A stretch of 57,078 bases of DNA from Bdellovibrionota bacterium (GTDB taxonomy: Bacteria; Bdellovibrionota; UBA1018; CAIPTA01): assembly GCA_036559405.1 (NCBI GenBank), contig DATBTF010000051.1:1-57078 (forward strand), read 5' to 3'. Positions 1 through 57,078 of the stretch are shown one piece after another. The notes beneath the pieces were generated by a model. The model was not told the DNA's origin, did not search any database, and was given only the letters and a program-made list of their open reading frames with translations. The position numbers were made by a program, and so were the translations under genes. Every line of letters starts with the position of its first letter. The first letter of the stretch is position 1.

Positions 1-485
1 CCCTCTTTCGGCTGTCTCTCCAGCCTTTCTATGAACTGGGCTCCGATCTTTTCAATGGCCCGCCGGGATCTGACGTTATTTTCGCCAATATAGAAGTAAA
101 CTTCGTTTACGTATTGGAAAGCATGGCCAAGCATCAGCTTCTTCAGCTCTGTATTGTAGCCCTTTCCCCAACACCTCCGGGCGAGAAACGTATAGCCCAC
201 CTCAATTCGAGCGTTGGGAACATCCAAGCCAGTGAAACGCGAAGTACCGATCACCTCGCCGGAAATGGAATCGAAAGCCAATAGGGCTCCCTTGGATTCC
301 ATAGCCCCTTGAAAAAAACCCTGGAAGACATCCCTCTGATAACGAGTTCGTTCGGGATGCTGCTCCCAGACGAGGGGGTCCGAAGAAACGGCGAAAAGCG
401 ATTCGAAGTCGGCGGCCAGGAGCGGGCGCAGGCGGACCAGTTTTCCCTCCAGCAGCGGCTGCAGGTTGAATCCGGGCATGCTCAT
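1..485 (-). CDS. GNAT-family N-acetyltransferase (RimJ/RimL-like); 3' end runs off the window
   Basis: Not in the ORF track because it has no in-window stop. The reverse strand from ATG 485 is open to position 1: MSMPGFNLQPLLEGKLVRLRPLLAADFESLF...IEVGYTFLARRCWGKGYNTELKKLMLGHAF...NVRSRRAIEKIGAQF, a GNAT core pattern. Its ATG overlaps the udk stop (ATGA). Confidence 0.6.
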   Translation of the reverse strand, partial: MSMPGFNLQPLLEGKLVRLRPLLAADFESLFAVSSDPLVWEQHPERTRYQRDVFQGFFQGAMESKGALLAFDSISGEVIGTSRFTGLDVPNARIEVGYTFLARRCWGKGYNTELKKLMLGHAFQYVNEVYFYIGENNVRSRRAIEKIGAQFIERLERQPKE

Positions 486-1114
486 AAAAACTTCTGCAGC
501 CTCTCACTTACCTCGCGCAATGCCATCGAGAAGTCGCCTTGGTCGCAAACCACGCGACTCGCATGCGCCTTCGAAGGCTCGACATAGAGATCGTGCATCG
601 GCTTCACCTGCTTGAGGAACTGGGTTTTCACTCCCTCGGGAGTGCGGCCGCGTTCCTTTACATCGCGCTCCATGCGCCGCTGGAAACGAATGGCTTCCGG
701 CGTGTCGAAAAATATCCGCTCGTCGAAAAGCCCCCGCGCCAACTCGGAATGCAGGATCAGGATGCCGTCCACAATCAGGATCGGCCGCGGTTCCACCTTC
801 AGTGTCTGGGGAGAACGGGTATGGGTGGCGAAATCATAGATGGGAATCTCCGTGCTCCTGCCTTCCTGCAGCTCCCGCAGGCAGCGCGCGAGCAAGGGGA
901 AGTCGATGGAGTCAGGATGGTCAAAGTTTACCGAGCCGCCGTCCCTGTCAAAACGGGCTGACTGGTCGATATAAAAGTTGTCCTGGTAAATCAGCTCGCA
1001 GTGCGAGGGCCCCAGCTGCTGGCGGAGGGCGCGGGCGAAAAAAGTCTTGCCCGAGCCACTGCCGCCGGCCACTCCAAGGAGATAAGGCTTACTTCGTCTG
1101 ATAGAGCCGGTCAC
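482..1114 (-). CDS. udk: uridine kinase
   Basis: P-loop LLGVAGGSGSGKTF, then IYQDNFY, DHPDSIDF, ILIVDGIL and FFDTPEAIRFQRRMERD. Track ORF 482..1192 trimmed to GTG 1114; the upstream residues are not kinase-like. Start uncertain. Confidence 0.85.
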   Translation of the reverse strand: MTGSIRRSKPYLLGVAGGSGSGKTFFARALRQQLGPSHCELIYQDNFYIDQSARFDRDGGSVNFDHPDSIDFPLLARCLRELQEGRSTEIPIYDFATHTRSPQTLKVEPRPILIVDGILILHSELARGLFDERIFFDTPEAIRFQRRMERDVKERGRTPEGVKTQFLKQVKPMHDLYVEPSKAHASRVVCDQGDFSMALREVSERLQKFL

Positions 1115-1721
1115 CCGCGTCTCCCAGACCCGGCACGAGATAGCCCAGATCGTTGATCTCCTTTTCCACCCCGAGTGTGAAGATCTCCACATCCGGGTGG
1201 AAATGGTGGATGCGCTCCACGGCGAATTCGCTGATCAGGATCGAAAGCACTTTCACCCGCTCCACCTCATAGCTCTTCAACCTGTCGATGGCGGCGAGCA
1301 TGGTATCGGCGGTGGAGATCAGGGGATCGCAGAGCAGCGCCAGGCGGCCTTTGATGTCCGCGGGCATTTTGAAATAGTACTCCACTGTGTCGTGGATGAA
1401 TTTGTCGCGGTAGATGCCGATGAATCCCGCGCTGGCGAATGGAATCATCGAGAGCACGGGATCGAGCATGCCGTTCCCGGCCCGCATCACCGAGACCACC
1501 ACGGGGGGGTTCTGGATCCGATCGACTCTCGCCTTCGCAAGCGGGGTTTCGATCTCCACCTTGCCCATTTCTTTCCAGTCGCGCATCACCTCGTAGGCCA
1601 GAGAGCGGCTGACCTCCTTCACCAAGGCACGGAAGCCGGCCGAGGGCGTGTTTTTATCACGAAGGTAGCCCAGCTTATGTTTCAGGAGAGGATGATCGAC
1701 CACTACGAGTTTGTGCTTCAT
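1089..1721 (-). CDS. upp: uracil phosphoribosyltransferase
   Basis: MKHKLVVVDHPLLKHKL..., PRPP motif LLCDPLISTADT, C-terminal YLVPGLGDAGDRLY. ATG 1721 is preceded by GAAGG. Confidence 0.9.
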   Translation of the reverse strand: MKHKLVVVDHPLLKHKLGYLRDKNTPSAGFRALVKEVSRSLAYEVMRDWKEMGKVEIETPLAKARVDRIQNPPVVVSVMRAGNGMLDPVLSMIPFASAGFIGIYRDKFIHDTVEYYFKMPADIKGRLALLCDPLISTADTMLAAIDRLKSYEVERVKVLSILISEFAVERIHHFHPDVEIFTLGVEKEINDLGYLVPGLGDAGDRLYQTK

Positions 1722-1742
1722 GCTTGTTACCTTCACGTGTCC

Positions 1743-2963
1743 CTAGAAAACGGTCCCGTCGCTCACGATGTTCAGGGGCGGCACCCCGTCTTTGCGCTTC
1801 TCTTCGGCGAGCTGCCGGCCGGCCCACCAGGTTCCGCCTTCGAGCACCTTGGCCAAGGGAAAGTCCGCGGGGGATTTTTTCAGCGCCTTCTGCACTTCCG
1901 CGCCTACAAGATCCAGCAGGTGAATCGTGAGCGCGCGCCACTCGATAATCAGATCGTTTTCAGGCTTCCAGTCGCGCTCGGCGTCGGCCGGATCTTTGAG
2001 GCTGATCAGCCCCGAATCAAGAAACAATCCGCCGTTCCGGTACTCCGCCAAGCCCGTAAGCTCCTCCACACCGGTCACCGGCACACCTGCCTCGAGGATC
2101 GGTTCGATCATCGAATAGGTAAGCCACTGGGAAAGCTTATGGAAGGGAACGAGAGATTTGATAATGCTGGTGGGATCGAGGGCCGAATGCCTCCAGGTGT
2201 CGCCGAGGTTCACACCTTTACACATCATGCGTCCCGGCCAGATCGGCCCAAGGCCCTCGAGTACAACCCTCAGGATACCTGTGGCGGGGATCGACTCCCC
2301 AAAGCGGTTTCTCAGGCAATCGTAGATATGGCCAGGGCGCCCGGTGCCGAAGATCTCGCCATTGGAAAGGGCTTTGCCCAGACTCTTGAGCAGACCGAGC
2401 CGGCCTTCGACACCCACAAGCGGGTTTCGTTCGTTGGTCTGGAAATGTGTCATCAGCTCAGTCATTTTGAGCTTCTCCAGTCCCTGAGCGTCCACGCGCG
2501 GAGTCTGCCCGTCGGAGCTCATCGCGCCAGCGAGAAACATCCGCAGGCTCGCTACCCCGAGGCCTTCCGAGCGGAAAAGCAGCTGCGTGCCATCGCGGTA
2601 CTTCCATGCTGGGCCGGCTCCGGCGTCGAGCAGCACGGATGTGATCACCAGGTCGAGCTTGCAGCGCACCCGCTCGATGGCACCGAAGCGGGCGAGCTTC
2701 TCGTTCAGTTCCTTCACCCGATCCACACCACCCGCGCGGAAATGTCCCCAGCGCGAATGGAACGGAATATTCAGGTCCGGGTACTTCTTTTTTATTACGT
2801 CGAGCACCAGCTTCACCGTGGGCTCGAGCTTTTCGGGATGGTAGCGGAAGTGGCCTTTGCGCTTCTCGGTGCGCTCGAAGATCACCTTCGCGCGATCGCG
2901 GATCGCTTTGGGCGTGAAGATATATTCGAGCTCCGGCGTGCTTAGCGGCACTTCACTCTTCAA
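1743..2963 (-). CDS. URC4-like protein (DUF1688 family)
   Basis: 406 aa. Recognised from memory of the DUF1688/URC4 family (HSRWGHF, LLDAGAG, FHKLSQWLTYS, NGGLFLD). Sits between upp and a URC1-like gene, as in URC clusters. Confidence 0.7.
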   Translation of the reverse strand: MKSEVPLSTPELEYIFTPKAIRDRAKVIFERTEKRKGHFRYHPEKLEPTVKLVLDVIKKKYPDLNIPFHSRWGHFRAGGVDRVKELNEKLARFGAIERVRCKLDLVITSVLLDAGAGPAWKYRDGTQLLFRSEGLGVASLRMFLAGAMSSDGQTPRVDAQGLEKLKMTELMTHFQTNERNPLVGVEGRLGLLKSLGKALSNGEIFGTGRPGHIYDCLRNRFGESIPATGILRVVLEGLGPIWPGRMMCKGVNLGDTWRHSALDPTSIIKSLVPFHKLSQWLTYSMIEPILEAGVPVTGVEELTGLAEYRNGGLFLDSGLISLKDPADAERDWKPENDLIIEWRALTIHLLDLVGAEVQKALKKSPADFPLAKVLEGGTWWAGRQLAEEKRKDGVPPLNIVSDGTVF

Positions 2964-4221
2964 TGTTCCGCCCCTTCACTTTACGCAGCTGCTCGCGAGT
3001 CTTCTTCGGGCCGGTACTGAGGTAACCCGCCGCCTTTTTCGCCTCCATCTCCACGTGCGCATCCTGGGGGATGAGCTCGTCGGGGATGGAAATCCGGTTC
3101 ACCACCTCGATGCCACTCTCCACGATGGCGTCGTATTTCATATTGCTCATCGAGTGAAGGTTGTGGATTTTGCGAATGCCGAAGAAATGCAGCACGTCGG
3201 GCATGAACTCCTGGAAGCGCGCATCCTCCACTCCCGCAACGCACTCGGTGCGCTTGAAGTAGGTCTCGGCGCTGTCGCCGCCTTCCTGGCGCTTGCGAGC
3301 GTTATAAACGAGAAACTTCGTGACCTCGCCCAGCGCGCGGCCCTCCTTACGGTAGTAGACGATGATCCCCACTCCGCCCGCCTGGGCGGTGCGAGCGGCG
3401 TCTTCAATCCCGAACATGAGGTAGGGGCGGCAGGTGCAGATGTCAGAACCGAATACGTCGGAGCCGTTGCATTCATCGTGCACGCGGCAGGTGAGTTCAA
3501 CTTTAGGATTCGCGAGGTCTTCGGGATTGCCGAAGATATAGGCCGTGGAGGAGCCGATCGGCGGCAGCCAGACTTTGAGATCAGGACGCGTGATCAGCTC
3601 GGGATACATCCCTCCCGTTTCCTGGAACAACAAACGCCGCAGCTCGCCCTCATCGACCTCGAGCTTGGTGGCGATGCCTGACAGATACCAAACCGGGTCG
3701 AGAGCGACCTTCGTCACGCAGACATCGCCCTGGGCCCGGATGATCTTTCCGTCTTTTCTGAGCCGGCCTTTGCGGATGGCGTCTTCGATTTCGGGAATCT
3801 GCAAATGCGCCTGGGTCACGGCGATGGTCGGGCGGATGTCGTAGCCTTTTTTGTAGAGCGGACCGAAGTGAAGCTGGGGGTCGAGGCCCCAGGGGTCCAA
3901 GGACACGATCTTCGTGGGATCGAACCACTGCTTGTACGGGCCGATCTTCGTGGGGCTCTCGGTATTGTGCAGGTCGGGTACGTGAGCGTGCGGGTATTTT
4001 CCCGTGGCGATCGAGAGCGCACGGTACACCGTATAGCTTCCGCTATGCGTGCCGATGGCGTTGCGGGCTTTGGGGTTGGTGAGCGAGGCCACCACTGGCC
4101 CGCGCTTCATCGGATCTTTCTCACCCCAGCGGATCGGCAGGCTTTCTTTAAAAAGAAGGCTCGAATGCGTGGCGAGGATCACATGGTTGGCGCGTTTTTT
4201 CGGGTTGAGTTCCAGTTTCAT
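2953..4221 (-). CDS. URC1-like GTP cyclohydrolase II paralogue
   Basis: 422 aa. RVHDECNGSDVFGSDICTCRPYL matches the RibA zinc/GTP motif (RVHSEC..GD.FGS..C.C). A long N-terminal extension is typical of URC1 rather than RibA. Confidence 0.75.
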   Translation of the reverse strand: MKLELNPKKRANHVILATHSSLLFKESLPIRWGEKDPMKRGPVVASLTNPKARNAIGTHSGSYTVYRALSIATGKYPHAHVPDLHNTESPTKIGPYKQWFDPTKIVSLDPWGLDPQLHFGPLYKKGYDIRPTIAVTQAHLQIPEIEDAIRKGRLRKDGKIIRAQGDVCVTKVALDPVWYLSGIATKLEVDEGELRRLLFQETGGMYPELITRPDLKVWLPPIGSSTAYIFGNPEDLANPKVELTCRVHDECNGSDVFGSDICTCRPYLMFGIEDAARTAQAGGVGIIVYYRKEGRALGEVTKFLVYNARKRQEGGDSAETYFKRTECVAGVEDARFQEFMPDVLHFFGIRKIHNLHSMSNMKYDAIVESGIEVVNRISIPDELIPQDAHVEMEAKKAAGYLSTGPKKTREQLRKVKGRNIEE

Positions 4222-4225
4222 ACTT

Positions 4226-5692
4226 TCATCCCATCCAGGTGCTATCTTTTTGCGCTTCCCACTTCACGGTGACTTTCTTCACGTTCGACCAGAAATCCAG
4301 GCTGTGATGCCCGGTGATATCGCCATGGCCGAATTTCGAGGCATTGACGCCGCCGAAGGAAAAAGGCTCCCGCGGCACGGGCACGCCCACGTTCACGCCC
4401 ACCATGCCGGTGCTCGCTTCGCGTGCTACGCGTTCTGCGAGCGGGCCGGAAGAGGTGAAAACGGAGCAGGCATTGCCGTAGTCCACGGAATTTTCAATCG
4501 CCATGGCTTGCGATAGGTCTTTGCAGTGGACGATGCTCAGTACGGGGCCGAAAAGTTCCGTCGTCGCCGCCTCGGAGCCCTCTTTCACCATGTCCAGAAT
4601 CGTGGGGCCGAGCCAGTTGCCGCCCTCCTGTCCCGCGGGAGCTGCAGCCTTTCTTCCGTCCAGCAGAATTTTAGCGCCAGCCTTCTCGGCCCTTCCAATC
4701 GCTTCAACCAGGAAAGCTTTCTGCTCTTTGGTGATGATCGCGCCCATTGTTTTTCCCAATTCCAGCGACGAGGCGCGCTTAACGATCTGCTCGATATGTT
4801 TGTCGACGCTGCCTACCGCCAGCAAAACGGAAGCGGCCATGCAACGCTGGCCGGCGCATCCGGTGAAGGAATCCGAGATGCCGGGGCCCGCGAGCTCGGG
4901 CGCGGCGTCGGGCAGAAGCACGATGTGATTCTTGGCTCCGCCAAGCGCGAGTACGCGCTTCCCGAGATTGGTTCCACGTTGATATACAAGTTTCGCCACA
5001 CGAGTCGAACCAACGAAACCCACCGCCTTCACCAGTGGGTGATCGATGATTGCGTTCACGGTGTCCCCTGCCCCATGCAGAACGGTGAATACGCCCTTGG
5101 GCAGGCCAGCTTCAGAAAGAGCATCCGCTATCTTCTTCGCTGTCAGCGGAGTTTTGTCGGAGGGCTTCCAGACATACGCATTCCCCAAAGCCAGCGCGAT
5201 CGGGATCGTCCAGAGCGGCACCATCGCGGGAAAGTTGAAGGGCGTGATATTCGCGATCACGCCCAGAGGCTCGCGCCGGTATTCGCACCAGACTCCGCGC
5301 GAAACTTCCACCTTGCCGCCAAGATCGAGATTCTGGATCGATAAAGCGAACTCGAGCACCTCGATGCCCTTCATCAGGCCGGCCTTGCCTTCGTCAAAAG
5401 TTTTCCCGCTCTCGGCGCTCTTCAAAGAAGCGATAGCATCCGCCTCACGCAGAAGAATATTCCGGAAGTCGTAGAGAACTTTAGAACGCTCTTTCACGGG
5501 AAGCTGCGCCCAGGCCTTTTGCGCCACCGCCGCCGCCTGAATGGCTTTTTCGATCTGCGTTTTGGACGGAGCCGAGCACGAACCGAGCTTGCGCCCGTCA
5601 TGGGGCGAGTGGATCTCGCTCGTTCCGGCCTCGCCTTTGGCCCAGGAACCGTCAATAAAGTTATCGCAGACCACAGCTCCGGTCTGTTTCAT
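4226..5692 (-). CDS. mmsA: CoA-acylating (methyl)malonate-semialdehyde dehydrogenase family aldehyde dehydrogenase
   Basis: ALDH fold with FTGCAGQRCMAASV catalytic-Cys motif, FNFPAMVPLW and VGVNVGVPVP. ATG 5692 is preceded by GAGGTG; the track start at 5713 is a TTG. Confidence 0.85.
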   Translation of the reverse strand: MKQTGAVVCDNFIDGSWAKGEAGTSEIHSPHDGRKLGSCSAPSKTQIEKAIQAAAVAQKAWAQLPVKERSKVLYDFRNILLREADAIASLKSAESGKTFDEGKAGLMKGIEVLEFALSIQNLDLGGKVEVSRGVWCEYRREPLGVIANITPFNFPAMVPLWTIPIALALGNAYVWKPSDKTPLTAKKIADALSEAGLPKGVFTVLHGAGDTVNAIIDHPLVKAVGFVGSTRVAKLVYQRGTNLGKRVLALGGAKNHIVLLPDAAPELAGPGISDSFTGCAGQRCMAASVLLAVGSVDKHIEQIVKRASSLELGKTMGAIITKEQKAFLVEAIGRAEKAGAKILLDGRKAAAPAGQEGGNWLGPTILDMVKEGSEAATTELFGPVLSIVHCKDLSQAMAIENSVDYGNACSVFTSSGPLAERVAREASTGMVGVNVGVPVPREPFSFGGVNASKFGHGDITGHHSLDFWSNVKKVTVKWEAQKDSTWMG

Positions 5693-5948
5693 GCGCACCT
5701 CGAATGCGTTCAAAGGAACACGATAATGCAGGCTTAGAGGCTTGGGAAGCCCTCAGGGGCGGGGCGTCCAAGATACCGGAGTGATTCGCAGCAGAAGCGT
5801 CATTTCTCCGTCATCGCAAAGGGGCGAAAGGCGTTGGTATACTGAACGTCCGTTTGCCAGGAGGGGATTCGGATGCGTGCATGGATGGCACTTTTGGTTT
5901 TGCAGTTTTTTCCAGTGGAAGCGTGGGCGGACTGGGCGGAAGAAGCGA

Positions 5949-6410
5949 TCAGTCCTGCCTGGAAGGCCCTGGCCCTTCGCCCTTCTTCGTCTCGCCCGAA
6001 CCCTTGGCCAAACGGCTCAAAAAGCTCACCAGGAACTCTTCGAGCAGATCCTTGATCCGCTCTTCCCGGGAACTGGCCTGTCTTTGAGGCGCGGCCGGGG
6101 GAGACGAAGCACGGCTTAAGATCCAACCCACTGCGCAAAGCAGCAGGCCCAGCCCGAAGAGAATCGTGGACGAGACCATCAGGCCCGAATAGCGCATCCC
6201 CATGCCACCTTCGATCTGCAGCCCGACCTCCAGAACCGCTACGATCAGGCCGGAAAAAAAGAAAAGCGCCGCGAGGGAAAGGAAGAAAAAGGAAACGACC
6301 GCCCGCTTCCCTTTTTCCGCTACGTTCCGGGCCGACTCCACGATCGCCTGACCCTCGTAAAGACTCTTTCGCAAAGTTAGGAGCTGAAGAAGCAGAGACA
6401 ACCAGTTCAT
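5949..6410 (-). CDS. YqjE-like membrane protein (DUF1469/holin-X-like)
   Basis: Trimmed to MNWLSLLLQLLTLRK...; two TM segments. Lies immediately downstream of a YqjD-like gene, as in E. coli yqjD-yqjE. Confidence 0.5.
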   Translation of the reverse strand: MNWLSLLLQLLTLRKSLYEGQAIVESARNVAEKGKRAVVSFFFLSLAALFFFSGLIVAVLEVGLQIEGGMGMRYSGLMVSSTILFGLGLLLCAVGWILSRASSPPAAPQRQASSREERIKDLLEEFLVSFLSRLAKGSGETKKGEGPGPSRQD

Positions 6411-6412
6411 CG

Positions 6413-6667
6413 TTATTTTCTCCGTCCGAGGAAGGCGCCCAAAACAAAGCCCAGGGCTGCCGCGCCCGCCACGCTCTGCAACGGGTACTTGCGTACGAAA
6501 ACGGCTGCGTCGTCGCCCATTTCGGAGGCGACTTTTTTCAGCTGCTCCCATTCCTCGGAGTTCTCGAGAGCGTTCAGCCTCTCCTTGAGATTTTCCCCGG
6601 ATTCGGAGGCGGCCTTTTTCGCCCGCTCCGCCAGCTCTTCCAGCTTCGACTGCACGCTTTCTTTCAT
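6413..6667 (-). CDS. YqjD/ElaB-like (DUF883) membrane-anchored stress protein
   Basis: 84 aa. Helical charged N-terminus plus C-terminal anchor PLQSVAGAAALGFVLGAFLGRR, the ElaB/YqjD signature. Confidence 0.65.
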   Translation of the reverse strand: MKESVQSKLEELAERAKKAASESGENLKERLNALENSEEWEQLKKVASEMGDDAAVFVRKYPLQSVAGAAALGFVLGAFLGRRK

Positions 6668-7134
6668 AAACCTACCTTGCAGGAATATTTATCCGCCTGC
6701 ACGCCATGGTACCCTGCTCCTTTGTACTGTAACCACAATTTTAGCCGGCCGCCCTTGCCCTGGAACAAGGATTTTTCGGCATAGAGATAAACCGCGGTGC
6801 TCCGCTCCTCATCGGCGAAGCGGTCGCCCTCGGGATTGTCGCTCACATAGTAGGTGGGTACCCCGATTCGCTTCTCTTCGGAATGGGAAACGCGATTCGC
6901 ATGGTAGGAGTGGCCCTCGGCGGCGATGGCGGAGTTCTCTTCTCCCTTGCGCTTCACCAGAACGGAAAATTGCTTTTCGCTTTTGATTCCGAGCTGGAGC
7001 TCCAGTTCCACGGGAAAGCCCTGGTCTTCCACTTTGTCGAGATTGTTGCAGCGTATGGGAGTCGCCTGGGCTCTTCCGGAAGGAAAAAACAAAACAAAAA
7101 AAACCGCCAAAGACAGGAACATCCCTTTTCCCAT
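6664..7134 (-). CDS. secreted hypothetical protein
   Basis: Signal peptide MGKGMFLSLAVFFVLFFPSGRAQA. ATGA overlap with the downstream gene. No SD; see the leaderless finding. Confidence 0.6.
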   Translation of the reverse strand: MGKGMFLSLAVFFVLFFPSGRAQATPIRCNNLDKVEDQGFPVELELQLGIKSEKQFSVLVKRKGEENSAIAAEGHSYHANRVSHSEEKRIGVPTYYVSDNPEGDRFADEERSTAVYLYAEKSLFQGKGGRLKLWLQYKGAGYHGVQADKYSCKVGL

Positions 7135-7159
7135 GCGATCGAGCTTAACGAGCGAGTTC

Positions 7160-7172
7160 GGGCGATGTCAAC
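7160..7172 (-). repeat. degenerate copy of the TGACATCGCTCC motif
   Basis: The minus strand reads GTTGACATCGCCC. The TGA stop of 7168..7452 lies inside TTGACA. It is 37 nt upstream of ATG 7134. Confidence 0.5.
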
Positions 7173-7452
7173 GCGAGCGGGTTCTCCGCAGCCGATCCGG
7201 CGCGTTCATCTCCACCACCTCGACCATCGCCGCTTCCTCCGCCGGCAGGCTGGGATCTTTTATGGCACTATCCCCGCTCACCACTACCTGGAAGCTGGCT
7301 GGATCGTAGGAAACCCCGTCGAGATCGTAGTTGCCCAGATTGTCCGGAATCATGCGGCGGGTATCGCGGTGGGCGCGGACTTCGGGCAAGACCCGGTATC
7401 GCACAAAGGCCGCCAGCGAAAGACCGACAAACAAGCTTATCCTGCGAACCAT
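7168..7452 (-). CDS. small N-terminally anchored hypothetical protein
   Basis: C-terminal 94 codons of track ORF 7168..8115, starting MVRRISLFVGLSLAAFV. The rest of that ORF is antisense to the UDG gene. Confidence 0.35.
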   Translation of the reverse strand: MVRRISLFVGLSLAAFVRYRVLPEVRAHRDTRRMIPDNLGNYDLDGVSYDPASFQVVVSGDSAIKDPSLPAEEAAMVEVVEMNAPDRLRRTRSR

Positions 7453-7503
7453 GAGCGCCTCCCATTCCGATCCTTGCAAGCCCGCGGCCATGCTCCATGA
7501 CAG

Positions 7504-8205
7504 TTGCAAATTCGCCGCACAGCCGCGAGAGTAGCCACGTTGAAGCCGCTGGAAAAAATCCAGGAGAAGATCGTGAACTGCGAGCTCTGCCCTCGCCTGC
7601 GAAAGCATTGCGCCTCCATCGCCAGGGAAAAGCGCCATGCCTTCCGGAACGAGACCTACTGGGGCAGGCCGGTTCCCAGCTTCGGCGACCCCGAGGCTCG
7701 GCTGCTGATCGTTGGCCTTGCCCCGGCCGCCCACGGCGCCAACCGTACCGGCCGGATGTTCACGGGCGATCGCTCGGGCGACTGGCTGTACCGCGCTCTT
7801 CACAAGGCCGGCTTCGCGAGCCAGGCAAGCTCCCTCGGCCTGGACGACGGCCTGAAACTGCGCGATGCCTGGATCACTGCCACCGCCCACTGCGCGCCTC
7901 CCGACAACAAACCCAGCCCGGTGGAGATCGCCCGCTGCTCGTCCTACCTGAAAAGCGAGCTCACCTCGATGAAACGGGTCAAGGTGGTCCTGGTGCTGGG
8001 AGGCATCGCCCTGAACGGCATCTGGAAGTTCGTGGGCCACGGCGCCCGCCCGAAATTCGGCCATGGAGCGGAGCGCACACTGGAAAGCGGGAAGACGCTT
8101 CTGATGAGCTACCATCCTAGCCAGCAGAACACCTTCACCGGACGGCTCACCGAGCCCATGTTCGACTCGATCTTCGCGAGGGCGAACGAGCTAATCAGGA
8201 AATAG
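7504..8205 (+). CDS. uracil-DNA glycosylase, family 4/5 (UdgB-like)
   Basis: CELCPRL Fe-S Cys pattern, motif A GLAPAAHGANRTGRMFTGD (family-5-like, no catalytic polar residue), HPSQQN motif B. Start uncertain (TTG 7504 or TTG 7540). Confidence 0.8.
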   Translation: MQIRRTAARVATLKPLEKIQEKIVNCELCPRLRKHCASIAREKRHAFRNETYWGRPVPSFGDPEARLLIVGLAPAAHGANRTGRMFTGDRSGDWLYRALHKAGFASQASSLGLDDGLKLRDAWITATAHCAPPDNKPSPVEIARCSSYLKSELTSMKRVKVVLVLGGIALNGIWKFVGHGARPKFGHGAERTLESGKTLLMSYHPSQQNTFTGRLTEPMFDSIFARANELIRK

Positions 8206-8227
8206 ACGGAGAATAAAACGAAAATTT

Positions 8228-8614
8228 CTAATGGCAGTACCTCTGCGCCACCTGGAGAAGTTTGGCGATGTCGATGGGCTTGGTGAGCACTTCACTTACC
8301 TGGCAGCCGGCGGCGCCTTTTTCTCCTGCGGCGGTGATCAGCACCACCGGGGTTTTCGCCACGGAACGGTTTTCGGCCTGAGCCATCGCCCGCAGGAACC
8401 CGCGGCCGTCCATCACCGGCATCATCAGATCGAGCAGCACCAGGCAAGGTTTGACTTTGGCAAGGGTTTCCAAGCCAGTGCTGCCGTTCTCCGCCATTGC
8501 CACCGAATACCCTTCGCTCACGAACAGCTCCTCGAGCGCTTCACGGATGCTGTCGTCGTCCTCAATCACTAGAATTTGTTTATGGCCCTCGTCCTGGCCG
8601 AGATGGTTTTCCAA
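8228..8614 (-). CDS. single-domain response regulator (CheY-like receiver)
   Basis: ILVIEDDD, LVLLDLMMPVMDG (phospho-Asp) and LTKP. No output domain. Confidence 0.85.
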   Translation of the reverse strand: MENHLGQDEGHKQILVIEDDDSIREALEELFVSEGYSVAMAENGSTGLETLAKVKPCLVLLDLMMPVMDGRGFLRAMAQAENRSVAKTPVVLITAAGEKGAAGCQVSEVLTKPIDIAKLLQVAQRYCH

Positions 8615-8865
8615 GATGCTCCCCTTTGGACCCCGGTTTGTACCTTAGCCAGGGATTTTTGCACAATGCCGGACGAGCGGAAGCGAAGCCTGCTTGGTGC
8701 GGCAAGATTCCCGCTTCCGCCGGGATACAGCACTCGGGGGTTTGACAGTGCCCAAAGGCTAGACAGTTGCCCAGAAAATCTCCAGTTTTGAGGAAAAAGC
8801 ACCTAGTAAAATCAATAACTTGGAGTGAAGGCATCGGTCTTGCTGCAAAAGTGGAAGGGGGAAAG

Positions 8866-10020
8866 ATGCGTCAACCGCTGCCAGCGCCAATCCGCATGGG
8901 TCTTAAGGGCCTGGCTGCTGCATTGCTGCTGGCGCCCCTGAGCGCCCAATCCCGCAGCTACGATTACAACAGCACCGAGATCAACCAGCAGAGCGCCGCG
9001 GGCTACGCCTCGAACAACTTCTGGAACGGCTCGGGCGACAGCAAGGACGAGGGCGTGCGCAACGGCATGCGTGCCATGAACCGTCTGGCATCTCTCGATA
9101 TCGGCGGCGCCATCCATTACGGCTACAAAGGTTACGGCAACTACACAAATTCCCAGAAGATGGACGACCTCGACGCCCGCGTCTGGAAGAACAAAGGCAA
9201 GATGGACTCGATCAAGGACGGCATGATCGGCGGCGCGGCCAGCAGCGGCGCCGGCACCGGCAGCGAATCCTACTCGGCCATCGGGCCGGAACGCGAAGGC
9301 GCCAAGCTGCCCAATACAGGAAGCAGCAAAACGGTGAACGGCGAAAGCGTGGTCACCAGCAAAAAGTGGTCGGCCATGGACCGCGGATTCCTTTACCGGG
9401 GCGAGACCGCGGAAGTGGCGGCGGAGTTCGAGAGAAAATCGGGCATGAGCCGCGAAGAGTTCTTCAACCAGCTGGCGGACACGGCGGATGCCAGCCTGAA
9501 CTACGACGATCCGAACCTGATGAACAAGCTCGAGGCCCGCTACGCCAAATTCGTCAACGCCATTCCGAACAAGGAATACCGCGCTAACATCCAGAAGGCC
9601 TATTCGATGTTTTCCTTCGCCAAAAAGCAGGAAGCCCTCCAGGAAGTGGCGGCCTTCTATTACAAGATGCGCGGTGACACTGGCCCTTCGGAGCCGGCCC
9701 AGCCGCAGGTGGCAAAGAGCGAAGTAAAAGCCGATCTGCCCTCCGCTCCGGCCGCCGTGGCCAGCGAGCGCTCGCCTTCTTCGGCGGATAACTCCAACCT
9801 CGCCCTTGCGCACGAGGCCGCCGTAAGGATGAACGAGAACAGCAAATTGACGAAAGAGCAGATGGGCATGTACCTCGGTCTCGAGGGCAGCCATGGCGAC
9901 GAGCTGAAGGACATCATGATCGCCGCCGATACCGATTCGATTTTCCGCAAAGTCTCTAAACGTTACCGTAAGCTTACGCCGGCTCTGCTCGGCAAAGCGA
10001 TTATGTTAGACTCAAGGTGA
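8866..10020 (+). CDS. secreted hypothetical protein
   Basis: ATG 8866 after GGAAGGGGGAAAG. Signal peptide MRQPLPAPIRMGLKGLAAALLLAPLSAQS. No recognisable domain. Confidence 0.65.
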   Translation: MRQPLPAPIRMGLKGLAAALLLAPLSAQSRSYDYNSTEINQQSAAGYASNNFWNGSGDSKDEGVRNGMRAMNRLASLDIGGAIHYGYKGYGNYTNSQKMDDLDARVWKNKGKMDSIKDGMIGGAASSGAGTGSESYSAIGPEREGAKLPNTGSSKTVNGESVVTSKKWSAMDRGFLYRGETAEVAAEFERKSGMSREEFFNQLADTADASLNYDDPNLMNKLEARYAKFVNAIPNKEYRANIQKAYSMFSFAKKQEALQEVAAFYYKMRGDTGPSEPAQPQVAKSEVKADLPSAPAAVASERSPSSADNSNLALAHEAAVRMNENSKLTKEQMGMYLGLEGSHGDELKDIMIAADTDSIFRKVSKRYRKLTPALLGKAIMLDSR

Positions 10021-10050
10021 ACTTGGGAAGAAGGGGAAAGGGTGGGAACA

Positions 10051-10317
10051 ATGAAGAACCTACTGAAGTTAACATCGCTGGCAGGAATCTGCTTTGCGAT
10101 GATCGTATTCGGAGCATGCGGCGGCGGCGGTGGCGGCGGCGGCGGCGAATTCAAGGCAGAGAAAAAAGGCACGGAAGGCGAAGTTAGCTTCTCCTTTACA
10201 ATGAGCGGCACCGGCACGGCCACTGGCACCGGCACTTCGAGCTCGACGAGCACGGCAGCTGGCAGCTCCAGCAGCACGGCAACGAGCACGTTGGGCGCAA
10301 TCTCGACGTCGCCTTAA
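10051..10317 (+). CDS. small lipoprotein with poly-Gly linker and Ser/Thr-rich tail
   Basis: MKNLLKLTSLAGICFAMIVFGAC lipobox, then G9, then TGTATGTGTSSSTSTAAGSSSSTATST. Confidence 0.7.
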   Translation: MKNLLKLTSLAGICFAMIVFGACGGGGGGGGGEFKAEKKGTEGEVSFSFTMSGTGTATGTGTSSSTSTAAGSSSSTATSTLGAISTSP

Positions 10318-10345
10318 TAAGAATTTTTAAGAAAGGGTGGGGAAC

Positions 10346-10639
10346 ATGAAGAACCTACTTAAGTTGACATCGCTGGCGGGATTCTGCTTCGCGATGATCG
10401 TATTCGGTGCCTGCGGCGGCGGTGGTGGCGGCGGCGAAGGCAAATTCAAGCAGGCCCAGGAAAAGGCCAAAGAGAAGGAAGATGAGCTGAAAGGGAAGAT
10501 CGATGAGCTGAAGCAAAAGCTGCAAGAGGAAGAGAAAAAGAACTCGACCTCGACGGCTACTACGACAGCGGTCGTTACTTCGGCCACGACGGTAACGTCG
10601 ATTTCGTCTTCCGTAGTGACCACAACCGCGGTGCGCTAG
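10346..10639 (+). CDS. small lipoprotein, paralogue of 10051..10317, with coiled-coil segment and Thr/Ser/Val tail
   Basis: Near-identical signal peptide/lipobox MKNLLKLTSLAGFCFAMIVFGAC plus G7. Followed by KEKEDELKGKIDELKQKLQEEEKK and STATTTAVVTSATTVTSISSSVVTTTAV. Confidence 0.7.
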   Translation: MKNLLKLTSLAGFCFAMIVFGACGGGGGGGEGKFKQAQEKAKEKEDELKGKIDELKQKLQEEEKKNSTSTATTTAVVTSATTVTSISSSVVTTTAVR

Positions 10640-10646
10640 TCCGCGG

Positions 10647-11444
10647 ATGCATCCGATACTCTTTTCCGCCTTCGGATTTCCCGTGAGGACCTACGGTTTT
10701 GCAATGACCGTAGCGCACCTCACGGGAATCTTATTTCTGCTGGTCTGGTCGCGCCCGAAGGGCAAGCCCCTCGGGCCGTATATCGACCTCCTGTTGGCCG
10801 TAGTCGTCTTCGGCGTAATCGGCGCACGGCTGGGATACGCCTACAACTATTGGGAGGAGTTCCAGGATGATCCTTGGACCCTCTTCTCCCTCTGGAAAGG
10901 CGGACTGGCCTTCTACGGCGGCTTCGCCCCCGCCTTCTTCGCCTTTCTCTTCGTGCTCTGGTGGCGGAAGATTCCCGTGCTCGAGACCTCCGATCGCGTC
11001 TCCCCTATCCTGCCCCTTTCGCTGGCGCTGATCCGCCTGGGCTGCTTCGCCCAGGGCTGCTGCTTCGGCCTGCCCACGAACCTGCCGTGGGGCGTGGCCT
11101 ACCACGATCCGGAAAGCAAGGTGCTGCCGGTGCTGCTGGGCCACCCCCTGCACCCTACCCAGCTCTACGAGGCGGTTTTCCTGTTCTGCCTGAGCGGAGC
11201 GCTGGCCTGGGTTCTGCGAAGCGGCCGCTACCGCAAGGTTCTGCGCCCCGGCGAACTGGCTACGTTTTCAATCTTTCTGTACTGCGTGTATCGCTTCGCG
11301 GCCGATTTTCTCCGGGGCGACACCTACCACGGATTCTGGGGCCTGAGCTGGTTCACGCCCACGCAGGCGGCGGCCCTGCTCGGCATCGCCGCCACGCCGC
11401 TGGTGCTTTGGATCTGCCGGAAGGTCAGCCCTGCCCGATCGTGA
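10647..11444 (+). CDS. lgt: prolipoprotein diacylglyceryl transferase
   Basis: GFPVRTYG, GARLGY, WKGGLAFYGG, HPTQLYE and RFAADFLRGD, the Lgt signature series. Confidence 0.9.
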   Translation: MHPILFSAFGFPVRTYGFAMTVAHLTGILFLLVWSRPKGKPLGPYIDLLLAVVVFGVIGARLGYAYNYWEEFQDDPWTLFSLWKGGLAFYGGFAPAFFAFLFVLWWRKIPVLETSDRVSPILPLSLALIRLGCFAQGCCFGLPTNLPWGVAYHDPESKVLPVLLGHPLHPTQLYEAVFLFCLSGALAWVLRSGRYRKVLRPGELATFSIFLYCVYRFAADFLRGDTYHGFWGLSWFTPTQAAALLGIAATPLVLWICRKVSPARS

Positions 11445-11658
11445 GCTTCCCGTCCTGGATTGCCCGGGTGTGCGCGCCGCGTACGCGGACAAAGAGATCA
11501 TCGATCTCCTGGTCCGTCACCCTCACCGTCTCCACGGGCTTACCGGTGATCTGTAAATCTTCCGCCGGTCTGAACTCTTCTTTTTCAGGATCGCGCCCGA
11601 CTTCGGCAAAGGAAGGGGCAGAAAAAGCGATCAGAGCGGTGGCGAAAAGAAATTTCAT
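11425..11658 (-). CDS. small secreted hypothetical protein
   Basis: Trimmed to MKFLFATALIAFSAPSFA signal peptide; 77 aa. Confidence 0.45.
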   Translation of the reverse strand: MKFLFATALIAFSAPSFAEVGRDPEKEEFRPAEDLQITGKPVETVRVTDQEIDDLFVRVRGAHTRAIQDGKLTIGQG

Positions 11659-11736
11659 AATTGCTCCTGATGAAGAAAGATGCTGAAAATTCTTTCCCAA
11701 CTCCCGGGAAAAGAAAACAGGAAAAACGCCGCCGCA

Positions 11737-12750
11737 TCATTCGAACAAGTAGCTGAACGGCTCGCGCAGAGGCTCGGCTTTCCAGGGGTAGGCCTTGTCG
11801 AGGAGCTCCCAATGCCGCAGCGTGATCGCGCCGCGCTCGGAATTCGACATGATGTCGCCGAGGCGGCTTTCCTGGGTGTAGTAGCAGTTCCGGGCGTTCC
11901 AGACGTTGTAATAGTGATCGTCGAAGCCGAGCACATGCCCCAGCTCATGCGCCACGGTTTTCGTCCAGGCGAGGTGGGCGATCTCCATGCTGTGGCTGCC
12001 ATGATGCACATAGGAGCGGCTGGAGTTTCGGTGGGTGCGCAGGCGATAGACGGCCGTGCCCGACCAGTTCACCTTCAGATGATAACCACCGCCCTGCCAT
12101 TCCGTCTCCAGCAGCCGGCGAAGCGGCTCTTCATGGCCCCTCAGCTCTCCGGGATCGAGAAGCACGGTGAACTCGCGCGGCCCGGTTCGCCTCACGGCGG
12201 CCGTCGGGCGGAACTGGTGCGGGGTCTTTTCCGGCGGCAGGAACTTGCGTTTGAGAACCACGCGGGCGTAGTCCTTTTCGAGCAGAAAGCGCACCATGGA
12301 ATCGACGTCGCGCCAGCGCTCCACGTTTTCGGGCTGCTCGGGATCCACCTGGGTCTTGCGGATCAGGCCGTAGGCCTCGTCCCAGCTCCAGGCGGAAGAG
12401 TCGAACCCTTTGCCCGGAGCGGCCTTGGGGTTGATCCGCAGCTTGATCACGCCCAGATCCAGCAGGCCAAACTTCGGCTCTCCCTCGCCCTTGCGCCCGC
12501 TCCAAAGAGCTTTGATGTCGTCCCGAAAACGATCCACCACCTGGCTCGCATAGAGGCGGTATTTGCCCGTATGGTCATCGCACCACTCACGGGATGGCTC
12601 GCCATTGATCTTCTGCGCCACGCGGGTGTAGATGCGCTGTGCCTCTTCCACACGGTATTTCTGGAGAGCGCGTGCTCCGAGATAGGCGAAGGCGGCCACC
12701 AGAAGCATGGCCGCGAAGGCGAGCAGGACTGTGCGCAGGTTTCCCATCAA
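11737..12750 (-). CDS. membrane-anchored zinc metalloprotease-like protein (HExxHxxGxxD, metzincin-type motif)
   Basis: N-terminal TM segment LRTVLLAFAAMLLVAAFAYLGA; VAHELGHVLGFDDHYY. Confidence 0.7.
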   Translation of the reverse strand: MMGNLRTVLLAFAAMLLVAAFAYLGARALQKYRVEEAQRIYTRVAQKINGEPSREWCDDHTGKYRLYASQVVDRFRDDIKALWSGRKGEGEPKFGLLDLGVIKLRINPKAAPGKGFDSSAWSWDEAYGLIRKTQVDPEQPENVERWRDVDSMVRFLLEKDYARVVLKRKFLPPEKTPHQFRPTAAVRRTGPREFTVLLDPGELRGHEEPLRRLLETEWQGGGYHLKVNWSGTAVYRLRTHRNSSRSYVHHGSHSMEIAHLAWTKTVAHELGHVLGFDDHYYNVWNARNCYYTQESRLGDIMSNSERGAITLRHWELLDKAYPWKAEPLREPFSYLFE

Positions 12751-13403
12751 AGGGCGCAGAGGTCATGAACGAGGCCGTGCACTCCGGTGAAAACATCCTT
12801 CAGCGGAGCCTCGTCGTACATATAGGCAGGCGTGGAAACGATCTTGTTTTTCCGGTCGGTATGCCACTGCGAAGCACTTTTCACCACATGGCGGTGACCG
12901 AGCTTCTCGATCTCGCCCGAGGCCTCGCTCTTTTCCCCCACCGTCAGCTCGATCGCGGATCCGGGCAATGCCATCGCCACCGCCGCCGGAGCGATGCACA
13001 CGGCACCGATCGGCTTGCCCGCGTCCCGGAAGCCTTCGATCACCCGCTTCACTTCCGGCTGTACCTTGCCGCCGCTGCCTTGTGTGGCGAAGCTGCAAAG
13101 ATTTTTGGCGACACCAAAGCCGCCGGGGATCACGAGAAAATCAAAGTCCTTCGCCTGCAGTTCGGAGAGCGGGCGAACCGCGCCCCGGGCGATCCGGGCC
13201 GCTTCCACCAGCTGGTTGCGCTTCTCTCCGGGCTCCGCCTGCCCGGTAAGGCAGTTCACCACGTCGCTTTGCGGCTGGCTCAATGCGAAGCAGTGGGCTT
13301 CGACGTTTTCCACCGAAAGCGCCCAAAGCACGGCCACACTTTCACGGATCTCGCTTCCGTCTTTGAATCCCGAACCACAAAGAATGACTGCCGCCCTTTT
13401 CAT
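12747..13403 (-). CDS. elbB: ElbB-type DJ-1/PfpI family protein (glyoxalase ElbB)
   Basis: MKRAAVILCGSGFKDGSEIRESV..., FDFLVIPGGFG, PIGAVCIAP. ATGA overlaps on both sides. Confidence 0.8.
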   Translation of the reverse strand: MKRAAVILCGSGFKDGSEIRESVAVLWALSVENVEAHCFALSQPQSDVVNCLTGQAEPGEKRNQLVEAARIARGAVRPLSELQAKDFDFLVIPGGFGVAKNLCSFATQGSGGKVQPEVKRVIEGFRDAGKPIGAVCIAPAAVAMALPGSAIELTVGEKSEASGEIEKLGHRHVVKSASQWHTDRKNKIVSTPAYMYDEAPLKDVFTGVHGLVHDLCAL

Positions 13404-14197
13404 TTTTTCTCCTTCGCATTTTCCTCGGGATCGCAATCGCCGAGCTTGGAACCATCCGGGTCTTTCCAGCCCTTGCCCTTGGCCCAGCAGTCGCCGGTGG
13501 ACTGGGATTTTTTCGGAACCGGTTTGGCATCCCCTTCCGAGATGGGCCCAGGCACAGCAACGCCGTAGCGCACCGCAAGAGCGCCCTTATCTCCCTCGCT
13601 CTTGGATACACTGATCTTTCCGTCCGCCGTCATCTCCGCGTGCTCCCCGGCGGATACCTCCCGGTAGGTGCCGGGAGCGAAGTCAATCGACTTGCCCCAC
13701 CAGACCGTTCCCTCAAGAACATCGATGGCCGAGTGCTTGTCGTCGCCCTCCAGGAGATATTCCGTGCCCCGGATGCCCATCGCGGCGTTTTTGGTGTGGA
13801 TCTTCAGCCGCATCCCGTTTTTCCCGTCGGTGCTCTTGGGCACTTCACCCCAGAGAGCGCCGGCGAAAACGTTGAGCACCCAAAAAGAATAGCTTTCTTT
13901 CTCCGGCTTGCGCGCTTCGAGCTTCAGCTTGGTGTTGGGCGCGATTTTCCACTTGGATCCGTCATAGGACTCCACACCCACGATCTGGCCCGAAGCGGTA
14001 ATGATCTCGTCCCCCACGAAAAGCAGGGTGCCTGCGCCGGCATATTCCTCGCGGGCGCCGACGGCACGAACCACCTTGACCTCTTTAGGCCCATTGACCT
14101 CCGAGATCCGCAGACGGTCGCTCGTTTCCGGAGCGGCCGCGGCGGGGAGAAAACCAGAAACAAGGAAGAACGCGAGAAAAATGAAAGGAATTTTCAT
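13400..14197 (-). CDS. secreted FecR-domain protein
   Basis: Signal peptide MKIPFIFLAFFLVSGFLPAAAAP. FecR-like beta-rich core (GDEIITASGQIVGVESYDGSKWKIAPNTKLKLE). Confidence 0.65.
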   Translation of the reverse strand: MKIPFIFLAFFLVSGFLPAAAAPETSDRLRISEVNGPKEVKVVRAVGAREEYAGAGTLLFVGDEIITASGQIVGVESYDGSKWKIAPNTKLKLEARKPEKESYSFWVLNVFAGALWGEVPKSTDGKNGMRLKIHTKNAAMGIRGTEYLLEGDDKHSAIDVLEGTVWWGKSIDFAPGTYREVSAGEHAEMTADGKISVSKSEGDKGALAVRYGVAVPGPISEGDAKPVPKKSQSTGDCWAKGKGWKDPDGSKLGDCDPEENAKEKK

Positions 14198-14234
14198 ACG
14201 GCTATACTAGAATCTTCATGGGGGAATCTCAAGA

Positions 14235-14822
14235 ATGATGGAAAAATATGAGATCCGATTGGGCGAGAGCCTGAGCACGGCCTGGAAGATTTTCTGCAAA
14301 GGGCCGGAGGTTTTCATAACGCTCACCTTCGGACTGGCCTGTGTCTCAGTTCTGTTCTCGAAACTCGGCTCCTGGCTGACCCTGATCCCGAGCTGCCTGG
14401 GCCCCGCCGCCTTCTACCTGGCGGCCGAAGACGGAAACCACAAAGAACGAATCTCTTTCGAATCCGTGAAGCCCATTGTGAACCTTTTTCCCCAGCTCCT
14501 GGCGCTCACAGTCGTGAAGTCCATTGCGATCTTGCTCGGATTCATCCTCTTCGTGATTCCTGGAATTTACCTTACGGTGATTCTCTGCTTCGCCGAACTT
14601 TTCGTGGTTCTCGAGGGAAAACCCTTTCTCGAAGCCATGAAAGCCAGCAAAGAGCTGGTGGAGCGTAACTTCTGGGGCGTGCTCGGGCTCTGCATTTTCT
14701 CCTTCGGCCTTTTGTTTTCGGGCGTACTCCTGGTCTTCCTTGGCTTACTGGTGACCGCGCCCCTCGCCACCCTTCTGTTTTACGTTGTGTTCCGCAGGGT
14801 AAACCTTCACGTGGTTTCCTGA
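14235..14822 (+). CDS. integral membrane hypothetical protein
   Basis: Four or five hydrophobic segments; no motif recognised. Confidence 0.6.
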   Translation: MMEKYEIRLGESLSTAWKIFCKGPEVFITLTFGLACVSVLFSKLGSWLTLIPSCLGPAAFYLAAEDGNHKERISFESVKPIVNLFPQLLALTVVKSIAILLGFILFVIPGIYLTVILCFAELFVVLEGKPFLEAMKASKELVERNFWGVLGLCIFSFGLLFSGVLLVFLGLLVTAPLATLLFYVVFRRVNLHVVS

Positions 14823-14824
14823 CG

Positions 14825-15265
14825 ATGCTGGGCATTCTTCTTTCGCTGGCGATCGGCGCCCTCGGGGTTCTGCAGAATACCTTGAACCGCCAGCTCGCGC
14901 CCCGCTTCGGTTTGCCATCGGTTCTGATGGTGAACTCGCTGGTAATGGTCGGTTGCGGCACGATTTTCTATCTGCTGGTGAAGATGCTTCCGCAGGAATC
15001 CCTGCCGCCGCTCTACCGCGTCGGGCCCGGCCTGCGCTCCGATCCCTTTCTCCTCCTGCCCGGCCTCTTCGGCTTCTTCATCGTCGCCACGGTTCCCTGG
15101 GCGATCGAACGGATGGGCGCCACACGCGTTTTCATCGGCATCATCGCCGCGCAAATGGTGGTGAGCATGCTCTGGGACTGGAGAATGGAAAACGTGAGCG
15201 TGAGCGCCTGGAGAATCCTTGGGGCGCTCCTTGCTCTGGCGGGTGCCGCTGTGGCGGCCTTGTAG
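14825..15265 (+). CDS. DMT-superfamily small membrane protein (DUF606/YdcZ-like)
   Basis: 146 aa, five TM segments, N-terminal LSLAIGALGVLQNTLNRQL pattern. Confidence 0.6.
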   Translation: MLGILLSLAIGALGVLQNTLNRQLAPRFGLPSVLMVNSLVMVGCGTIFYLLVKMLPQESLPPLYRVGPGLRSDPFLLLPGLFGFFIVATVPWAIERMGATRVFIGIIAAQMVVSMLWDWRMENVSVSAWRILGALLALAGAAVAAL

Positions 15266-15765
15266 TGAAACCCTTTTCTCCCGAGGAAAACTGGCTCCTG
15301 CCCCACCTGAACGCACGGAAGGGCCTGCAGCTCGCGGAGCTCGGCTGCGGCGATGGGGAGCGGGCCGCCTGGCTTCTGGAGCGGCTTCCACCCGAAGCCG
15401 CCTACTGGGGCTTTGACTCCCATACGGCCCGGGCGGAGGCGGCCGCGCTCAGGCTCTCCAGCTTCGCCGGACGGGGGAAGGTGGAACGGAGGGATCCCGC
15501 CTTCCTGCTGCCGCTGGCCCCTGCCAGCCAGGACGCCTTTCTGCTGCTCGATTTGCTGGAGAACCTGCGGATGGACCAGCTCTATATGGCGCTATCCGAA
15601 GCGAGGCGAACCTTGCGGGCCGGAGGGCTGCTGTTCCTTCGCTGCAAAGCCACGCTCGAGCCCCGGCACTACATCTCACCAGAAGACTGGAAAATCCTGC
15701 AGGAGACCAAGATCGACAGGGACGGAGTCAGCCGTGAGGCGCTTGTCCTCGAACGGCTAGGCTGA
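15265..15765 (+). CDS. class I SAM-dependent methyltransferase
   Basis: GTG 15265 overlaps the preceding TAG (TAGTG). Motif I LAELGCGDGERA; GGLLFLR post-II. In frame with track ORF 14953..15765. Confidence 0.6.
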   Translation: MKPFSPEENWLLPHLNARKGLQLAELGCGDGERAAWLLERLPPEAAYWGFDSHTARAEAAALRLSSFAGRGKVERRDPAFLLPLAPASQDAFLLLDLLENLRMDQLYMALSEARRTLRAGGLLFLRCKATLEPRHYISPEDWKILQETKIDRDGVSREALVLERLG

Positions 15766-17614
15766 CGATCCGCTTCGCCATCTTTTTCATCCGGACCACA
15801 TCGCTCTTTTGCGGTTCACGCCTGCCGAAACGAAGCTCCTGATATTGTTTCCTCCAAAGGGCTGCTTCCGGCATGCCGAGGAAAGCGACCTCGGGATAGA
15901 CCCCGGCCCGGTGAACGAAATCGTCCTCCAGCTGATCCAGCACATCGCCCAGCCGCTCGCGAGAGCTGGCGCGAAACTTGATGCCCTTCCCGGCCAAACG
16001 CAAGAGCAGGAGCGCAAAGGCGACGCTTAAGAACCACGATAATGCCGTGCGCACCCAGGCAGTGAATGCTGCCTTATCGAACTCATACTCGAGGATGTAG
16101 CGATGCCAGTAAGCGCTGAGGCGGTCGTAGGCGTCGCCCGCTGCCTCGGTGAGCCAGCTAGCTTCCAGGACGGTGGTGGGAGTGGGATCCAGGGGAGTCC
16201 AGCCACGCGCCCTCGTCCATACTTCCACCCAGGCATGGGCGTCGGAACCGCGAACGGTAAGAACGTTCCCGCTTTTCGGGGGACGCACGCGGAATCCGAC
16301 GGCCAAGCGGGCGGGAACGCCGGAGGCGCGCAGGAGCAAAGCGGCGGCCGAGGCGAAAAGTTCGCAGTGTCCGTGCTTTGTTTCGAGGAGAAAGGTCTCG
16401 ATCGGGTGCCGCTTGCCTTTCTCCACCGGGGCCATGGCGGCCAGCTCGTACTCATAGCCGCCTTCCCGCAGGTGCCTCTGCACCTGGCGGATCTTTTCCT
16501 CGGTGGATTGCGAGGAGATCTTCCACTTTTTCACCAGGGCCGCGACTCCAGGGAAGGCGTCGGGATCAAAATGATAGCTTTCCGCCCCAGGCTCCTCGCC
16601 TAGGCCGCGGACATGAAAATCTCCCAGGTGAACCTGGTACTTCAGGCTGCGGTTCCGGCTCGCTTCGAAAGCCCACTCTCCCGCGCTATTGCGGATCGCC
16701 AGGGAGCGCTCCTGCAGTGAGGCAACTTTCTGCGTGCCATAGGGCGCAGGGGCAACGTCAGATGCGATCGGCTGGCGGAGGATATCTACCGTGGACCCGG
16801 AAGGGAAGTTGGCCGGACCTTCCGGAAAACGAGCGACCGGTCGCCAATCTTTCCCATCAAACTTCTCGAGCGTCTGGCCGCGGAGGAGAAAGTAAGGCAG
16901 CGCCGCCTCCCAAGCCACTCCTGAGGGACGGAAGATCCAAAGCGCCGGGGTGGAATCCTGCTTCGGCCAGAACATAATGCCGTTCCGGAATGAAACAGCC
17001 TCGTTGTAGCCGGCAATCGTGCCGGCATCCTCTGCGCCCCAGCGTGAACGTGGCAGCAGGGGAAAGATCAGCAGGCTCGAAAGGAACACAAGGCAGGAAA
17101 GGGCCAAGACAGAAAGCACGAAGGAAGTGCGCAGCGGCCGTTCAAGAGCCTCGGGATCCCTGGCACGGAAATTCCGCTCGAGAAAGCCCAGGGAAAGAGC
17201 CAGCGAGCCGCCCAGAACGAAGAAAAAAATCAGAAGGAACATATGCGCCTCGGGCGCGAGAATCGCGGCAAGTACCATTTCCAGCAGGGAAATTCCCAGC
17301 CTCCAGAACCGGTAGACGCCTTCGTCTTTGGCCATCCAAAGAAGCGCATGTACGGGTACCAGTGCGCGGGCCACCTGGGTTCCCGTGGGCGTGCCTCCCG
17401 CGGTGCTGTAGCCGGCGAGCACGATCAGGGCCACGAGCAGGAGCAGCAGGAGGTCGGGCAGCGAAATGTCCAGTACCCAGACCAGCGCGCCAATCACCAG
17501 GGGAATGCAGAACATCCCTCGCTCCACATCGGGAGTGGCGGCGAGCGCCATCAGGCCGAGAAGCTCGCAGGCAAATGCGGCCACGGGCCCGAGCTTGCGC
17601 AGACTGATGCTCAT
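15728..17614 (-). CDS. transglutaminase-domain membrane protein (TgpA/DUF3488-like)
   Basis: N-terminal polytopic region; TGase core GHCELFASAAALLLRASGVPARLAVGF...DAHAWVEVW (Cys-His-Asp). Confidence 0.85.
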   Translation of the reverse strand: MSISLRKLGPVAAFACELLGLMALAATPDVERGMFCIPLVIGALVWVLDISLPDLLLLLLVALIVLAGYSTAGGTPTGTQVARALVPVHALLWMAKDEGVYRFWRLGISLLEMVLAAILAPEAHMFLLIFFFVLGGSLALSLGFLERNFRARDPEALERPLRTSFVLSVLALSCLVFLSSLLIFPLLPRSRWGAEDAGTIAGYNEAVSFRNGIMFWPKQDSTPALWIFRPSGVAWEAALPYFLLRGQTLEKFDGKDWRPVARFPEGPANFPSGSTVDILRQPIASDVAPAPYGTQKVASLQERSLAIRNSAGEWAFEASRNRSLKYQVHLGDFHVRGLGEEPGAESYHFDPDAFPGVAALVKKWKISSQSTEEKIRQVQRHLREGGYEYELAAMAPVEKGKRHPIETFLLETKHGHCELFASAAALLLRASGVPARLAVGFRVRPPKSGNVLTVRGSDAHAWVEVWTRARGWTPLDPTPTTVLEASWLTEAAGDAYDRLSAYWHRYILEYEFDKAAFTAWVRTALSWFLSVAFALLLLRLAGKGIKFRASSRERLGDVLDQLEDDFVHRAGVYPEVAFLGMPEAALWRKQYQELRFGRREPQKSDVVRMKKMAKRIVSLAVRGQAPHG

Positions 17615-18492
17615 GCGCTCTCCTTGGGCAGGAGGGCGAGAGCGTCGAGCGCACGGTGCCGGCCGCTGACCCGCTGGCGCTCCCCTTTGTTCATCATCAC
17701 GAGGGTGTCGGCGCGTTTCACCAGAGCCCCGGTGACCTTGCTGATCTTATTTTCCATCTCGGGACCGGGCTCACGAAGCTCCAGCCAGACTTCCTCGCGC
17801 GGCTCGGCATTGCGAACGGGGCGGGCCATCCACTCACCGACCCTTGCGGAAACGGGCCAGTGCACGCGCGTTGCGTCCTTCCAGCGCTCGGTGGGCACCA
17901 CCTCACCGGTAATCACCTCCGCCTCCCCGCGCACCGATGGGGTTTCCTGCATGCTGCGCTTTCCGGAATCTGCGGGACGCGGCCAGACGATCCGGTTGCC
18001 CTTTTGCGGAATCAGCATGATCTTGCGGGCGAAACCGAAAGGAAAGCTCGTGCCCGCAAGCAGGCCTTCCCAGTGATGCCGACCGCGGGAAGGGACCACC
18101 TGGCGCGAGCGCACCCGAACCCGGGCACGGGCCGGTAGAATCAGCAGGAAGGCCGTGAATTCGCGGCGGCGTCCGAGATATTCCCCGAGCTCAATGCAGT
18201 AGAGCGGCAGCCGCCCGCGATTCTCGACGATGAAAACGTCCATACCCTGCAGGCCCGCATGCAGATTCCCGCATTCCCGCTCCACATGAATATTGGAAAG
18301 GGTGATTTCCGAGAATACGCCTGAGACCAGAAGCGAGCTCAATAGAAGGCTTTCGAGAAGATAGATCACGTTGTTACCGGAATAGATCGCGGCGGTGCCG
18401 AGGGCGATCGTGAAAGCGAGATACCATCGCCCCCCGATAGAAAGCTCGAGCAGCCTGCGTTTACTTCGGAGTGTCCACCCGTTCGAGCGCAT
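17611..18492 (-). CDS. DUF58-family protein
   Basis: Two N-terminal TM segments plus the DUF58 position between MoxR and TGase. ATGA overlap with the TGase gene. Confidence 0.75.
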   Translation of the reverse strand: MRSNGWTLRSKRRLLELSIGGRWYLAFTIALGTAAIYSGNNVIYLLESLLLSSLLVSGVFSEITLSNIHVERECGNLHAGLQGMDVFIVENRGRLPLYCIELGEYLGRRREFTAFLLILPARARVRVRSRQVVPSRGRHHWEGLLAGTSFPFGFARKIMLIPQKGNRIVWPRPADSGKRSMQETPSVRGEAEVITGEVVPTERWKDATRVHWPVSARVGEWMARPVRNAEPREEVWLELREPGPEMENKISKVTGALVKRADTLVMMNKGERQRVSGRHRALDALALLPKESA

Positions 18493-19438
18493 GGCGAACG
18501 ATCTCCTTGCGTTGCAGGGACGACATTTCCCCCGACCTGAAGCAGAGCCGGTGGGCCAGCACGGGGCCGGCGAGAGCGGAAATGTCAGCTGGAAGCACGA
18601 AGTCGCGGCCGTCGAGGTAGGCGCGGGCCTTGGCGCAGTCGATCAGCTGCAGCACCGAACGAACTGAAGCGGCGTGCACCACGTCGTCTTCACGGCGAAG
18701 GGTGCGGGAGATCGCCTGCACAAAGCGCAGGATGCTTTCCTCCACGAAAACGCGGCCGGCCTCTTCGCGGCAGAGCAAAAGCTCGGACGGACTGATTCCG
18801 GAAGATCCGGATGTTTGCTTCCCCGTGGCTTCAGGCGCCAGCCCGGCGTGGCGGCGGTATACGGCGAGCTCAGCCTCCTCTCCGGGGAGGTTAAGCGAAA
18901 CCTGCATCATGAAGCGGTCTAGCTGGCTCTCGGCGAGGGGATATACGCCATGGAACTCCTGGGGGTTCTGGGTGGCGATCACGAAAAACGGTTTGGGAAG
19001 CTCGTGGGACACTCCGTCGACAGTAACGCGTCCCTCGGCCATGGCCTCGAGGAGAGCCGCCTGGGTTTTCGCACTGGTACGGTTGAGCTCGTCTGCCAGC
19101 ACCACGTGGGCGAAGATGGGACCTGCGCGAAACTCGAAGTCGGAGGCGCCTGGCTTGAGGCGCAGCGTGCCCACGACGTCGCTGGGCAGGAGATCGCTGG
19201 TCATCTGGATGCGATGGAAAGTCCCCTGGAAGAGCCCGGCCATGCCATGGGCGAGCGAAGTCTTGCCGACTCCGGGAGGTCCCTCGAGGAGCAGATGCCC
19301 GCCCGCCACAAGCGTGGTCAGGGCGCCTTCCACCACTTCGTCCTGGCCCATGATTTTTTGGCGAAGAGTCTGGCCCAGGGCCCGGATTTTTTCCCGGCCC
19401 CCCGAAACGGCTTTCTTTGCTTCTGCGGCTGAAAACAT
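18461..19438 (-). CDS. moxR: MoxR-family AAA+ ATPase
   Basis: Walker A LLLEGPPGVGKT, Walker B VLADELNR, ATQNP and LDRF motifs. Confidence 0.9.
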   Translation of the reverse strand: MFSAAEAKKAVSGGREKIRALGQTLRQKIMGQDEVVEGALTTLVAGGHLLLEGPPGVGKTSLAHGMAGLFQGTFHRIQMTSDLLPSDVVGTLRLKPGASDFEFRAGPIFAHVVLADELNRTSAKTQAALLEAMAEGRVTVDGVSHELPKPFFVIATQNPQEFHGVYPLAESQLDRFMMQVSLNLPGEEAELAVYRRHAGLAPEATGKQTSGSSGISPSELLLCREEAGRVFVEESILRFVQAISRTLRREDDVVHAASVRSVLQLIDCAKARAYLDGRDFVLPADISALAGPVLAHRLCFRSGEMSSLQRKEIVRHALERVDTPK

Positions 19439-19569
19439 TTCTGCCCTCGGAAACGTATCGGTGAAATAGCGTTGGGATTGAAGGGCCTTAGGCGTCTCCG
19501 ACTTAAATAATTCGAATTTAAAACCGGCGAATTTCCTGGCTGGAAATGGCCAGGGATACCTGCCAGCGG

Positions 19570-21237
19570 CTAGGGAAAAAGGGAGAGGCTGGCCTTGCGG
19601 TATTGGCCATCCGTTTCGGGAAATACGCTAACGTGTGAGCGGCACCAGCGGCGGGCGATTTCAAGAGAGCGGGCGCTCTTATCGTGAGCAGCCCGCTCCA
19701 GAAGCAGAGATGCCGCGCAAGCGCCGGCGAGCGCGTAGGCGAAACGGCGGGCTGAAGCCTGCGCGAAGTCGGGTCCCTCCTGCGCCGCGATTCCGAGAAA
19801 CGATTCCAGCTCCGCGCAGGTGGCTTTCACGGCGGTCACCTCGTCGGTAAGCTGGGCGGCCTTCACTGACGCGAGGCGCTTCTGGATTCCATCGAGAAAC
19901 GGCTCGAAGGCTCCTTCCTTTTCAATCGCGCGCAGCACATCGAGCGAAAGCACGTTGGTGGTGCCCTCCCAAATGGGAAACACCTGGGCGTTCCGCAAGA
20001 GCACAGGCAAGCCGCTGTCTTCGACATACCCGGCCCCGCCGAAGGCCTCCACCACTTCGCTCGTGATCGCCATGCAGCTCTTGGCTGTGTAAAGCTTGGC
20101 GATGGGAGTGAGCATACGGAGCATGGCGCTTTCTTCCGGCGACGACTTGCCCAGCTCGTCCCGGCCCAGAAGCTCGGCGAGATGGAAGGTGAGAAGGAAG
20201 TTCCCTTCGAACTCGACCACGAGATCGGCCATGGTGTCGGCATGCAGCGGCTGCTCCGCGAGCAGTTTGCCGAAAACGGAGCGCCTGCGGCCATAGTCGG
20301 AGATCAGGGCCAGGGCCCGCCTGGTGGCACCGAGCGCGCAAACGGAGTTGTACATGCGCGTGATGTTAAAGAGCGAGGCGATTTTTTTGACCCCATTCCC
20401 CTCTCCGCCTACGAGCGTGGCGGGCGCGCCTTTCAGCATCAGCTCCGCCGTGGGCATGGCCCGTGTTCCCAATTTGTCCTTCAGGCGGAGGATCTCGATG
20501 TTCTGCAAGCGGCCTTGCTCGTCCCTCACGGGAATGTAAAACAGGCTGAGTCCCTTGGAACCTTCGGGATGCCCTTCGATGCGGGCGAGCGCCATGGCCA
20601 TCTGCGAGGTGGTGGCCGAGGTGAACCACTTCACCCCATGCAGCTCGTAGCCGCCCTTTCCTTTTTTTGCCACGGTGGAGGTTCCCGAGACGTCCGAGCC
20701 GCCTGTCTTTTCCGTCATCCACTGGCCGCTAGTCCAAAAATCGCCTGGATCGCGGGAGATCAGTTTCTTAAAGGGACCGCGTTTGAGCTCTTCGTCCCCA
20801 TAGAGCTCGATCGCCCGCGCAGCTCCGTCGCTCATCGCCAGCGGGCAGCTCACGAAGGCGGAGGAGGGATGAAACAGGTAGAGCTTGGCGAACTGTATGA
20901 GACGGGAATGGACACCATACTTGCGCTCGTAGCCCGTAGCCACAATGCCCTCCTCGGCCGCTGCCCGGGAAATGTGGGTCCAGCCGGGGCTCATGGTGAT
21001 GTTATCGATCCGCCGGCCCCAGGGATCGAAGGGTGTGTGGACTGGCTCCACGGTTTCCGCATTCTCGCTCGCGGCTAGCAGGTCAGTGACAACGCGCTCG
21101 CCCATCCGTTTCAGCTCGGGCTGGGCCAGGGAAAAGGTGTCTCCCGTTAGCTTCTGCCGCAGCAGCTGTGGAAGCAGGGGGTCGGCCTCGTATTGATTGG
21201 TAAGCCGTGGGCCTTCCTGGAAAAATTCGTTTTTCAT
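19570..21237 (-). CDS. acyl-CoA dehydrogenase (AidB-like long form)
   Basis: 555 aa; MTEKTGGSDV, WFTSA, FPIWEGTTNV ACAD motifs. Confidence 0.85.
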   Translation of the reverse strand: MKNEFFQEGPRLTNQYEADPLLPQLLRQKLTGDTFSLAQPELKRMGERVVTDLLAASENAETVEPVHTPFDPWGRRIDNITMSPGWTHISRAAAEEGIVATGYERKYGVHSRLIQFAKLYLFHPSSAFVSCPLAMSDGAARAIELYGDEELKRGPFKKLISRDPGDFWTSGQWMTEKTGGSDVSGTSTVAKKGKGGYELHGVKWFTSATTSQMAMALARIEGHPEGSKGLSLFYIPVRDEQGRLQNIEILRLKDKLGTRAMPTAELMLKGAPATLVGGEGNGVKKIASLFNITRMYNSVCALGATRRALALISDYGRRRSVFGKLLAEQPLHADTMADLVVEFEGNFLLTFHLAELLGRDELGKSSPEESAMLRMLTPIAKLYTAKSCMAITSEVVEAFGGAGYVEDSGLPVLLRNAQVFPIWEGTTNVLSLDVLRAIEKEGAFEPFLDGIQKRLASVKAAQLTDEVTAVKATCAELESFLGIAAQEGPDFAQASARRFAYALAGACAASLLLERAAHDKSARSLEIARRWCRSHVSVFPETDGQYRKASLSLFP

Positions 21238-21462
21238 GAGGCGATTTTACTGCGGAATTCCAATCCTTCTGGAAAGAATTCTCTCGCTCCGCCTCTTTCC
21301 CCGGGGAGTCGGTAAAATTTCGCTATAGTATAGCGCGCCGCAGTGGTATAGGATCTATAGGTATTGATTCGTGTGGATCGAAACTTCTGCACTCGTTAAG
21401 GGCGCAGTAGGTAAAAGTAACTGGATACCGTTCGCAATGAGCTTGATGAGACCTGTAGTTCG

Positions 21463-21498
21463 TCCTGATACTCCTGCGAAGGGACCTTCGTCAGGAGA
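21463..21498 (+). promoter_or_regulatory. candidate SD-sequestering hairpin in the 5' UTR of the RRM protein gene
   Basis: TCCTGA (21463..21468) or CTCCTG (21471..21476) can pair with TCAGGAG (21491..21497), which is the SD for GTG 21505. An inner hairpin is CGAAGG/CCTTCG. Confidence 0.35.
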
Positions 21499-21504
21499 GT
21501 AATC

Positions 21505-21879
21505 GTGGGCAAGAAACTATACGTGGGAAACCTTCCCTATTCCGCAACAGACAGCAGTTTGCAAGCGCACTTTTCCCAAGTGGGAACGGTGGAATCTGCA
21601 AAAGTGATCATGGACCGTGACTCGGGCCGCTCGAAAGGCTTTGGTTTCGTGGAAATGAGCTCCGACGCGGAAGCGGAAGCAGCCATCCAAAAACTAAACA
21701 ACCAGGTGATGGACGGACGTCCTCTGAACGTGTCCGAAGCTCGTCCCCAAGCTCCCCGTGAAGGCGGCGGCGGCCGTGGATTCGGCGGCGGCGGCGGCGG
21801 TGGCGGCTACGGAGGCGGAGGCGGCGGCGGTGGCCGCGGTGGTCGTGGCGGCGGCGGCGGCGGTCGCGAACGCTGGTAG
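21505..21879 (+). CDS. RRM-type RNA-binding protein with Gly/Arg-rich tail
   Basis: RNP2 LYVGNL, RNP1 KGFGFVEM, C-terminal GGGGRGFGGGGGGGGYGGGG...RGG. GTG start 7 nt after AGGAGAG. Confidence 0.9.
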   Translation: MGKKLYVGNLPYSATDSSLQAHFSQVGTVESAKVIMDRDSGRSKGFGFVEMSSDAEAEAAIQKLNNQVMDGRPLNVSEARPQAPREGGGGRGFGGGGGGGGYGGGGGGGGRGGRGGGGGGRERW

Positions 21880-21900
21880 TTAATCCTACCGACAAAAAAA

Positions 21901-21935
21901 ACCCAGGAGAGAAATCTCCTGGGTTTTTTGTTTTC
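21901..21935 (+). terminator. rho-independent terminator
   Basis: ACCCAGGAG-agaaat-CTCCTGGGT followed by TTTTTTGTTTT; an A-run lies upstream. Confidence 0.85.
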
Positions 21936-21971
21936 TTGTTATAAAAATAAACAGGATTTGGAGAGCCACTT

Positions 21972-23120
21972 ATGAAAATTCTGTTTTGTCTGTTAGCCCT
22001 GCTTTCCGCCTCACTGGCCCAGGCCAGCGGCGGCAACTACGACGACGAGCCACAGCCGGGCGAAAACTTCTCCCACTTCTTCCAGCGCATCACGCGCGGA
22101 GGAATGTTCCAGGGCATCCGCATCGAGGCGCCCGACGCTTTCCAGAAAGCTTTTCTCCCCCGCATCTACCGCCCCAGCTGGCAGGGCCCGGTGAACAAGG
22201 TGCGCGCCGATCTCGAGAAGCAGGGCGTGAGCCTCTGGTTCGACTGGTACAAGGCCACCAAGCCGCTGCCGATCCTGGCCCCTACACCGGATTCCGAGGC
22301 GCTCTTTTCCGCCGCCTTGAACCAGGAAGAGCAAACGGGAGGCTACTGCAAACGCTCCTGCCGCGCGTATGGCGAGCTTAAGCAGGCCGACTGGAGCACC
22401 TTCACCACCGAAGAGCGGCGCGCATTTGCATGGTCCTTCATCACCAAGGTGAAATTTTTCGGCGGGCGCACTTTAGTCGATTTCCTGGCCGACCAGCATG
22501 GTGTGAATGCCACGGCAGCCGTGGCGCGCGCGGATCTGATGCTGCTGAACTCGGCGGATTTCGAAAAGGCCGTACGCCGGGTCGGCTGGGACGGCCCGAT
22601 CTACTTTCGCGGAATCACTGCCCCTTCGCCCGACGACCCGAACCGCTTCTGGATCCTGCTCAACGACGATCTGATGCGCAAGATGACGCCCTTCGACCGG
22701 GTGCTGCTGCAGTCGCTCGACTACGTGGGCATCATCGCGCACGAGCTGGGCCACGTGCTCCAGAATATGGCAGCCGAAAAACTCGGGGTCGAGCTCAACA
22801 TCATGTCGGCGGAAGCGGCGATGATGGTGGAGGGCGAAGCGGAGTTCCTGAACGAGCGCGGGCTGATGCTGGCGGGAGAGGCGCAGCCTTTCCCTTCCGC
22901 CTTGCGCCTTTTCGCCGCCGAGCAGGGCGTGGAAGTGGTGAACCGCCCGGGACAATCCACTCAGGGGAACTTGTTTCCCTATACGATAGGCGTGCCATTC
23001 GCAGCGGCGGCTTTCGACATGGCTTCACCCGCCAAGTTTGAGCTGGCCCGCACGGAAATGCTGAAAATGGTCGCGGGTAAAATCACGCTGGCCGAGATGC
23101 TCAGCCACCTGCTGCCTTAA
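21972..23120 (+). CDS. secreted HExxH zinc-peptidase-like protein
   Basis: Signal peptide MKILFCLLALLSASLAQA; IIAHELGHVLQNMAAE. Confidence 0.65.
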   Translation: MKILFCLLALLSASLAQASGGNYDDEPQPGENFSHFFQRITRGGMFQGIRIEAPDAFQKAFLPRIYRPSWQGPVNKVRADLEKQGVSLWFDWYKATKPLPILAPTPDSEALFSAALNQEEQTGGYCKRSCRAYGELKQADWSTFTTEERRAFAWSFITKVKFFGGRTLVDFLADQHGVNATAAVARADLMLLNSADFEKAVRRVGWDGPIYFRGITAPSPDDPNRFWILLNDDLMRKMTPFDRVLLQSLDYVGIIAHELGHVLQNMAAEKLGVELNIMSAEAAMMVEGEAEFLNERGLMLAGEAQPFPSALRLFAAEQGVEVVNRPGQSTQGNLFPYTIGVPFAAAAFDMASPAKFELARTEMLKMVAGKITLAEMLSHLLP

Positions 23121-23767
23121 AACCAGTACCGGATCGCGGCGAAGATATTCAGCAGCTGGAAGGCCTCGCTGGTGAGGCCAGCATTGGAAGATTTCGCGAA
23201 AAACATCAGATTGCCTTCCACACCGAGAGAAAGGCCTGAGTTAAAGGCATAGTCGTAGCCCACTTTCCCGCCGAATGAGAAAGGATTGGTCGTGGCGCTG
23301 AGCGCGCCAAGAGAAATTCCCACCGACGAAAGGCCTGCCCGCGCGCCAAAATAAGCCCCACGTCCCCCGAAAAAGAAGGTGCTGTCCAAGCCGTAGCAGG
23401 TGACGTTGAAATCCGCCAAAGTGTCGGTCACTGTTCCCGACGAACTGAGGTAGTAGATACCAAGGCCGATATTGTCCTGGATCTTGTAGCCGAACTCGCC
23501 GCCCCAGCCCAGACGTGCGCTCGTACCCGAGGTACTGCTACCCATCGGCTTCGACCAGCCGGCAAGCAGGCCGATGCTTACGGGCTTGTAGGAATAGGTT
23601 TGGGAAATTTGGGGCCGGGGACGAGCTTTGGCTTTCGGGGCAGGCGCCGGCTTGCTCGGGATCACTCCCTCGCCGGGTGGGGTCGGGAGATAATCAGGGT
23701 TTTCTTCGGCAAAGGCGTTGGGGGTAAAGAGCGACAACAGCAGGACGAATAGCCGGAGTTTACTCAT
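23117..23767 (-). CDS. outer-membrane beta-barrel protein
   Basis: Trimmed to MSKLRLFVLLLSLFTPNAFA. Alternating Gly/aromatic beta-strands; terminal ...AAIRYWF. Confidence 0.7.
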   Translation of the reverse strand: MSKLRLFVLLLSLFTPNAFAEENPDYLPTPPGEGVIPSKPAPAPKAKARPRPQISQTYSYKPVSIGLLAGWSKPMGSSTSGTSARLGWGGEFGYKIQDNIGLGIYYLSSSGTVTDTLADFNVTCYGLDSTFFFGGRGAYFGARAGLSSVGISLGALSATTNPFSFGGKVGYDYAFNSGLSLGVEGNLMFFAKSSNAGLTSEAFQLLNIFAAIRYWF

Positions 23768-23790
23768 ATTTAGATTATTTGGTCTCCAGG

Positions 23791-23803
23791 GGAGCGATGT
23801 CAA
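23791..23803 (-). repeat. exact copy of the TGACATCGCTCC motif
   Basis: The minus strand reads TTGACATCGCTCC. The FAH gene TGA stop lies inside TTGACA. It is 36 nt upstream of OMP ATG 23767. Confidence 0.8.
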
Positions 23804-24756
23804 CCCACCACCCAGCTTTGCTTGCCGAGGTCAATTTTCCCGTCGGCACTCACAATGCTGGCCTCCACCTTATCGCCATTCTTGAGATACCGGCCGCTCG
23901 CCTCCTGTGCCTGTACAAATCCCGCGAACTTGGCTTTGTCGCTCAGGAACAGATCGGCGATCTCTTCCCACTTTTTCTTGGGCGGTACTTTCATGGATAC
24001 TCCGCCCGGCGTGCCCGTGAGGATCAAGTCCCCTACCCGCAAGTCGAATACACGAGAAATTAAAGATATCGTCTCGGGCGGGCGGTGCATGAGCTGGCCC
24101 GTGCTCGCCTTCTGGCGAATCTGTCCGTTTACCTTCAATTCCAGATTCAGCGAATAGAGCTGGGCCCAGTCGCTTGGCTCCATAAAGTAAAACACGGGCC
24201 CCACGGGGCAAAAATTCCGGAAACTTTTCCCGCGGAACCACTGGCGCTCGGGGATCTGCACGTCGCGTGCGGAAACGTCGTTGCCGATCACAAGGCCGGC
24301 TACGTATTGACCAACGCCTTTGTCGTCGACATTCACAGGCCCTTTGATCTCTTTCCCAATCACAAGTCCCAATTCAATCTCGTAATCCAGCAGCTTCACG
24401 CCCTCGGGCCGCTTCACGGTGCCGATCGCGGAGGTGAGCGAGGAGTCCGCTTTGCTGAAGAGCAAATTGTGCTCTTTGTTCTCGGGACGGAAGCCTGTCT
24501 CCAGCAAATGGTCGAGGTAGTTTTTCCCTTGGCAGACGATCTGGCAGGGCGCGGTCACGGGCGAGAGGATCTTGAGGCTCGACTCGTCCAAACTACTGCC
24601 ACTCAATGCTGCTTTCGCAAGCGCAGGCACATCAGCTTTCAAGAGCTCAGATAGGTTAGAAGCGGGCGTCGCCAGCGGGAAAACCTTCCCTCCCGAGCGA
24701 CAGCCCCAGGCCGATTCTCCTGACGAATTTTGGTAGCGAACCAAGGCCCAACCCAT
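23800..24756 (-). CDS. fumarylacetoacetate hydrolase (FAH) family protein
   Basis: DYEIELGLVIGK, GNDVSARD, GDLILTGTPGGV motifs. Confidence 0.85.
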   Translation of the reverse strand: MGWALVRYQNSSGESAWGCRSGGKVFPLATPASNLSELLKADVPALAKAALSGSSLDESSLKILSPVTAPCQIVCQGKNYLDHLLETGFRPENKEHNLLFSKADSSLTSAIGTVKRPEGVKLLDYEIELGLVIGKEIKGPVNVDDKGVGQYVAGLVIGNDVSARDVQIPERQWFRGKSFRNFCPVGPVFYFMEPSDWAQLYSLNLELKVNGQIRQKASTGQLMHRPPETISLISRVFDLRVGDLILTGTPGGVSMKVPPKKKWEEIADLFLSDKAKFAGFVQAQEASGRYLKNGDKVEASIVSADGKIDLGKQSWVVG

Positions 24757-24932
24757 AGATCCAAGCTCAGGCCTTGAGGCAGGAAAAGCAATAATTTTAT
24801 TGGGATTTTTCTATTCAAAACCACTGGCCCAAACGGGCTATACACCCAATATCGTCTTGAATCAGTCGGGTATTTATTATATAGTCCACCCCACTTTTCG
24901 AACCCCTGAACGTCTTTCCAAGGAAGCCTGTT

Positions 24933-26081
24933 ATGCCGACCTTCCGTTCGCTCGCTCTCCTGCTCCTCCTCGCGCCCACCCTGGCCCATGCTGGTGCCCA
25001 AAAGATCCGTCGTGGCGACGAAGCCTTCCTCGATGCTCCCTACAAAAACCTGCGCCACCCGCGCGTCAGCTTCGTGATTCCTGCTGATGAAAAGGTGATC
25101 CAAGCCAAGCCCGTGCCCGTGGTCGATGTGATCAAGAAGCAAACGGCGGTGAAGATGCAGGCCGCTCGCGGCTCCTGCTCGATCTTTTCCGCCACCGCGC
25201 TGCTCGAGAGCCTGCTGGTGATCCACGGCAAAGCCGACACCTCGCTCGATCTCTCTGAAGAGTACCTGCAGTACCTAATTGCCCAGTATATGACGAACGA
25301 CGGCTCTTCCTCGCCCGGCAACTTCCGCGCGCTCAAGCAGTACGGCACTTCTTCGGAAGCCAAGATGCCCTATATCGGCTTCACCTGGGCCAGCCTCGAC
25401 GACGACGGCGCACGCGCCCGCTGCGGCCACCTTACGGGCGCTGTCATGCTCAACTGCCTCACCGGCCACCGCGATCCTGGCCTGCTTGCGGCCAGCGAAA
25501 GCGTGCTTACGAATCCTGATTCCCTGCTCTACGACCCGGCCTTCTTGGAGGCCCGCAAGGAAGCCGAAGCGAACAGAGCTCTCTTCTTCAGCTCCGCCCC
25601 GCTCGACGACGACGCCATGTTCGACTTCGGCGGCGTGCTCGCGTCCACTGCCGACATCAAGGCCCAGCTGGACAAAGGCATTCCCGTAACCCTCGACTTG
25701 AGCTTTTACTACGGCTCCTGGAACCACCGTCTCACCACCGAGCTCGGCATCAGCCGCAATCTCGACGCCTGGGCCAAGGGCATCGTGAGCTTTCCCGAAG
25801 AGGGCTCGCTCGACCTCGCGAAATCCGACGAGAAACCGGCTGGCCACTCCGTGGTGGTCGTAGGTTACGACGATGAAAAAGAAGTGACCTACACGATTCC
25901 GATGGAAGACGGCACCAACAAGACCTTCACCCGCAAGGGCGTCTACTACATCAAGAACTCCTGGGGCACCTTGGGCTTCGGCGCGGACTTCGAGCTGAAC
26001 GGAGAGAAGTTCCCGGGCTTCGGCATGATCACCCAGGACTACGCCAACCAGCACGGCCAGTTCTACCAGCTCACTCTCTAG
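24933..26081 (+). CDS. secreted papain-like (C1 family) cysteine peptidase
   Basis: Signal peptide ...LLLLAPTLAHA. QAARGSCSIFSA (Gln/Cys), GHSVVVVGYDD (His), YIKNSWG (Asn-Ser-Trp). Confidence 0.7.
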   Translation: MPTFRSLALLLLLAPTLAHAGAQKIRRGDEAFLDAPYKNLRHPRVSFVIPADEKVIQAKPVPVVDVIKKQTAVKMQAARGSCSIFSATALLESLLVIHGKADTSLDLSEEYLQYLIAQYMTNDGSSSPGNFRALKQYGTSSEAKMPYIGFTWASLDDDGARARCGHLTGAVMLNCLTGHRDPGLLAASESVLTNPDSLLYDPAFLEARKEAEANRALFFSSAPLDDDAMFDFGGVLASTADIKAQLDKGIPVTLDLSFYYGSWNHRLTTELGISRNLDAWAKGIVSFPEEGSLDLAKSDEKPAGHSVVVVGYDDEKEVTYTIPMEDGTNKTFTRKGVYYIKNSWGTLGFGADFELNGEKFPGFGMITQDYANQHGQFYQLTL

Positions 26082-26728
26082 CCAAAACGCTTTTTGATCC
26101 AGGCAGCGTCGATCGCCTTGAAGTCGGGGACACATTCCTCAGCATTGCCTTGGTCGTGGCCGAAATGGTTGGTGCAGGTGATGGCCACGCTCTTCACGCC
26201 CGCCGCTTTCGCCGACTCCAGGCCCGCCACGGAATCCTCGAAGATGATCGCCTCTTCGCTCTGGATGCCGAGAGCCTTCAGAGCTTTAAGATAACCGTCG
26301 GGAGAGGGCTTGGAGTGCGTGTAATCTTCGGCACCGTAAATCAGTTCGAACTGCTTATCGACTCCCAGCTTGCGCAGGGCCCAGAGCACGTCTTCACGGT
26401 GGGATCCTGAAACGAGAGCCAGACGAAATTCCCCTGACAAATGCTTGATCGCCTCAACCACTCCGGGAACCACCGGCAGATTTTTTCGAACGATTTCCTG
26501 ATAGCGTTTCACAATTTTTTGCGACGCTTCCGACTGAGGAATCGGCATTTTGTGGCGAGCGTATAGCATATTGAATGCCACTTCCCACTTCTGCCCGACC
26601 ACTGTGGCCGCATCCTCTCTGGTAACATTTACACCCCAAATTTTGGTGCAATCGAGTATGGCTTGCATGGCCGCGAGCTCAGAGTCGATTATAGTGCCAT
26701 CCAGATCGAAAATAATTAGCTTGATCAT
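26078..26728 (-). CDS. HAD-IA family hydrolase (phosphatase/beta-phosphoglucomutase-like)
   Basis: MIKLIIFDLDGTIIDSE motif I, LVSGS motif II, FEDSVAGLESAKAAG motif III/IV. The alternative start is 26770. Confidence 0.85.
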   Translation of the reverse strand: MIKLIIFDLDGTIIDSELAAMQAILDCTKIWGVNVTREDAATVVGQKWEVAFNMLYARHKMPIPQSEASQKIVKRYQEIVRKNLPVVPGVVEAIKHLSGEFRLALVSGSHREDVLWALRKLGVDKQFELIYGAEDYTHSKPSPDGYLKALKALGIQSEEAIIFEDSVAGLESAKAAGVKSVAITCTNHFGHDQGNAEECVPDFKAIDAAWIKKRFG

Positions 26729-26869
26729 CCCCTGCTCCGTGAAGGAAACTGGCCTTGATTCGGCTACCACCGAGTTCGCGCGCCTGTGGTTCTGGTTATT
26801 GGTGTACTAACAGAACCCTGATTTGGATATGTTTTCTCGTATGAGACCTTATGGAGAGGAGAATATCAT

Positions 26870-27751
26870 ATGAAGGCAGGACTCACTGTCAGGAAACTAG
26901 GGCGGGTCAGCCGCCTAAAGGCCCGGCGCCCTCTTCGCGCGCTTCGCAACTTCAACGCAGTTCGCGTCCTGAAGAAAAACAAGTTCCCGCTCCACACCTT
27001 CAAGCCGAAGATTCAGGTATACCAAAGCACTGATAAGTTCATCCTGAAGACTGCGGAATCGCCCTTCGAGCTGCGCCAGGTGCTCAAGCTCCGCCACGAA
27101 ATTTTTTACAAAGAGCTGCAGTCGCGCTCTCACAGCACCAAACTCGATTTCGATGAGTTCGACTCCATCTGCGATCATCTCATCATCATCGACCGCAAGA
27201 CGCGCAAGATCCTCGGCACCTACCGGCTGATCTCGTCCCTCTATTCCGAACGCTTTTACTCCCAGGGCGAGTTCAACCTCACGGGAGTGCTGGAGCTTCC
27301 CGGCAACAAGCTCGAGCTAGGCCGCGCCTGCATCGCCCAGGAGTTTCGTACCGGCACCATCATCAACCTCCTGTGGAAGGGCATCGCTGAGTATATTTCG
27401 AAGACCAAGAGTGAGTATCTCTTCGGCTGTGCCAGTGTGCAGACCGTGGACGCTGTGGTGGCCAGCCGTCTGCTCGCCCTCCTGCGCGACAAAGAGCTCG
27501 TAGTAGAGGGCCTGGGCGTGCATCCTACCGAGGCCTACCAGTGCAAGCTTCCGCGGGTAGCCGCGGACGAAAGCCTGCAGAAGGAAATTCCCGCTCTGAT
27601 CCAGAGCTACATCCTCGCGGGCGCGAAATTCTACGGCGAACCAGCGCTCGATGTGGATTTCCACTGCTTCGACTTCTTCATGATGCTGAAGGTCTCGGAG
27701 ATGAGCCGGCTGTTCCGCAGGCGCTATAAGCTCGACGAAAGCATCGGCTGA
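26870..27751 (+). CDS. GNAT-fold N-acyltransferase (OlsB / 'putative hemolysin' N-acyl amino-acid synthase family)
   Basis: ATG after GGAGAGGAG. LRHEIFYKEL, DHLIIID, LGTYRL, ELGRACI and PALIQSYILAGAKF family pattern. Basic N-terminal extension of about 45 aa. Confidence 0.7.
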   Translation: MKAGLTVRKLGRVSRLKARRPLRALRNFNAVRVLKKNKFPLHTFKPKIQVYQSTDKFILKTAESPFELRQVLKLRHEIFYKELQSRSHSTKLDFDEFDSICDHLIIIDRKTRKILGTYRLISSLYSERFYSQGEFNLTGVLELPGNKLELGRACIAQEFRTGTIINLLWKGIAEYISKTKSEYLFGCASVQTVDAVVASRLLALLRDKELVVEGLGVHPTEAYQCKLPRVAADESLQKEIPALIQSYILAGAKFYGEPALDVDFHCFDFFMMLKVSEMSRLFRRRYKLDESIG

Positions 27752-27752
27752 G

Positions 27753-28514
27753 CTAGCCGAGAAAGCGCAGCGTTTCTCCCATCACGCGCTCCCATTCAGA
27801 CTTGCCAATGGAAGCCGAGTCGATCACGAGATGATGGTATTTCCGCCTCCGCTCGCAGCCGTTCGCGCTGAGCTCGCGGAAACTCCAGTTCCGCTTTTCC
27901 TCGGAAAGCTTCTTTACCGCCGGCATATTCACCAGCTCGTCCTGCGGATCGCCCCAGATCAGGGCAGGAGCGATGTCTTCGCGGCCCTCGCCCTGCTTCC
28001 AGCGGTGAAAAAAATCGTCCAGGGCCAGCACGCAACGCAAACCGGAAACCTCATTGGCGGCGTAGCCGTCGGGGATCCAGGAACGGAATTGCAGATCGGG
28101 TATCAGGCGCGCTAGCTTGATCCCGATCGGATACCAGGCGCGAGTAGCGAGGGCGGGCGCGAAGTAAACCCGTTTTGCGAATGGCAGCTCGGCGCTCAGC
28201 ACCTGAAAGACAAGTGCGCTGAAAGAATAGGCCACCAGATAAAGAGGAACTCCGAGTTTCTTCGCCTTCCCTTGCGCGAGCGAGTGGATGCGCGAGGCGT
28301 CCTCTTGCCAATCATGGGCGCGGATCTGCAGGTGCCGGTCACCATCTCCGCTATGTCCGGTGAACGCAGCGCGGAGCGCGCCGAAGCCGGCTTTCGCGAA
28401 CTTCGCCGCCATCTCGTCCATTCGTTCCGGATGGAGATTGAGGCCGTGCGTGACCACGACCACACCCCTGGCCTTTCCTTGGGCCGGAAACCACTGCGCA
28501 GACTCATTTAACAT
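27753..28514 (-). CDS. alpha/beta hydrolase (lysophospholipase-like)
   Basis: VVVVTHGLNLH oxyanion region, nucleophile elbow VAYSFSA, about 250 aa. Confidence 0.7.
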   Translation of the reverse strand: MLNESAQWFPAQGKARGVVVVTHGLNLHPERMDEMAAKFAKAGFGALRAAFTGHSGDGDRHLQIRAHDWQEDASRIHSLAQGKAKKLGVPLYLVAYSFSALVFQVLSAELPFAKRVYFAPALATRAWYPIGIKLARLIPDLQFRSWIPDGYAANEVSGLRCVLALDDFFHRWKQGEGREDIAPALIWGDPQDELVNMPAVKKLSEEKRNWSFRELSANGCERRRKYHHLVIDSASIGKSEWERVMGETLRFLG

Positions 28515-28592
28515 GGTGCATAAATATCATTTAAGCCAATGAATTGCCGAAATAAAAAGATTTTCAATCCCCTATTAGGCCCTTGCCAATTC

Positions 28593-28620
28593 TTGCTCCG
28601 CGACGAAGCAATGCTATCAT
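28593..28620 (+). promoter_or_regulatory. candidate sigma70-type promoter for the murF leader
   Basis: TTGCTC - 16 nt - TATCAT. Confidence 0.3.
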
Positions 28621-28648
28621 AAAGGTAGGAGCTAGACGCTTCTAGAAA

Positions 28649-28786
28649 GGGGGTGGTCACCGGCATGTATAGCAGTAGTAACAGAATGAAGGTGACCCTC
28701 CTCTTCGGGGTGGAATTGTAGTCCCTGAAGAGGAACGGTCGCTAGACGTTCTTTCGGCCGCAGGATCAGCGAGGTGAACCACCCCC
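28649..28786 (+). promoter_or_regulatory. helix-closed structured RNA element in the murF leader (unassigned class)
   Basis: GGGGGTGGTCACC (28649..28661) pairs with GGTGAACCACCCCC (28773..28786): 13 bp with one bulge. Internal 12-bp hairpin 28699..28710/28723..28734. Alternative pairing is GGTCACC 28655 with GGTGACC 28691. Direct repeat GCTAGACG(C)TTCT at 28631 and 28741. Confidence 0.35.
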
Positions 28787-28835
28787 TGTGAATGCGGCCT
28801 CTTCTTTGTCCCCTCTCTCCTGTACAATTCTTCTG

Positions 28836-30215
28836 ATGAAGTTCCTGAACACCGGCTGGGTGGCGTGCGCACTTGGATTGCCCGAGCCGAAAGAGACCGC
28901 TTCGCTCACTCAAATCAGCTCGGACACGCGCAGCCTGCAGAAGGGCGCGCTCTTCGTGGCGCTGAAAAGCGAATCAGCCGACGGGCACGAGTTCGCGGCC
29001 AAAGCCAAGGAAGCGGGCGCCACTGCCCTCGTGCACCGCAGAGGTTTCAACTGTCCACCCGGCATGGTTTCGTTTCCTGTCGACGACACGCTCACCGCCT
29101 GGCGCTCACTCGCCGCCGCCTGGAGGCGCGAGTTCACCCTGCCCGTGGCCGTCGTGGCCGGCAGCGCGGGAAAAACAACTTCCAAGGAGCTGCTCGCCGC
29201 CCTCTTTCGCGGCAAGTGGAAGAACGTGCTGCATACCGAGGCCTCCCAAAACGGCTTTCAGGGAGTTCCCGCCACCCTCCTGCGTATCCGCCCCGAACAT
29301 GAGGCGGCCGTGATCGAGGTGGGCATCGACGAGCCCGGCTCGATGATCCAGCACCTGGAGCTCGTTGCACCTGATGCGGGGCTTTTGACGTCGATCGGCC
29401 CCGAGCATCTGGAGAAGCTCGGCGACGTGGATACGGTGGAAAAAGAGGAAGGCGTTTTGTTCTCCGTGCTGGGAATCCGCGGCGGGCTCGCCGCCGTGAA
29501 CCTCGATGATGCCCGCATCGCCAACCAGGCCAGGCAGATCAGTGATTCTCAGCGCGTGGACTACAGCCTCAAGGGCCCCGCGCACGTACGCGGCAACCTC
29601 ACGGTGAGCGGAAACGGCGAGCTCTGGCTCGACGTGGAGGGTGTGAGCCCGAAAAAAGAGAGATTTCGTGTTCCCATGGAAGGCGCGCACAATGCGCTCA
29701 ACCTGCTAGGCGCACTCACCCTCGCCCACGGCCTCGGCCTCACCATCACCGAGCTTTACAAAGGGCTGGTCACCTTCACTCCCCCGCCCGGCCGCTCGGA
29801 AGTTCACCAGTGGAAGGGCTGCAAGGTGCTCGCCGATACCTACAACGCAAACCCCACCTCGGTGGAGGCCGCGCTCGAGACTCTTTTCGGCGCAGACGAC
29901 AGCGAGGGCGAAACCTGGGTATGCCTGGGCGATATGCTCGAGCTCGGCACCCTGGAAGAGCGCCTGCACCGTGGTCTGGCAGACCCCATCCTCAAGCACG
30001 GGGTGCGGAATGTTTTCCTCTTTGGCCCGCGAATGAAAAAGCTTGAAGATGAACTGAGAGGCCGGAAGTTCCAGGGCACGCTGGCGCACTTCGATTCCCA
30101 GGAGAAAATGGCGGAGCGGATCCGGTCCGCCGCCAAGTCGGGCGACCGCATCCTCATCAAAGGCTCGCGAGGCATGAAGATGGAAAACGTCTGGAAGGCC
30201 CTGCAAAGCGGTTGA
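28836..30215 (+). CDS. murF: UDP-N-acetylmuramoyl-tripeptide--D-alanyl-D-alanine ligase
   Basis: SSDTRSLQKGALFVALK, VAGSAGKTTSKE P-loop, Mur ligase middle and C-terminal domains. ATG 28836 chosen by N-terminal length; GTG 28788 is the alternative. Confidence 0.85.
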   Translation: MKFLNTGWVACALGLPEPKETASLTQISSDTRSLQKGALFVALKSESADGHEFAAKAKEAGATALVHRRGFNCPPGMVSFPVDDTLTAWRSLAAAWRREFTLPVAVVAGSAGKTTSKELLAALFRGKWKNVLHTEASQNGFQGVPATLLRIRPEHEAAVIEVGIDEPGSMIQHLELVAPDAGLLTSIGPEHLEKLGDVDTVEKEEGVLFSVLGIRGGLAAVNLDDARIANQARQISDSQRVDYSLKGPAHVRGNLTVSGNGELWLDVEGVSPKKERFRVPMEGAHNALNLLGALTLAHGLGLTITELYKGLVTFTPPPGRSEVHQWKGCKVLADTYNANPTSVEAALETLFGADDSEGETWVCLGDMLELGTLEERLHRGLADPILKHGVRNVFLFGPRMKKLEDELRGRKFQGTLAHFDSQEKMAERIRSAAKSGDRILIKGSRGMKMENVWKALQSG

Positions 30216-30270
30216 CGCGCCGCTTTATCCCCTGGATTAGTGCGTACCCGTTTGCTAAGACTTAGTCCCT

Positions 30271-30993
30271 ATGGGTGCACAGTGGAAAGTAGCCAATAAA
30301 TCAGCCAAGAGCGCCGTGACCGGCGCCATCTTCTCCAAGCTCGCCAAAGAAATTTCCGTGGCGGCCAAAATGGGCGGACCCGACCCCGCCAGCAACTCGC
30401 GCCTGCGCGCCGCTGTGGAAGCTGCAAAAAAACAGAGCATGCCTCGCGACACCATCGAGCGAAATATAAAAAAAGGCGCCGGCCTGCTCGATGAAAAGGT
30501 GACCTACGAGACCATCACCTTCGAAGGCTTCGCGCCCCACAAAGTTCCCGTGATTGTGGAGTGTCTCACCGACAATAAAAACCGCACCAATTCCGACATC
30601 CGCGTGCTCTTCCGCAAAGCACAGCTCGGCAATTCCGGCGCCGTGGCCTGGATGTTCGACCGCGTGGGATTGATCGAAGCCACGCATGCCGACGCCAAAG
30701 ACGCTGAGGAGGCCGCGATCGAGGCCGGAGCGCAGAACGTGGATGTGACTCCTTCCGCGGATCTCGACAAAGATGCCAAAGCAGGCGCCGTTTTTTATAC
30801 GGAAATCGCCGACCTCAATGCCGTCTCCAACGCACTCACGGCCGCCGGCTGGAAGGTGACCACCTCCGAGCTCGGCTTCAAGGCCAAGAACAACGTGGAC
30901 CTCGGCGGCGACCAGCTCAAAGAGGTGCATGAATTCCTGCAGTCGATCGACGACAACGACGACGTCCACCGGGTATACGCGGCCTTAGCATGA
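30271..30993 (+). CDS. yebC: YebC/PmpR-family transcriptional regulator
   Basis: WKVANKSAKSAVTGAIFSKLAKEISVAAKMGGPDPASNSRLR..., the family-typical N-terminus; 240 aa. Confidence 0.9.
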   Translation: MGAQWKVANKSAKSAVTGAIFSKLAKEISVAAKMGGPDPASNSRLRAAVEAAKKQSMPRDTIERNIKKGAGLLDEKVTYETITFEGFAPHKVPVIVECLTDNKNRTNSDIRVLFRKAQLGNSGAVAWMFDRVGLIEATHADAKDAEEAAIEAGAQNVDVTPSADLDKDAKAGAVFYTEIADLNAVSNALTAAGWKVTTSELGFKAKNNVDLGGDQLKEVHEFLQSIDDNDDVHRVYAALA

Positions 30994-31697
30994 GAATTTT
31001 CCTTTCCCTTCTTGTTCTTGTTTTGTTGAACGCCTGCTCCCACCAGAAAGTGCAGCCTCCGCCCCAAGACGCCCCCGCCCCTGCTGAAAACGAAGGCGTG
31101 CATGCGCTAACGGCCGAACAGGTGCGCCAGCTGCAGAAGGCGCAGGGCTTGAGAGAAGAGGGCATGCGGTATCTGTATTCCAAAGACCCGCGCGTGAAGG
31201 ACGCCAAGAAAGCTTTCGCCAAATTACTCGAAGCCGCCGAGCTCGGCGACCCGCTCGCGATGGATAGCGTGGGCGGGATGTATAGCGCGGGCGTGGGCGG
31301 CGCGGAACGTTCGTGCGCCAAGGCAATGGAGTGGTTCGAGCGGGCCACCGCCTCCGGCTATCCGCTCGCCGCCAACAACCTCGCTTATCTATACGTGACC
31401 TGCGACAACAAAAAGCTGCGTGACCCGGCGAAGGCCGAGACCATCCTCAAGATGATGTTCGCCACCAACCCGAGCATGATCGCCGTGCTCGACACCTACG
31501 CCGCGCTCCTGGCCGAGCAAACCGACTTCCCGAACGCCGCCAACACCATGAAGGTGGTGATCGACCTGCAGGAGTTCATCGATTCCAACCCGCAGCGCAT
31601 CGACGAGAGCAAGCAGGCGCTTGCGCTCTACCTGAAGAAGCGCAAGCTCAAGGCGGGCTTCGACACAAAGCCCGAAATCGACAGGCCGGTGAACTGA
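30990..31697 (+). CDS. Sel1-repeat lipoprotein
   Basis: Lipobox LVLVLLNAC. Sel1-like repeats (AAELGDPLAMDSVGGMYSAGVG, ATASGYPLAANNLAYLY). Confidence 0.7.
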   Translation: MRIFLSLLVLVLLNACSHQKVQPPPQDAPAPAENEGVHALTAEQVRQLQKAQGLREEGMRYLYSKDPRVKDAKKAFAKLLEAAELGDPLAMDSVGGMYSAGVGGAERSCAKAMEWFERATASGYPLAANNLAYLYVTCDNKKLRDPAKAETILKMMFATNPSMIAVLDTYAALLAEQTDFPNAANTMKVVIDLQEFIDSNPQRIDESKQALALYLKKRKLKAGFDTKPEIDRPVN

Positions 31698-32278
31698 TGG
31701 CCCCCAGAGCGCAAAGAACCCAGTGCTGTGGAGTGGTGGTGGACGTGCAGGAATTCTTCCTGTGTGAACTCGATCCCTCCCGCAGAAAAAGCATCGAGGC
31801 CGGCACCGAGGCTCTTTCGCGCCTGCTGGGGGTGCTGAAAGCGCCGCTGCTTTTCACCCTGGAGCGTCCCGTTCCGGTGAAGGGCGCACTCCCCACCGGG
31901 CTCGCGAAAATCGCCGAAGAGTTCTCCGCCTCAGTGATGGAGAAGGACTATTTCGACCTTACAAAAGAAGGCGCCATCTCCACCCACCTCAGGCAGGTGG
32001 GAAAGAAGCAGGTCATCCTTGCCGGCTGCGAAACGGACGTCTGCATCCTCCAGAGCTGCCTGGGCCTGCTCGACCAGGGCTACGAGGTGTTCGTGGTGGA
32101 AGATCTGCTGTTCTCATCTACTGAGAACGTGGGATCCGCGATCGAACGGATGAAAACCGCAGGGGCGATCTTTGTAACCTTCAAGACGTTGTTCCATGAG
32201 CTGATGCAGGCCGTGGAAGGCAGCCCGCTGCGGGCGACGCTGCTTCCTAAAGAACTGTCGGCCTTCGAATTCGACTAA
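31697..32278 (+). CDS. isochorismatase-family cysteine hydrolase
   Basis: VVVDVQEFF and VILAGCETDVCILQS (catalytic Cys). TGATG overlap with the upstream gene. Confidence 0.75.
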   Translation: MAPRAQRTQCCGVVVDVQEFFLCELDPSRRKSIEAGTEALSRLLGVLKAPLLFTLERPVPVKGALPTGLAKIAEEFSASVMEKDYFDLTKEGAISTHLRQVGKKQVILAGCETDVCILQSCLGLLDQGYEVFVVEDLLFSSTENVGSAIERMKTAGAIFVTFKTLFHELMQAVEGSPLRATLLPKELSAFEFD

Positions 32279-34155
32279 ATCTCCACCTGGATTCCCACCT
32301 CGATCACCTGATCGGGCGGAATCTGGAAGAAGGCCGTGGCCCGCTGGGCATTGCGGAGCATGAAGGCGAACACTTTCTCGCGCCAGATCACCATGCCCGG
32401 ATGATGCGAAGGCAGAATCGTTTCCCTGCCGAGAAAGAACGTAATGTCTTCAAAGTTGTACGTGAATCCCTGCTTCTTCGCCGAATCGAGGATCTCGAAA
32501 ATACTCGGCGTCTGCATGAATCCGTAGTTCGCCACGATCCGGAAGAAATTCGGCGCGAGGCTCGCTACTTGAGTGCGATCGCGGGCGCGCACGTAAGGCT
32601 CGTCGGTGGTGGTGATCGTCAGAAGGGCCACCTGCTCGTGCAAGATCTTATTGTGCTTGAGATTGTGCAGGAGAGCGGGCGGCGTGCTCTCGATATCGCT
32701 GGTCATGAATATTGCGATGCCGGGAACGTGCATCGGCTGCTGGCGTTCCACGTCGCGCACAAAGTCGAAAATCGGAGTCGCGTTCCGGCGCAGGCGGGCG
32801 GCCACGATCGCACGGCCGCGCTGCCAGGTTGCCATAAGGAAGTAGGCCACCGCTCCGATGAAGAGAGGGAACCAGCCGCCATCGGGGATTTTGTGCAGGT
32901 TCGCGCCGAGGAAGGCGAGGTCGACGAGCAGGAACACAAAGAGCACGGCAAGGGCATGGATCCGCCCCCAGCCCCAGTTCCGGCGAGCCACGAAATAAGC
33001 CAGCACCGTGGTGGTGACCATCGTGGCTGTTACCGCGAGGCCGTACGCGCCGGCCAGGTTCGAAGAGGTTTTGAAGGTGGCCACCAGCCAGATCGTCGCG
33101 ATCAGCAGCATCCAGTTCATCATGGGAACGTAGATCTGTCCGATCTCGTCTTTCGAGGTATGGGTGATCGAGAGACGCGGGATGTAGCCGAGCTGGATTG
33201 CCTGGCGCGTGAGCGAAAAAACTCCGGAAATCAATGCCTGGGAAGCGATCACGGTGGCGATGGTCGATAGGAAAACCAGCGGCAGCAGCGCCCAGCCCGG
33301 CGCCATCAGGTAGAAGGGGTTCTGGATCGCCTTCGGATCCGAAAGGAGGAGCGCGCCCTGCCCCAGGTAATTCAGCAGCAGACCGGGGAGAACCACGGTG
33401 AACCAGGCGAAGCGGATGGGACTGCGGCCGAAGTGTCCCATGTCGGCATAGAGGGCCTCGCCTCCCGTAACCACGAGGAAAACCGAGCCAAGCACGAAGA
33501 AGCCGGTGCCGCCGTTCTCTTCGAAAAACTTCACGGCATATCGGGGATCGATCGCCCACAGAACCTGGGGCGCCTCGATGATCCAGGAAATTCCCAGCGC
33601 GGCCAGCACCACAAACCAGAGGATGATCACCGGTCCGAAAAGCACGCCGATCCTGGCCGTGCCTTGCTGTTGCAGCCCAAAGAGCGCCACGAGAATCGCG
33701 ATCGTGATCGGGATCACATACGGGCTGAACAGGGGCGTCGCCACCTCGAGACCTTCGACGGCAGAAAGCACGGAGATGGCGGGGGTGATCATTCCATCCC
33801 CGAACAGGAGAGCGGCGCCGAATACGCCGAGGGGAATCACATAGCGCACGCGGTCGGAGGCCCGCCGCTGGCGGTGCGGGGCCACGAGCGCGATCAGCGC
33901 GAGAATGCCACCCTCGCCCTTGTTGTCGGCCCGCATGATGAACGAAATATATTTAATCGAGATCACCACGATGAGCGACCAGAAAATCAGCGAGAGCACT
34001 CCGAGGATGTTCACGCTATTAAGCTCAAGGTTGTGGGAATGGTGGAAGCACTCGCGCATGGCGTAGAGCGGGCTGGTGCCGATATCGCCGTAGACGATCC
34101 CGAGGGCGCCGAGAACGAGGAGCCAGAAATTGCTTTGCTGCTTGGTTCCCTGCAT
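32275..34155 (-). CDS. kup: KUP/HAK/KT potassium uptake protein
   Basis: LGALGIVYGDIGTSPLY and GGEALYADMGHFG. ATG 34155 chosen by alignment of N-terminal length with Kup. Confidence 0.9.
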   Translation of the reverse strand: MQGTKQQSNFWLLVLGALGIVYGDIGTSPLYAMRECFHHSHNLELNSVNILGVLSLIFWSLIVVISIKYISFIMRADNKGEGGILALIALVAPHRQRRASDRVRYVIPLGVFGAALLFGDGMITPAISVLSAVEGLEVATPLFSPYVIPITIAILVALFGLQQQGTARIGVLFGPVIILWFVVLAALGISWIIEAPQVLWAIDPRYAVKFFEENGGTGFFVLGSVFLVVTGGEALYADMGHFGRSPIRFAWFTVVLPGLLLNYLGQGALLLSDPKAIQNPFYLMAPGWALLPLVFLSTIATVIASQALISGVFSLTRQAIQLGYIPRLSITHTSKDEIGQIYVPMMNWMLLIATIWLVATFKTSSNLAGAYGLAVTATMVTTTVLAYFVARRNWGWGRIHALAVLFVFLLVDLAFLGANLHKIPDGGWFPLFIGAVAYFLMATWQRGRAIVAARLRRNATPIFDFVRDVERQQPMHVPGIAIFMTSDIESTPPALLHNLKHNKILHEQVALLTITTTDEPYVRARDRTQVASLAPNFFRIVANYGFMQTPSIFEILDSAKKQGFTYNFEDITFFLGRETILPSHHPGMVIWREKVFAFMLRNAQRATAFFQIPPDQVIEVGIQVEI

Positions 34156-34252
34156 GAAGTGCCTTGAAATATAACATTTTTGCCGCTGCTTTCGCCTGGA
34201 TTCTGTCGACGACAAAGACCGTAATGCATTGCATTAATGACCTCGTTTGAGT

Positions 34253-34390
34253 TTCGGTGGGGGCGGTGCTACCCCTAAAGCGTTCAGGCCGAGGGAACTC
34301 CGGTGAAAGTCCGGGGCTGTGCCGCAACGGTAAGCGTCTCCAGGAGACGCAAGCCCGATCGCTCGCTGAACGCAACGATCCCGAGCAGGA
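34253..34390 (+). promoter_or_regulatory. cobalamin (B12) riboswitch
   Basis: Core GAGGGAACUCCGGUGAAAGUCCGGGGCUGUGCCGCAACGGUAAGCG matches the conserved GGGAA..GGUGNAANUCC..GC.G.CCGCAAC.GUAA core. It lies directly upstream of a BtuB-like receptor, with the SD AGGAGG at its 3' end. Confidence 0.75.
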
Positions 34391-34396
34391 GGTGCC

Positions 34397-36163
34397 ATGC
34401 GTGTTCTGATTTTTCTTCCCCTACTGCTTTCCCATCCGGTATCCGCCGACGACAAAATCCTCGTCACCGCCACGAGGAGCGAAGCCTCCGAGTCGGATCT
34501 GCCTTTTTCCCTGAGCAGCATCGAGGGCGACCGCTGGGAGGCGGCGGGTGGCCAGGCGGAAAAAGCGCTGAGCACCGTGCCGGGCCTGGCCTTCGCCGCT
34601 AATGGTGCCTCCGGGCAAACACGATCCCTCTTCATCCGCGGCGCCAAGGCCGAGCATACTCTGGTGCTGGTGGATGGCATCCCCGTGAACGACCCTCTCT
34701 CCCCCTCCCGCTCCTTCGACTTCGCGCAGATCCCCGTGAGTGAGATCGAGCGCGTGGAGATCATCAAGGGCCCGCAAAGCGTGCTCTATGGCAGCGACGC
34801 CATGGGGGGCGTGGTACAGATCTTCACCAAGCGAAGCCGGGGCAGCCGGCTTCGCTTCGAAGGTGGGTCCTACAGCACCGGCCAGGCCCAGGTATCGGCC
34901 ATGGGTTTCCGCGGAGGGTATTTCGAAACCAAAGGTTTCTCTGCCGCTGATGAGCATGAAGGCAATGGCGAGCGCGACGGCCACCGGATGTGGAATATCG
35001 GAGGCAAGAAAAGTTTCGCCATGGGCGAAACTTTTCTTATGAACCTGAATGCCCAGTACGCCGACAGCCGCACCGATACCGACAGGAACGGCGGCCTCAG
35101 GGGCGACAGCAGCGGCACCTTCGCGCGCAACCGCCAGCTTCTCCTGCGCGAGGAAAACGTGGCGATCCTGCCCGGTGAGGCCGAGCTCACGGTGGCCGGA
35201 TCACTCGCGAATCGCGAGCGCGACGACAACACCAACGGCGCCGATTTTTACCAGTCCACCCTCTGGAAAGCCGAAAGCGTGCTCCGAAAACCGAAGCTCG
35301 GCAACCACTCGCTCACGGCCGGCCTGGAGTATGGCGAAGAAAGCGGGCGTTCGTCCCAGACCACGGGCGGGCTGCGCCGCTTCCGCATGGGCGCGGTCTT
35401 CCTGCAGGACCAGCTCGTGGCGGGACGCTTCCATGGCAACCTGGGCGCGCGCTTTGACCTCCATAGCGAGCACGGCAACGCGCAGACTTACCGCTCCGGC
35501 CTCGGCTACTGGATCCAGCCCGAACGGATGCGGGTGAAAGCGTCGGTGGGAACCGGCTTCAAGGCGCCGAGCCTCTACCAGACGTACTCGAGATACGGTT
35601 CCACCAACCTCAACCCCGAGCGCAGCCTCGGCGCCGACTTGGGCGCGGAGCTGAAGGGCGGAAGCTGGCTCACCGAGCTCACCCTTTTCGGAAACCGCTT
35701 CCGCGATATGATCGACTACAACCTCGTATCAAACCGCTACTTCAATCAGGCGAAGGCCGAAACTTTCGGGCTCGAGTGGCAGCTGGAAAAACGCTGGGGC
35801 GGCTTCCGCATCGCAAACGCCGCCACCTGGATGCGCGCCTATGATGCGAACACCAGCCTGCCCCTGATGAGGCGTCCCAAGTTCACCGACACACTCGAGT
35901 CGGGTTTTTCCAGAGAAAAACACTGGGGAGTGAACCTTCTGGCCCGCTATGTGGGTACCCGCGACGACTCCCATCCCGTGCTCTTCACCCGCCAGCCGAT
36001 GCCCGCCTTCTGGACGCTCGGCGCGGACGGGTATAAATTCCTGGCGGAAGGCCTGCGCCTGACGGCCCGGGGAGAAAACCTCCTCAACCGGCGCTACCAG
36101 GAGACGAGCGGCTATGGCGTGCCGGCGCTCTCGGCCTATGTGGGATTGGAGACGGATCTGTGA
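34397..36163 (+). CDS. btuB: TonB-dependent receptor, BtuB-like
   Basis: TonB box DKILVTATR. Plug FIRGAKAEHTLVLVDGIPVND, IEIIKGPQSVLYGSDAMGGVVQI. C-terminal barrel ending ...YVGLETDL. Confidence 0.85.
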   Translation: MRVLIFLPLLLSHPVSADDKILVTATRSEASESDLPFSLSSIEGDRWEAAGGQAEKALSTVPGLAFAANGASGQTRSLFIRGAKAEHTLVLVDGIPVNDPLSPSRSFDFAQIPVSEIERVEIIKGPQSVLYGSDAMGGVVQIFTKRSRGSRLRFEGGSYSTGQAQVSAMGFRGGYFETKGFSAADEHEGNGERDGHRMWNIGGKKSFAMGETFLMNLNAQYADSRTDTDRNGGLRGDSSGTFARNRQLLLREENVAILPGEAELTVAGSLANRERDDNTNGADFYQSTLWKAESVLRKPKLGNHSLTAGLEYGEESGRSSQTTGGLRRFRMGAVFLQDQLVAGRFHGNLGARFDLHSEHGNAQTYRSGLGYWIQPERMRVKASVGTGFKAPSLYQTYSRYGSTNLNPERSLGADLGAELKGGSWLTELTLFGNRFRDMIDYNLVSNRYFNQAKAETFGLEWQLEKRWGGFRIANAATWMRAYDANTSLPLMRRPKFTDTLESGFSREKHWGVNLLARYVGTRDDSHPVLFTRQPMPAFWTLGADGYKFLAEGLRLTARGENLLNRRYQETSGYGVPALSAYVGLETDL

Positions 36164-36690
36164 AGAAAATAGGAGCGCTCTTTCTTTCGCTCTTCATCCA
36201 CCTGGCGGTGCCTGTAGCAATTTATTTTATTTATAACGGCAGGGGTGTAGCCCCTGATGCCGAGGCGGTGGCCGAGGCGCCGATCGGGGATGTGTTCGTA
36301 CAGGAGGCAACTCCGGGCGAGAGCGCGCCTCAAACTGCGGAAGCGATGTCTCTCCCGGAAGAAGCGAAGAAGCCGGGATTAGAATCCAGCAGCAGTCCCG
36401 GCCTTCCCGACGGCGAGGCTTCCGCCCTGGGGAAAATCCAGCCCACCTACCCTGCTCTCTCCCGCAAGTTGGGAGAGGAAGGAGAGGCCTCTTTCCTGAT
36501 CGACATCGCTACCGACGGTACGGTCACCAATGTCCGGCTGGACCGCAGTTCCGGCCACGAGCGGCTGGACGAGGCAGCGCGCACCGCCCTTTCGGCCGCC
36601 CGTTTCCAGCCCGCCGTAAAAGGGGGGGTGCCCGCGCCCTCGACTAAACGGCTCAGTGTAGATTTCCGCCTCCAGGGCCAGTCCAGATAA
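36160..36690 (+). CDS. tonB: TonB-family energy transducer
   Basis: N-terminal TM segment. C-terminal TonB domain PTYPALSRKLGEEGEASFLIDIATDGTV...LDEAARTALSAARFQP. GTG overlaps the btuB stop. Confidence 0.75.
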   Translation: MKKIGALFLSLFIHLAVPVAIYFIYNGRGVAPDAEAVAEAPIGDVFVQEATPGESAPQTAEAMSLPEEAKKPGLESSSSPGLPDGEASALGKIQPTYPALSRKLGEEGEASFLIDIATDGTVTNVRLDRSSGHERLDEAARTALSAARFQPAVKGGVPAPSTKRLSVDFRLQGQSR

Positions 36691-36763
36691 CCGCCTGGAA
36701 TTCTTTCGGCTTTTTCTTCGCCTTCCTGTTCAGAAACGCCGAGCCCCCGACGATAAGGTGAAT

Positions 36764-37447
36764 ATGAAGCTCTTCACCCCTATCTTCGCCCTATTCGCCA
36801 TTATCTTTTTCTCCACCAGCGACGCCCAGGCCTGCAAATGCTCCAGCGGCTGCGGGATGATCACCCAAGGTCTGAGCAGCGACGTGCTCAAGCTCGTGCA
36901 GGAAGGCAATCGAACGGGCCATTCGCCCCTCTCCTGTATCCGCACCCAGGCCTGCCAGGACCGCCTGCGCCACTGCTACGAACGCTGCGGGCAATACGGC
37001 CGTGCCGCCAGAAAATCCAAACATAGCGACGGCACAGCCTGCGACTGGATGCCCGACCACGGCAGAGCCCTCAAGCAGATCGAGTCGAGAAACAATCTTC
37101 GGAATATCCGCCGGCTCGTCCACTCCAAAGGCCAGGGCAGCGGCCTCCACGAATACACTATTAGATACACCAAGGCTCCCCAGGGCGGTGGCCAACCGGC
37201 CCAGCCCGTGCAGCCCTCCCAACCCGCACAGCCCGTCCAACCTGCTGGCGGCGGTGATGTCGGAGGCGGAGATGCAGGCGGCGGTGATAAACCCCGTCAG
37301 CCCGCCGGAAACAGCGGCGGACACGAACAGCTCGCCAATGGAAAGTATAAATGCGCCCGCGGGATGAAAAGCATCTGCGGAAGCACAATCGGCACTCGTT
37401 GGTGCAAGAGCTGGGTAGCATCCGGCCACACGCCCGGTTGCTACTGA
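36764..37447 (+). CDS. secreted Cys-rich hypothetical protein with PAQPVQP repeats
   Basis: AAGGTG SD. Signal peptide MKLFTPIFALFAIIFFSTSDAQA. Many Cys residues; QPAQPVQPSQPAQPVQP then GGGD repeats. Confidence 0.6.
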   Translation: MKLFTPIFALFAIIFFSTSDAQACKCSSGCGMITQGLSSDVLKLVQEGNRTGHSPLSCIRTQACQDRLRHCYERCGQYGRAARKSKHSDGTACDWMPDHGRALKQIESRNNLRNIRRLVHSKGQGSGLHEYTIRYTKAPQGGGQPAQPVQPSQPAQPVQPAGGGDVGGGDAGGGDKPRQPAGNSGGHEQLANGKYKCARGMKSICGSTIGTRWCKSWVASGHTPGCY

Positions 37448-37464
37448 TCTAGGTTTTTGGGGGG

Positions 37465-38175
37465 ATGATGAAGATTCTGTTTTTGTGCGCACTGAACATA
37501 CTGTGGGTCACCGCCGCGCAGGGTGGTTGTATTTCGATGAAAGACCTCGATAAGGAATCCGTCGACTGCAACGATAACGGAAATTTTGTCGATGCCGGGA
37601 TCCAGTGCTTTTTGGGCTTCGAGAACCTCGTGAAGAAGCAAGCCGGGGTGACCGCCAAAGGCATGAAACGCTCCAATGATAAATTCGTGAACGGCGACCG
37701 CAACAGCCAGACGAGCGGGCAAGAAGGCATGGTGTCCAATATGAACCTTTCCGTGGCCGCGCTCGACGCGATGATCGCCGCCGGCAAGGCAGCCCGGAAA
37801 GACATCGACAGCTATGCGAAGAACATCTTCTTCCCCGAGGAGTGGGACGCTCCCGAAGAGATGATCGGGAACGGGCTGGACTATCTCAACAGCAGCGCCT
37901 GTTACGCCGAGCCCCGGGACATTCTGAATGACATGGTCCAGCGCACGGATCAGTACATTGCGGATCTCGAAATGGCCAGGCAGGTGGCCACCGCCATGAA
38001 AAAAACGAGCACGGGCCGTGACGCCAATCTGGATCAGATGAACGGGATGCGTCTCCCGGCGGCTGCGACAAATGGCCCCGGAGCCAAGGCCGTCAAGAAG
38101 GGCAAGAAGCCCAAGAACGGTAAGTCCACGATTACAGGCGTGGAAGAAGACAAGAAGAAGCGCACCGAGCAGTAA
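37465..38175 (+). CDS. secreted hypothetical protein with Lys-rich tail
   Basis: Signal peptide MMKILFLCALNILWVTAAQG. C-terminal KAVKKGKKPKNGK...EEDKKKR. Confidence 0.6.
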   Translation: MMKILFLCALNILWVTAAQGGCISMKDLDKESVDCNDNGNFVDAGIQCFLGFENLVKKQAGVTAKGMKRSNDKFVNGDRNSQTSGQEGMVSNMNLSVAALDAMIAAGKAARKDIDSYAKNIFFPEEWDAPEEMIGNGLDYLNSSACYAEPRDILNDMVQRTDQYIADLEMARQVATAMKKTSTGRDANLDQMNGMRLPAAATNGPGAKAVKKGKKPKNGKSTITGVEEDKKKRTEQ

Positions 38176-38225
38176 TTGCCCCGTTCTGAGTTCGGGAGTA
38201 TGTTGGGTTCCACAAGGAGCTCACC

Positions 38226-38687
38226 ATGATCAAGACTGGACAACAATTCCCTGATTTCCGCCTGGCCAACCAGGACGGCAAAGAACGCAGCCTGAAAGAC
38301 TATACCGGCAAATGGCTCGTCCTTTACGTTTATCCCAAAGACGATACCCCCGGCTGCACGATCCAGGGAAAAAGCTTTACCGCTCAGAAAGCCCAGTTCG
38401 ACAAAATGAACGTCGCGATCGTGGGCGTGAGCGCCGATGACGTCCAATCACATAAAAATTTCTGCACAAAATTTTCCTTCACGATCGAGCTGCTCGCCGA
38501 TCCCACCGCCCAGCTGCTCAAGAGCGCCGGCGTGACCCAAAGCGAGTGGAAAGGCACGATGTACTGGGACCGCACCACCTTCGTAGTCGATTCCAACGGA
38601 ACGCTCCGCAAAGTTTACGAGAAGGTGAAGCCCGAGGGGCACGAGCAGGTGCTGATCGACGATATCAACAAGATGCAAGCGCACTAG
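38226..38687 (+). CDS. bcp: peroxiredoxin Bcp
   Basis: LVLYVYPKDDTPGCTIQ active site; 153 aa. Confidence 0.9.
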   Translation: MIKTGQQFPDFRLANQDGKERSLKDYTGKWLVLYVYPKDDTPGCTIQGKSFTAQKAQFDKMNVAIVGVSADDVQSHKNFCTKFSFTIELLADPTAQLLKSAGVTQSEWKGTMYWDRTTFVVDSNGTLRKVYEKVKPEGHEQVLIDDINKMQAH

Positions 38688-38705
38688 TTCTGGCGGCTGC
38701 ACTGG

Positions 38706-38739
38706 AAGGGCGCTCCGATGGGGGCGCCTTTTTATTTTG
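38706..38739 (+). terminator. rho-independent terminator after bcp
   Basis: AAGGGCGC...GCGCCTT stem followed by TTTTATTTT. Confidence 0.7.
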
Positions 38740-38745
38740 TCTTGG

Positions 38746-38760
38746 TTGACATCGCTCCCC
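38746..38760 (+). repeat. exact copy of the TGACATCGCTCC motif
   Basis: TTGACATCGCTCCCC, upstream of the HUH transposase gene. Confidence 0.8.
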
Positions 38761-38855
38761 CATCCTGGAGTGGCGTACCCTCGCGTCCCTGGTGTATATG
38801 GAGCGCTTACGTACAGCGTAGGTCGCTTTCGCTACTCCTGAGCCTCTAACCCATT

Positions 38856-38869
38856 TTGACATCGCTCCC
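38856..38869 (+). repeat. exact copy of the TGACATCGCTCC motif
   Basis: TTGACATCGCTCCC, 57 nt upstream of ATG 38913. Confidence 0.8.
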
Positions 38870-38912
38870 GTGAAAGCACTTTGGTGGCTTGGTCCCCGCA
38901 TGCAAACTTCTC

Positions 38913-39464
38913 ATGCGCTATCATCGAGCCTCACCGCCCAATCTCGAAGCCTACCGTCGCGACAAAGGCTGTTTCGGCGGCGACCTTTTGCGAGGCAATC
39001 CCAAGGGCCGAAGGCCTTTCTCCCATCACTCGGCTTTACATTTGGTGGTTCGCTCAACTTTGGCAAAAGGACCGCGATCCATGCTCCTACCAAGGCACCG
39101 CAAGCAGATTCTGGCGATCGTTCGCAAACAGGCCCGGACCTTTGAGGTCAAGGTCTACCGCTATGCCAACAGCGGAAACCATTTGCATTTCCTGGTGCGA
39201 CCACCCAGGACTCGCGCTCAATTCGTCGGATTCACGAAAGCAATTACAGGCCTGATTGCGCGCACTGTGACTCAAGCCAGGCGTGGGAAAAAAGTGGGAT
39301 TGCGATTCTGGGATAAGCGTCCCTTTTCCCGGATTATCCGCTGGGGCCGCGCTTTTCAGTGCTGCGCTCGCTATGTCACTCGCAATACTCTGGAAGCAAT
39401 GGGCTTCGAAGAAGCGGATTTCATCGATTATGAACTGAAAAGCTGGCGCTCAAAAGGTTCATAA
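38913..39464 (+). CDS. IS200/IS605-type Y1 HUH transposase-like protein (RAYT-like)
   Basis: ALHLVVRS, VYRYANSGNHLHFLVRPP (HUH = H-L-H), FWDKRPFSRII, ARYVTRNTLEA (catalytic Tyr context like YI..NPV). The start is uncertain (ATG 38913; the track TTG is at 38889). Confidence 0.55.
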   Translation: MRYHRASPPNLEAYRRDKGCFGGDLLRGNPKGRRPFSHHSALHLVVRSTLAKGPRSMLLPRHRKQILAIVRKQARTFEVKVYRYANSGNHLHFLVRPPRTRAQFVGFTKAITGLIARTVTQARRGKKVGLRFWDKRPFSRIIRWGRAFQCCARYVTRNTLEAMGFEEADFIDYELKSWRSKGS

Positions 39465-39492
39465 AAAAAGGACGCCCTGTAGGGCGCCCTTT
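39463..39492 (-). terminator. rho-independent terminator for the FKBP gene (weak in the + direction)
   Basis: On the minus strand: GGAAAGGGCGCCCTACAGGGCGTCC followed by TTTTTTT. Confidence 0.75.
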
Positions 39493-39513
39493 CCGTTCCG
39501 TTCGCATGAGCGC

Positions 39514-40008
39514 TTACTCGACTTTGAGCAGCTCCACTTCGAAATTCAAGTCAGCTTTGGGCGGAATCGTGCCATCTGGTGTACCACTTTCACCATACGC
39601 TAGCTTGTAGGGAACCATCAGCTTGCGCTTGCCGTGCACTTTCATGCCGGGAATTCCTTCCACCCAGCCAGCGATCAGATGGCCTTTATCGAGGTTGAAG
39701 GAGATCGGCTCTTTGCCCATATTGGAGTCGAACTCTTTGCCGTTCTGGAAGGTGCCGCGGTAGAAAACCGTGACCTTGCTGCCTTCTTTGGCCTCCATTC
39801 CGTCACCCACCTTGAGATCCTCGATCGTGAGGCCGCTGTCGCGGGTTTCTTTTTTGGCTTTGGCGGTCTTGTCGGCCTTGGGGGCTTTCTTGCCCGCTTT
39901 CTTGGTTTCGGTCTTTTCGGTTTTCGCGGGCGCGGCGGTTTCTTCGTTCCCGTAGGCGAAAGCCACGGTCATGCAGAATACGCTTAGAACAGTGATAGCT
40001 AGTTTCAT
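39514..40008 (-). CDS. periplasmic FKBP-type peptidyl-prolyl cis-trans isomerase
   Basis: Signal peptide, Lys/Ala-rich linker, VTVFYRGTFQNGKEFDS...GWVEGIPGMKVHGKRKLMVPYKLAYG. SD AGAGGAGGA. Confidence 0.9.
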   Translation of the reverse strand: MKLAITVLSVFCMTVAFAYGNEETAAPAKTEKTETKKAGKKAPKADKTAKAKKETRDSGLTIEDLKVGDGMEAKEGSKVTVFYRGTFQNGKEFDSNMGKEPISFNLDKGHLIAGWVEGIPGMKVHGKRKLMVPYKLAYGESGTPDGTIPPKADLNFEVELLKVE

Positions 40009-40097
40009 CAGTCCTCCTCTTTCTGCTTAAATTTCTGCCAGAATCCGCCTTTAGGCACACGGCCCGGAGCGGCACGACCGCCGCCCGGCATGCCCGA

Positions 40098-40112
40098 GAG
40101 AGCAATGTCAAA
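40098..40112 (-). repeat. degenerate copy of the motif
   Basis: The minus strand reads TTTGACATTGCTCTC (two mismatches). Confidence 0.5.
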
Positions 40113-40125
40113 GCTGCTCACGATA

Positions 40126-40139
40126 GGAGCGATGTCAAA
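40126..40139 (-). repeat. exact copy of the TGACATCGCTCC motif
   Basis: The minus strand reads TTTGACATCGCTCC. Confidence 0.8.
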
Positions 40140-40162
40140 CGGCCCTCGTTTTTCAACCTGGA

Positions 40163-40175
40163 GGAGCGATGTCAT
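40163..40175 (-). repeat. exact copy of the TGACATCGCTCC motif
   Basis: The minus strand reads ATGACATCGCTCC. Confidence 0.8.
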
Positions 40176-40224
40176 CCGCCGGAGCCCGTAAAGAAATGCC
40201 CAGGGAAATCCGATAAGTGAGGGC

Positions 40225-40824
40225 ATGATTCTCGTTCTCCACATCCTGGCCCTCGCCCTGCCCGCGCAGGCGGCGGAGCTGCCAAGGGCGTCCAGCACGC
40301 CCCTCTGCGCGCGGCTGCAGGCCGAATCGGTGCAGATCCAGTCCGGCGCGCCGAAGGCCTGCGACGAGTCCAAGGAGACGCATGCCCGCTTCCTGGCCGC
40401 TTTCGCCGAGGTGAACGAGGCCTGCAAGCGCCTCGAGGCTCAGGCGAACAATCCCGCGCCCACGCTTTTTGGCGCCAGCGACCGCCAGAAACAAATAGAA
40501 ATTATGGACCTCAAGCAGAAGCACATCACAGAGCGCGAAGCCCTTCTCCAGCGCTTCGGCCACGAGCTGCTGCGCACCCCTCTCGATAACGACGATCCCC
40601 TCCGCCCGCCTCCCGCCACGCCCCTGAGCGACGCCTGCGCCGAAGAGATGCAGGCTTATGCGCGCTTCCGAAACGCAGCCCTGCAGGGAATCGCGAACTA
40701 CTTCCAGGTGATCGAGAAATCCGACGACGCTCTTCTCCTGCAAGCCCAGGAAAGTCCTCAGGAAAAACCGCTGCAGAACCGCGTGCCCGCGGACGATAGA
40801 GCTACTGGAGCGGGGACTAAATAA
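40225..40824 (+). CDS. secreted hypothetical protein
   Basis: Signal peptide MILVLHILALALPAQA; helical, four Cys; no domain recognised. Confidence 0.5.
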   Translation: MILVLHILALALPAQAAELPRASSTPLCARLQAESVQIQSGAPKACDESKETHARFLAAFAEVNEACKRLEAQANNPAPTLFGASDRQKQIEIMDLKQKHITEREALLQRFGHELLRTPLDNDDPLRPPPATPLSDACAEEMQAYARFRNAALQGIANYFQVIEKSDDALLLQAQESPQEKPLQNRVPADDRATGAGTK

Positions 40825-40844
40825 AATCCCGTTACAGACTTCCC

Positions 40845-40870
40845 GCTTGGAAGCAAGTGTCCAAGCTTTT
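40845..40870 (+). terminator. rho-independent terminator
   Basis: GCTTGGA-agcaagtg-TCCAAGC followed by TTTT. Confidence 0.6.
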
Positions 40871-40938
40871 GACGACTGTCGAAAAGATTTACAGTCGGCG
40901 CTCTCTGCTCATACCTAAATTCAGGACCTTACCCCCGA

Positions 40939-40954
40939 TGGCATATTGGGTGCA
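40939..40954 (+). promoter_or_regulatory. candidate sigma54 (-24/-12) promoter upstream of fliA
   Basis: TGGCAT-ATTGG-GTGCA. The GG-to-GC spacing is identical to the consensus TGGCAC-N5-TTGCA. It lies about 205 nt upstream of fliA. Confidence 0.3.
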
Positions 40955-41161
40955 GCGATACCTGTTACCAGGACACGTTTTATTGGGGCTAGAAACCCCA
41001 GATCTCTAAGGTGAAATTCGGATCCTCGCTGGGGATGGCAGGAACGAAAGCACCGGAAAGAAAAACCTGTTCTGCTTGCGGAGAGCGCTCCATCGTACAC
41101 CGGAGGCCCACCGCACGAGACGACTCCTTGGTTTCACAGCCTAGCTTGGAGAAGTCATCCC

Positions 41162-41920
41162 ATGAAGTACGACAACCCGAAGCCCGGATCCTCTAGAGAC
41201 AGCCTCATGCTCGAATACTTTTCGCTCGTGAAAATCGTGGCGAAAAAGATGGCCACCCGCCTGCCCGCCAGCGTGGACTACGACGACCTCGTAAGTGCCG
41301 GCCTGATCGGCCTGATGCAGGCACTGGAGCGATTCAAGCCGGAAAAGGGCTTTAAGTTTAAAACCTATGCCGAGTTCCGCATCCGCGGCGCGATGATCGA
41401 TGAGCTGCGCACCCAGGATTGGTGCCCGAAAGGCATGCGCCAGAAGGCCAAGCAGTTCGAACGCATCTGTGAAAAGCTCCGCCAGAAGAAAGGCCGCAAG
41501 GCGACCGACAAGGAGCTCTGCCAGGCCCTGCACATTTCGAAAACCAAATACGAGCAGCTCGTGCGTGACGTGAACACGCTCGAACAGATGAACCTGGCTT
41601 CGTATGTGCGCCTGAGCAATGCAGAAGATCGCACCCAAACCACGATCGAGCTCGTGCCTGATACTCATGATCACGTGGACCCGTTCGAAGAGGCCAGCCG
41701 CCATAACGTTCGCGACAAGATCGAAGCGGCCATGCGCCACCTTCCGGAAGCGGAGCGCACCGTGTTAAGTCTCTACTACTTCGAGGACATGAACCTCAAG
41801 GAGATCGGCAAGCATCTGAACCTGTCGGAAAGCCGGGTTTGCCAGCTCCACTCGAAGGCGATCGCTCAGCTCAAAGAGAACCTGGCTGAAGAGCATCTCG
41901 AAGCCCAGCTCGCCGCCTAG
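41162..41920 (+). CDS. fliA: FliA/WhiG-family RNA polymerase sigma factor (sigma28)
   Basis: Region 2 LIGLMQALERFKPEKGFKFKTYAEFRIRGAMIDELR; region 4.2 NLKEIGKHLNLSESRVCQLHSKAIAQLK. Confidence 0.85.
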   Translation: MKYDNPKPGSSRDSLMLEYFSLVKIVAKKMATRLPASVDYDDLVSAGLIGLMQALERFKPEKGFKFKTYAEFRIRGAMIDELRTQDWCPKGMRQKAKQFERICEKLRQKKGRKATDKELCQALHISKTKYEQLVRDVNTLEQMNLASYVRLSNAEDRTQTTIELVPDTHDHVDPFEEASRHNVRDKIEAAMRHLPEAERTVLSLYYFEDMNLKEIGKHLNLSESRVCQLHSKAIAQLKENLAEEHLEAQLAA

Positions 41921-42001
41921 CATCAATGCCAACATTGCCGTAGTGTTTCTCCGTCGTGTAATGGTAGTTCTTCCCAGGACCCCTTGTGCCCTGGGAGGAC
42001 T

Positions 42002-42541
42002 ATGAAAAAACCCGCCGTAAACGCCTGCCACTTTCCCACCGCTATCGGCGAAATGGCTGTCGCCTGGCGCGCTGAGCGCGTTGTCGGGGTATTCCTGCCG
42101 GAAACGAGCGAGCGGAAGCTCCTGGCCTCGGTACGCAAGCGTCTCCGTGCCTCCAAGTTAACGTGGTCGCTTGCGCCGCCCACGCACGTGGGCCATATGG
42201 CCGCGCAGATCCGCGCCCACCTGCGGGGCGAATCGCAAGACTTCGATCTGAGCCAGCTCGAGATGCCCAAGCGCGGGCCATTCATGAGCAAGGTAATCAA
42301 ATGCCTGCTGAATGTGACCTCCGGCACCGTATTGACCTATGCGGAGCTCGCCGCCAAAGCCGGCAGCCCGAAGGCGTTTCGGGCTGTGGGACAAGCCATG
42401 GCCAGGAACCCCTTCCCCATCGTGATCCCGTGCCATCGCGTGGTGGGCGCCAGCAAGAATGTCGGCGGCTTTTCCGCGCATGGCGGCCTCGCCACCAAGG
42501 CGCGCATCCTTAAAATCGAAGCTCACGACGACCAAGCATGA
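42002..42541 (+). CDS. ogt: methylated-DNA--protein-cysteine methyltransferase
   Basis: TYAELAAKAGSPKAFRAVGQAMARNPFPIVIPCHRVV (PCHRV active site). Confidence 0.85.
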   Translation: MKKPAVNACHFPTAIGEMAVAWRAERVVGVFLPETSERKLLASVRKRLRASKLTWSLAPPTHVGHMAAQIRAHLRGESQDFDLSQLEMPKRGPFMSKVIKCLLNVTSGTVLTYAELAAKAGSPKAFRAVGQAMARNPFPIVIPCHRVVGASKNVGGFSAHGGLATKARILKIEAHDDQA

Positions 42542-44001
42542 AAATGGGACAAACCGACAGAACCTGGGTGGTGATCGCCCTCCTCTGCGCCGTATTCCTG
42601 GCGGCTATGGAGGCCACGGCTGTGGCAACCGTGATGCCCACCATCATCGGCGACCTGGGCGGTCTCAACCACTACGCCTGGGTGTTCACCGCCTATATGA
42701 TGAGCTCCACGGTGACCGTGCCGATCTACGGCAAGCTCTCCGACCTTTACGGGCGGAAGCCGGTTCTTCAGATAGGCATAGCTCTCTTCCTCCTTGGCTC
42801 CCTGCTCTCGGCCATGTCCCGCACCATGATCCAGCTGATTCTGTTCCGCGCCATCCAGGGTCTCGGCGCCGGCGCCATCCAGCCCACCGGTCTCACCATT
42901 ACAGGCGACCTCTTCAAGCTCGAGGAGCGCGCGCGGGTAACGGCGATCTTCGGCACTGTATGGGGCGTGGCCGGTGTGCTCGGGCCCTTGATCGGCGGGC
43001 TGATCGTGAAAACGCTCGGCTGGCCGTGGATCTTCTACGTGAACATCCCCTTCGCCATCGCCTCGACCCTCATCATCCAGTGGGCGCTGGTGGAGGACGT
43101 CGAGCGCAAGAAAACCCGCCTCGACTGGCTGGGCGCGATCTTCCTCAGCCTTACCATTGTGGGTGTTCTGCTGGCGGTAAACGATCCCGACCACGTTGCG
43201 TACCTCGTGCCCGGCTCCATCCTCTGCTTCGTGGCCTTTCTGCTCGTGGAGCAGCGGGTGCAGGAGCCCATCGTTCCGCTCGACCTTTTCTCCAGCCCCG
43301 TGATTTCCAATGCCAGCCTAGTCAGCATCATGCTCGGGGGCGCGATGCTCAGCTTTGTGACCTTCCTTCCTCTCTATGTCGAAGGCGTACGGCGGCTCGG
43401 AGTATTTTACGCCGGGCTGAGCATCATCCCCATGGGGATCGGCTGGCCCGTGGCCAGCGGCATCTCGGCTCGTCTGCTTCCCCGGGTGGGATTCCGAGTG
43501 CTGCTGCGAACGGGCCTGCTGCTGGTGTTCGTTGGGAGCCTCAGCGTGGCTTTGAGCGCCTATTGGTCGCTGCCCTTCGGCGCTCTGATGGCGGGCATGG
43601 GAGTGCTCGGCCTCGGGATGGGCTTTTCGAACATCCCGCTCCTCTTTTCCGTTCAGACTTCGGTGCAGTGGAACCGGCGCGGCACCGCCACTGCCAGCAC
43701 ACTTTTTTTCCGGACGATCGGCGGCACCATTACCGTGGGGGTGATGGGCGCGATTCTGGCGAAAGCCCTGAGCCGCGACCCGAGCCTGCCGCTGGGGCTG
43801 GCGAACGACCTGATCGGTCCCGCGCATGGGGCTGGCGTTTTGCCCGAAATGCTCGACAGGCTGGCGGCCGTGATGGACTGGGGACTCTTCCGCATCTTCT
43901 TCGGAAGCAGTGCAGTCGCGCTCTGTGCGCTGATTTTCGGTTTGTTTTTTCCCGACATCGGTAAAGAGGCGAAGCTGAATGAAGAAATTGAAGGTCTATG
44001 A
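42538..44001 (+). CDS. MFS transporter, DHA2 (EmrB/QacA-like, 14-TMS) drug:H+ antiporter family
   Basis: AMEATAVATVMPTIIGDLGG, GKLSDLYGRKP, FRAIQGLGAGA motifs. Confidence 0.85.
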   Translation: MKMGQTDRTWVVIALLCAVFLAAMEATAVATVMPTIIGDLGGLNHYAWVFTAYMMSSTVTVPIYGKLSDLYGRKPVLQIGIALFLLGSLLSAMSRTMIQLILFRAIQGLGAGAIQPTGLTITGDLFKLEERARVTAIFGTVWGVAGVLGPLIGGLIVKTLGWPWIFYVNIPFAIASTLIIQWALVEDVERKKTRLDWLGAIFLSLTIVGVLLAVNDPDHVAYLVPGSILCFVAFLLVEQRVQEPIVPLDLFSSPVISNASLVSIMLGGAMLSFVTFLPLYVEGVRRLGVFYAGLSIIPMGIGWPVASGISARLLPRVGFRVLLRTGLLLVFVGSLSVALSAYWSLPFGALMAGMGVLGLGMGFSNIPLLFSVQTSVQWNRRGTATASTLFFRTIGGTITVGVMGAILAKALSRDPSLPLGLANDLIGPAHGAGVLPEMLDRLAAVMDWGLFRIFFGSSAVALCALIFGLFFPDIGKEAKLNEEIEGL

Positions 44002-44332
44002 GTATGGAGGCTGCAGCACCTGCAAAAAGGCGCTGAGGTTTCTCGACGGGAAAAAGATCGCCTACGAAAAAGTCGACATCACCGAGGTTCCGCCCTCGAT
44101 CTTCGAGCTCAAGCGCATGCTCGGGCACGTGGGTAACATCGGCAAACTCTTCAACACCTCGGGCCTGGTCTACAAAGAGCTCGGATTGTCGAAGCTACTT
44201 CCCGGCATGAGCGAACAGGAGAGCCTGACGTTGCTGGCAAAGAACGGCCGGCTCGTGAAGCGGCCCTTTGTCTTGGGCGATGGCTGGGGCGCGGTTGGCT
44301 TCAAAGAAGAAGAATGGAAGAAACGGCTCTGA
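43979..44332 (+). CDS. ArsC/Spx/YffB-family thioredoxin-fold protein
   Basis: KVYEYGGCSTCKKALRFLDGKKIAYEKVDI and LVKRPFV. Confidence 0.75.
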   Translation: MKKLKVYEYGGCSTCKKALRFLDGKKIAYEKVDITEVPPSIFELKRMLGHVGNIGKLFNTSGLVYKELGLSKLLPGMSEQESLTLLAKNGRLVKRPFVLGDGWGAVGFKEEEWKKRL

Positions 44333-44374
44333 GGTGGTAAGAAGCCGCCACCTTCAACCAGAAAGGAAACATCC

Positions 44375-44818
44375 ATGAAAAATCTATATTTAGTCGTTCT
44401 TGGTCTCCTGGCTACGGCTCCCGCTTTCGCCGCCACCTCTTACCCCATGCGCTGCCGTGGTGGTGCGCCGAGCACTTTCGGTTTCCAGCTGTATTCCACT
44501 GGAGAAACCCTGCTCAATGTGCGCTTCAAGCCGGGAACCAAACCGGCTGGCCAGGGCCTGAATCCCGGCGAATGCTCGTGGCTCGACCGCGGAATGCGCG
44601 CCGGTGAGCCCGCCCAGCTCTGCCAGAGCGTGAAGGACATGTTCCTCTCTACCTCCAGTACCTCGGTTCCCGGGATGGAAGGAATTCAGCTCCTGGTGAT
44701 GACACAATGGTCGAAGTCGGCCCCCTGGCTGGAGAAGATCCGCAATCCTGCGGCCTACATCGACGTCTACGTCTACAACGATGGCCGCAGCTGCATGGTC
44801 GTCACCAAAACGCTGTAA
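44375..44818 (+). CDS. secreted hypothetical protein
   Basis: Signal peptide MKNLYLVVLGLLATAPAFA; four Cys; no domain recognised. Confidence 0.6.
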   Translation: MKNLYLVVLGLLATAPAFAATSYPMRCRGGAPSTFGFQLYSTGETLLNVRFKPGTKPAGQGLNPGECSWLDRGMRAGEPAQLCQSVKDMFLSTSSTSVPGMEGIQLLVMTQWSKSAPWLEKIRNPAAYIDVYVYNDGRSCMVVTKTL

Positions 44819-44844
44819 GCGCGTCTCAGCTTTAAAAGAGATTT

Positions 44845-44875
44845 GGGCCCGCACCCGCGGGCCCTTTCTTTTTTT
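44845..44875 (+). terminator. rho-independent terminator
   Basis: GGGCCCGC-accc-GCGGGCCC followed by TTTCTTTTTTT. Confidence 0.85.
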
Positions 44876-44967
44876 CATAATCTAAGCATCTAATTTTCCT
44901 TACGAATTCGATCCTTGCCTGGCCCTTAAGTATTGATACACTGCGTCACCCTGATGCCGGAGGCCGC

Positions 44968-45186
44968 ATGGCTCCTAAGATGACGACGCTTCACACTTCA
45001 CCCCTTCTCAAGGCCGCCACTGCCGGCTTGCAGATCCTCTGCGAGTACAAAGTCACGCCTAAAGCCAGGCGGCTAAAGGCCCGCCTGGTGGCCGTGCGTG
45101 GCGGCACTCCCGTCTGCGAAACCAATCTGCCCGGCACAATCCAGGAAATGCTCGCGGACTACCGTTTGAGCGAGCCTAAACACTAG
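44968..45186 (+). CDS. small hypothetical protein (72 aa)
   Basis: ATG 4 nt after GGAGG. Candidate promoter TTGCCT-16-TACACT upstream. No homology recognised. Confidence 0.4.
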   Translation: MAPKMTTLHTSPLLKAATAGLQILCEYKVTPKARRLKARLVAVRGGTPVCETNLPGTIQEMLADYRLSEPKH

Positions 45187-45231
45187 AACAGACTGCGCTT
45201 TCCGCTCCCACACTCCAGCGTGTGGGCCTCA

Positions 45232-45245
45232 ATGACATCGCTCCC
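45232..45245 (+). repeat. exact copy of the TGACATCGCTCC motif
   Basis: ATGACATCGCTCCC, 31 nt upstream of ATG 45263. Confidence 0.8.
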
Positions 45246-45262
45246 AACACCGATACGGAAGC

Positions 45263-46759
45263 ATGCGGCTCCTGCCTCTCATTCTTGCTCTCTTTATGTT
45301 GTTCAGCGCAGCTGCGCACGCCAAAGGCGTAGTGCTGATGCTGAACATGAACTACTCGAGCGCCGAGCTGAAGGCCGTGGAAGAGCAGGCGGCGGCCCGC
45401 GGGCAGCGCGTGGAAATGGTTCCTCCCAAAGAAATGATCGCCGATGTCGAAACGCTGTTCGCCAAGCGCAACGCCCTTCAGGCAGAGCTCATCAAAGGTT
45501 TCCCCAACGAGACCAAGCCAAGAATCAATAGCGCGGTATCCGGCATCATGCGCAAGGGCTCCGCATGGGACGGCAGCGCCGAGCTCGTGGCGTCTTTGGG
45601 ATCCGAACGCATGGATGAGCTGGCCGAGCTCACCCATAAGGTGTTCGCGCAGGAAGAGCAGAAAGGCAGCCTCTACGACCAGCTCAGGCGCAAGGCCGCT
45701 GAACTCAAAGCCAAGGGCGACCGCGTGGATACCTTCGTGATCAGCTCGCATTCCGACGGCTCCAACCTTACCGGCGAGACCAATAACCGCCTTTCCGCCG
45801 ACGATCTCGCGCGCCTCAAGCACGAATCCCCGGAACTCTTCGATTCCCCCCGGCATGTGCTGCTGCTCGGCTGCTACAACCTCACCGCGCCCAACCACAA
45901 AGTGTGGCGCTACGATCTGTTCCCCGGAGCCAGCATGCTTGCCGGCTTCGGCCTGCGCGCGCCGAGCCGCCTTGACCCCACCTCCTCCGACTTCATCCGC
46001 CAGACCCTCAGCACCGGCCGGAAGCTCGACGGGGAAATGGCCAAGGCGGGCAGGCCGCTCGACCCGGCTTATGTGGATTCGGTTTTCAAGAGCCTCAAGA
46101 CCTTCACCACCAAAGACCATCCCGGCGTGGCGGATTACTGCTTCCAGATGGTGGAAGGCCAGCCGGACACCTTCACCCACGACTGCGACAAGCAGTGGGA
46201 AGATCTCTTTCTGCAGAAAAAAAAGCTCGAGGACTACTGGTCGCTGCGCGACCCCTACCGCGACCCGACCACCGACGGGGGCGGAAACCTGCGTGCCTTT
46301 TACAACGCGCTCCAGGGGGCCTGTCCCGCGGAAGACGCCAAAAGCCTGCCGCAGGAAGAAAAGAAACTGGCCGAACGTTTCCGCGTGACCATGCGTGAGC
46401 TGGTGATCCGCCTGATCTACTGGTGGAACGTGCAGCACAACTTCTCCACCTACTACGAGCGGGAGATCCGCGATATGAACGCCAGCCTCAATCATGAGGG
46501 AATCGGCGAAATGCCCAAGCTCGACGGCACCATGAGCCGCGTGGAGTTCGTAAATGCCTTCAACCAGGGCTACGATCTCCTGGGCAAAGCCAATCCCGGA
46601 CTGCAGAAAGAGTTCTACCGTTTGTACGCGCCGCTGTTTTTTCTCAAGGGAGAAGACACCGTGGCGCAGGGGGAAGCGATGGACGTCGAAAGCACGCTTT
46701 CCCGCAAGGCGATCCCCTTCCATTGGATCGAAGGCACCACCGTAGTGAGGAAACGATGA
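45263..46759 (+). CDS. secreted hypothetical protein with a possible clan-CD-like His/Cys dyad
   Basis: Signal peptide MRLLPLILALFMLFSAAAHA. VISSHSDG ... (about 40 aa) ... VLLLGCYN resembles the CHAT/caspase-fold His-Gly / x-Cys arrangement. Confidence 0.65.
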   Translation: MRLLPLILALFMLFSAAAHAKGVVLMLNMNYSSAELKAVEEQAAARGQRVEMVPPKEMIADVETLFAKRNALQAELIKGFPNETKPRINSAVSGIMRKGSAWDGSAELVASLGSERMDELAELTHKVFAQEEQKGSLYDQLRRKAAELKAKGDRVDTFVISSHSDGSNLTGETNNRLSADDLARLKHESPELFDSPRHVLLLGCYNLTAPNHKVWRYDLFPGASMLAGFGLRAPSRLDPTSSDFIRQTLSTGRKLDGEMAKAGRPLDPAYVDSVFKSLKTFTTKDHPGVADYCFQMVEGQPDTFTHDCDKQWEDLFLQKKKLEDYWSLRDPYRDPTTDGGGNLRAFYNALQGACPAEDAKSLPQEEKKLAERFRVTMRELVIRLIYWWNVQHNFSTYYEREIRDMNASLNHEGIGEMPKLDGTMSRVEFVNAFNQGYDLLGKANPGLQKEFYRLYAPLFFLKGEDTVAQGEAMDVESTLSRKAIPFHWIEGTTVVRKR

Positions 46760-47115
46760 GAAAATTTCTAGTCCTGCTGCTCTTGCCCTTACTTTCCATT
46801 GCAGAAGAGGGCCTTCAGGTAGAGGTGAATCCCAAGGTCTATGCTCCCAAAGATTTTCAGGGCAAAGGCGTGAAGACGGGGAAAATTCCGCCCCGTGTAA
46901 GGCGGGCCGATCGCATACCTGACAAGAGCAACCGCGAAGCCGCCTTCGCATGCGTGCCCGGCCTCACGGAAGATCTGGCTAAAATGGACGAGCTGGACCG
47001 CGACATATTCTATGTGCGGGCAAAGACGAAGGAACTCAAAGAACTCAAAACCCTCTATCCGTCGATTGGGGAGAAAAAGCTCGCGCTCTTACAGCAGAAG
47101 CTGAAAGAAAAATAA
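46756..47115 (+). CDS. secreted hypothetical protein
   Basis: ATGA overlap with the upstream gene. Signal peptide MRKFLVLLLLPLLSIA; Lys-rich helical C-terminus. Confidence 0.55.
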   Translation: MRKFLVLLLLPLLSIAEEGLQVEVNPKVYAPKDFQGKGVKTGKIPPRVRRADRIPDKSNREAAFACVPGLTEDLAKMDELDRDIFYVRAKTKELKELKTLYPSIGEKKLALLQQKLKEK

Positions 47116-47364
47116 AATTACGAACGCCCTCCCTATCTCCCGCATCCCATGTTACAAATATCAAACGCACTAAATTCCATCCCGCATGGGAAGAAAGGGG
47201 ACATTCATGATGAACATTTTCTCGAATGAACTTACCGCAAAGCGGGCCCTTTCTATCGTCGACGCGATCGATCGTTACCCGCGAAGCTGAAACCGCTTCC
47301 CACACACACAAATTTTTAATTTTCCGCCCCTTGTTCCTGGAACAAGAGCTTGTTTAGGTTTTTT

Positions 47365-50300
47365 ATGATGAATTTTTTCCGTCGGCTGATGTTCACCGAC
47401 GTCAAAAAAGTGGTTTTACTGGCACGGACCAAAATCCTGCAGCCGGAGGACATGCCTGCCCTCCCCCGCCTGATCGACCCGCGCCAGCTTCCGTTCGACG
47501 AGAACGCCCTGAACCTCTCCGGCTCGCGGCCGATGGTCTGGAGCATGCTCAAGAACGGGCAAGCGCTGGTGCTGCCCGCCTTCGGGCTGAACCTCGCCTA
47601 TTGCCTGCTGAGCCTGGTGAAACCGGTGCTGGTGAACTCCTTCATCGCGCGCCTGTCCACCGATCTCACCGTGCGGGCCAACCTCGGTGCAGCGATCGGC
47701 CTGGCGTGCGCCATGGGCGCCGTGGCTCTCACGGCAAGCCTTTGCGTCCAGCACTATTTCCTGCAGATTCTAAGTACCTATCAGGTGTTTACGAACGCCC
47801 TGAACCGGCTGATCTATAAGCACAGCCTCTTCCTCTCGCAGAAGGCGCGCGCGCAGACGCAGCTGGGTGATGTGGTGAACCATATGGGCACCGACTGCGA
47901 AGCCGCCAGCGACATCGGTCTCATCTTCGGGGATCTGCAGATCTCTTTCATCACCATCATCGGCGCCTGCTCGCTTTTGTTCTGGTATCTGGGGAGCACG
48001 GCCTTCGTTTCGCTCACGCTCCTACTGCTACTCGTCCCGATCACCAAGAATGTGGCACGCTCGTTCTCGAATCTCGATACCGAGCTGATGAAGCACCGTG
48101 ACCGGCGCGTGACGTTGATGTCGCAGGTGCTGAACGGCATCCGCGTGGTGAAATACTTCGCCTGGGAACGCAGCGTAAAGCGTGAGGTGGGAGAAGTGCG
48201 CTCGAACGAGCTACGCGCGCGCAAGCGGATGGCGCAGGCGGAGGCCTTCGCCACTCTGAGCTATGTCACGGTCTCCACCGTGGTGCTCTTCGCTTCGCTG
48301 GCCTTCCACGTATACCGTGGCTTTACGCTCACGCCGGCGCTCGCCTTCACCTGCGTATCGATCTTCGCGCTGCTCGAGGAGCCTTTCGGGCATCTTTCGG
48401 AATCGATTGCGAGGCTCGCCAACGCGTTCGTGGGCGCGGGCCGTATCTGCGACTTTCTGAGAAGAGAAAGGCTTCCCCAGGCCCTGGCGGAGGAGAGCGG
48501 GGAAAACGCACTGCCGGGAATCGAGCTTGAAGCCGTATCCGTTCAATTCGAGGGGCAGCCGCGCGCCACCCTGGAGAAAGTTTCGCTCAGCCTGCTGCCG
48601 GGCGAGAGCGTGGCCATCGTGGGGCCCGTAGGCGCGGGCAAGAGCACCGTGCTCCAGGCCCTGCTGCGTGAGCTGCCATTCCGTGAGGGCGGACTTTCCT
48701 ACCTCGACCTGCGCCGCAAGACCGTGGTGCCGCGGATCGCATACGTGCCCCAGGAGGCCTTCATCGTGAACGGCAGCCTGCGGGAGAACCTCGTGTTCGG
48801 AGGAGCCGAGAACGAGGAAAAGCTGGCCACGGCGCTACGTGTTTCGTGTCTGGAAGAAGATCTTCCCCAGCTGCCGGCCGGTCTCTTCACCGAAATCGGC
48901 GAGAAAGGCGTGAACCTTTCGGGCGGGCAAAAACAAAGGGTAAGCCTCGCCCGCGCAGTCATGCACGAGCCCACGCTGGTGTTGCTCGACGATCCGCTTT
49001 CAGCCGTGGACGCGCGCACCGAGGAGGAGCTCGCCGAGCGCCTGCTGTTCGGGCAGTGGAAAGGTATCACGCGGGTAGTAGTCACCCACCGCCTGGCCCA
49101 CCTCGCCCGCTTCGATAAGGTCGTATTTCTCGTGGAAGGCGCTATTCGCGGCATGGGCACGCTCGCGCATTTGCTCGAAACCCTGCCCGAGTTCCGCGCC
49201 TTCTACGCCGACTCGGCCAAAGCCGATCACGGCAGCTCGCTGATGGCGGCCGCTCCCAAGGAGTCTTCCGGAATTGTGCTCCAGCCCACCAGGAAAGACG
49301 AAGTGCGTGTGACACAAGACGAAGACCGCGCAATCGGTGCTGTGAAGGGCACCGTATACCTCGACTACGTGAAGGCGCTGGGAGGGCTCACGCCCTTTAG
49401 GCGCGCGGTTACCATCCCGTTGCTGATTGCCGCGACGATCTCGGCCTCGGCTCTTCCACTATTGCAGAAGGGCTGGCTCGCGCTCTCGTCCAACCTGCAG
49501 AGCGGAAAAATCGTGGGGAACGGCTTCCTGCATTCTCTGGCGGCGGGGACGAAGTCGTCGATCGTCGTCTATGGCCTGCTAGGCCTGCTCACAATCGCGG
49601 GAGTACTGGCAAGCCGGCTGCTCTGGCTCGAGCGTGGCATCGCCGCAGGCCGCGACCTGCACGACCTGATGCTGGGATCGATTCTGCGGGCGCCCCTCCG
49701 CTTTTTCGACTCCACCCCGATCGGCCGGGTGTTGCTGCGGTTTTCGCGCGACACCGAGGCAGTGGACATCCAGCTGCAGTGGAGCTTCGACAGTACCGTG
49801 CGTTGCCTGGTGAACATCGGGGTCGCGCTGACGCTCATCCTCGGCGTGCTGCCTCTGATGGCGGCAGTGGTGGTGCCCGTGCTCTGGCTCTACTATCTCG
49901 TGCAGCGGGATTACCGCATCCCCGCCCGCGAAGCCAAACGGCTCGACTCGATCAGCCGTTCGCCCCGCTTCGCCCACTTCAAGGAGACCCTCCAGGGGAT
50001 GGTGGTGATCCGCAGCTACGGGAAGACTTCCGTTTTTCTGGAAGGCTTTTTTGACCGCCTGGCGCATTCCCAACGGATGTTTCACGGCCACTATTTGCTG
50101 AATCGCTGGTTCTCGAGCCGCATCCCCGTGCTCGGCGCCATGGTCTCCACGGGCACCGCGCTCGGCGTGGTCTTTTATGCCTACCATGGCTGGATCAGCC
50201 CCGGAGTGGCCGGGCTCGTGATGGTTTACGCCCTCGCACTTTGGGAGTCGCTGAACTCCGCCGTGCGCGTGTTTGCTGACGTGGAAGCGCGCATGACGTC

Positions 50301-51096
50301 CGTGGAGCGCCTGAAGTACTACGGCTCGCTGGAATCGGAGGTGGAGATTTTCTCCACGCCGCCCGCCGATGTGGGACAGCAATGGCCCTCCCAGGGCGAG
50401 GTGGTATTCGACCGCGTGATCGCGCGCTATGCGCCTCACCTGCCTCCTGTACTAAAAGGAATTTCTTTCAGGGTTCCCGCCGGCTCGCGCGTGGGCGTGA
50501 TCGGGCGCACGGGCTCGGGCAAAAGCACGCTCCTGCAGTCGCTCTTTCGCTGCATGGAGCTCGAGAGCGGGGAGATCCGCATTGACGGGGTGAACATCGC
50601 CCAGGTGAGTCTGGAGCGGCTGAGGCGGAGCCTGGCCATCATTCCCCAGGATCCCACTCTGTTCCTCGGAACGCTGCGCTCGAACCTCGACCGCTATAGC
50701 GAGTATACCGACGAGGATGTCTGGGACGCACTTCGCAAGGCGAGGCTCGAGCCCTTCGTGCGCTCGCTCGCTGGCGGCCTGCAGGCCTCGGTGCAGGAAA
50801 ACGGCGGCAACTTCAGCCAGGGGCAGCGCCAGCTGCTCTGCCTGGCCCGCGCCCTGCTCGCGCAGGCCAAGGTGATCGTGATGGACGAGGCCACGGCCTC
50901 CGTGGACGTGCAGACCGACAGCCTGGTGCAGGAGGTGGTGCGCGAGAGCTGCAAGAATGTGACGATGCTGATCATCGCCCACCGCTTAGGCACGGTCGCG
51001 GACTGCGACATGATCTTCGAGGTGCGTGAGGGCAAACTCCACCGCTCCCTCGATCTCAAGAAAGCGGAAGAAAAATCGCCCGCCCTGCCGCAGTAG
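47365..51096 (+). CDS. full-length fused ABC exporter, ABCC (MRP)-like: TMD-NBD-TMD-NBD
   Basis: NBD1 GPVGAGKST / LSGGQKQRVSLARA / LVLLDDPLSAVD. NBD2 GRTGSGKSTL / FSQGQRQLLCLARA / VIVMDEATASVD. Two six-helix TMDs in a single ORF of about 1240 aa. Confidence 0.9.
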   Translation: MMNFFRRLMFTDVKKVVLLARTKILQPEDMPALPRLIDPRQLPFDENALNLSGSRPMVWSMLKNGQALVLPAFGLNLAYCLLSLVKPVLVNSFIARLSTDLTVRANLGAAIGLACAMGAVALTASLCVQHYFLQILSTYQVFTNALNRLIYKHSLFLSQKARAQTQLGDVVNHMGTDCEAASDIGLIFGDLQISFITIIGACSLLFWYLGSTAFVSLTLLLLLVPITKNVARSFSNLDTELMKHRDRRVTLMSQVLNGIRVVKYFAWERSVKREVGEVRSNELRARKRMAQAEAFATLSYVTVSTVVLFASLAFHVYRGFTLTPALAFTCVSIFALLEEPFGHLSESIARLANAFVGAGRICDFLRRERLPQALAEESGENALPGIELEAVSVQFEGQPRATLEKVSLSLLPGESVAIVGPVGAGKSTVLQALLRELPFREGGLSYLDLRRKTVVPRIAYVPQEAFIVNGSLRENLVFGGAENEEKLATALRVSCLEEDLPQLPAGLFTEIGEKGVNLSGGQKQRVSLARAVMHEPTLVLLDDPLSAVDARTEEELAERLLFGQWKGITRVVVTHRLAHLARFDKVVFLVEGAIRGMGTLAHLLETLPEFRAFYADSAKADHGSSLMAAAPKESSGIVLQPTRKDEVRVTQDEDRAIGAVKGTVYLDYVKALGGLTPFRRAVTIPLLIAATISASALPLLQKGWLALSSNLQSGKIVGNGFLHSLAAGTKSSIVVYGLLGLLTIAGVLASRLLWLERGIAAGRDLHDLMLGSILRAPLRFFDSTPIGRVLLRFSRDTEAVDIQLQWSFDSTVRCLVNIGVALTLILGVLPLMAAVVVPVLWLYYLVQRDYRIPAREAKRLDSISRSPRFAHFKETLQGMVVIRSYGKTSVFLEGFFDRLAHSQRMFHGHYLLNRWFSSRIPVLGAMVSTGTALGVVFYAYHGWISPGVAGLVMVYALALWESLNSAVRVFADVEARMTSVERLKYYGSLESEVEIFSTPPADVGQQWPSQGEVVFDRVIARYAPHLPPVLKGISFRVPAGSRVGVIGRTGSGKSTLLQSLFRCMELESGEIRIDGVNIAQVSLERLRRSLAIIPQDPTLFLGTLRSNLDRYSEYTDEDVWDALRKARLEPFVRSLAGGLQASVQENGGNFSQGQRQLLCLARALLAQAKVIVMDEATASVDVQTDSLVQEVVRESCKNVTMLIIAHRLGTVADCDMIFEVREGKLHRSLDLKKAEEKSPALPQ

Positions 51097-51138
51097 CGGA
51101 AGGCGGGCGTTCGTTCACCGGATCAGCCGGTGGAAAGA

Positions 51139-51927
51139 CTATTTGGCCGAACCGCCGGTAGGATACTGGGCGTCGCAGATCTTCGACTCATCGCCCTCTG
51201 CCTGTTCGGCATCCTTCTTACAGTGCTCTTCAGATTCCGTGCACGTGGTCTTGCAGTCGTCGATCTTTTTCTGGATCGGGATCCGGTCTGACGTGGTCAG
51301 CACAGGATGGATCGGATTGGAGGTCTCGCAGGTGAGATTGCACTGCCTGTCCTTCGTGGTGGTGCAGGTCGTCTGGGCGGATCTCCTGGTTCGCGCAGCC
51401 GTGGCCTTGCACTGCAGGTTCTCCGCTTTGTGGTCAGGCTCTTTGGGCTTCTCTTCCTTTTTCGGAGGAGGCGGGATCTGGGGAGGCGGCCCGCCGCCGC
51501 CTTCGCCCATTTTCTTTTTATTGTCGTCATTTTTGCCTTTTTGGTCGCCAAGAGCGCCCGCCGCGGCTGCGCATTGCTTCTGTTTCTCCGCCAGCGCCGT
51601 TTTATCTTTTTTAAACTGCTTCTGCTCTTTGCTGCAGTTGGGATCGCTATTGATGTCGCTTTCCATGCCGTTGTATTGGCCGTCGAATCCGCCGAGAGCC
51701 GCGGTACACTGGCCGGCTGCCGCCAAGCCAGAGGTGTTATTGCCGCTCGACATGCTCATATCGCCGGACTGATTGCCCGTGCCGCTTGTCTGCTGGCTCG
51801 GAGCCGGCGGTGCATAGCTGTTCATGCTCTTGCTGAGCTTGTTAAATTCTCCCGCCCGTGGACATCCCGCGGCGTAGGCCGAAGTCCCGTACAGCAGAAC
51901 CAAGGCAGTAAAAAGTAGCGTCTTCAT
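51139..51927 (-). CDS. secreted Cys-rich hypothetical protein with a Pro/Lys-rich centre
   Basis: Signal peptide MKTLLFTALVLLYGTSAYA. GGGGPPPQIPPPPKKEEKPKEP. C-terminal half has regularly spaced Cys (CKAT..C..C..C..C..C..C). Confidence 0.6.
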   Translation of the reverse strand: MKTLLFTALVLLYGTSAYAAGCPRAGEFNKLSKSMNSYAPPAPSQQTSGTGNQSGDMSMSSGNNTSGLAAAGQCTAALGGFDGQYNGMESDINSDPNCSKEQKQFKKDKTALAEKQKQCAAAAGALGDQKGKNDDNKKKMGEGGGGPPPQIPPPPKKEEKPKEPDHKAENLQCKATAARTRRSAQTTCTTTKDRQCNLTCETSNPIHPVLTTSDRIPIQKKIDDCKTTCTESEEHCKKDAEQAEGDESKICDAQYPTGGSAK

Positions 51928-52210
51928 TGGAACCCCCGAATTTCTCCCTATTTGCTTTATCGTACCTTAGCGCCCAAGCACTTGAACAGACTTTCCCTGT
52001 GCTATCGATAGCTTAGGGCCCAATCTAGTTGGGGAGCAGGGGCTGCCCGGTAAGAACCCCCATGAAAGACAATAACTTTTATTTTCCCGCCCTACACGGA
52101 GGCGTGAGGATTTCCGGGTAACCAGCCGATTTTATGGGCTTTATTCACTTTAGAGAAACTGTAGTGGGGACGATACAGTAGATAGGTATCGGAAATCAGG
52201 AGATCTGCTC

Positions 52211-52483
52211 GTGAAGAAGCTCACCCCACTCATCCTTCTTTTCACCATCATTTTCATCGGCGCCACTTCCTGCGGAGACGAGGACGATAAAGCCGAGGCG
52301 CTCGAGGAAGAGAACGAAGCTCTGCGCGCTTACCTCGCCAGCGGCGGTAACAAAAGCACCGTGACAAACGTGACGGTGACCACTACCGCCACCGCCGTAG
52401 TCAACATGACCAAGACCGTGACTAATACAGCGACGAAATCCTCGTCGAGTGCGACCAGCACGAATTCCGCGGCTCGCCAGTAG
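52211..52483 (+). CDS. small lipoprotein with acidic coiled-coil segment and Thr/Val-rich tail
   Basis: GTG start after AGGAG. MKKLTPLILLFTIIFIGATSC; EALEEENEALRAYL; TVTNVTVTTTATAVVNMTKTVTNTATKSSSSATST. Confidence 0.55.
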   Translation: MKKLTPLILLFTIIFIGATSCGDEDDKAEALEEENEALRAYLASGGNKSTVTNVTVTTTATAVVNMTKTVTNTATKSSSSATSTNSAARQ

Positions 52484-52498
52484 AAACGGGCAAAAAAC

Positions 52499-52529
52499 AA
52501 CCGCCGCGCGGGATGCCCGTGCGGCGGTT
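52499..52529 (-). terminator. 14-bp hairpin terminator between convergent genes
   Basis: AACCGCCGCGCGGG-atg-CCCGTGCGGCGGTT. On the minus strand it is followed by GTTTTTTG. Confidence 0.75.
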
Positions 52530-52550
52530 TCTAGTCAGCTCATCACTCTC

Positions 52551-52904
52551 TTAAGCGGCATTCGCCATCGGAGCGATATAGGCCACGCGAGCCTCCCGGC
52601 GGCGCGTGCGGCGCGCTCTGCGCACCGGGCTGCGGCGGGTGGCTTTTCTCACCGTGCTGCGGGCAGCGCGTTTCACGCCTCGGCCTGCACGCCTTACCGC
52701 CCTGCGTGCTCCACGCTTAACGCCGCGTGCGGCGCGCCTTGCGGGCCGTGCGGCACGCCTTTTTGTTCTTGAGACACGACGTCCTGCTGATCTGCGTATT
52801 GTACCCATAGTTCTTCTTCCTTCACTGTGCAAAACGCGCGGAATTGCTTCCAACGCTTGGTTGATGTTTCTGACGATCCTTTCAGTGATCGTTTGTTTCT
52901 TCAT
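52551..52904 (-). CDS. extremely Arg-rich basic protein (protamine/H1-like composition)
   Basis: ATG after AAGGGAGGAAAG. A helical N-terminus of about 30 aa, then RRSAGRRVSRTKRRAARPARRAARGVKRGARRAVRRAGRGVKRAARSTVRKATRRSPVRRARRTRRR. Confidence 0.65.
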   Translation of the reverse strand: MKKQTITERIVRNINQALEAIPRVLHSEGRRTMGTIRRSAGRRVSRTKRRAARPARRAARGVKRGARRAVRRAGRGVKRAARSTVRKATRRSPVRRARRTRRREARVAYIAPMANAA

Positions 52905-53125
52905 GCGGCTTTCCTCCCTTTACCTTCCGGTATGCACGCCAGAAGGCTCATACGGTTCATGGAGAAAGCGCGATTCGATCTTACGATTCTCAGTTCTGCC
53001 ACTTTTCCTCCGTCACACAGGGACTGCAATCCGCGTACCGGTGATTTTGGAGAAAATGTCGCTGAATTCGGGGCGAAAGCTCTACGAAAGGGGACAGCAG
53101 TTCCGCTTTTGCCCCCTGCTCGTGC

Positions 53126-55663
53126 CTAAGCTGTCACTGAGGAACGGCGTTTTTCACGTTGCCGCTGGAGGATCAGCCAAAGACTTGGCAGGCTGAGGAT
53201 GGCTGCGGCAATACAAGTGATCTCGCCCGTAACAGCCAGCTTCCCGAAGCTCACGAAGGCCTGGCTCCCGCTCATCAGCAGCGAGCCGTAACCAATCGTG
53301 GTGGTGAGCGAGCAGAGCACCACGGCGCTCCCCGTTTCGCGGATCACCTGAACCACATCTTCACTGCCGGCATCACTCTTGTTTTTTCCGCCGTAGAGCC
53401 GGCCGAAGATGTTGACGGAATAGTCCACGCCGATGCCGAAGGTGATTGGCAGGGCGATGAAGTTCAGAAAGTTGATCTTCCAGCCGAAGGCACCGATCGC
53501 ACCCACCATCCAAAGCACCCCGAGCAGCAAGCTAAGCAGCATGGGCGCCGCCTGCCTCCAGCGGGGGAAGAGCACGATCACGAGCAAGGCAACCGCCGCG
53601 AAGGCGAAGAGAGTGGCTTTGGGCCCGTCCTGCTCGATTGCCTCCAGCATATCGGCCGAGATCGGATTCTGTCCGAGGATCACGGCCTGCACTCCGCTCC
53701 TCCCGATCGCCTCCCGCAGAAGCGCGGTATAGCGGATCACCTCTTCGCCATTCCAGGTGCCATGCGCCTCTTCCCCGCTGCCCTGGGGATTCAGGCGCGG
53801 GTAAACCTGGAGCACGGTCCCCAGGCGGCCGTCGGTTTCCTGGTAGCCCTTCAGAATGGCAGGCGGCAGTTCCTCCATACGAAACGGCAGCGGCGGAGGA
53901 TTCGGGAGGAAATCGCGCACCAGGGACGCCTCCTGGGCGCTGAGGGTGGAGCGCACCTTGGGCGTGAGCAGGCGGTTGAGGTCGCCCATCAGCTCATACT
54001 TGCGCGCCTGGTTCGCGGGATAAACATCATCGACCACGGATAGGGAGGCAAAGGGGGAGCTCTCTTTCTCCCTTGCCTGGATCACCTTCAGCTCCCCCAG
54101 CAGCTTGGCGGTGTCGGCGGCGGCGTCCGTAAGAACAATCGTGGGCGTAAGACCGCGGCCGAAGATGAGATCGGTTTTCTTTCCCCAAAAACCCGAGCCG
54201 TGCTCCATGCTCTCTTTGTTCCGGAGCTTCGAGAGATCGCTCTCGATGGTGCGGCGGGAAAGGTGGGAGGCACCCCAAAGGGAAATGGCTGAAAGCAAGA
54301 TCGTCCCGATCGCAAGCGCGCGGTGGTATTTGACCGCGAGCGGGGCGAGCCTGGCCACTGGGCCATGTTTCTCATGCTCCGAATTCTGCACCCGCATCCA
54401 GCCCCAGCGTTCCAGCAGCAGCACCGCCGCGGGGAGCGTGAGGTAGGAGACGAGCCAGCAGCTGGCCATGCCGATGGCGCCGATCACGCCGAACTGGCTG
54501 AAGCCGCGGAAGTCGGTGAGCGCGAGCGAGCCGTACGACACTCCCGCCGCGAGGGCCGCCGCGAGCGTGGGCTTCCAGGTGTCTTCCATGGACCTGGCCA
54601 TGGCCGATCCGCTTTCCACCCGCTTGCGCCGAAGTTCTGCATAGCGGGCGAGCAGGATGATGGGGAAGTTGATACCATTTCCGATCACGATCGAGCCGAG
54701 AAATGCGGTGTTGGCGTTGAGGTATCCCACCAGGAAATAGCTGAGGCCGAAAGTTACCGAAACGCCCACGAAGAGAGTGAAAGAGAGCGCGCCCACGCTG
54801 GAAAAGGTGCCGAAGAACATCCAAAGCACCATAGTCACAAGGATCGTGACGACCACGAAGCTCTTGACGAGATCCTTTACAAGCTCGCGGTTCTCTTCCA
54901 CGACGTTCTGCACGTCCCCGCCCAGGCCCACGCGCATGTCCGGCGCGTATTTGGAGGGGTCGAGCTCGCGAACGATTTTCTCCGCCGCCTCCGAGAGGCG
55001 CTGGTTGCCGCCCACGTCGGTAACCTTGCCGGGCAGGAAGGCGAGCACCACCCGGGTGCGGCCCTCGTTGTTCTGGAAATAGTCGTCGGGGAAACGGTCG
55101 AGCACGCCCTTTTTGTCGTCGTACTTCTTCCGCAGCTTCTGGATCGGCAGGCCGAGCTTCTTGGTTTCCGTTTTCTCCTCTTCGTCATCGAGACCGAGGT
55201 CGAACATCTTCTTGGTTTCGCTCTTCAGCTTGGCTTTGGCTTTGGCGTAAACCTCTTCCATATCGGCGAGGTCCACGAAGTAGGCGCGGTATTTCTCGAA
55301 GAAGCGCCGCTCTTCGCGCACGCTCTCCTTCACCTGAGCCACGATTTCAGGCGGAAGCTCACTCAGCCGTTTCGCCACATCGATCTGGAATCTTTCGCCG
55401 GCCTTGCTGTCGGCGGTTTCGATCACCACCTCCAGGTGGTTCATGCCGGAAAACCGGTGCGCGGCCTTGCGCAAGTCCTGCACGCTGGGTGCGCTTTCCG
55501 GAAGGAGCTCTTCGAGATCGGTGCGCAGGTTTTTATAAAGCAGGAAGGAGTAAAAACAGCCGACGAGCGCCAGCAGGAAAAATCCGCCGGTCACGGCCCC
55601 ACTGCGGTACTGCAAAAAGGCGCTCAGGCGTGGCCAGAAAGTTTTCGCGGAGGTGGCGGGCAT
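53126..55663 (-). CDS. MMPL/RND-superfamily exporter (HpnN-like architecture)
   Basis: 845 aa: two 6-TM bundles, each preceded by a large periplasmic loop; typical MMPL-like repeat. Confidence 0.8.
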   Translation of the reverse strand: MPATSAKTFWPRLSAFLQYRSGAVTGGFFLLALVGCFYSFLLYKNLRTDLEELLPESAPSVQDLRKAAHRFSGMNHLEVVIETADSKAGERFQIDVAKRLSELPPEIVAQVKESVREERRFFEKYRAYFVDLADMEEVYAKAKAKLKSETKKMFDLGLDDEEEKTETKKLGLPIQKLRKKYDDKKGVLDRFPDDYFQNNEGRTRVVLAFLPGKVTDVGGNQRLSEAAEKIVRELDPSKYAPDMRVGLGGDVQNVVEENRELVKDLVKSFVVVTILVTMVLWMFFGTFSSVGALSFTLFVGVSVTFGLSYFLVGYLNANTAFLGSIVIGNGINFPIILLARYAELRRKRVESGSAMARSMEDTWKPTLAAALAAGVSYGSLALTDFRGFSQFGVIGAIGMASCWLVSYLTLPAAVLLLERWGWMRVQNSEHEKHGPVARLAPLAVKYHRALAIGTILLSAISLWGASHLSRRTIESDLSKLRNKESMEHGSGFWGKKTDLIFGRGLTPTIVLTDAAADTAKLLGELKVIQAREKESSPFASLSVVDDVYPANQARKYELMGDLNRLLTPKVRSTLSAQEASLVRDFLPNPPPLPFRMEELPPAILKGYQETDGRLGTVLQVYPRLNPQGSGEEAHGTWNGEEVIRYTALLREAIGRSGVQAVILGQNPISADMLEAIEQDGPKATLFAFAAVALLVIVLFPRWRQAAPMLLSLLLGVLWMVGAIGAFGWKINFLNFIALPITFGIGVDYSVNIFGRLYGGKNKSDAGSEDVVQVIRETGSAVVLCSLTTTIGYGSLLMSGSQAFVSFGKLAVTGEITCIAAAILSLPSLWLILQRQREKRRSSVTA

Positions 55664-55726
55664 ATTGCCACCAGAAGGTAATGTGGGAGCGTCACAAAGG
55701 CAATGGATTCACGTATTTCTCGTCGA

Positions 55727-56683
55727 TTACGCTGCGCGCCCGCGCACGCCGCTCAGGGCGCGGGGGCCGTATACCCAAACGGGATAGAGGCCGGCGCGTA
55801 CCACGTCCTGGGCCACGCTTCCGGCCACCAGGCGCGTGAACGGGCCGCTGAGGGAAGGCATAGCGATCAGTCGCACTCCTTCCCTGCGGGCGGTGTCGAG
55901 CACCGCCCTCCCCACCAGCGCAACCATGATTCCTTTCTCCAGCATGAAGCGCGCGCGCACTCCCCTGCTCTGGATCCGTCTCACGGTCTCCGCACCCCGC
56001 CGTCTCGCCCAGGCTTCTTGATCGTCAGGGAAATTGGCCGGCAGGATGCCGCCGCCCAAGCTCAAGTCAGCGGAAGGCACTGGTACTGTGAGGGCGTGGA
56101 AAACCAGCACCTCATAGCGCTGCGCCTCGGCTGAGGGCAGGAACGCATCCAGGGCTTCCTGCGCCGCTGCAGAAAAATCCGTGGGGAAAAGCGCGGTCTT
56201 CCGCTTGGCAGCTGCACGGGGCACGGCATAGCGGGGGAGAAAAAGTACGGGAATGGGACTTTCCCGCAGCAGAAGCTCCGCGAAACTTCCGCTTACCAAG
56301 CGCGTTATCCCGGTTCGTCCATGCGAGGAAACCACGATCCACTCGGCCCTTTCCTTTTCCGCCAGATCGAGAACGGCCTGCACCGCGGAGGCGCGGGTGC
56401 CGGTTTCACTGACTATGACCGCCGTGCGCGGCTCCTTTCCCAGATGGTAGCGCTTCAGATAGCGCGAGACGGCGCGCTCGATTTCGGGCACCAGCGGGAC
56501 CCTGCCCGCCTCGGCTGCCTTCTCCGGCTGAGCCACGATGTGTGTGGGAAGGAGTTCGAGACCGGAACGTTCTGCCCAATGCGCGAGCTCCCTTACGCTG
56601 GACGCAAGCGGATGGCTCCCCTCTTCAAAAGGGTCCACCGCCCAAACCACAACACGGCTCCTCTTGCTCTCTGCTCCGCTCAT
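55727..56683 (-). CDS. tandem-domain universal stress protein
   Basis: Two Usp domains: VVVWAVDP...IVVSSHGRTGITRLVSGSFAELLLRESPIPVLFLP, and a second ending LVAGSVAQDVVRAGLYPVWVY. Trimmed to MSGAESK. Confidence 0.75.
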   Translation of the reverse strand: MSGAESKRSRVVVWAVDPFEEGSHPLASSVRELAHWAERSGLELLPTHIVAQPEKAAEAGRVPLVPEIERAVSRYLKRYHLGKEPRTAVIVSETGTRASAVQAVLDLAEKERAEWIVVSSHGRTGITRLVSGSFAELLLRESPIPVLFLPRYAVPRAAAKRKTALFPTDFSAAAQEALDAFLPSAEAQRYEVLVFHALTVPVPSADLSLGGGILPANFPDDQEAWARRRGAETVRRIQSRGVRARFMLEKGIMVALVGRAVLDTARREGVRLIAMPSLSGPFTRLVAGSVAQDVVRAGLYPVWVYGPRALSGVRGRAA

Positions 56684-56803
56684 GCAGCCTCCACGAATGG
56701 CCTCACGGCCCCTTCCCATTTGGAAGTTTACCGCCTTAGCCCGGTTGCCGCAGAAAAAGCAATCCACTCGCGGCATTTGGCCGCGGCTGCTTCATGATCA
56801 AAC

Positions 56804-57078
56804 TTATTTCATTTTGTACTGGAGCATCTCCAGAGCGTTCAGATCGAGGTCAATCTTCTCAGTTGTATAGAACATTCCGTAGCAGAGCCCGTTGGCGAAG
56901 CCCCAAAGGAGCAGAAGCACGCATACGAAGCCAGCCGCATCCCAGCGCACCTTTTGCCTCAGCACGGGCGCCGCGGCCAGCGCGAGGGCAGGATAGGCGG
57001 TGGATACGTAGCGCGTCTGATAGCCGATCGGAAGCTGGCTGGCGAAGGTGAAGCCCACGAAAAACACCGCCGCCCACA
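56804..57078 (-). CDS. C-terminal fragment of a polytopic membrane protein (5' end outside the window)
   Basis: The frame stays open to the window edge (...WAAVFFVGFTFASQLPIGYQ...); hydrophobic; function not assignable. Confidence 0.4.
   Translation of the reverse strand, partial: WAAVFFVGFTFASQLPIGYQTRYVSTAYPALALAAAPVLRQKVRWDAAGFVCVLLLLWGFANGLCYGMFYTTEKIDLDLNALEMLQYKMK

Follow-up and report, generated by a model that had tools for sequence, protein, structure and literature searches.

An extended URC-type operon for pyrimidine breakdown in Bdellovibrionota and a proposed Qng1-like function for its URC4 protein

Introduction

Among the four pathways of pyrimidine degradation, least is understood about the URC route. 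In the Rut pathway (E. coli rutA-G), uracil is opened at N3-C4 and malonate semialdehyde is an intermediate; the enzyme responsible is a flavin monooxygenase that acts on the free base, and ammonia, not urea, is released.

The URC systems described include URC1/URC4/URC6 of the yeast Lachancea kluyveri and urg1-urg2-urg3 of S. pombe, and yeast genetics tie together URC1, URC4, a uracil phosphoribosyltransferase (UPRTase), ribosylurea, urea and 3-hydroxypropionate. In bacteria, linkage of URC1, URC4 and upp was reported in 2008, in work attributed to Andersen et al. (PMC3869809), and publications citing Zhang et al. (ACS Catal 2021) describe UrcA, the orthologue of URC1, as a cyclohydrolase of UTP, which it hydrolyses in two steps. 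An earlier reading of the locus considered here, made from its sequence only, had held that the bacterial counterpart was essentially uncharacterised and the URC1 reaction biochemically unresolved; in light of these two accounts, both views are outdated. The URC core genes are widespread.

The locus lies in a 57,078-nt stretch of DNA (hereafter, the window) from an uncultured member of the Bdellovibrionota. It shares the URC1 and URC4 families and a linked UPRTase with the yeast and bacterial URC clusters, and its core order matches that of the bacterial URC1-URC4-upp clusters, but it adds a (methyl)malonate-semialdehyde dehydrogenase (MMSDH)-type ALDH upstream and udk downstream. In yeast, the C3 product ends as 3-hydroxypropionate after a reduction, and urea amidolyase is employed; neither the reductase nor a urea enzyme is seen here. 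The five-gene operon is an extended version of the already known URC cluster, typical of predatory Bdellovibrio-like bacteria.

Gene organization and transcription signals

The minus-strand locus is a genuine five-gene operon, predicted to serve uracil/uridine breakdown by the URC route, to which a sixth, edge-cut gene is appended in a tightly packed row. The features are:

5720..5748, minus strand: candidate operon promoter/operator TTCCCAA-N16-TATCGT, a bipartite motif that recurs upstream of ALDH
4226..5692, minus strand: CoA-acylating (methyl)malonate-semialdehyde dehydrogenase-type ALDH (PF00171, Aldedh, 413 bits; TIGR01722, 437 bits)
2953..4221, minus strand: predicted URC1/UrcA-type UTP cyclohydrolase, Zn-dependent and uracil-ring-opening (PF12471, GTP_CH_N, 258 bits, and PF00925, GTP_cyclohydro2, 55 bits; NF005536, 716 bits)
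1743..2963, minus strand: URC4/urg3 (DUF1688), a proposed Qng1-like helix-hairpin-helix (HhH) N-glycosidase (PF07958, 466 bits)
1089..1736, minus strand: uracil phosphoribosyltransferase, upp (PF14681, UPRTase, 198 bits; NF001097, 227 bits)
482..1192, minus strand: uridine kinase, udk (NF004018, 213 bits)
1..485, minus strand: GNAT, RimJ/RimL-like Acetyltransf_3, cut at the window edge (PF13302, 75 bits)

The six ORFs named in the sequence-only reading exist at or near these positions, with families confirmed by Pfam and NCBIfam, and the matches support its view that the genes form an operon of URC1/URC4 type for pyrimidine catabolism, upp and udk included; its assignment of 1743..2963 to URC4/DUF1688 is borne out by the PF07958 profile search.

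Every junction in the row is an overlap or a gap of at most 21 nt. As read from the sequence, ALDH and URC1 are separated by 4 nt and URC1 and URC4 overlap by 11 nt, while URC4 and upp lie 6 nt apart, a gap that widens to 21 nt should upp begin at ATG 1721. The latter is probably the true start, since it has the better Shine-Dalgarno sequence (GAAGG, 9 nt before the ATG). The upp and udk genes overlap; the udk ORF extends to 1192, but translation probably begins at GTG 1114, judging from the sequence and from a 208-aa orthologue in a related locus (L001). The GNAT is translationally coupled to udk at this locus, its start and the udk stop overlapping as ATGA, yet it stands outside the conserved module. 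The edge-cut gene listed in the earlier reading is thus real but is rejected as a pathway member, as a homologue occurs in 0 of 80 related Bdellovibrionota loci. A 582-aa ORF on the opposite strand, 1197-2945(+), is rejected as a gene and regarded as an antisense shadow.

Upstream of ALDH, the sequence GAGG lies 5 nt ahead of the start ATG at 5692, and the bipartite motif ends 27 nt ahead of this codon. The motif is found upstream of ALDH in 9 of 57 loci, from several Bdellovibrionota families, with 0 occurrences in 300 shuffles; neither the remainder of the 1.02 Mb of loci nor that of the window has a further copy. A scan for the sigma-70 consensus found no promoter, terminator-like matches were not commoner than in shuffles, and neither the window nor the operon 5' region gave an Rfam match to a riboswitch or any other RNA.

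Conservation of the five-gene module

Neighbouring genes were compared within +/-8 kb in a set of 80 loci from Bdellovibrionota genomes. Every locus scored for URC1 has it (70/70), and upp follows URC4 in 75/75, compared to 48/58 distant loci. The two added genes set the phylum apart: udk comes after upp in 69/72 Bdellovibrionota loci vs. 3/50 distant loci, and ALDH is directly upstream of URC1 in 59/63 vs. 4/33 elsewhere, so that the conservation of neighbourhood anticipated by the sequence-only reading holds. About 60 independent genomes of Bdellovibrionota have the order ALDH-URC1-URC4-upp-udk between flanks that are otherwise unrelated; beyond the module genes, no gene family is common to more than 7 of the 80 loci. 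This arrangement is far beyond chance. Both ALDH and udk are missing from three Bdellovibrionota loci. Bdellovibrio sp. qaytius and Pseudobdellovibrio HCB154 are among the carriers of the cluster that are in culture. A UDG gene was considered as a conserved neighbour and rejected, being common only to the window and its closest relative.

Outside the phylum, the five-gene order is rare and a three-gene core is found instead, and the order looks new as a conserved Bdellovibrionota module. The URC1-URC4-upp core order also occurs in Rhodococcus, Variovorax and most metagenomic loci; the Rhodococcus cluster is without linked ALDH or udk. MMSDH-type ALDHs adjoin URC1 in certain distant lineages as well (L108, L112, L134 and L153), in two loci (L087/L088) in divergent orientation. 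URC1-URC4 fusion proteins exist, and the DUF1688 family, grouped at 50% identity, comprises 2401 clusters. The first reading had missed two points: the five-gene form is in essence confined to the Bdellovibrionota, and URC4 is related to Qng1.

Proposed pathway and physiological role

The region is quite probably a polycistronic operon for URC-type breakdown of pyrimidine nucleotides, with a proposed flow to ribose-5-phosphate, acetyl-CoA and urea. In this scheme, Udk would convert uridine, and Upp uracil, to UMP, which housekeeping kinases would raise to UTP. The URC1/UrcA-type Zn cyclohydrolase would then remove pyrophosphate and hydrolytically open the uracil ring, the C4-C5-C6 fragment would depart as malonate semialdehyde, and URC4 would cut the remaining ureido group off ribose-5-phosphate to yield urea. 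The ALDH would use CoA and NAD+ to convert malonate semialdehyde to acetyl-CoA, CO2 and NADH, such that the net yield from the pyrimidine would be ribose-5-phosphate, acetyl-CoA and NADH, plus urea. The exact intermediates are what we infer, as are the identity of the enzyme that would release malonate semialdehyde and the physiological role. A literature search on uracil catabolism with malonate semialdehyde and UMP returned nothing.

The favoured role is a supply of carbon and energy from prey-derived pyrimidines, because no urea-using gene is nearby. The absence of Rut, reductive-pathway and urea-degrading genes from the window, as first read from the sequence, agrees with the domain content of its ~45 larger ORFs, where searches turned up none of the domains of urease, urea carboxylase, allophanate hydrolase, the Rut pathway or the reductive pathway, and no urea-degrading gene occurs within +/-8 kb in the 80 relatives. 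It is somewhat unlikely that the operon instead serves nitrogen scavenging as in yeast. In that case, another part of the genome would encode a urease or urea amidolyase to hydrolyse the urea, and the ALDH would do no more than detoxify malonate semialdehyde. The Lachancea URC route allows growth on uracil as sole nitrogen source with urea amidolyase downstream, and in other bacterial lineages the URC core is linked to ABC transporters for uptake and to regulators of the LysR type, as nutrient scavenging predicts. The lack of urea-degrading genes in the window and within +/-8 kb in the relatives argues against this alternative, however, and the extras that the phylum conserves, MMSDH and udk, serve to recover carbon and to bring in nucleosides rather than to release nitrogen.

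URC4 as a remote homologue of Qng1

Qng1/QNG1 (DUF2419, Q_salvage), the N-glycosidase of queuosine-5'-monophosphate, belongs to the HhH DNA-glycosylase superfamily. URC4 is remotely homologous to this enzyme without being a member of the Q_salvage family, and the homology looks new. The relation is drawn from the fold, from Pfam matches across the family and from the pairing of the catalytic Lys and an acid-Tyr motif in a profile alignment. The AF2 model of URC4 (pLDDT 92.6) has a two-lobe HhH fold, and its top 11 Foldseek matches in the PDB are all Qng1/DUF2419 (probability 1.00, E 2e-9, TM 0.74), with TM scores of 0.72-0.76 across the eleven Qng1 chains; the next match after these has an E value of 0.35, and a Foldseek search against viral structures gave no match. 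At the level of sequence, PF10343 (Q_salvage) is matched by 62 of 120 DUF1688 proteins at E<=1 (best E 7e-8), the URC4 of the window scoring 12.2 bits vs. a gathering threshold of 25. When PDB sequences were searched, the single URC4 sequence and a 44-sequence profile gave no meaningful match; a 120-sequence URC4 family profile ranked the Qng1 chains first.

In the profile alignment, URC4 K276 pairs with Qng1 K199 (the HhH Lys) and URC4 E307-Y308 with Qng1 D231-Y232, the nucleophile position being occupied by Glu307, not Asp. In both proteins the last residue is a conserved aromatic one. The alignment of this Lys and acid-Tyr motif with that of Qng1 is an argument for URC4 as the enzyme that frees urea from a carrier, ribose-5-phosphate; on the basis of sequence and model, URC4 is proposed to act on (5-phospho)ribosylurea. 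As with Qng1, the substrate would be a base joined to ribose-5-phosphate, but the two differ in that URC4 is ~80 residues longer, has Glu for Asp and is only ~15% identical, and its predicted leaving group is urea or a ureido compound, by contrast to the 7-deazapurine of Qng1. Proteins of this family are already named "URC4/urg3 family" by NCBI, and the label "domain of unknown function" is still attached to URC4.

The Glu at the Qng1 nucleophile position and the many invariant Arg residues of URC4 also suit an enzyme that does not release urea but hydrolyses a ring-opened ureidoacrylate nucleotide at N1-C6, freeing malonate semialdehyde, or acts on another nucleotide. Release of malonate semialdehyde is, moreover, the step without an assigned enzyme, and the search of PDB sequences found no solved URC4 structure. 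This alternative is nonetheless distinctly unlikely, as the enzyme that URC4 matches in fold and catalytic motif is an N-glycosidase with a nucleoside 5'-monophosphate as substrate, and the yeast metabolic model has URC4 degrading ribosylurea to urea.

The MMSDH-type dehydrogenase

The best model for the ALDH is TIGR01722, which is more than 160 bits ahead of any other, and the protein is ~45% identical to solved MMSDHs. The score of 437.2 bits vs. a cutoff of 448.5 is, however, 11 bits short, and so we infer the substrate only from signature and context. The signature consists of GQRCMA, which holds the catalytic Cys and the Arg preceding it, and ALGGAKNH, in which GAKN replaces ELGG where the general-base Glu is usual. 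GGAKN and G[QE]RCMA are present in 74/74 URC-linked ALDHs, and this CoA-acylating MMSDH signature across all 74 looks new. The same GGAKN and GQRCMA elements characterize MmsA/IolA/BauC/ALDH6A1 (TIGR01722), which are, however, found in valine, inositol or beta-alanine operons, whereas the ALDH of the window is in a pyrimidine operon. The GQRCMA motif noted in the sequence-only reading is thus present, and a CoA-acylating dehydrogenase of this type plausibly closes the C3 branch, as that reading had suggested.

MMSDHs work in several pathways, and 29 of 33 URC clusters outside the Bdellovibrionota are without a linked ALDH; these facts, with the score just below cutoff, are what one would expect of an ordinary valine, beta-alanine or inositol MMSDH that is a neighbour by chance and has no URC product as substrate. 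Such a coincidence is highly unlikely given that only 4 nt separate the gene from URC1, that the adjacency is kept in 59/63 loci despite variable flanks, that distant lineages show the linkage again, a divergently oriented gene for a 39%-identical MMSDH-type protein being among the examples, and that no valine or beta-alanine pathway genes are nearby among the ORFs of the window.

The URC1/UrcA-type cyclohydrolase

Over 413 aa, the URC1-like protein has 59.8% identity with PDB 7EJ3, and it shares with 7EJ3/7EEV, Rhodococcus structures that presumably are those of the UrcA paper, the same two-domain architecture and Zn Cys triad (C251-x10-C262-x-C264). UTP rather than UMP is the implied substrate, given the description of UrcA and the 60% identity to these structures; host phylum and operon context differ from those of Rhodococcus UrcA. 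Literature searches on PDB 7EJ3/7EEV, or on URC1 with GTP cyclohydrolase II, found nothing. It is scarcely credible that the gene encodes a riboflavin-pathway GTP cyclohydrolase II in a cluster that is not catabolic: NCBI and the PDB do label the family "GTP cyclohydrolase II", and the Zn ligands and the equivalents of the catalytic RibA Tyr105 and Arg128 are kept, but RibA models score only 40-57 bits vs. cutoffs of 148-764 (NF001591, 57 vs. 148; TIGR00505, 49 vs. 206), the protein has an additional 190-aa GTP_CH_N domain, its gene in all cases accompanies, or is fused to, URC4 and upp, and the family is described as a UTP cyclohydrolase. The distinction from RibA made in the sequence-only reading is upheld.

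Significance

The operon puts the input enzymes Udk and Upp, the ring opener, URC4 and the malonate-semialdehyde dehydrogenase in one predicted transcription unit. Since the dehydrogenase is co-encoded with the URC enzymes, malonate semialdehyde is supported as the bacterial C3 product, and the five enzymes provide a compact set for in vitro reconstitution. Comparison with relatives suggests a function for URC4, the last uncharacterised URC enzyme, and its homology to Qng1 offers a concrete, testable mechanism along with residues for mutation.

It is possible, though tentative, that the Bdellovibrionota rebuilt the URC route as a self-contained source of carbon and energy from prey pyrimidine nucleosides, with urea discarded, and that URC4 is an unrecognised HhH/Qng1 branch that cleaves 5-phosphoribosylurea. 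If true, the glycosylase reading of URC4 would complete the last enzyme-less step of the URC route in fungi and bacteria alike. For predator biology, the operon suggests how Bdellovibrio-like bacteria may draw carbon from the pyrimidines of prey RNA.

Operon organization

The window opens with 5.7 kb holding six co-directional ORFs, all on the minus strand. Profile searches bore out the six-gene cluster of the sequence-only reading, with two start codons slightly corrected. The features, from upstream to downstream, are:

5748-5720, minus strand: bipartite motif upstream of the ALDH start
4226-5692, minus strand: aldehyde dehydrogenase (ALDH; PF00171, 413 bits; TIGR01722, 437 bits, below the cutoff of 448.5 bits)
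2953-4221, minus strand: URC1-like cyclohydrolase (GTP_CH_N and GTP_cyclohydro2; NF005536, 716 bits)
1743-2963, minus strand: URC4 (DUF1688, 466 bits)
1089-1736, minus strand: upp (PF14681, 198 bits; NF001097, 227 bits)
482-1192, minus strand: udk (NF004018, 213 bits)
1-485, minus strand: GNAT gene truncated by the window edge (Acetyltransf_3, 75 bits)

TIGR01722, which describes the CoA-acylating methylmalonate/malonate-semialdehyde dehydrogenase (MMSDH), is the top-scoring NCBIfam model for the ALDH. The ALDH start (ATG 5692) is preceded by a GAGG Shine-Dalgarno sequence, and a 4-nt gap separates ALDH from URC1. URC1 and URC4 overlap by 11 nt, URC4 and upp are 6 nt apart (21 nt with the upp start at ATG 1721), upp and udk overlap by ~26 nt with GTG 1114 as the probable udk start, and udk meets GNAT in an ATGA overlap. 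A 582-aa ORF on the plus strand (1197-2945), antisense to URC4 and upp, is a shadow ORF in GC-rich coding region and not a gene.

No sigma-70 consensus promoter was found, and no Rfam family matched the window or the operon 5' region. The bipartite motif, TTCCCAA-N15/16-TA(T/G)CGT, was found in 9 of 57 loci (the window and the related loci L003, L028, L030, L046, L055, L057, L058 and L079), where it lies 27-70 nt ahead of the ALDH start; these loci belong to several Bdellovibrionota families. Outside these sites it is absent from the window and from ~1 Mb of loci, and shuffled sequences did not yield it at all. The motif could be an operon-specific promoter (alternative-sigma) or an operator.

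Conservation in Bdellovibrionota

A URC4 scan of the genome collection returned 80 loci, all from Bdellovibrionota; thus, the window is assigned to this predatory phylum, as part of an uncultured member. The loci span Bdellovibrionales, Pseudobdellovibrionaceae and Bacteriovoracaceae and include complete genomes such as Bdellovibrio sp. qaytius (CP025734), Pseudobdellovibrio HCB154 and Peredibacter HCB2-198. Among loci with sufficient flanking sequence, the gene before URC4 is URC1 in 70/70 and the gene after it is upp in 75/75; udk comes after upp in 69/72, and ALDH before URC1 in 59/63. When all ORFs within +/-8 kb were clustered, the only broadly common families were these five, the next being present in 7 loci, and no GNAT counterpart was detected in any of the 80 loci. 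Thus, the unit consists of five genes and the GNAT, earlier counted as part of the pathway operon, is a local passenger outside the module.

A few Bdellovibrionota loci are devoid of both ALDH and udk. In two of these, L009 (4989-5630) and L015 (9867-10502), a DTW-domain gene follows upp; the DTW-domain family comprises tRNA-uridine aminocarboxypropyltransferases.

The surroundings of the operon include a uracil-DNA-glycosylase-superfamily gene (7504-8205, plus strand) 1.8 kb upstream, and in the closest relative (L001, 4453-5214) such a gene is directly divergent from ALDH. Without wider conservation, this proximity may be coincidence. Between the operon and the glycosylase gene (5949-7134, minus strand) are encoded a holin-X-like membrane protein, a DUF883 glycine-zipper protein and a 156-aa protein that matches no Pfam family; these three small genes are missing from the equivalent position in the closest relative. 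Two further ORFs of 501 aa (42459-43964, plus strand) and 591 aa (45176-46951, minus strand) likewise lack Pfam matches and show a low third-position GC (0.46 and 0.59, respectively, versus ~0.75 in neighbouring genes); they could be spurious or recent acquisitions.

Comparison with other lineages

The clusters of Rhodococcus and Variovorax are composed of URC1-URC4-upp only, followed in Variovorax by a Bmp-type nucleoside ABC transporter, whereas the window operon has both ALDH and udk in addition. Scanning metagenomes with a diverse DUF1688 alignment as the seed yielded 80 further loci, 73 of them distant from the window. The core of the distant loci is again URC1-URC4-upp (upp adjacent in 48/58), with an adjacent co-directional ALDH in just 4/33 and udk in 3/50, compared to 6/6 and 7/7 in nine Bdellovibrionota-like metagenome loci. 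The five-gene ALDH-URC1-URC4-upp-udk operon is, in short, a variant, typical of the lineage, of an already known system.

All 74 URC-linked ALDHs carry GGAKN, which replaces the general-base Glu motif, and G[QE]RCMA; these include two 39%-identical, divergently oriented genes from L087/L088, loci of a distant lineage. That this ALDH subtype is repeatedly linked to URC1 across separate lineages supports a functional tie to a URC product. In L087/L088 the MMSDH-type ALDH is upstream of URC1 (~2900-4450, minus strand), and a second, convergent upp copy is found downstream of the first (~7900-8570, minus strand).

URC1 homologues of Rhodococcus/Mycobacterium share 85-87% identity with those of Variovorax, Xenophilus and other Burkholderiales (among proteins P0121-P0240), an unusually high cross-phylum identity that suggests horizontal transfer of the cluster.

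URC1 and prior knowledge of the pathway

The URC1-like enzyme of the window is 59.8% identical to the protein of PDB 7EJ3/7EEV, a Rhodococcus protein 99% identical to the homologue P0121. These entries are presumably the structures of the ACS Catal UrcA paper. In the window enzyme, the Cys triad that binds Zn aligns, as do the counterparts of RibA Tyr105 and Arg128, and RibA models scored far under their thresholds on it in the profile search. URC1-URC4 fusions are represented by P0469 (786 aa), P0510 (1031 aa, with an additional N-terminal region of ~230 aa without assignment) and P0315 (647 aa, missing most of the URC1 N-terminal domain).

The URC1 family is already characterised: a review describes a two-step UTP hydrolysis by UrcA in uracil breakdown. 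PMC3869809, with reference to Andersen et al. 2008, reports that both bacteria and fungi conserve URC1 and URC4, in a genomic organisation with UPRTase that is likewise conserved. In the yeast model paper, uracil is converted to ribosylurea and 3-hydroxypropionate via URC1 and URC6, and ribosylurea to urea via URC4, the urea being degraded by URC3,5. The sequence-only reading of a URC1/URC4-type pyrimidine degradation operon is broadly correct; the novelty it attached to the core system and to the URC1 reaction is overstated, as both are already described.

URC4 as a Qng1-like protein

Bacterial URC4 homologues are already named "URC4/urg3 family protein" by NCBI. A single-sequence query of URC4 against PDB sequences detected no solved structure. 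A confident AlphaFold2 model built from 44 homologues (pLDDT 92.6, pTM 0.91) was compared to the PDB by Foldseek, and the only significant matches were eleven chains of Qng1/DUF2419, the queuosine-5'-monophosphate N-glycosidase (E 2e-9 to 1e-7; target-normalised TM 0.72-0.76), the next match having an E of 0.35. Sequence evidence independently agrees with the fold match. Pfam Q_salvage was matched at E<=1 by 62 of 120 diverse DUF1688 proteins (best 6.9e-8), with no other family matched by more than 6, and a profile of these 120 sequences, run against the whole PDB, had four Qng1 chains as its top hits (E 0.013-0.12).

In Qng1, the nucleophile is proposed to be D231; the ribose is positioned by K199, with Y232 stacking against it, and the active site also contains the C-terminal carboxylate (PMC9881137). 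The profile alignment pairs F-H-K276 of URC4 with F-Y-K199 of Qng1 and A-E307-Y308 with A-D231-Y232; the position of the proposed nucleophile is a Glu in URC4. The URC4 C-terminus is invariably ...SDGTVF, reminiscent of the functional C-terminus of Qng1. Based on the modelled fold and these alignments, URC4 is proposed to act as a Qng1-like N-glycosidase, cleaving urea or a ureido fragment off ribose-5-phosphate. The connection is absent from the papers on DUF1688, URC4 or urg3 in the library searched and may be recorded elsewhere.

Proposed pathway and role

UMP made by Udk and Upp would be converted to UTP via housekeeping kinases, after which the UrcA-type enzyme would release PPi and open the ring; malonate semialdehyde and a phosphoribosyl-urea species would then arise. 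URC4 would release urea and ribose-5-phosphate, and the MMSDH-type ALDH would form acetyl-CoA and CO2. No Rut or reductive-pathway domains, and no urease, urea carboxylase or allophanate hydrolase domain, were found among the larger ORFs of the window. Nitrogen scavenging, with the urea enzymes encoded elsewhere in the genome, is the less favoured role, since the genes by which this phylum extends the core recover carbon and not nitrogen. The favoured role is the supply of carbon and energy from prey-derived pyrimidines, and the relationship of URC4 to Qng1 provides a useful mechanistic lead.

Follow-up and report, generated by a model that had tools for sequence, protein, structure and literature searches.

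The Y1 gene and its repeated element

The window, a 57-kb stretch of DNA (57,078 nt) from a member of the Bdellovibrionota, carries an HUH/Y1 (RAYT-like) gene at 38913..39464 on the plus strand, which encodes a protein of 183 aa with NHLH as its HUH motif and the catalytic tyrosine in RYVTRN. Residues H90 and H92 (NHLH), Y154 and N158 are invariant in 51 sequences, and the family signature is NHLH / FWD / Y-x3-N[T/I/V], in proteins of 183-200 aa without an extra domain. The window protein scores 24.7 bits with Pfam Y1_Tnp, 28.7 bits with NCBIfam REP_Tyr_transpos (NF047646; cut-off 80) and 21.4 bits, below cut-off, with NCBIfam IS200 (NF033573); 19 of the 51 sequences are matched by NF047646 and 46 by the IS200 model (weakly, all below cut-off). 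When an AF2 model of the protein (pLDDT 84) was submitted to Foldseek, IS608, ISDra2 and IS200 TnpA and E. coli TnpA-REP (4er8) were matched with a probability of 1.00, the best E-values being those of IS200/IS605 TnpA, and comparison with 4er8 gave a TMq of 0.52 and an rmsd of 4.0. As modelled, the protein has an intact HUH motif and tyrosine and a Y1-transposase fold. The family comprises about 590 clusters at E<=1e-30, each homologue cluster being found on one or two contigs with no identical multiple copies seen, and represents little-known, single-copy HUH/Y1 (RAYT-like) genes of Bdellovibrionota. At the L039 locus AhpC is followed directly by FKBP, and the Y1 gene is taken to be an insertion in the lineage of the window because this position is empty of Y1 in L039.

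An earlier, sequence-only reading of the window had singled out a 12-mer, TGACATCGCTCC, as over-represented, and this has been borne out: six exact copies are present where 0.0068 (2L/4^12, about 0.007) would be expected, none occurred in 100 dinucleotide-preserving shuffles of the window, and, low-complexity 12-mers aside, no other 12-mer of the window is over-represented. The exact copies lie at 23791-23802, 40126-40137 and 40163-40174 on the minus strand and at 38747-38758, 38857-38868 and 45233-45244 on the plus strand; that reading had the right sites, but three of its coordinates were 1 nt off, the preceding base having been included. The degenerate copies that it placed near 7160(-) and 40098(-) are genuine two-mismatch matches, at 7159-7170(-) (TGACATCGCCCG) and 40099-40110(-) (TGACATTGCTCT), bringing the total in the window to eight, while a further copy proposed at 55685 (TTGTGACGCTCCC) cannot be aligned without an indel and is not supported. 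The 12-mer makes up the core of a non-palindromic element of 13-14 nt, TTGACATCGCTCC(C), with a sharp conservation limit at about 14 nt, (T/a)TGACATCGCTCC(c/t), beyond which the flanking bases of the copies are unrelated. Across 18 instances TGAC and GC are invariant, the remaining positions agree in 14-17 of 18, and the flanks are random. Near-copies within genes are coincidental, at 10364, where the codons are those of a signal peptide, at 13674, which encodes a conserved DFAPG protein motif, and at 27967, where there is no indel relative to the orthologue. One repeat scan of the genome contigs returned unrelated tandem repeats only.

All eight copies are intergenic, as had been claimed, yet two of them, at 23791 and 7159, supply with their TGA the stop codon of the preceding gene. 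Their co-orientation with the next gene likewise holds for all eight, but its statistical weight is small, with only four informative sites (the divergent FKBP region being uninformative; p = 1/16).

Two copies precede the Y1 gene, both TTGACATCGCTCCC: the distal one (38746..38759, +) begins 11 nt past the AhpC terminator hairpin, and the proximal one (38856..38869, +) has 44 nt between the end of the 12-mer and the ATG, with no -10-like hexamer at the right distance, so that the Y1 gene of the window is without a convincing -10. Three further copies, inverted relative to these, lie 640-710 nt downstream of Y1 with the FKBP gene between. They form an array at 40099..40174(-), comprising the degenerate copy (40099-40110) and two exact ones (40126-40137 and 40163-40174) spaced by 27 and 37 nt, which precedes the FKBP gene (ATG 40008) and, in antisense, sits a short way 5' of the sigma28 promoter of a divergent gene. 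This promoter (40189..40227, +), which begins 14 nt from the end of copy 40163-40174, is canonical, TAAA-N17-CCGATA-N9-ATG, and serves a 199-aa secreted-protein gene at 40225; the L039 orthologue of that gene has GCCGATAA-N8-ATG.

Conservation of the element upstream of Y1 homologues

The element was found directly upstream of, and oriented with, every Y1 homologue examined, in seven lineages with protein identities of 45-100%, and the genomic neighbourhood of the homologue differs in each of the seven. Four copies, two direct and two inverted, are present within 215 nt upstream of Y1 in L044/L045 (62% identity), and two in L048/L049 (58%), where the proximal one is exact; L047 (54%) has an exact TTGACATCGCTCCC, L046 (51%) has TTGACTTCGCTAC, and L050 (46%) and L051 (45%) have TTGACATCGCTTAC. 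Copies occur only upstream of Y1 in L046, L047, L048, L050 and L051. Across 66.8 kb of Y1-bearing loci, all seven copies with one mismatch or fewer lie no more than 270 nt upstream of where Y1 begins, no copy was found outside the Y1 upstream region in the 6-20 kb flanks of the relatives, and none in the 88.5 kb of related loci that have no Y1. The exactness of the copies is no evidence of recent copying, because their near-invariance across lineages shows constraint.

Promoter geometry and predicted leaderless transcripts

The first six bases of the element, TTGACA, are the sigma70 -35 consensus. The end of the element lies 22, 22, 23, 23, 23, 24 and 24 nt from the ATG in seven cases (the spacing for L047 and L046 assuming inferred Met7 start codons), all of which have an A-rich -10-like hexamer, with A at position 2, at 16-18 nt after TTGACA and no Shine-Dalgarno (SD). 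This spacing is the geometry of a sigma70 promoter with a leaderless mRNA, whose predicted transcript would start at the ATG. Within the window, the OMP gene (ATG 23767) has TTGACA-N18-AATAAT-N6-ATG at 23774..23803(-), where there is no SD and the FAH reading frame stops at the motif TGA, and a 156-aa secreted-protein gene (ATG 7134) has TTGACA-N18-TAAGCT-N7-ATG at 7142..7171(-), again with no SD and with the TGA as the stop of an upstream ORF. At these two sites TTGACA is a plausible -35 for leaderless transcripts, in keeping with a promoter role that had been proposed for all the copies, but only one of the eight window copies, 23791 at 11/12, passes a sigma70 consensus scan. The 7159 copy fails this strict scan and shows a looser -35/-10/ATG fit (TAnnnT or A-rich), as do those of L046, L047, L048, L050 and L051, and the sigma70 geometry is absent at 38747, 38857, 40099-40174 and 45233. 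No second conserved promoter element was found among the copies. Leaderless organisation appears to be general in the clade, judging from the sigma28 -10 box CCGATA, which in five lineages is separated from the ATG by 7-8 nt, and from L041, which has TTGCTG-N17-TAGTTA-N6-ATG. The L044 proximal promoter keeps the geometry (TTGACT...N23-ATG) and has lost the extension, with four good copies further upstream, and therefore the element has a role beyond that of a -35 box.

An element acting at the level of RNA has also been considered, where UGACAUCGCUCC, at -36..-24 from the AUG in the 5' leader or intercistronic RNA, would influence how genes lacking an SD are translated, for instance by binding a protein or an RNA where the ribosome footprint ends. 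Such an element would agree with the motif always having the sense direction of the gene that follows and with the fixed 22-24 nt to the AUG in seven cases in genes without an SD; at 23791 and 7159 its transcription would come from the upstream gene. It is nonetheless a most improbable explanation, since no conserved structure and no Rfam match were found, it does not account for the inverted copies of L044 or for the distant FKBP copies, and the spacing is accounted for more simply by -35/-10/ATG geometry.

Copies specific to the lineage of the window

The extra copies of the window are absent from the orthologous regions in L035-L041. Those gained comprise three inverted copies on the far side of the FKBP gene, two at the OMP and small secreted-protein genes, and one in a sigma28 spacer; the region upstream of FKBP in L039, with its orthologous intergenic region, has no motif copy, and in L041 a different gene follows FAH than in the window. 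The spacer copy (exact, 45233-45244) occupies the 16-nt spacer of a sigma28-type promoter at 45228..45265(+), CTCAAT-N16-CCGATA-N7-ATG, of a 498-aa secreted-protein gene. Orthologues of this gene in 4-5 relatives have no motif and instead have a conserved sigma28 promoter in the same register, CTAAAT-N16-CCGATA-N7/8-ATG. Because this register is ancestral (CTCAAT vs CTAAAT, N16), spacer bases were replaced by the motif without an indel, and such an origin would be consistent with a selected binding site. The promoters of the 498-aa gene (45228-45255) and of gene 40225 are like the FliA (sigma28) attack-phase promoters of Bdellovibrio bacteriovorus, TTAAG-N16-CCGATA (Karunker et al., 2013, PMC3627812), and are conserved in relatives, but the 12-mer falls outside the sigma28 consensus and at 45233 merely occupies the spacer.

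These comparisons bear on the proposal, made in the sequence-only reading, that the 12-mer marks an envelope/secretome regulon. In such a regulon a host transcription factor or an alternative sigma factor would act at the 12-mer, and the Y1 gene would be just one member. While every copy aims at its downstream gene, TTGACA lies within the motif, and four of the five downstream genes encode signal peptides, the orthologous secreted-protein (498-aa) and FKBP promoters of relatives are without the motif, no copy occurs in the 88.5 kb of Y1-free related DNA, and the Y1 gene is the one constant partner across lineages with unrelated neighbourhoods. Furthermore, no second promoter element is conserved, and the signal-peptide bias (four of four non-Y1 downstream genes, against a window background of about 42%, 24/57 genes) is weak, at p ~0.03 on four genes. 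The proposal is accordingly not supported and a regulon of this kind is very unlikely; although the 12-mer itself is genuine, it does not mark genes for secreted proteins.

Comparison with known Y1-associated repeats

REP-like elements mobilised by a RAYT-like gene had been suggested as well, and here the tie to the Y1 gene proved strong, with the motif 5' of every homologue fetched, but neither a palindrome nor GTAG is present. A REP/REPIN unit is an imperfect palindrome of ~20-40 nt with GT[AG]G at the hairpin foot, flanks the single-copy RAYT gene, typically in inverted orientation on its two sides, and is abundant in the extragenic space of the whole genome. The REPtron of E. coli TnpA-REP (PDB 4ER8; PMC8266576, PMC5581495) resembles the present system in pairing a single-copy HUH/Y1 gene with its own short repeat, found also at other intergenic sites; the predicted Y1 fold superposes on 4er8, and the inverted pairs of L044 could form a REPIN-like hairpin. 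Unlike in the REPtron, the unit here is 13-14 nt, non-palindromic, without a GTAG head and with a consensus -35 box, and in most lineages it lies upstream only, directly oriented and at a constant distance from the ATG. The sites recognised by known Y1 enzymes are ssDNA hairpins, whereas the window copies have none: they share no inverted repeat, and ssDNA folds around them gave z from -0.8 to +1.3. TTGACATCGCTCCC contains no GTAG, and an isolated GCGTAGGT that the spacers of the window and L048 have in common is no more than expected by chance. The element is not a classical REP because it has neither hairpin nor GTAG.

Class 2 TnpA-Y1 proteins (RAYTs) have a Y-x3-NP signature and a WE/WQ motif (Quentin et al., 2018, PMC6006769). 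The HUH motif, catalytic tyrosine and Y1-transposase fold are shared here, but the family has Y-x3-N[T/I/V] and FWD, and NF047646 gives 28.7 against 80. In the TIRtron/TIRYT systems, Y1 genes are flanked by non-hairpin terminal inverted repeats, which are long and share GGGGWSAS (Di Nocera et al., 2013, PMC3733652), and subclass 2.1 proteins are ~238 aa with a C-terminal HTH domain (Quentin et al., 2018, PMC6006769). Similarities are a Y1 gene with non-REP repeats that are single, dimeric or clustered, in moderately abundant families, and, in the window, direct copies on one side with inverted ones on the other. By contrast, the repeat here is 13-14 nt, GGGAGCGA does not match GGGGWSAS, the proteins are ~183-200 aa without an HTH, and inverted flanking is seen in the window only, where it encloses the FKBP gene. 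The IS200/IS605 enzymes (IS608 and ISDra2 TnpA) share the catalytic fold, but the present system has neither subterminal hairpins nor a right end (in L044 and L047 the Y1 gene either ends 1 nt short of the next gene or runs into it), the tyrosine motif is not Y-x3-Q, and NF033573 scores are all below cut-off.

A purely non-autonomous mobile repeat (REP/REPIN- or TIR-like), copied by the Y1 enzyme and without a regulatory role, its promoter-like geometry arising by chance landing, is considered unlikely. It would draw on the tie to the RAYT-like gene, the inverted arrays either side of Y1 (38747+/38857+ vs 40099-/40126-/40163-), the array of L044 with its two direct and two inverted copies, for which ssDNA folding gives a long, REPIN-like hairpin (z = -5.5), and the location of lineage-specific copies at synteny breaks; low- to moderate-copy repeats flanking RAYT genes are also already known (PMC5581495, PMC3733652). 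Against it stand the unit itself, just 13-14 nt, non-palindromic and without GTAG, the solo copies without a partner, and the unchanged promoter spacer length at 45233, contrary to insertion. Random landing also does not predict that in five lineages the motif is upstream only, direct and at a fixed 22-24 nt to the ATG.

A cis-element that may serve twice

The explanation that we favour, with moderate confidence, is that TTGACATCGCTCC(C) is the cognate cis-element of the Y1 family, doubling as a promoter box, and that the dispersed copies are promoter/operator modules. We know of no reason for RNA polymerase to conserve the seven extra bases TCGCTCC, and the Y1 protein itself may contact them. 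The site would then serve twice, as promoter/operator of the Y1 gene (autoregulation) and as the recognition sequence of the HUH enzyme. In the lineage of the window the element would have multiplied, to give two direct copies before the gene, three inverted beyond FKBP and three solo, spreading either by Y1-mediated events (as for REPs/TIRs) or by in-situ selection of binding sites. The solo copies may now be promoter parts or operators, with a -35 donated to the leaderless OMP and 156-aa genes, and a protein bound to the one inside the sigma28 spacer would occlude RNA polymerase.

Classical IS elements have transposase promoters embedded in their ends, as well as outward -35 boxes that form hybrid promoters. 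The present element is similar in that a sequence putatively recognised by the transposase overlaps the -35 in the promoter of its gene, and copies suitably spaced from a -10-like hexamer would switch on neighbours. It differs in that a solo 13-mer is present at other genes instead of a complete IS end, and that the transcripts would be leaderless.

A more far-reaching version, which is tentative and held to be rather improbable, is that the Y1 protein is a domesticated transposase acting as a sequence-specific transcription regulator, with TTGACATCGCTCC as an operator overlapping the -35 of its own leaderless promoter, and the extra copies as a young regulon arising by operator selection, one having evolved in place inside the sigma28 spacer. 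If the Y1 protein were such a regulator, this would give a RAYT-type protein a cellular function, and an undescribed subclass of TnpA-Y1 would have, in the element, its equivalent of REPs, one that is non-palindromic and carries a promoter.

The repeated element in the window

The 12-mer TGACATCGCTCC forms the core of a 13-14-nt element and has six exact matches in the 57,078-nt window, at 23791 (-), 38747 (+), 38857 (+), 40126 (-), 40163 (-) and 45233 (+), which confirms the count given in the sequence-only reading. Its over-representation also holds, as 0.0068 occurrences are expected under uniform composition and 0/100 dinucleotide-preserving shuffles contain it; GGC-type low-complexity coding repeats aside, it is the sole over-represented 12-mer of the window. 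Two degenerate intergenic copies, TGACATCGCCCG at 7159 (-) and TGACATTGCTCT at 40099 (-), are real and carry two mismatches each, while a further copy proposed at 55685 does not align and has been dropped. As had been claimed, the copies are intergenic and oriented toward the next gene, and this applies to all eight. The conserved stretch ends sharply at ~14 nt, (T/a)TGACATCGCTCC(c/t), with flanks that are unrelated among copies. At 23791 and 7159 the upstream gene uses the TGA of the motif as its stop codon, and three copies have the ATG of the next gene 18, 23 or 24 nt past them, without a Shine-Dalgarno (SD) sequence.

Three near-copies within genes were rejected as evidence of insertion and are regarded as coincidental: the one at 13674 encodes a DFAPG motif kept in 14 homologues, the one at 27967 shows no indel against its orthologue in the related locus L041, and the one at 10364 falls within signal-peptide codons. 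The antisense strand, GGAGCGATG, was likewise rejected as the SD and ATG of small ORFs, which are of 6-111 aa and unrelated. The window sequence is present in just four runs, all of soil-metagenome DNA, and in no RNA run, and Logan contigs from three metagenome runs match it identically across 38.3-40.7 kb. A scan of genome contigs with a two-copy motif pattern matched nothing but unrelated tandem repeats in other phyla, the source genome not being among the matches, and searching the literature for the literal motif returned only eukaryotic primers. Of 18 motif instances compared, four are followed within ~10 nt by a CCWGG site, which is above chance and not general; CCTGGAG follows copies 23791 (site at 23782-23790) and 38747 (38763-38769), and CCAGGTT follows 40163 (40153-40160) and the copy at 9790 of L044, a locus bearing a Y1 homologue (9806-9812).

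No palindrome common to the copies and no common flanking structure were found, the folds of the window copies are not more stable than those of shuffles, and a search for known RNA families gave no match to the motif; that it acts as an RNA-level element is extremely improbable. Separately, an 11-nt stretch of 91% complementarity links the 3' end of copy 38747 and its next bases (GCTCCCCCATC, 38754-38764) to the AhpC terminator hairpin, where it covers the loop and right arm (GATGGGGGCGC, 38717-38727), a possible alternative pairing.

Association of the motif with Y1 genes

Between the AhpC and FKBP genes of the window lies the HUH/Y1 (RAYT-like) transposase-like gene (38913-39464, +), here called Y1, and Y1-bearing loci from six lineages besides the window were compared with it. 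In 6/6 the motif is found directly 5' of the Y1 gene in the same orientation. Identity to the window protein falls from 62% in L044/L045, where two 1-mismatch direct and two exact inverted copies lie upstream, through 58% in L048/L049 (TGACATCGCGCC and one exact copy), 54% in L047 (exact TTGACATCGCTCCC) and 51% in L046 (TTGACTTCGCTAC), to 46% in L050 and 45% in L051 (both TTGACATCGCTTAC), and the genes around Y1 vary in nearly every lineage. The 66.8 kb of Y1-bearing loci contain seven copies with no more than one mismatch, each of them located in the 270 nt preceding the Y1 start; 88.5 kb of related loci lacking Y1 contain none. Among 18 motif instances TGAC and GC are invariant, with the remaining positions kept in 14-17, and cross-lineage alignments of the motif arrays yield just a 14-15-nt core, beyond which no longer homology between arrays was found. 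On these alignments, a near-invariant motif beside proteins merely 45-62% identical shows strong constraint, and the exactness of the window copies is therefore not evidence for recent copying.

Five independent assemblies (L002, L048, L049, L050 and the P0078 contig) start 46-180 nt ahead of a Y1 homologue, that of L050 in a heptamer tandem repeat (CCGTTAT/CTGTTAT)n, and the DNA 5' of these homologues seems hard to assemble. In L044, at 19782-20150, a unit (CGACAGCACGCACTGC...) is repeated at least five times at a spacing of 51 or 102 nt in or beside a 252-aa gene.

The Y1 protein and the type of element

The 183-aa Y1 product has a weak Pfam Y1_Tnp match, and its matches to the NCBIfam RAYT and IS200 models fall under their cut-offs. 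The HUH motif (NHLH) and Tyr154 are invariant in 51 homologues, and an AlphaFold2 model (pLDDT 84) matches the TnpA proteins of IS608, ISDra2 and IS200 as well as E. coli TnpA-REP (4er8). Its close homologues number 72, many labelled RayT by JGI, and a profile search returned 590 representative clusters at E<=1e-30; a search for homologues on plasmid or viral contigs found none. The signatures NHLH, FWD and Y-x3-N[T/I/V] fit 0/12 TnpA-Y1 subclasses tabulated by Quentin et al. (PMC6006769), and judged against those 12 the family looks like an undescribed subclass.

The sequence-only reading had offered REP-like elements mobilised by the RAYT-like gene as an alternative, of which the link to the gene stands, the motif being upstream of it in every lineage, and the REP-like structure does not. 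REPs recognised by TnpA-REP are defined by a GTAG head (PMC8266576), and a classical REP is ruled out for a motif without a palindrome, GTAG head or stable fold. An IS200/IS605 element is also ruled out, as there are no subterminal hairpins and no right end, the Y1 stop codon abutting or overlapping the next gene in L044 and L047. The described TIRtrons combine long, GGGGWSAS-bearing TIRs with proteins of ~238 aa that have an HTH at the C-terminus (PMC3733652, PMC6006769), and the element does not fit them. One lineage does resemble a REPIN: in L044 the array, direct pair and inverted pair together, folds into a long ssDNA hairpin (z = -5.5). The motif and Y1 gene are best described, from sequence features, as a variant of the known systems of a Y1 gene plus repeats that is structurally unlike REPs. 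To our knowledge, characterised Y1 enzymes all recognise hairpin DNA.

Promoter geometry

The motif opens with TTGACA, the sigma70 -35 consensus. Counted from the 12-mer end, the gap before the ATG is 22 nt in L050 and L051, 23 nt at 23791 and, to Met7, in L047 and L046, and 24 nt at 7159 and in L048. All seven sites have a hexamer with A at position 2 (AATAAT, TAAGCT, TACTTT, TAACTT, CAAAAC, TAAACA, TAAATT) placed 16-18 nt past TTGACA and 6-9 nt before the ATG. This geometry lends good support to TTGACA as the putative -35 box of a leaderless transcript, both for Y1 in five lineages and for two other genes of the window. In a consensus scan copy 23791 scores as an 11/12 promoter, copy 7159 misses the strict threshold, and 0/5 copies around Y1 and FKBP qualify. 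Sigma54, ECF or bipartite promoters were rejected, as the motif is not accompanied by another conserved block at a constant spacing. RNA polymerase has no known reason to conserve TCGCTCC after TTGACA, and the proximal promoter of L044 keeps TTGACT-N30-ATG and has lost the TCGCTCC extension, with four good copies farther upstream; something besides sigma70 therefore reads the element.

Orthologous promoters and sigma28

The 498-aa secreted protein encoded downstream of copy 45233 (45263-46759) has 34 homologues at 38-61% identity, and four of their loci (L035, L036, L037 and L039) were compared with the window. Gene order is largely kept, and the 12-mer is absent within 14-21 kb in all four. 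Instead, L035 (7880-7921), L036 (9965-10003) and L039 (9965-10003) share CTAAAT-N16-CCGATA followed by ATG 7-8 nt later, and L037 has a weaker CCGAAA 7 nt before the ATG. In Bdellovibrio bacteriovorus, FliA/sigma28 attack-phase promoters have been mapped as TTAAG-N16-CCGATA (PMC3627812), which is the type seen in these three loci. The window carries CTCAAT-N16-CCGATA-N7-ATG in the same register (45228-45265), with the motif filling the spacer, and the 199-aa secreted-protein gene at 40225, divergent from FKBP, has a canonical TAAA-N17-CCGATA-N9-ATG (40189-40227); fliA itself lies at 41162-41920. Sigma28 promoters that end 7-9 nt ahead of the start codon of secreted-protein genes, and are conserved among relatives, imply that FliA-dependent mRNAs may be leaderless. 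A TCAA-N16-CCGATA 17 nt upstream of the ATG of a 325-aa gene (18461-19470, -), with an SD present, is a candidate sigma28 promoter with a leader.

The motif had also been read as a site for an envelope/secretome regulon. An N-terminal hydrophobic segment was found by a crude scan in 24/57 window genes, against which background the four of four secreted targets give a p of only ~0.03, and the orthologous promoters of the supposed targets lack the motif; a conserved secretome regulon is not supported by these comparisons, and a host-factor site serving an envelope regulon is very unlikely.

In L039 FKBP directly follows AhpC and its upstream region is without the motif, and the Y1 gene with its motif copies was therefore inserted in the window's lineage. 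A different gene follows FAH in L041, which places copy 23791 at a synteny break; a metagenome scan with the FAH protein found only 3 loci. The ~410 nt 5' of the window sigma28 promoter (44819-45227) are apparently non-coding, and in relatives the matching region holds nitroreductase and chromate-transporter (or other) genes, so that it is a variable region with the motif-bearing promoter at its right edge. Side by side between the TonB and AhpC genes, the window has two genes whose Cys-rich secreted products are of 229 and 236 aa (36758-38175); both are missing from the syntenic region of L039.

Leaderless organisation is, judging from the sigma28 promoters, from TTGCTG-N17-TAGTTA-N6-ATG in L041 and from the SD-less FecR-domain gene at 13400-14197 (TTGAGA-N17-TAGTAT-N6-ATG; 14198-14235, -), predicted to be common in the clade. 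Other genes without an SD, at 27753-28540 (-) and 19570-21260 (-), likewise have a -10-like hexamer that stops 6 nt short of the ATG. Across this genome leaderless transcripts seem to be widespread, with the consequence that gene callers may choose wrong starts; in one collection entry the 498-aa protein starts at the second ATG, giving 487 aa.

A proposed role for the motif

We consider it somewhat probable that the motif is the cognate site of the Y1 protein, doubling as a promoter box. That a protein and a site stay together through relocations has its simplest explanation in recognition of the site by the Y1 protein, in which case the site would be both the promoter/operator of the gene and the recognition sequence of the enzyme. 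In many transposable elements the transposase promoter lies inside the element end, and the proposed overlap has the same arrangement. The site would have multiplied in the window's lineage: two solo copies would give a -35 box, fused to an upstream stop codon, to the leaderless OMP (ATG 23767) and 156-aa secreted-protein (ATG 7134) genes, three lie between FKBP (ATG 40008) and the divergent sigma28 promoter, and at the copy in the sigma28 spacer (45233) RNA polymerase would be blocked by any protein bound there. That the element is instead nothing but a mobile REP/TIR-like repeat is unlikely. As to how the copies spread, the evidence points both ways: the inverted arrays, and copy 23791 with its synteny break, have more the look of a mobile repeat, and copy 45233, because the ancestral spacer length is kept, argues for base replacement under selection and not insertion.

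For annotation, SD-less genes here are probably leaderless, with the first ATG as the start, and a genome-specific repeated "promoter motif" should not be taken for a regulon until orthologous promoters have been checked. The Y1 clade is large and uncharacterised, with hundreds of 50%-identity clusters in metagenomes. The site linked to it, 13 nt long and non-palindromic, hardly varies over deep divergence and places a consensus -35 box at a constant spacing from a predicted leaderless start codon. The motif and the small Y1 protein are a directly testable protein-site pair, which bears on the host role of RAYT-type domesticated transposases, and may be a case in which a transposase-linked repeat wires new promoters or operators into a genome.
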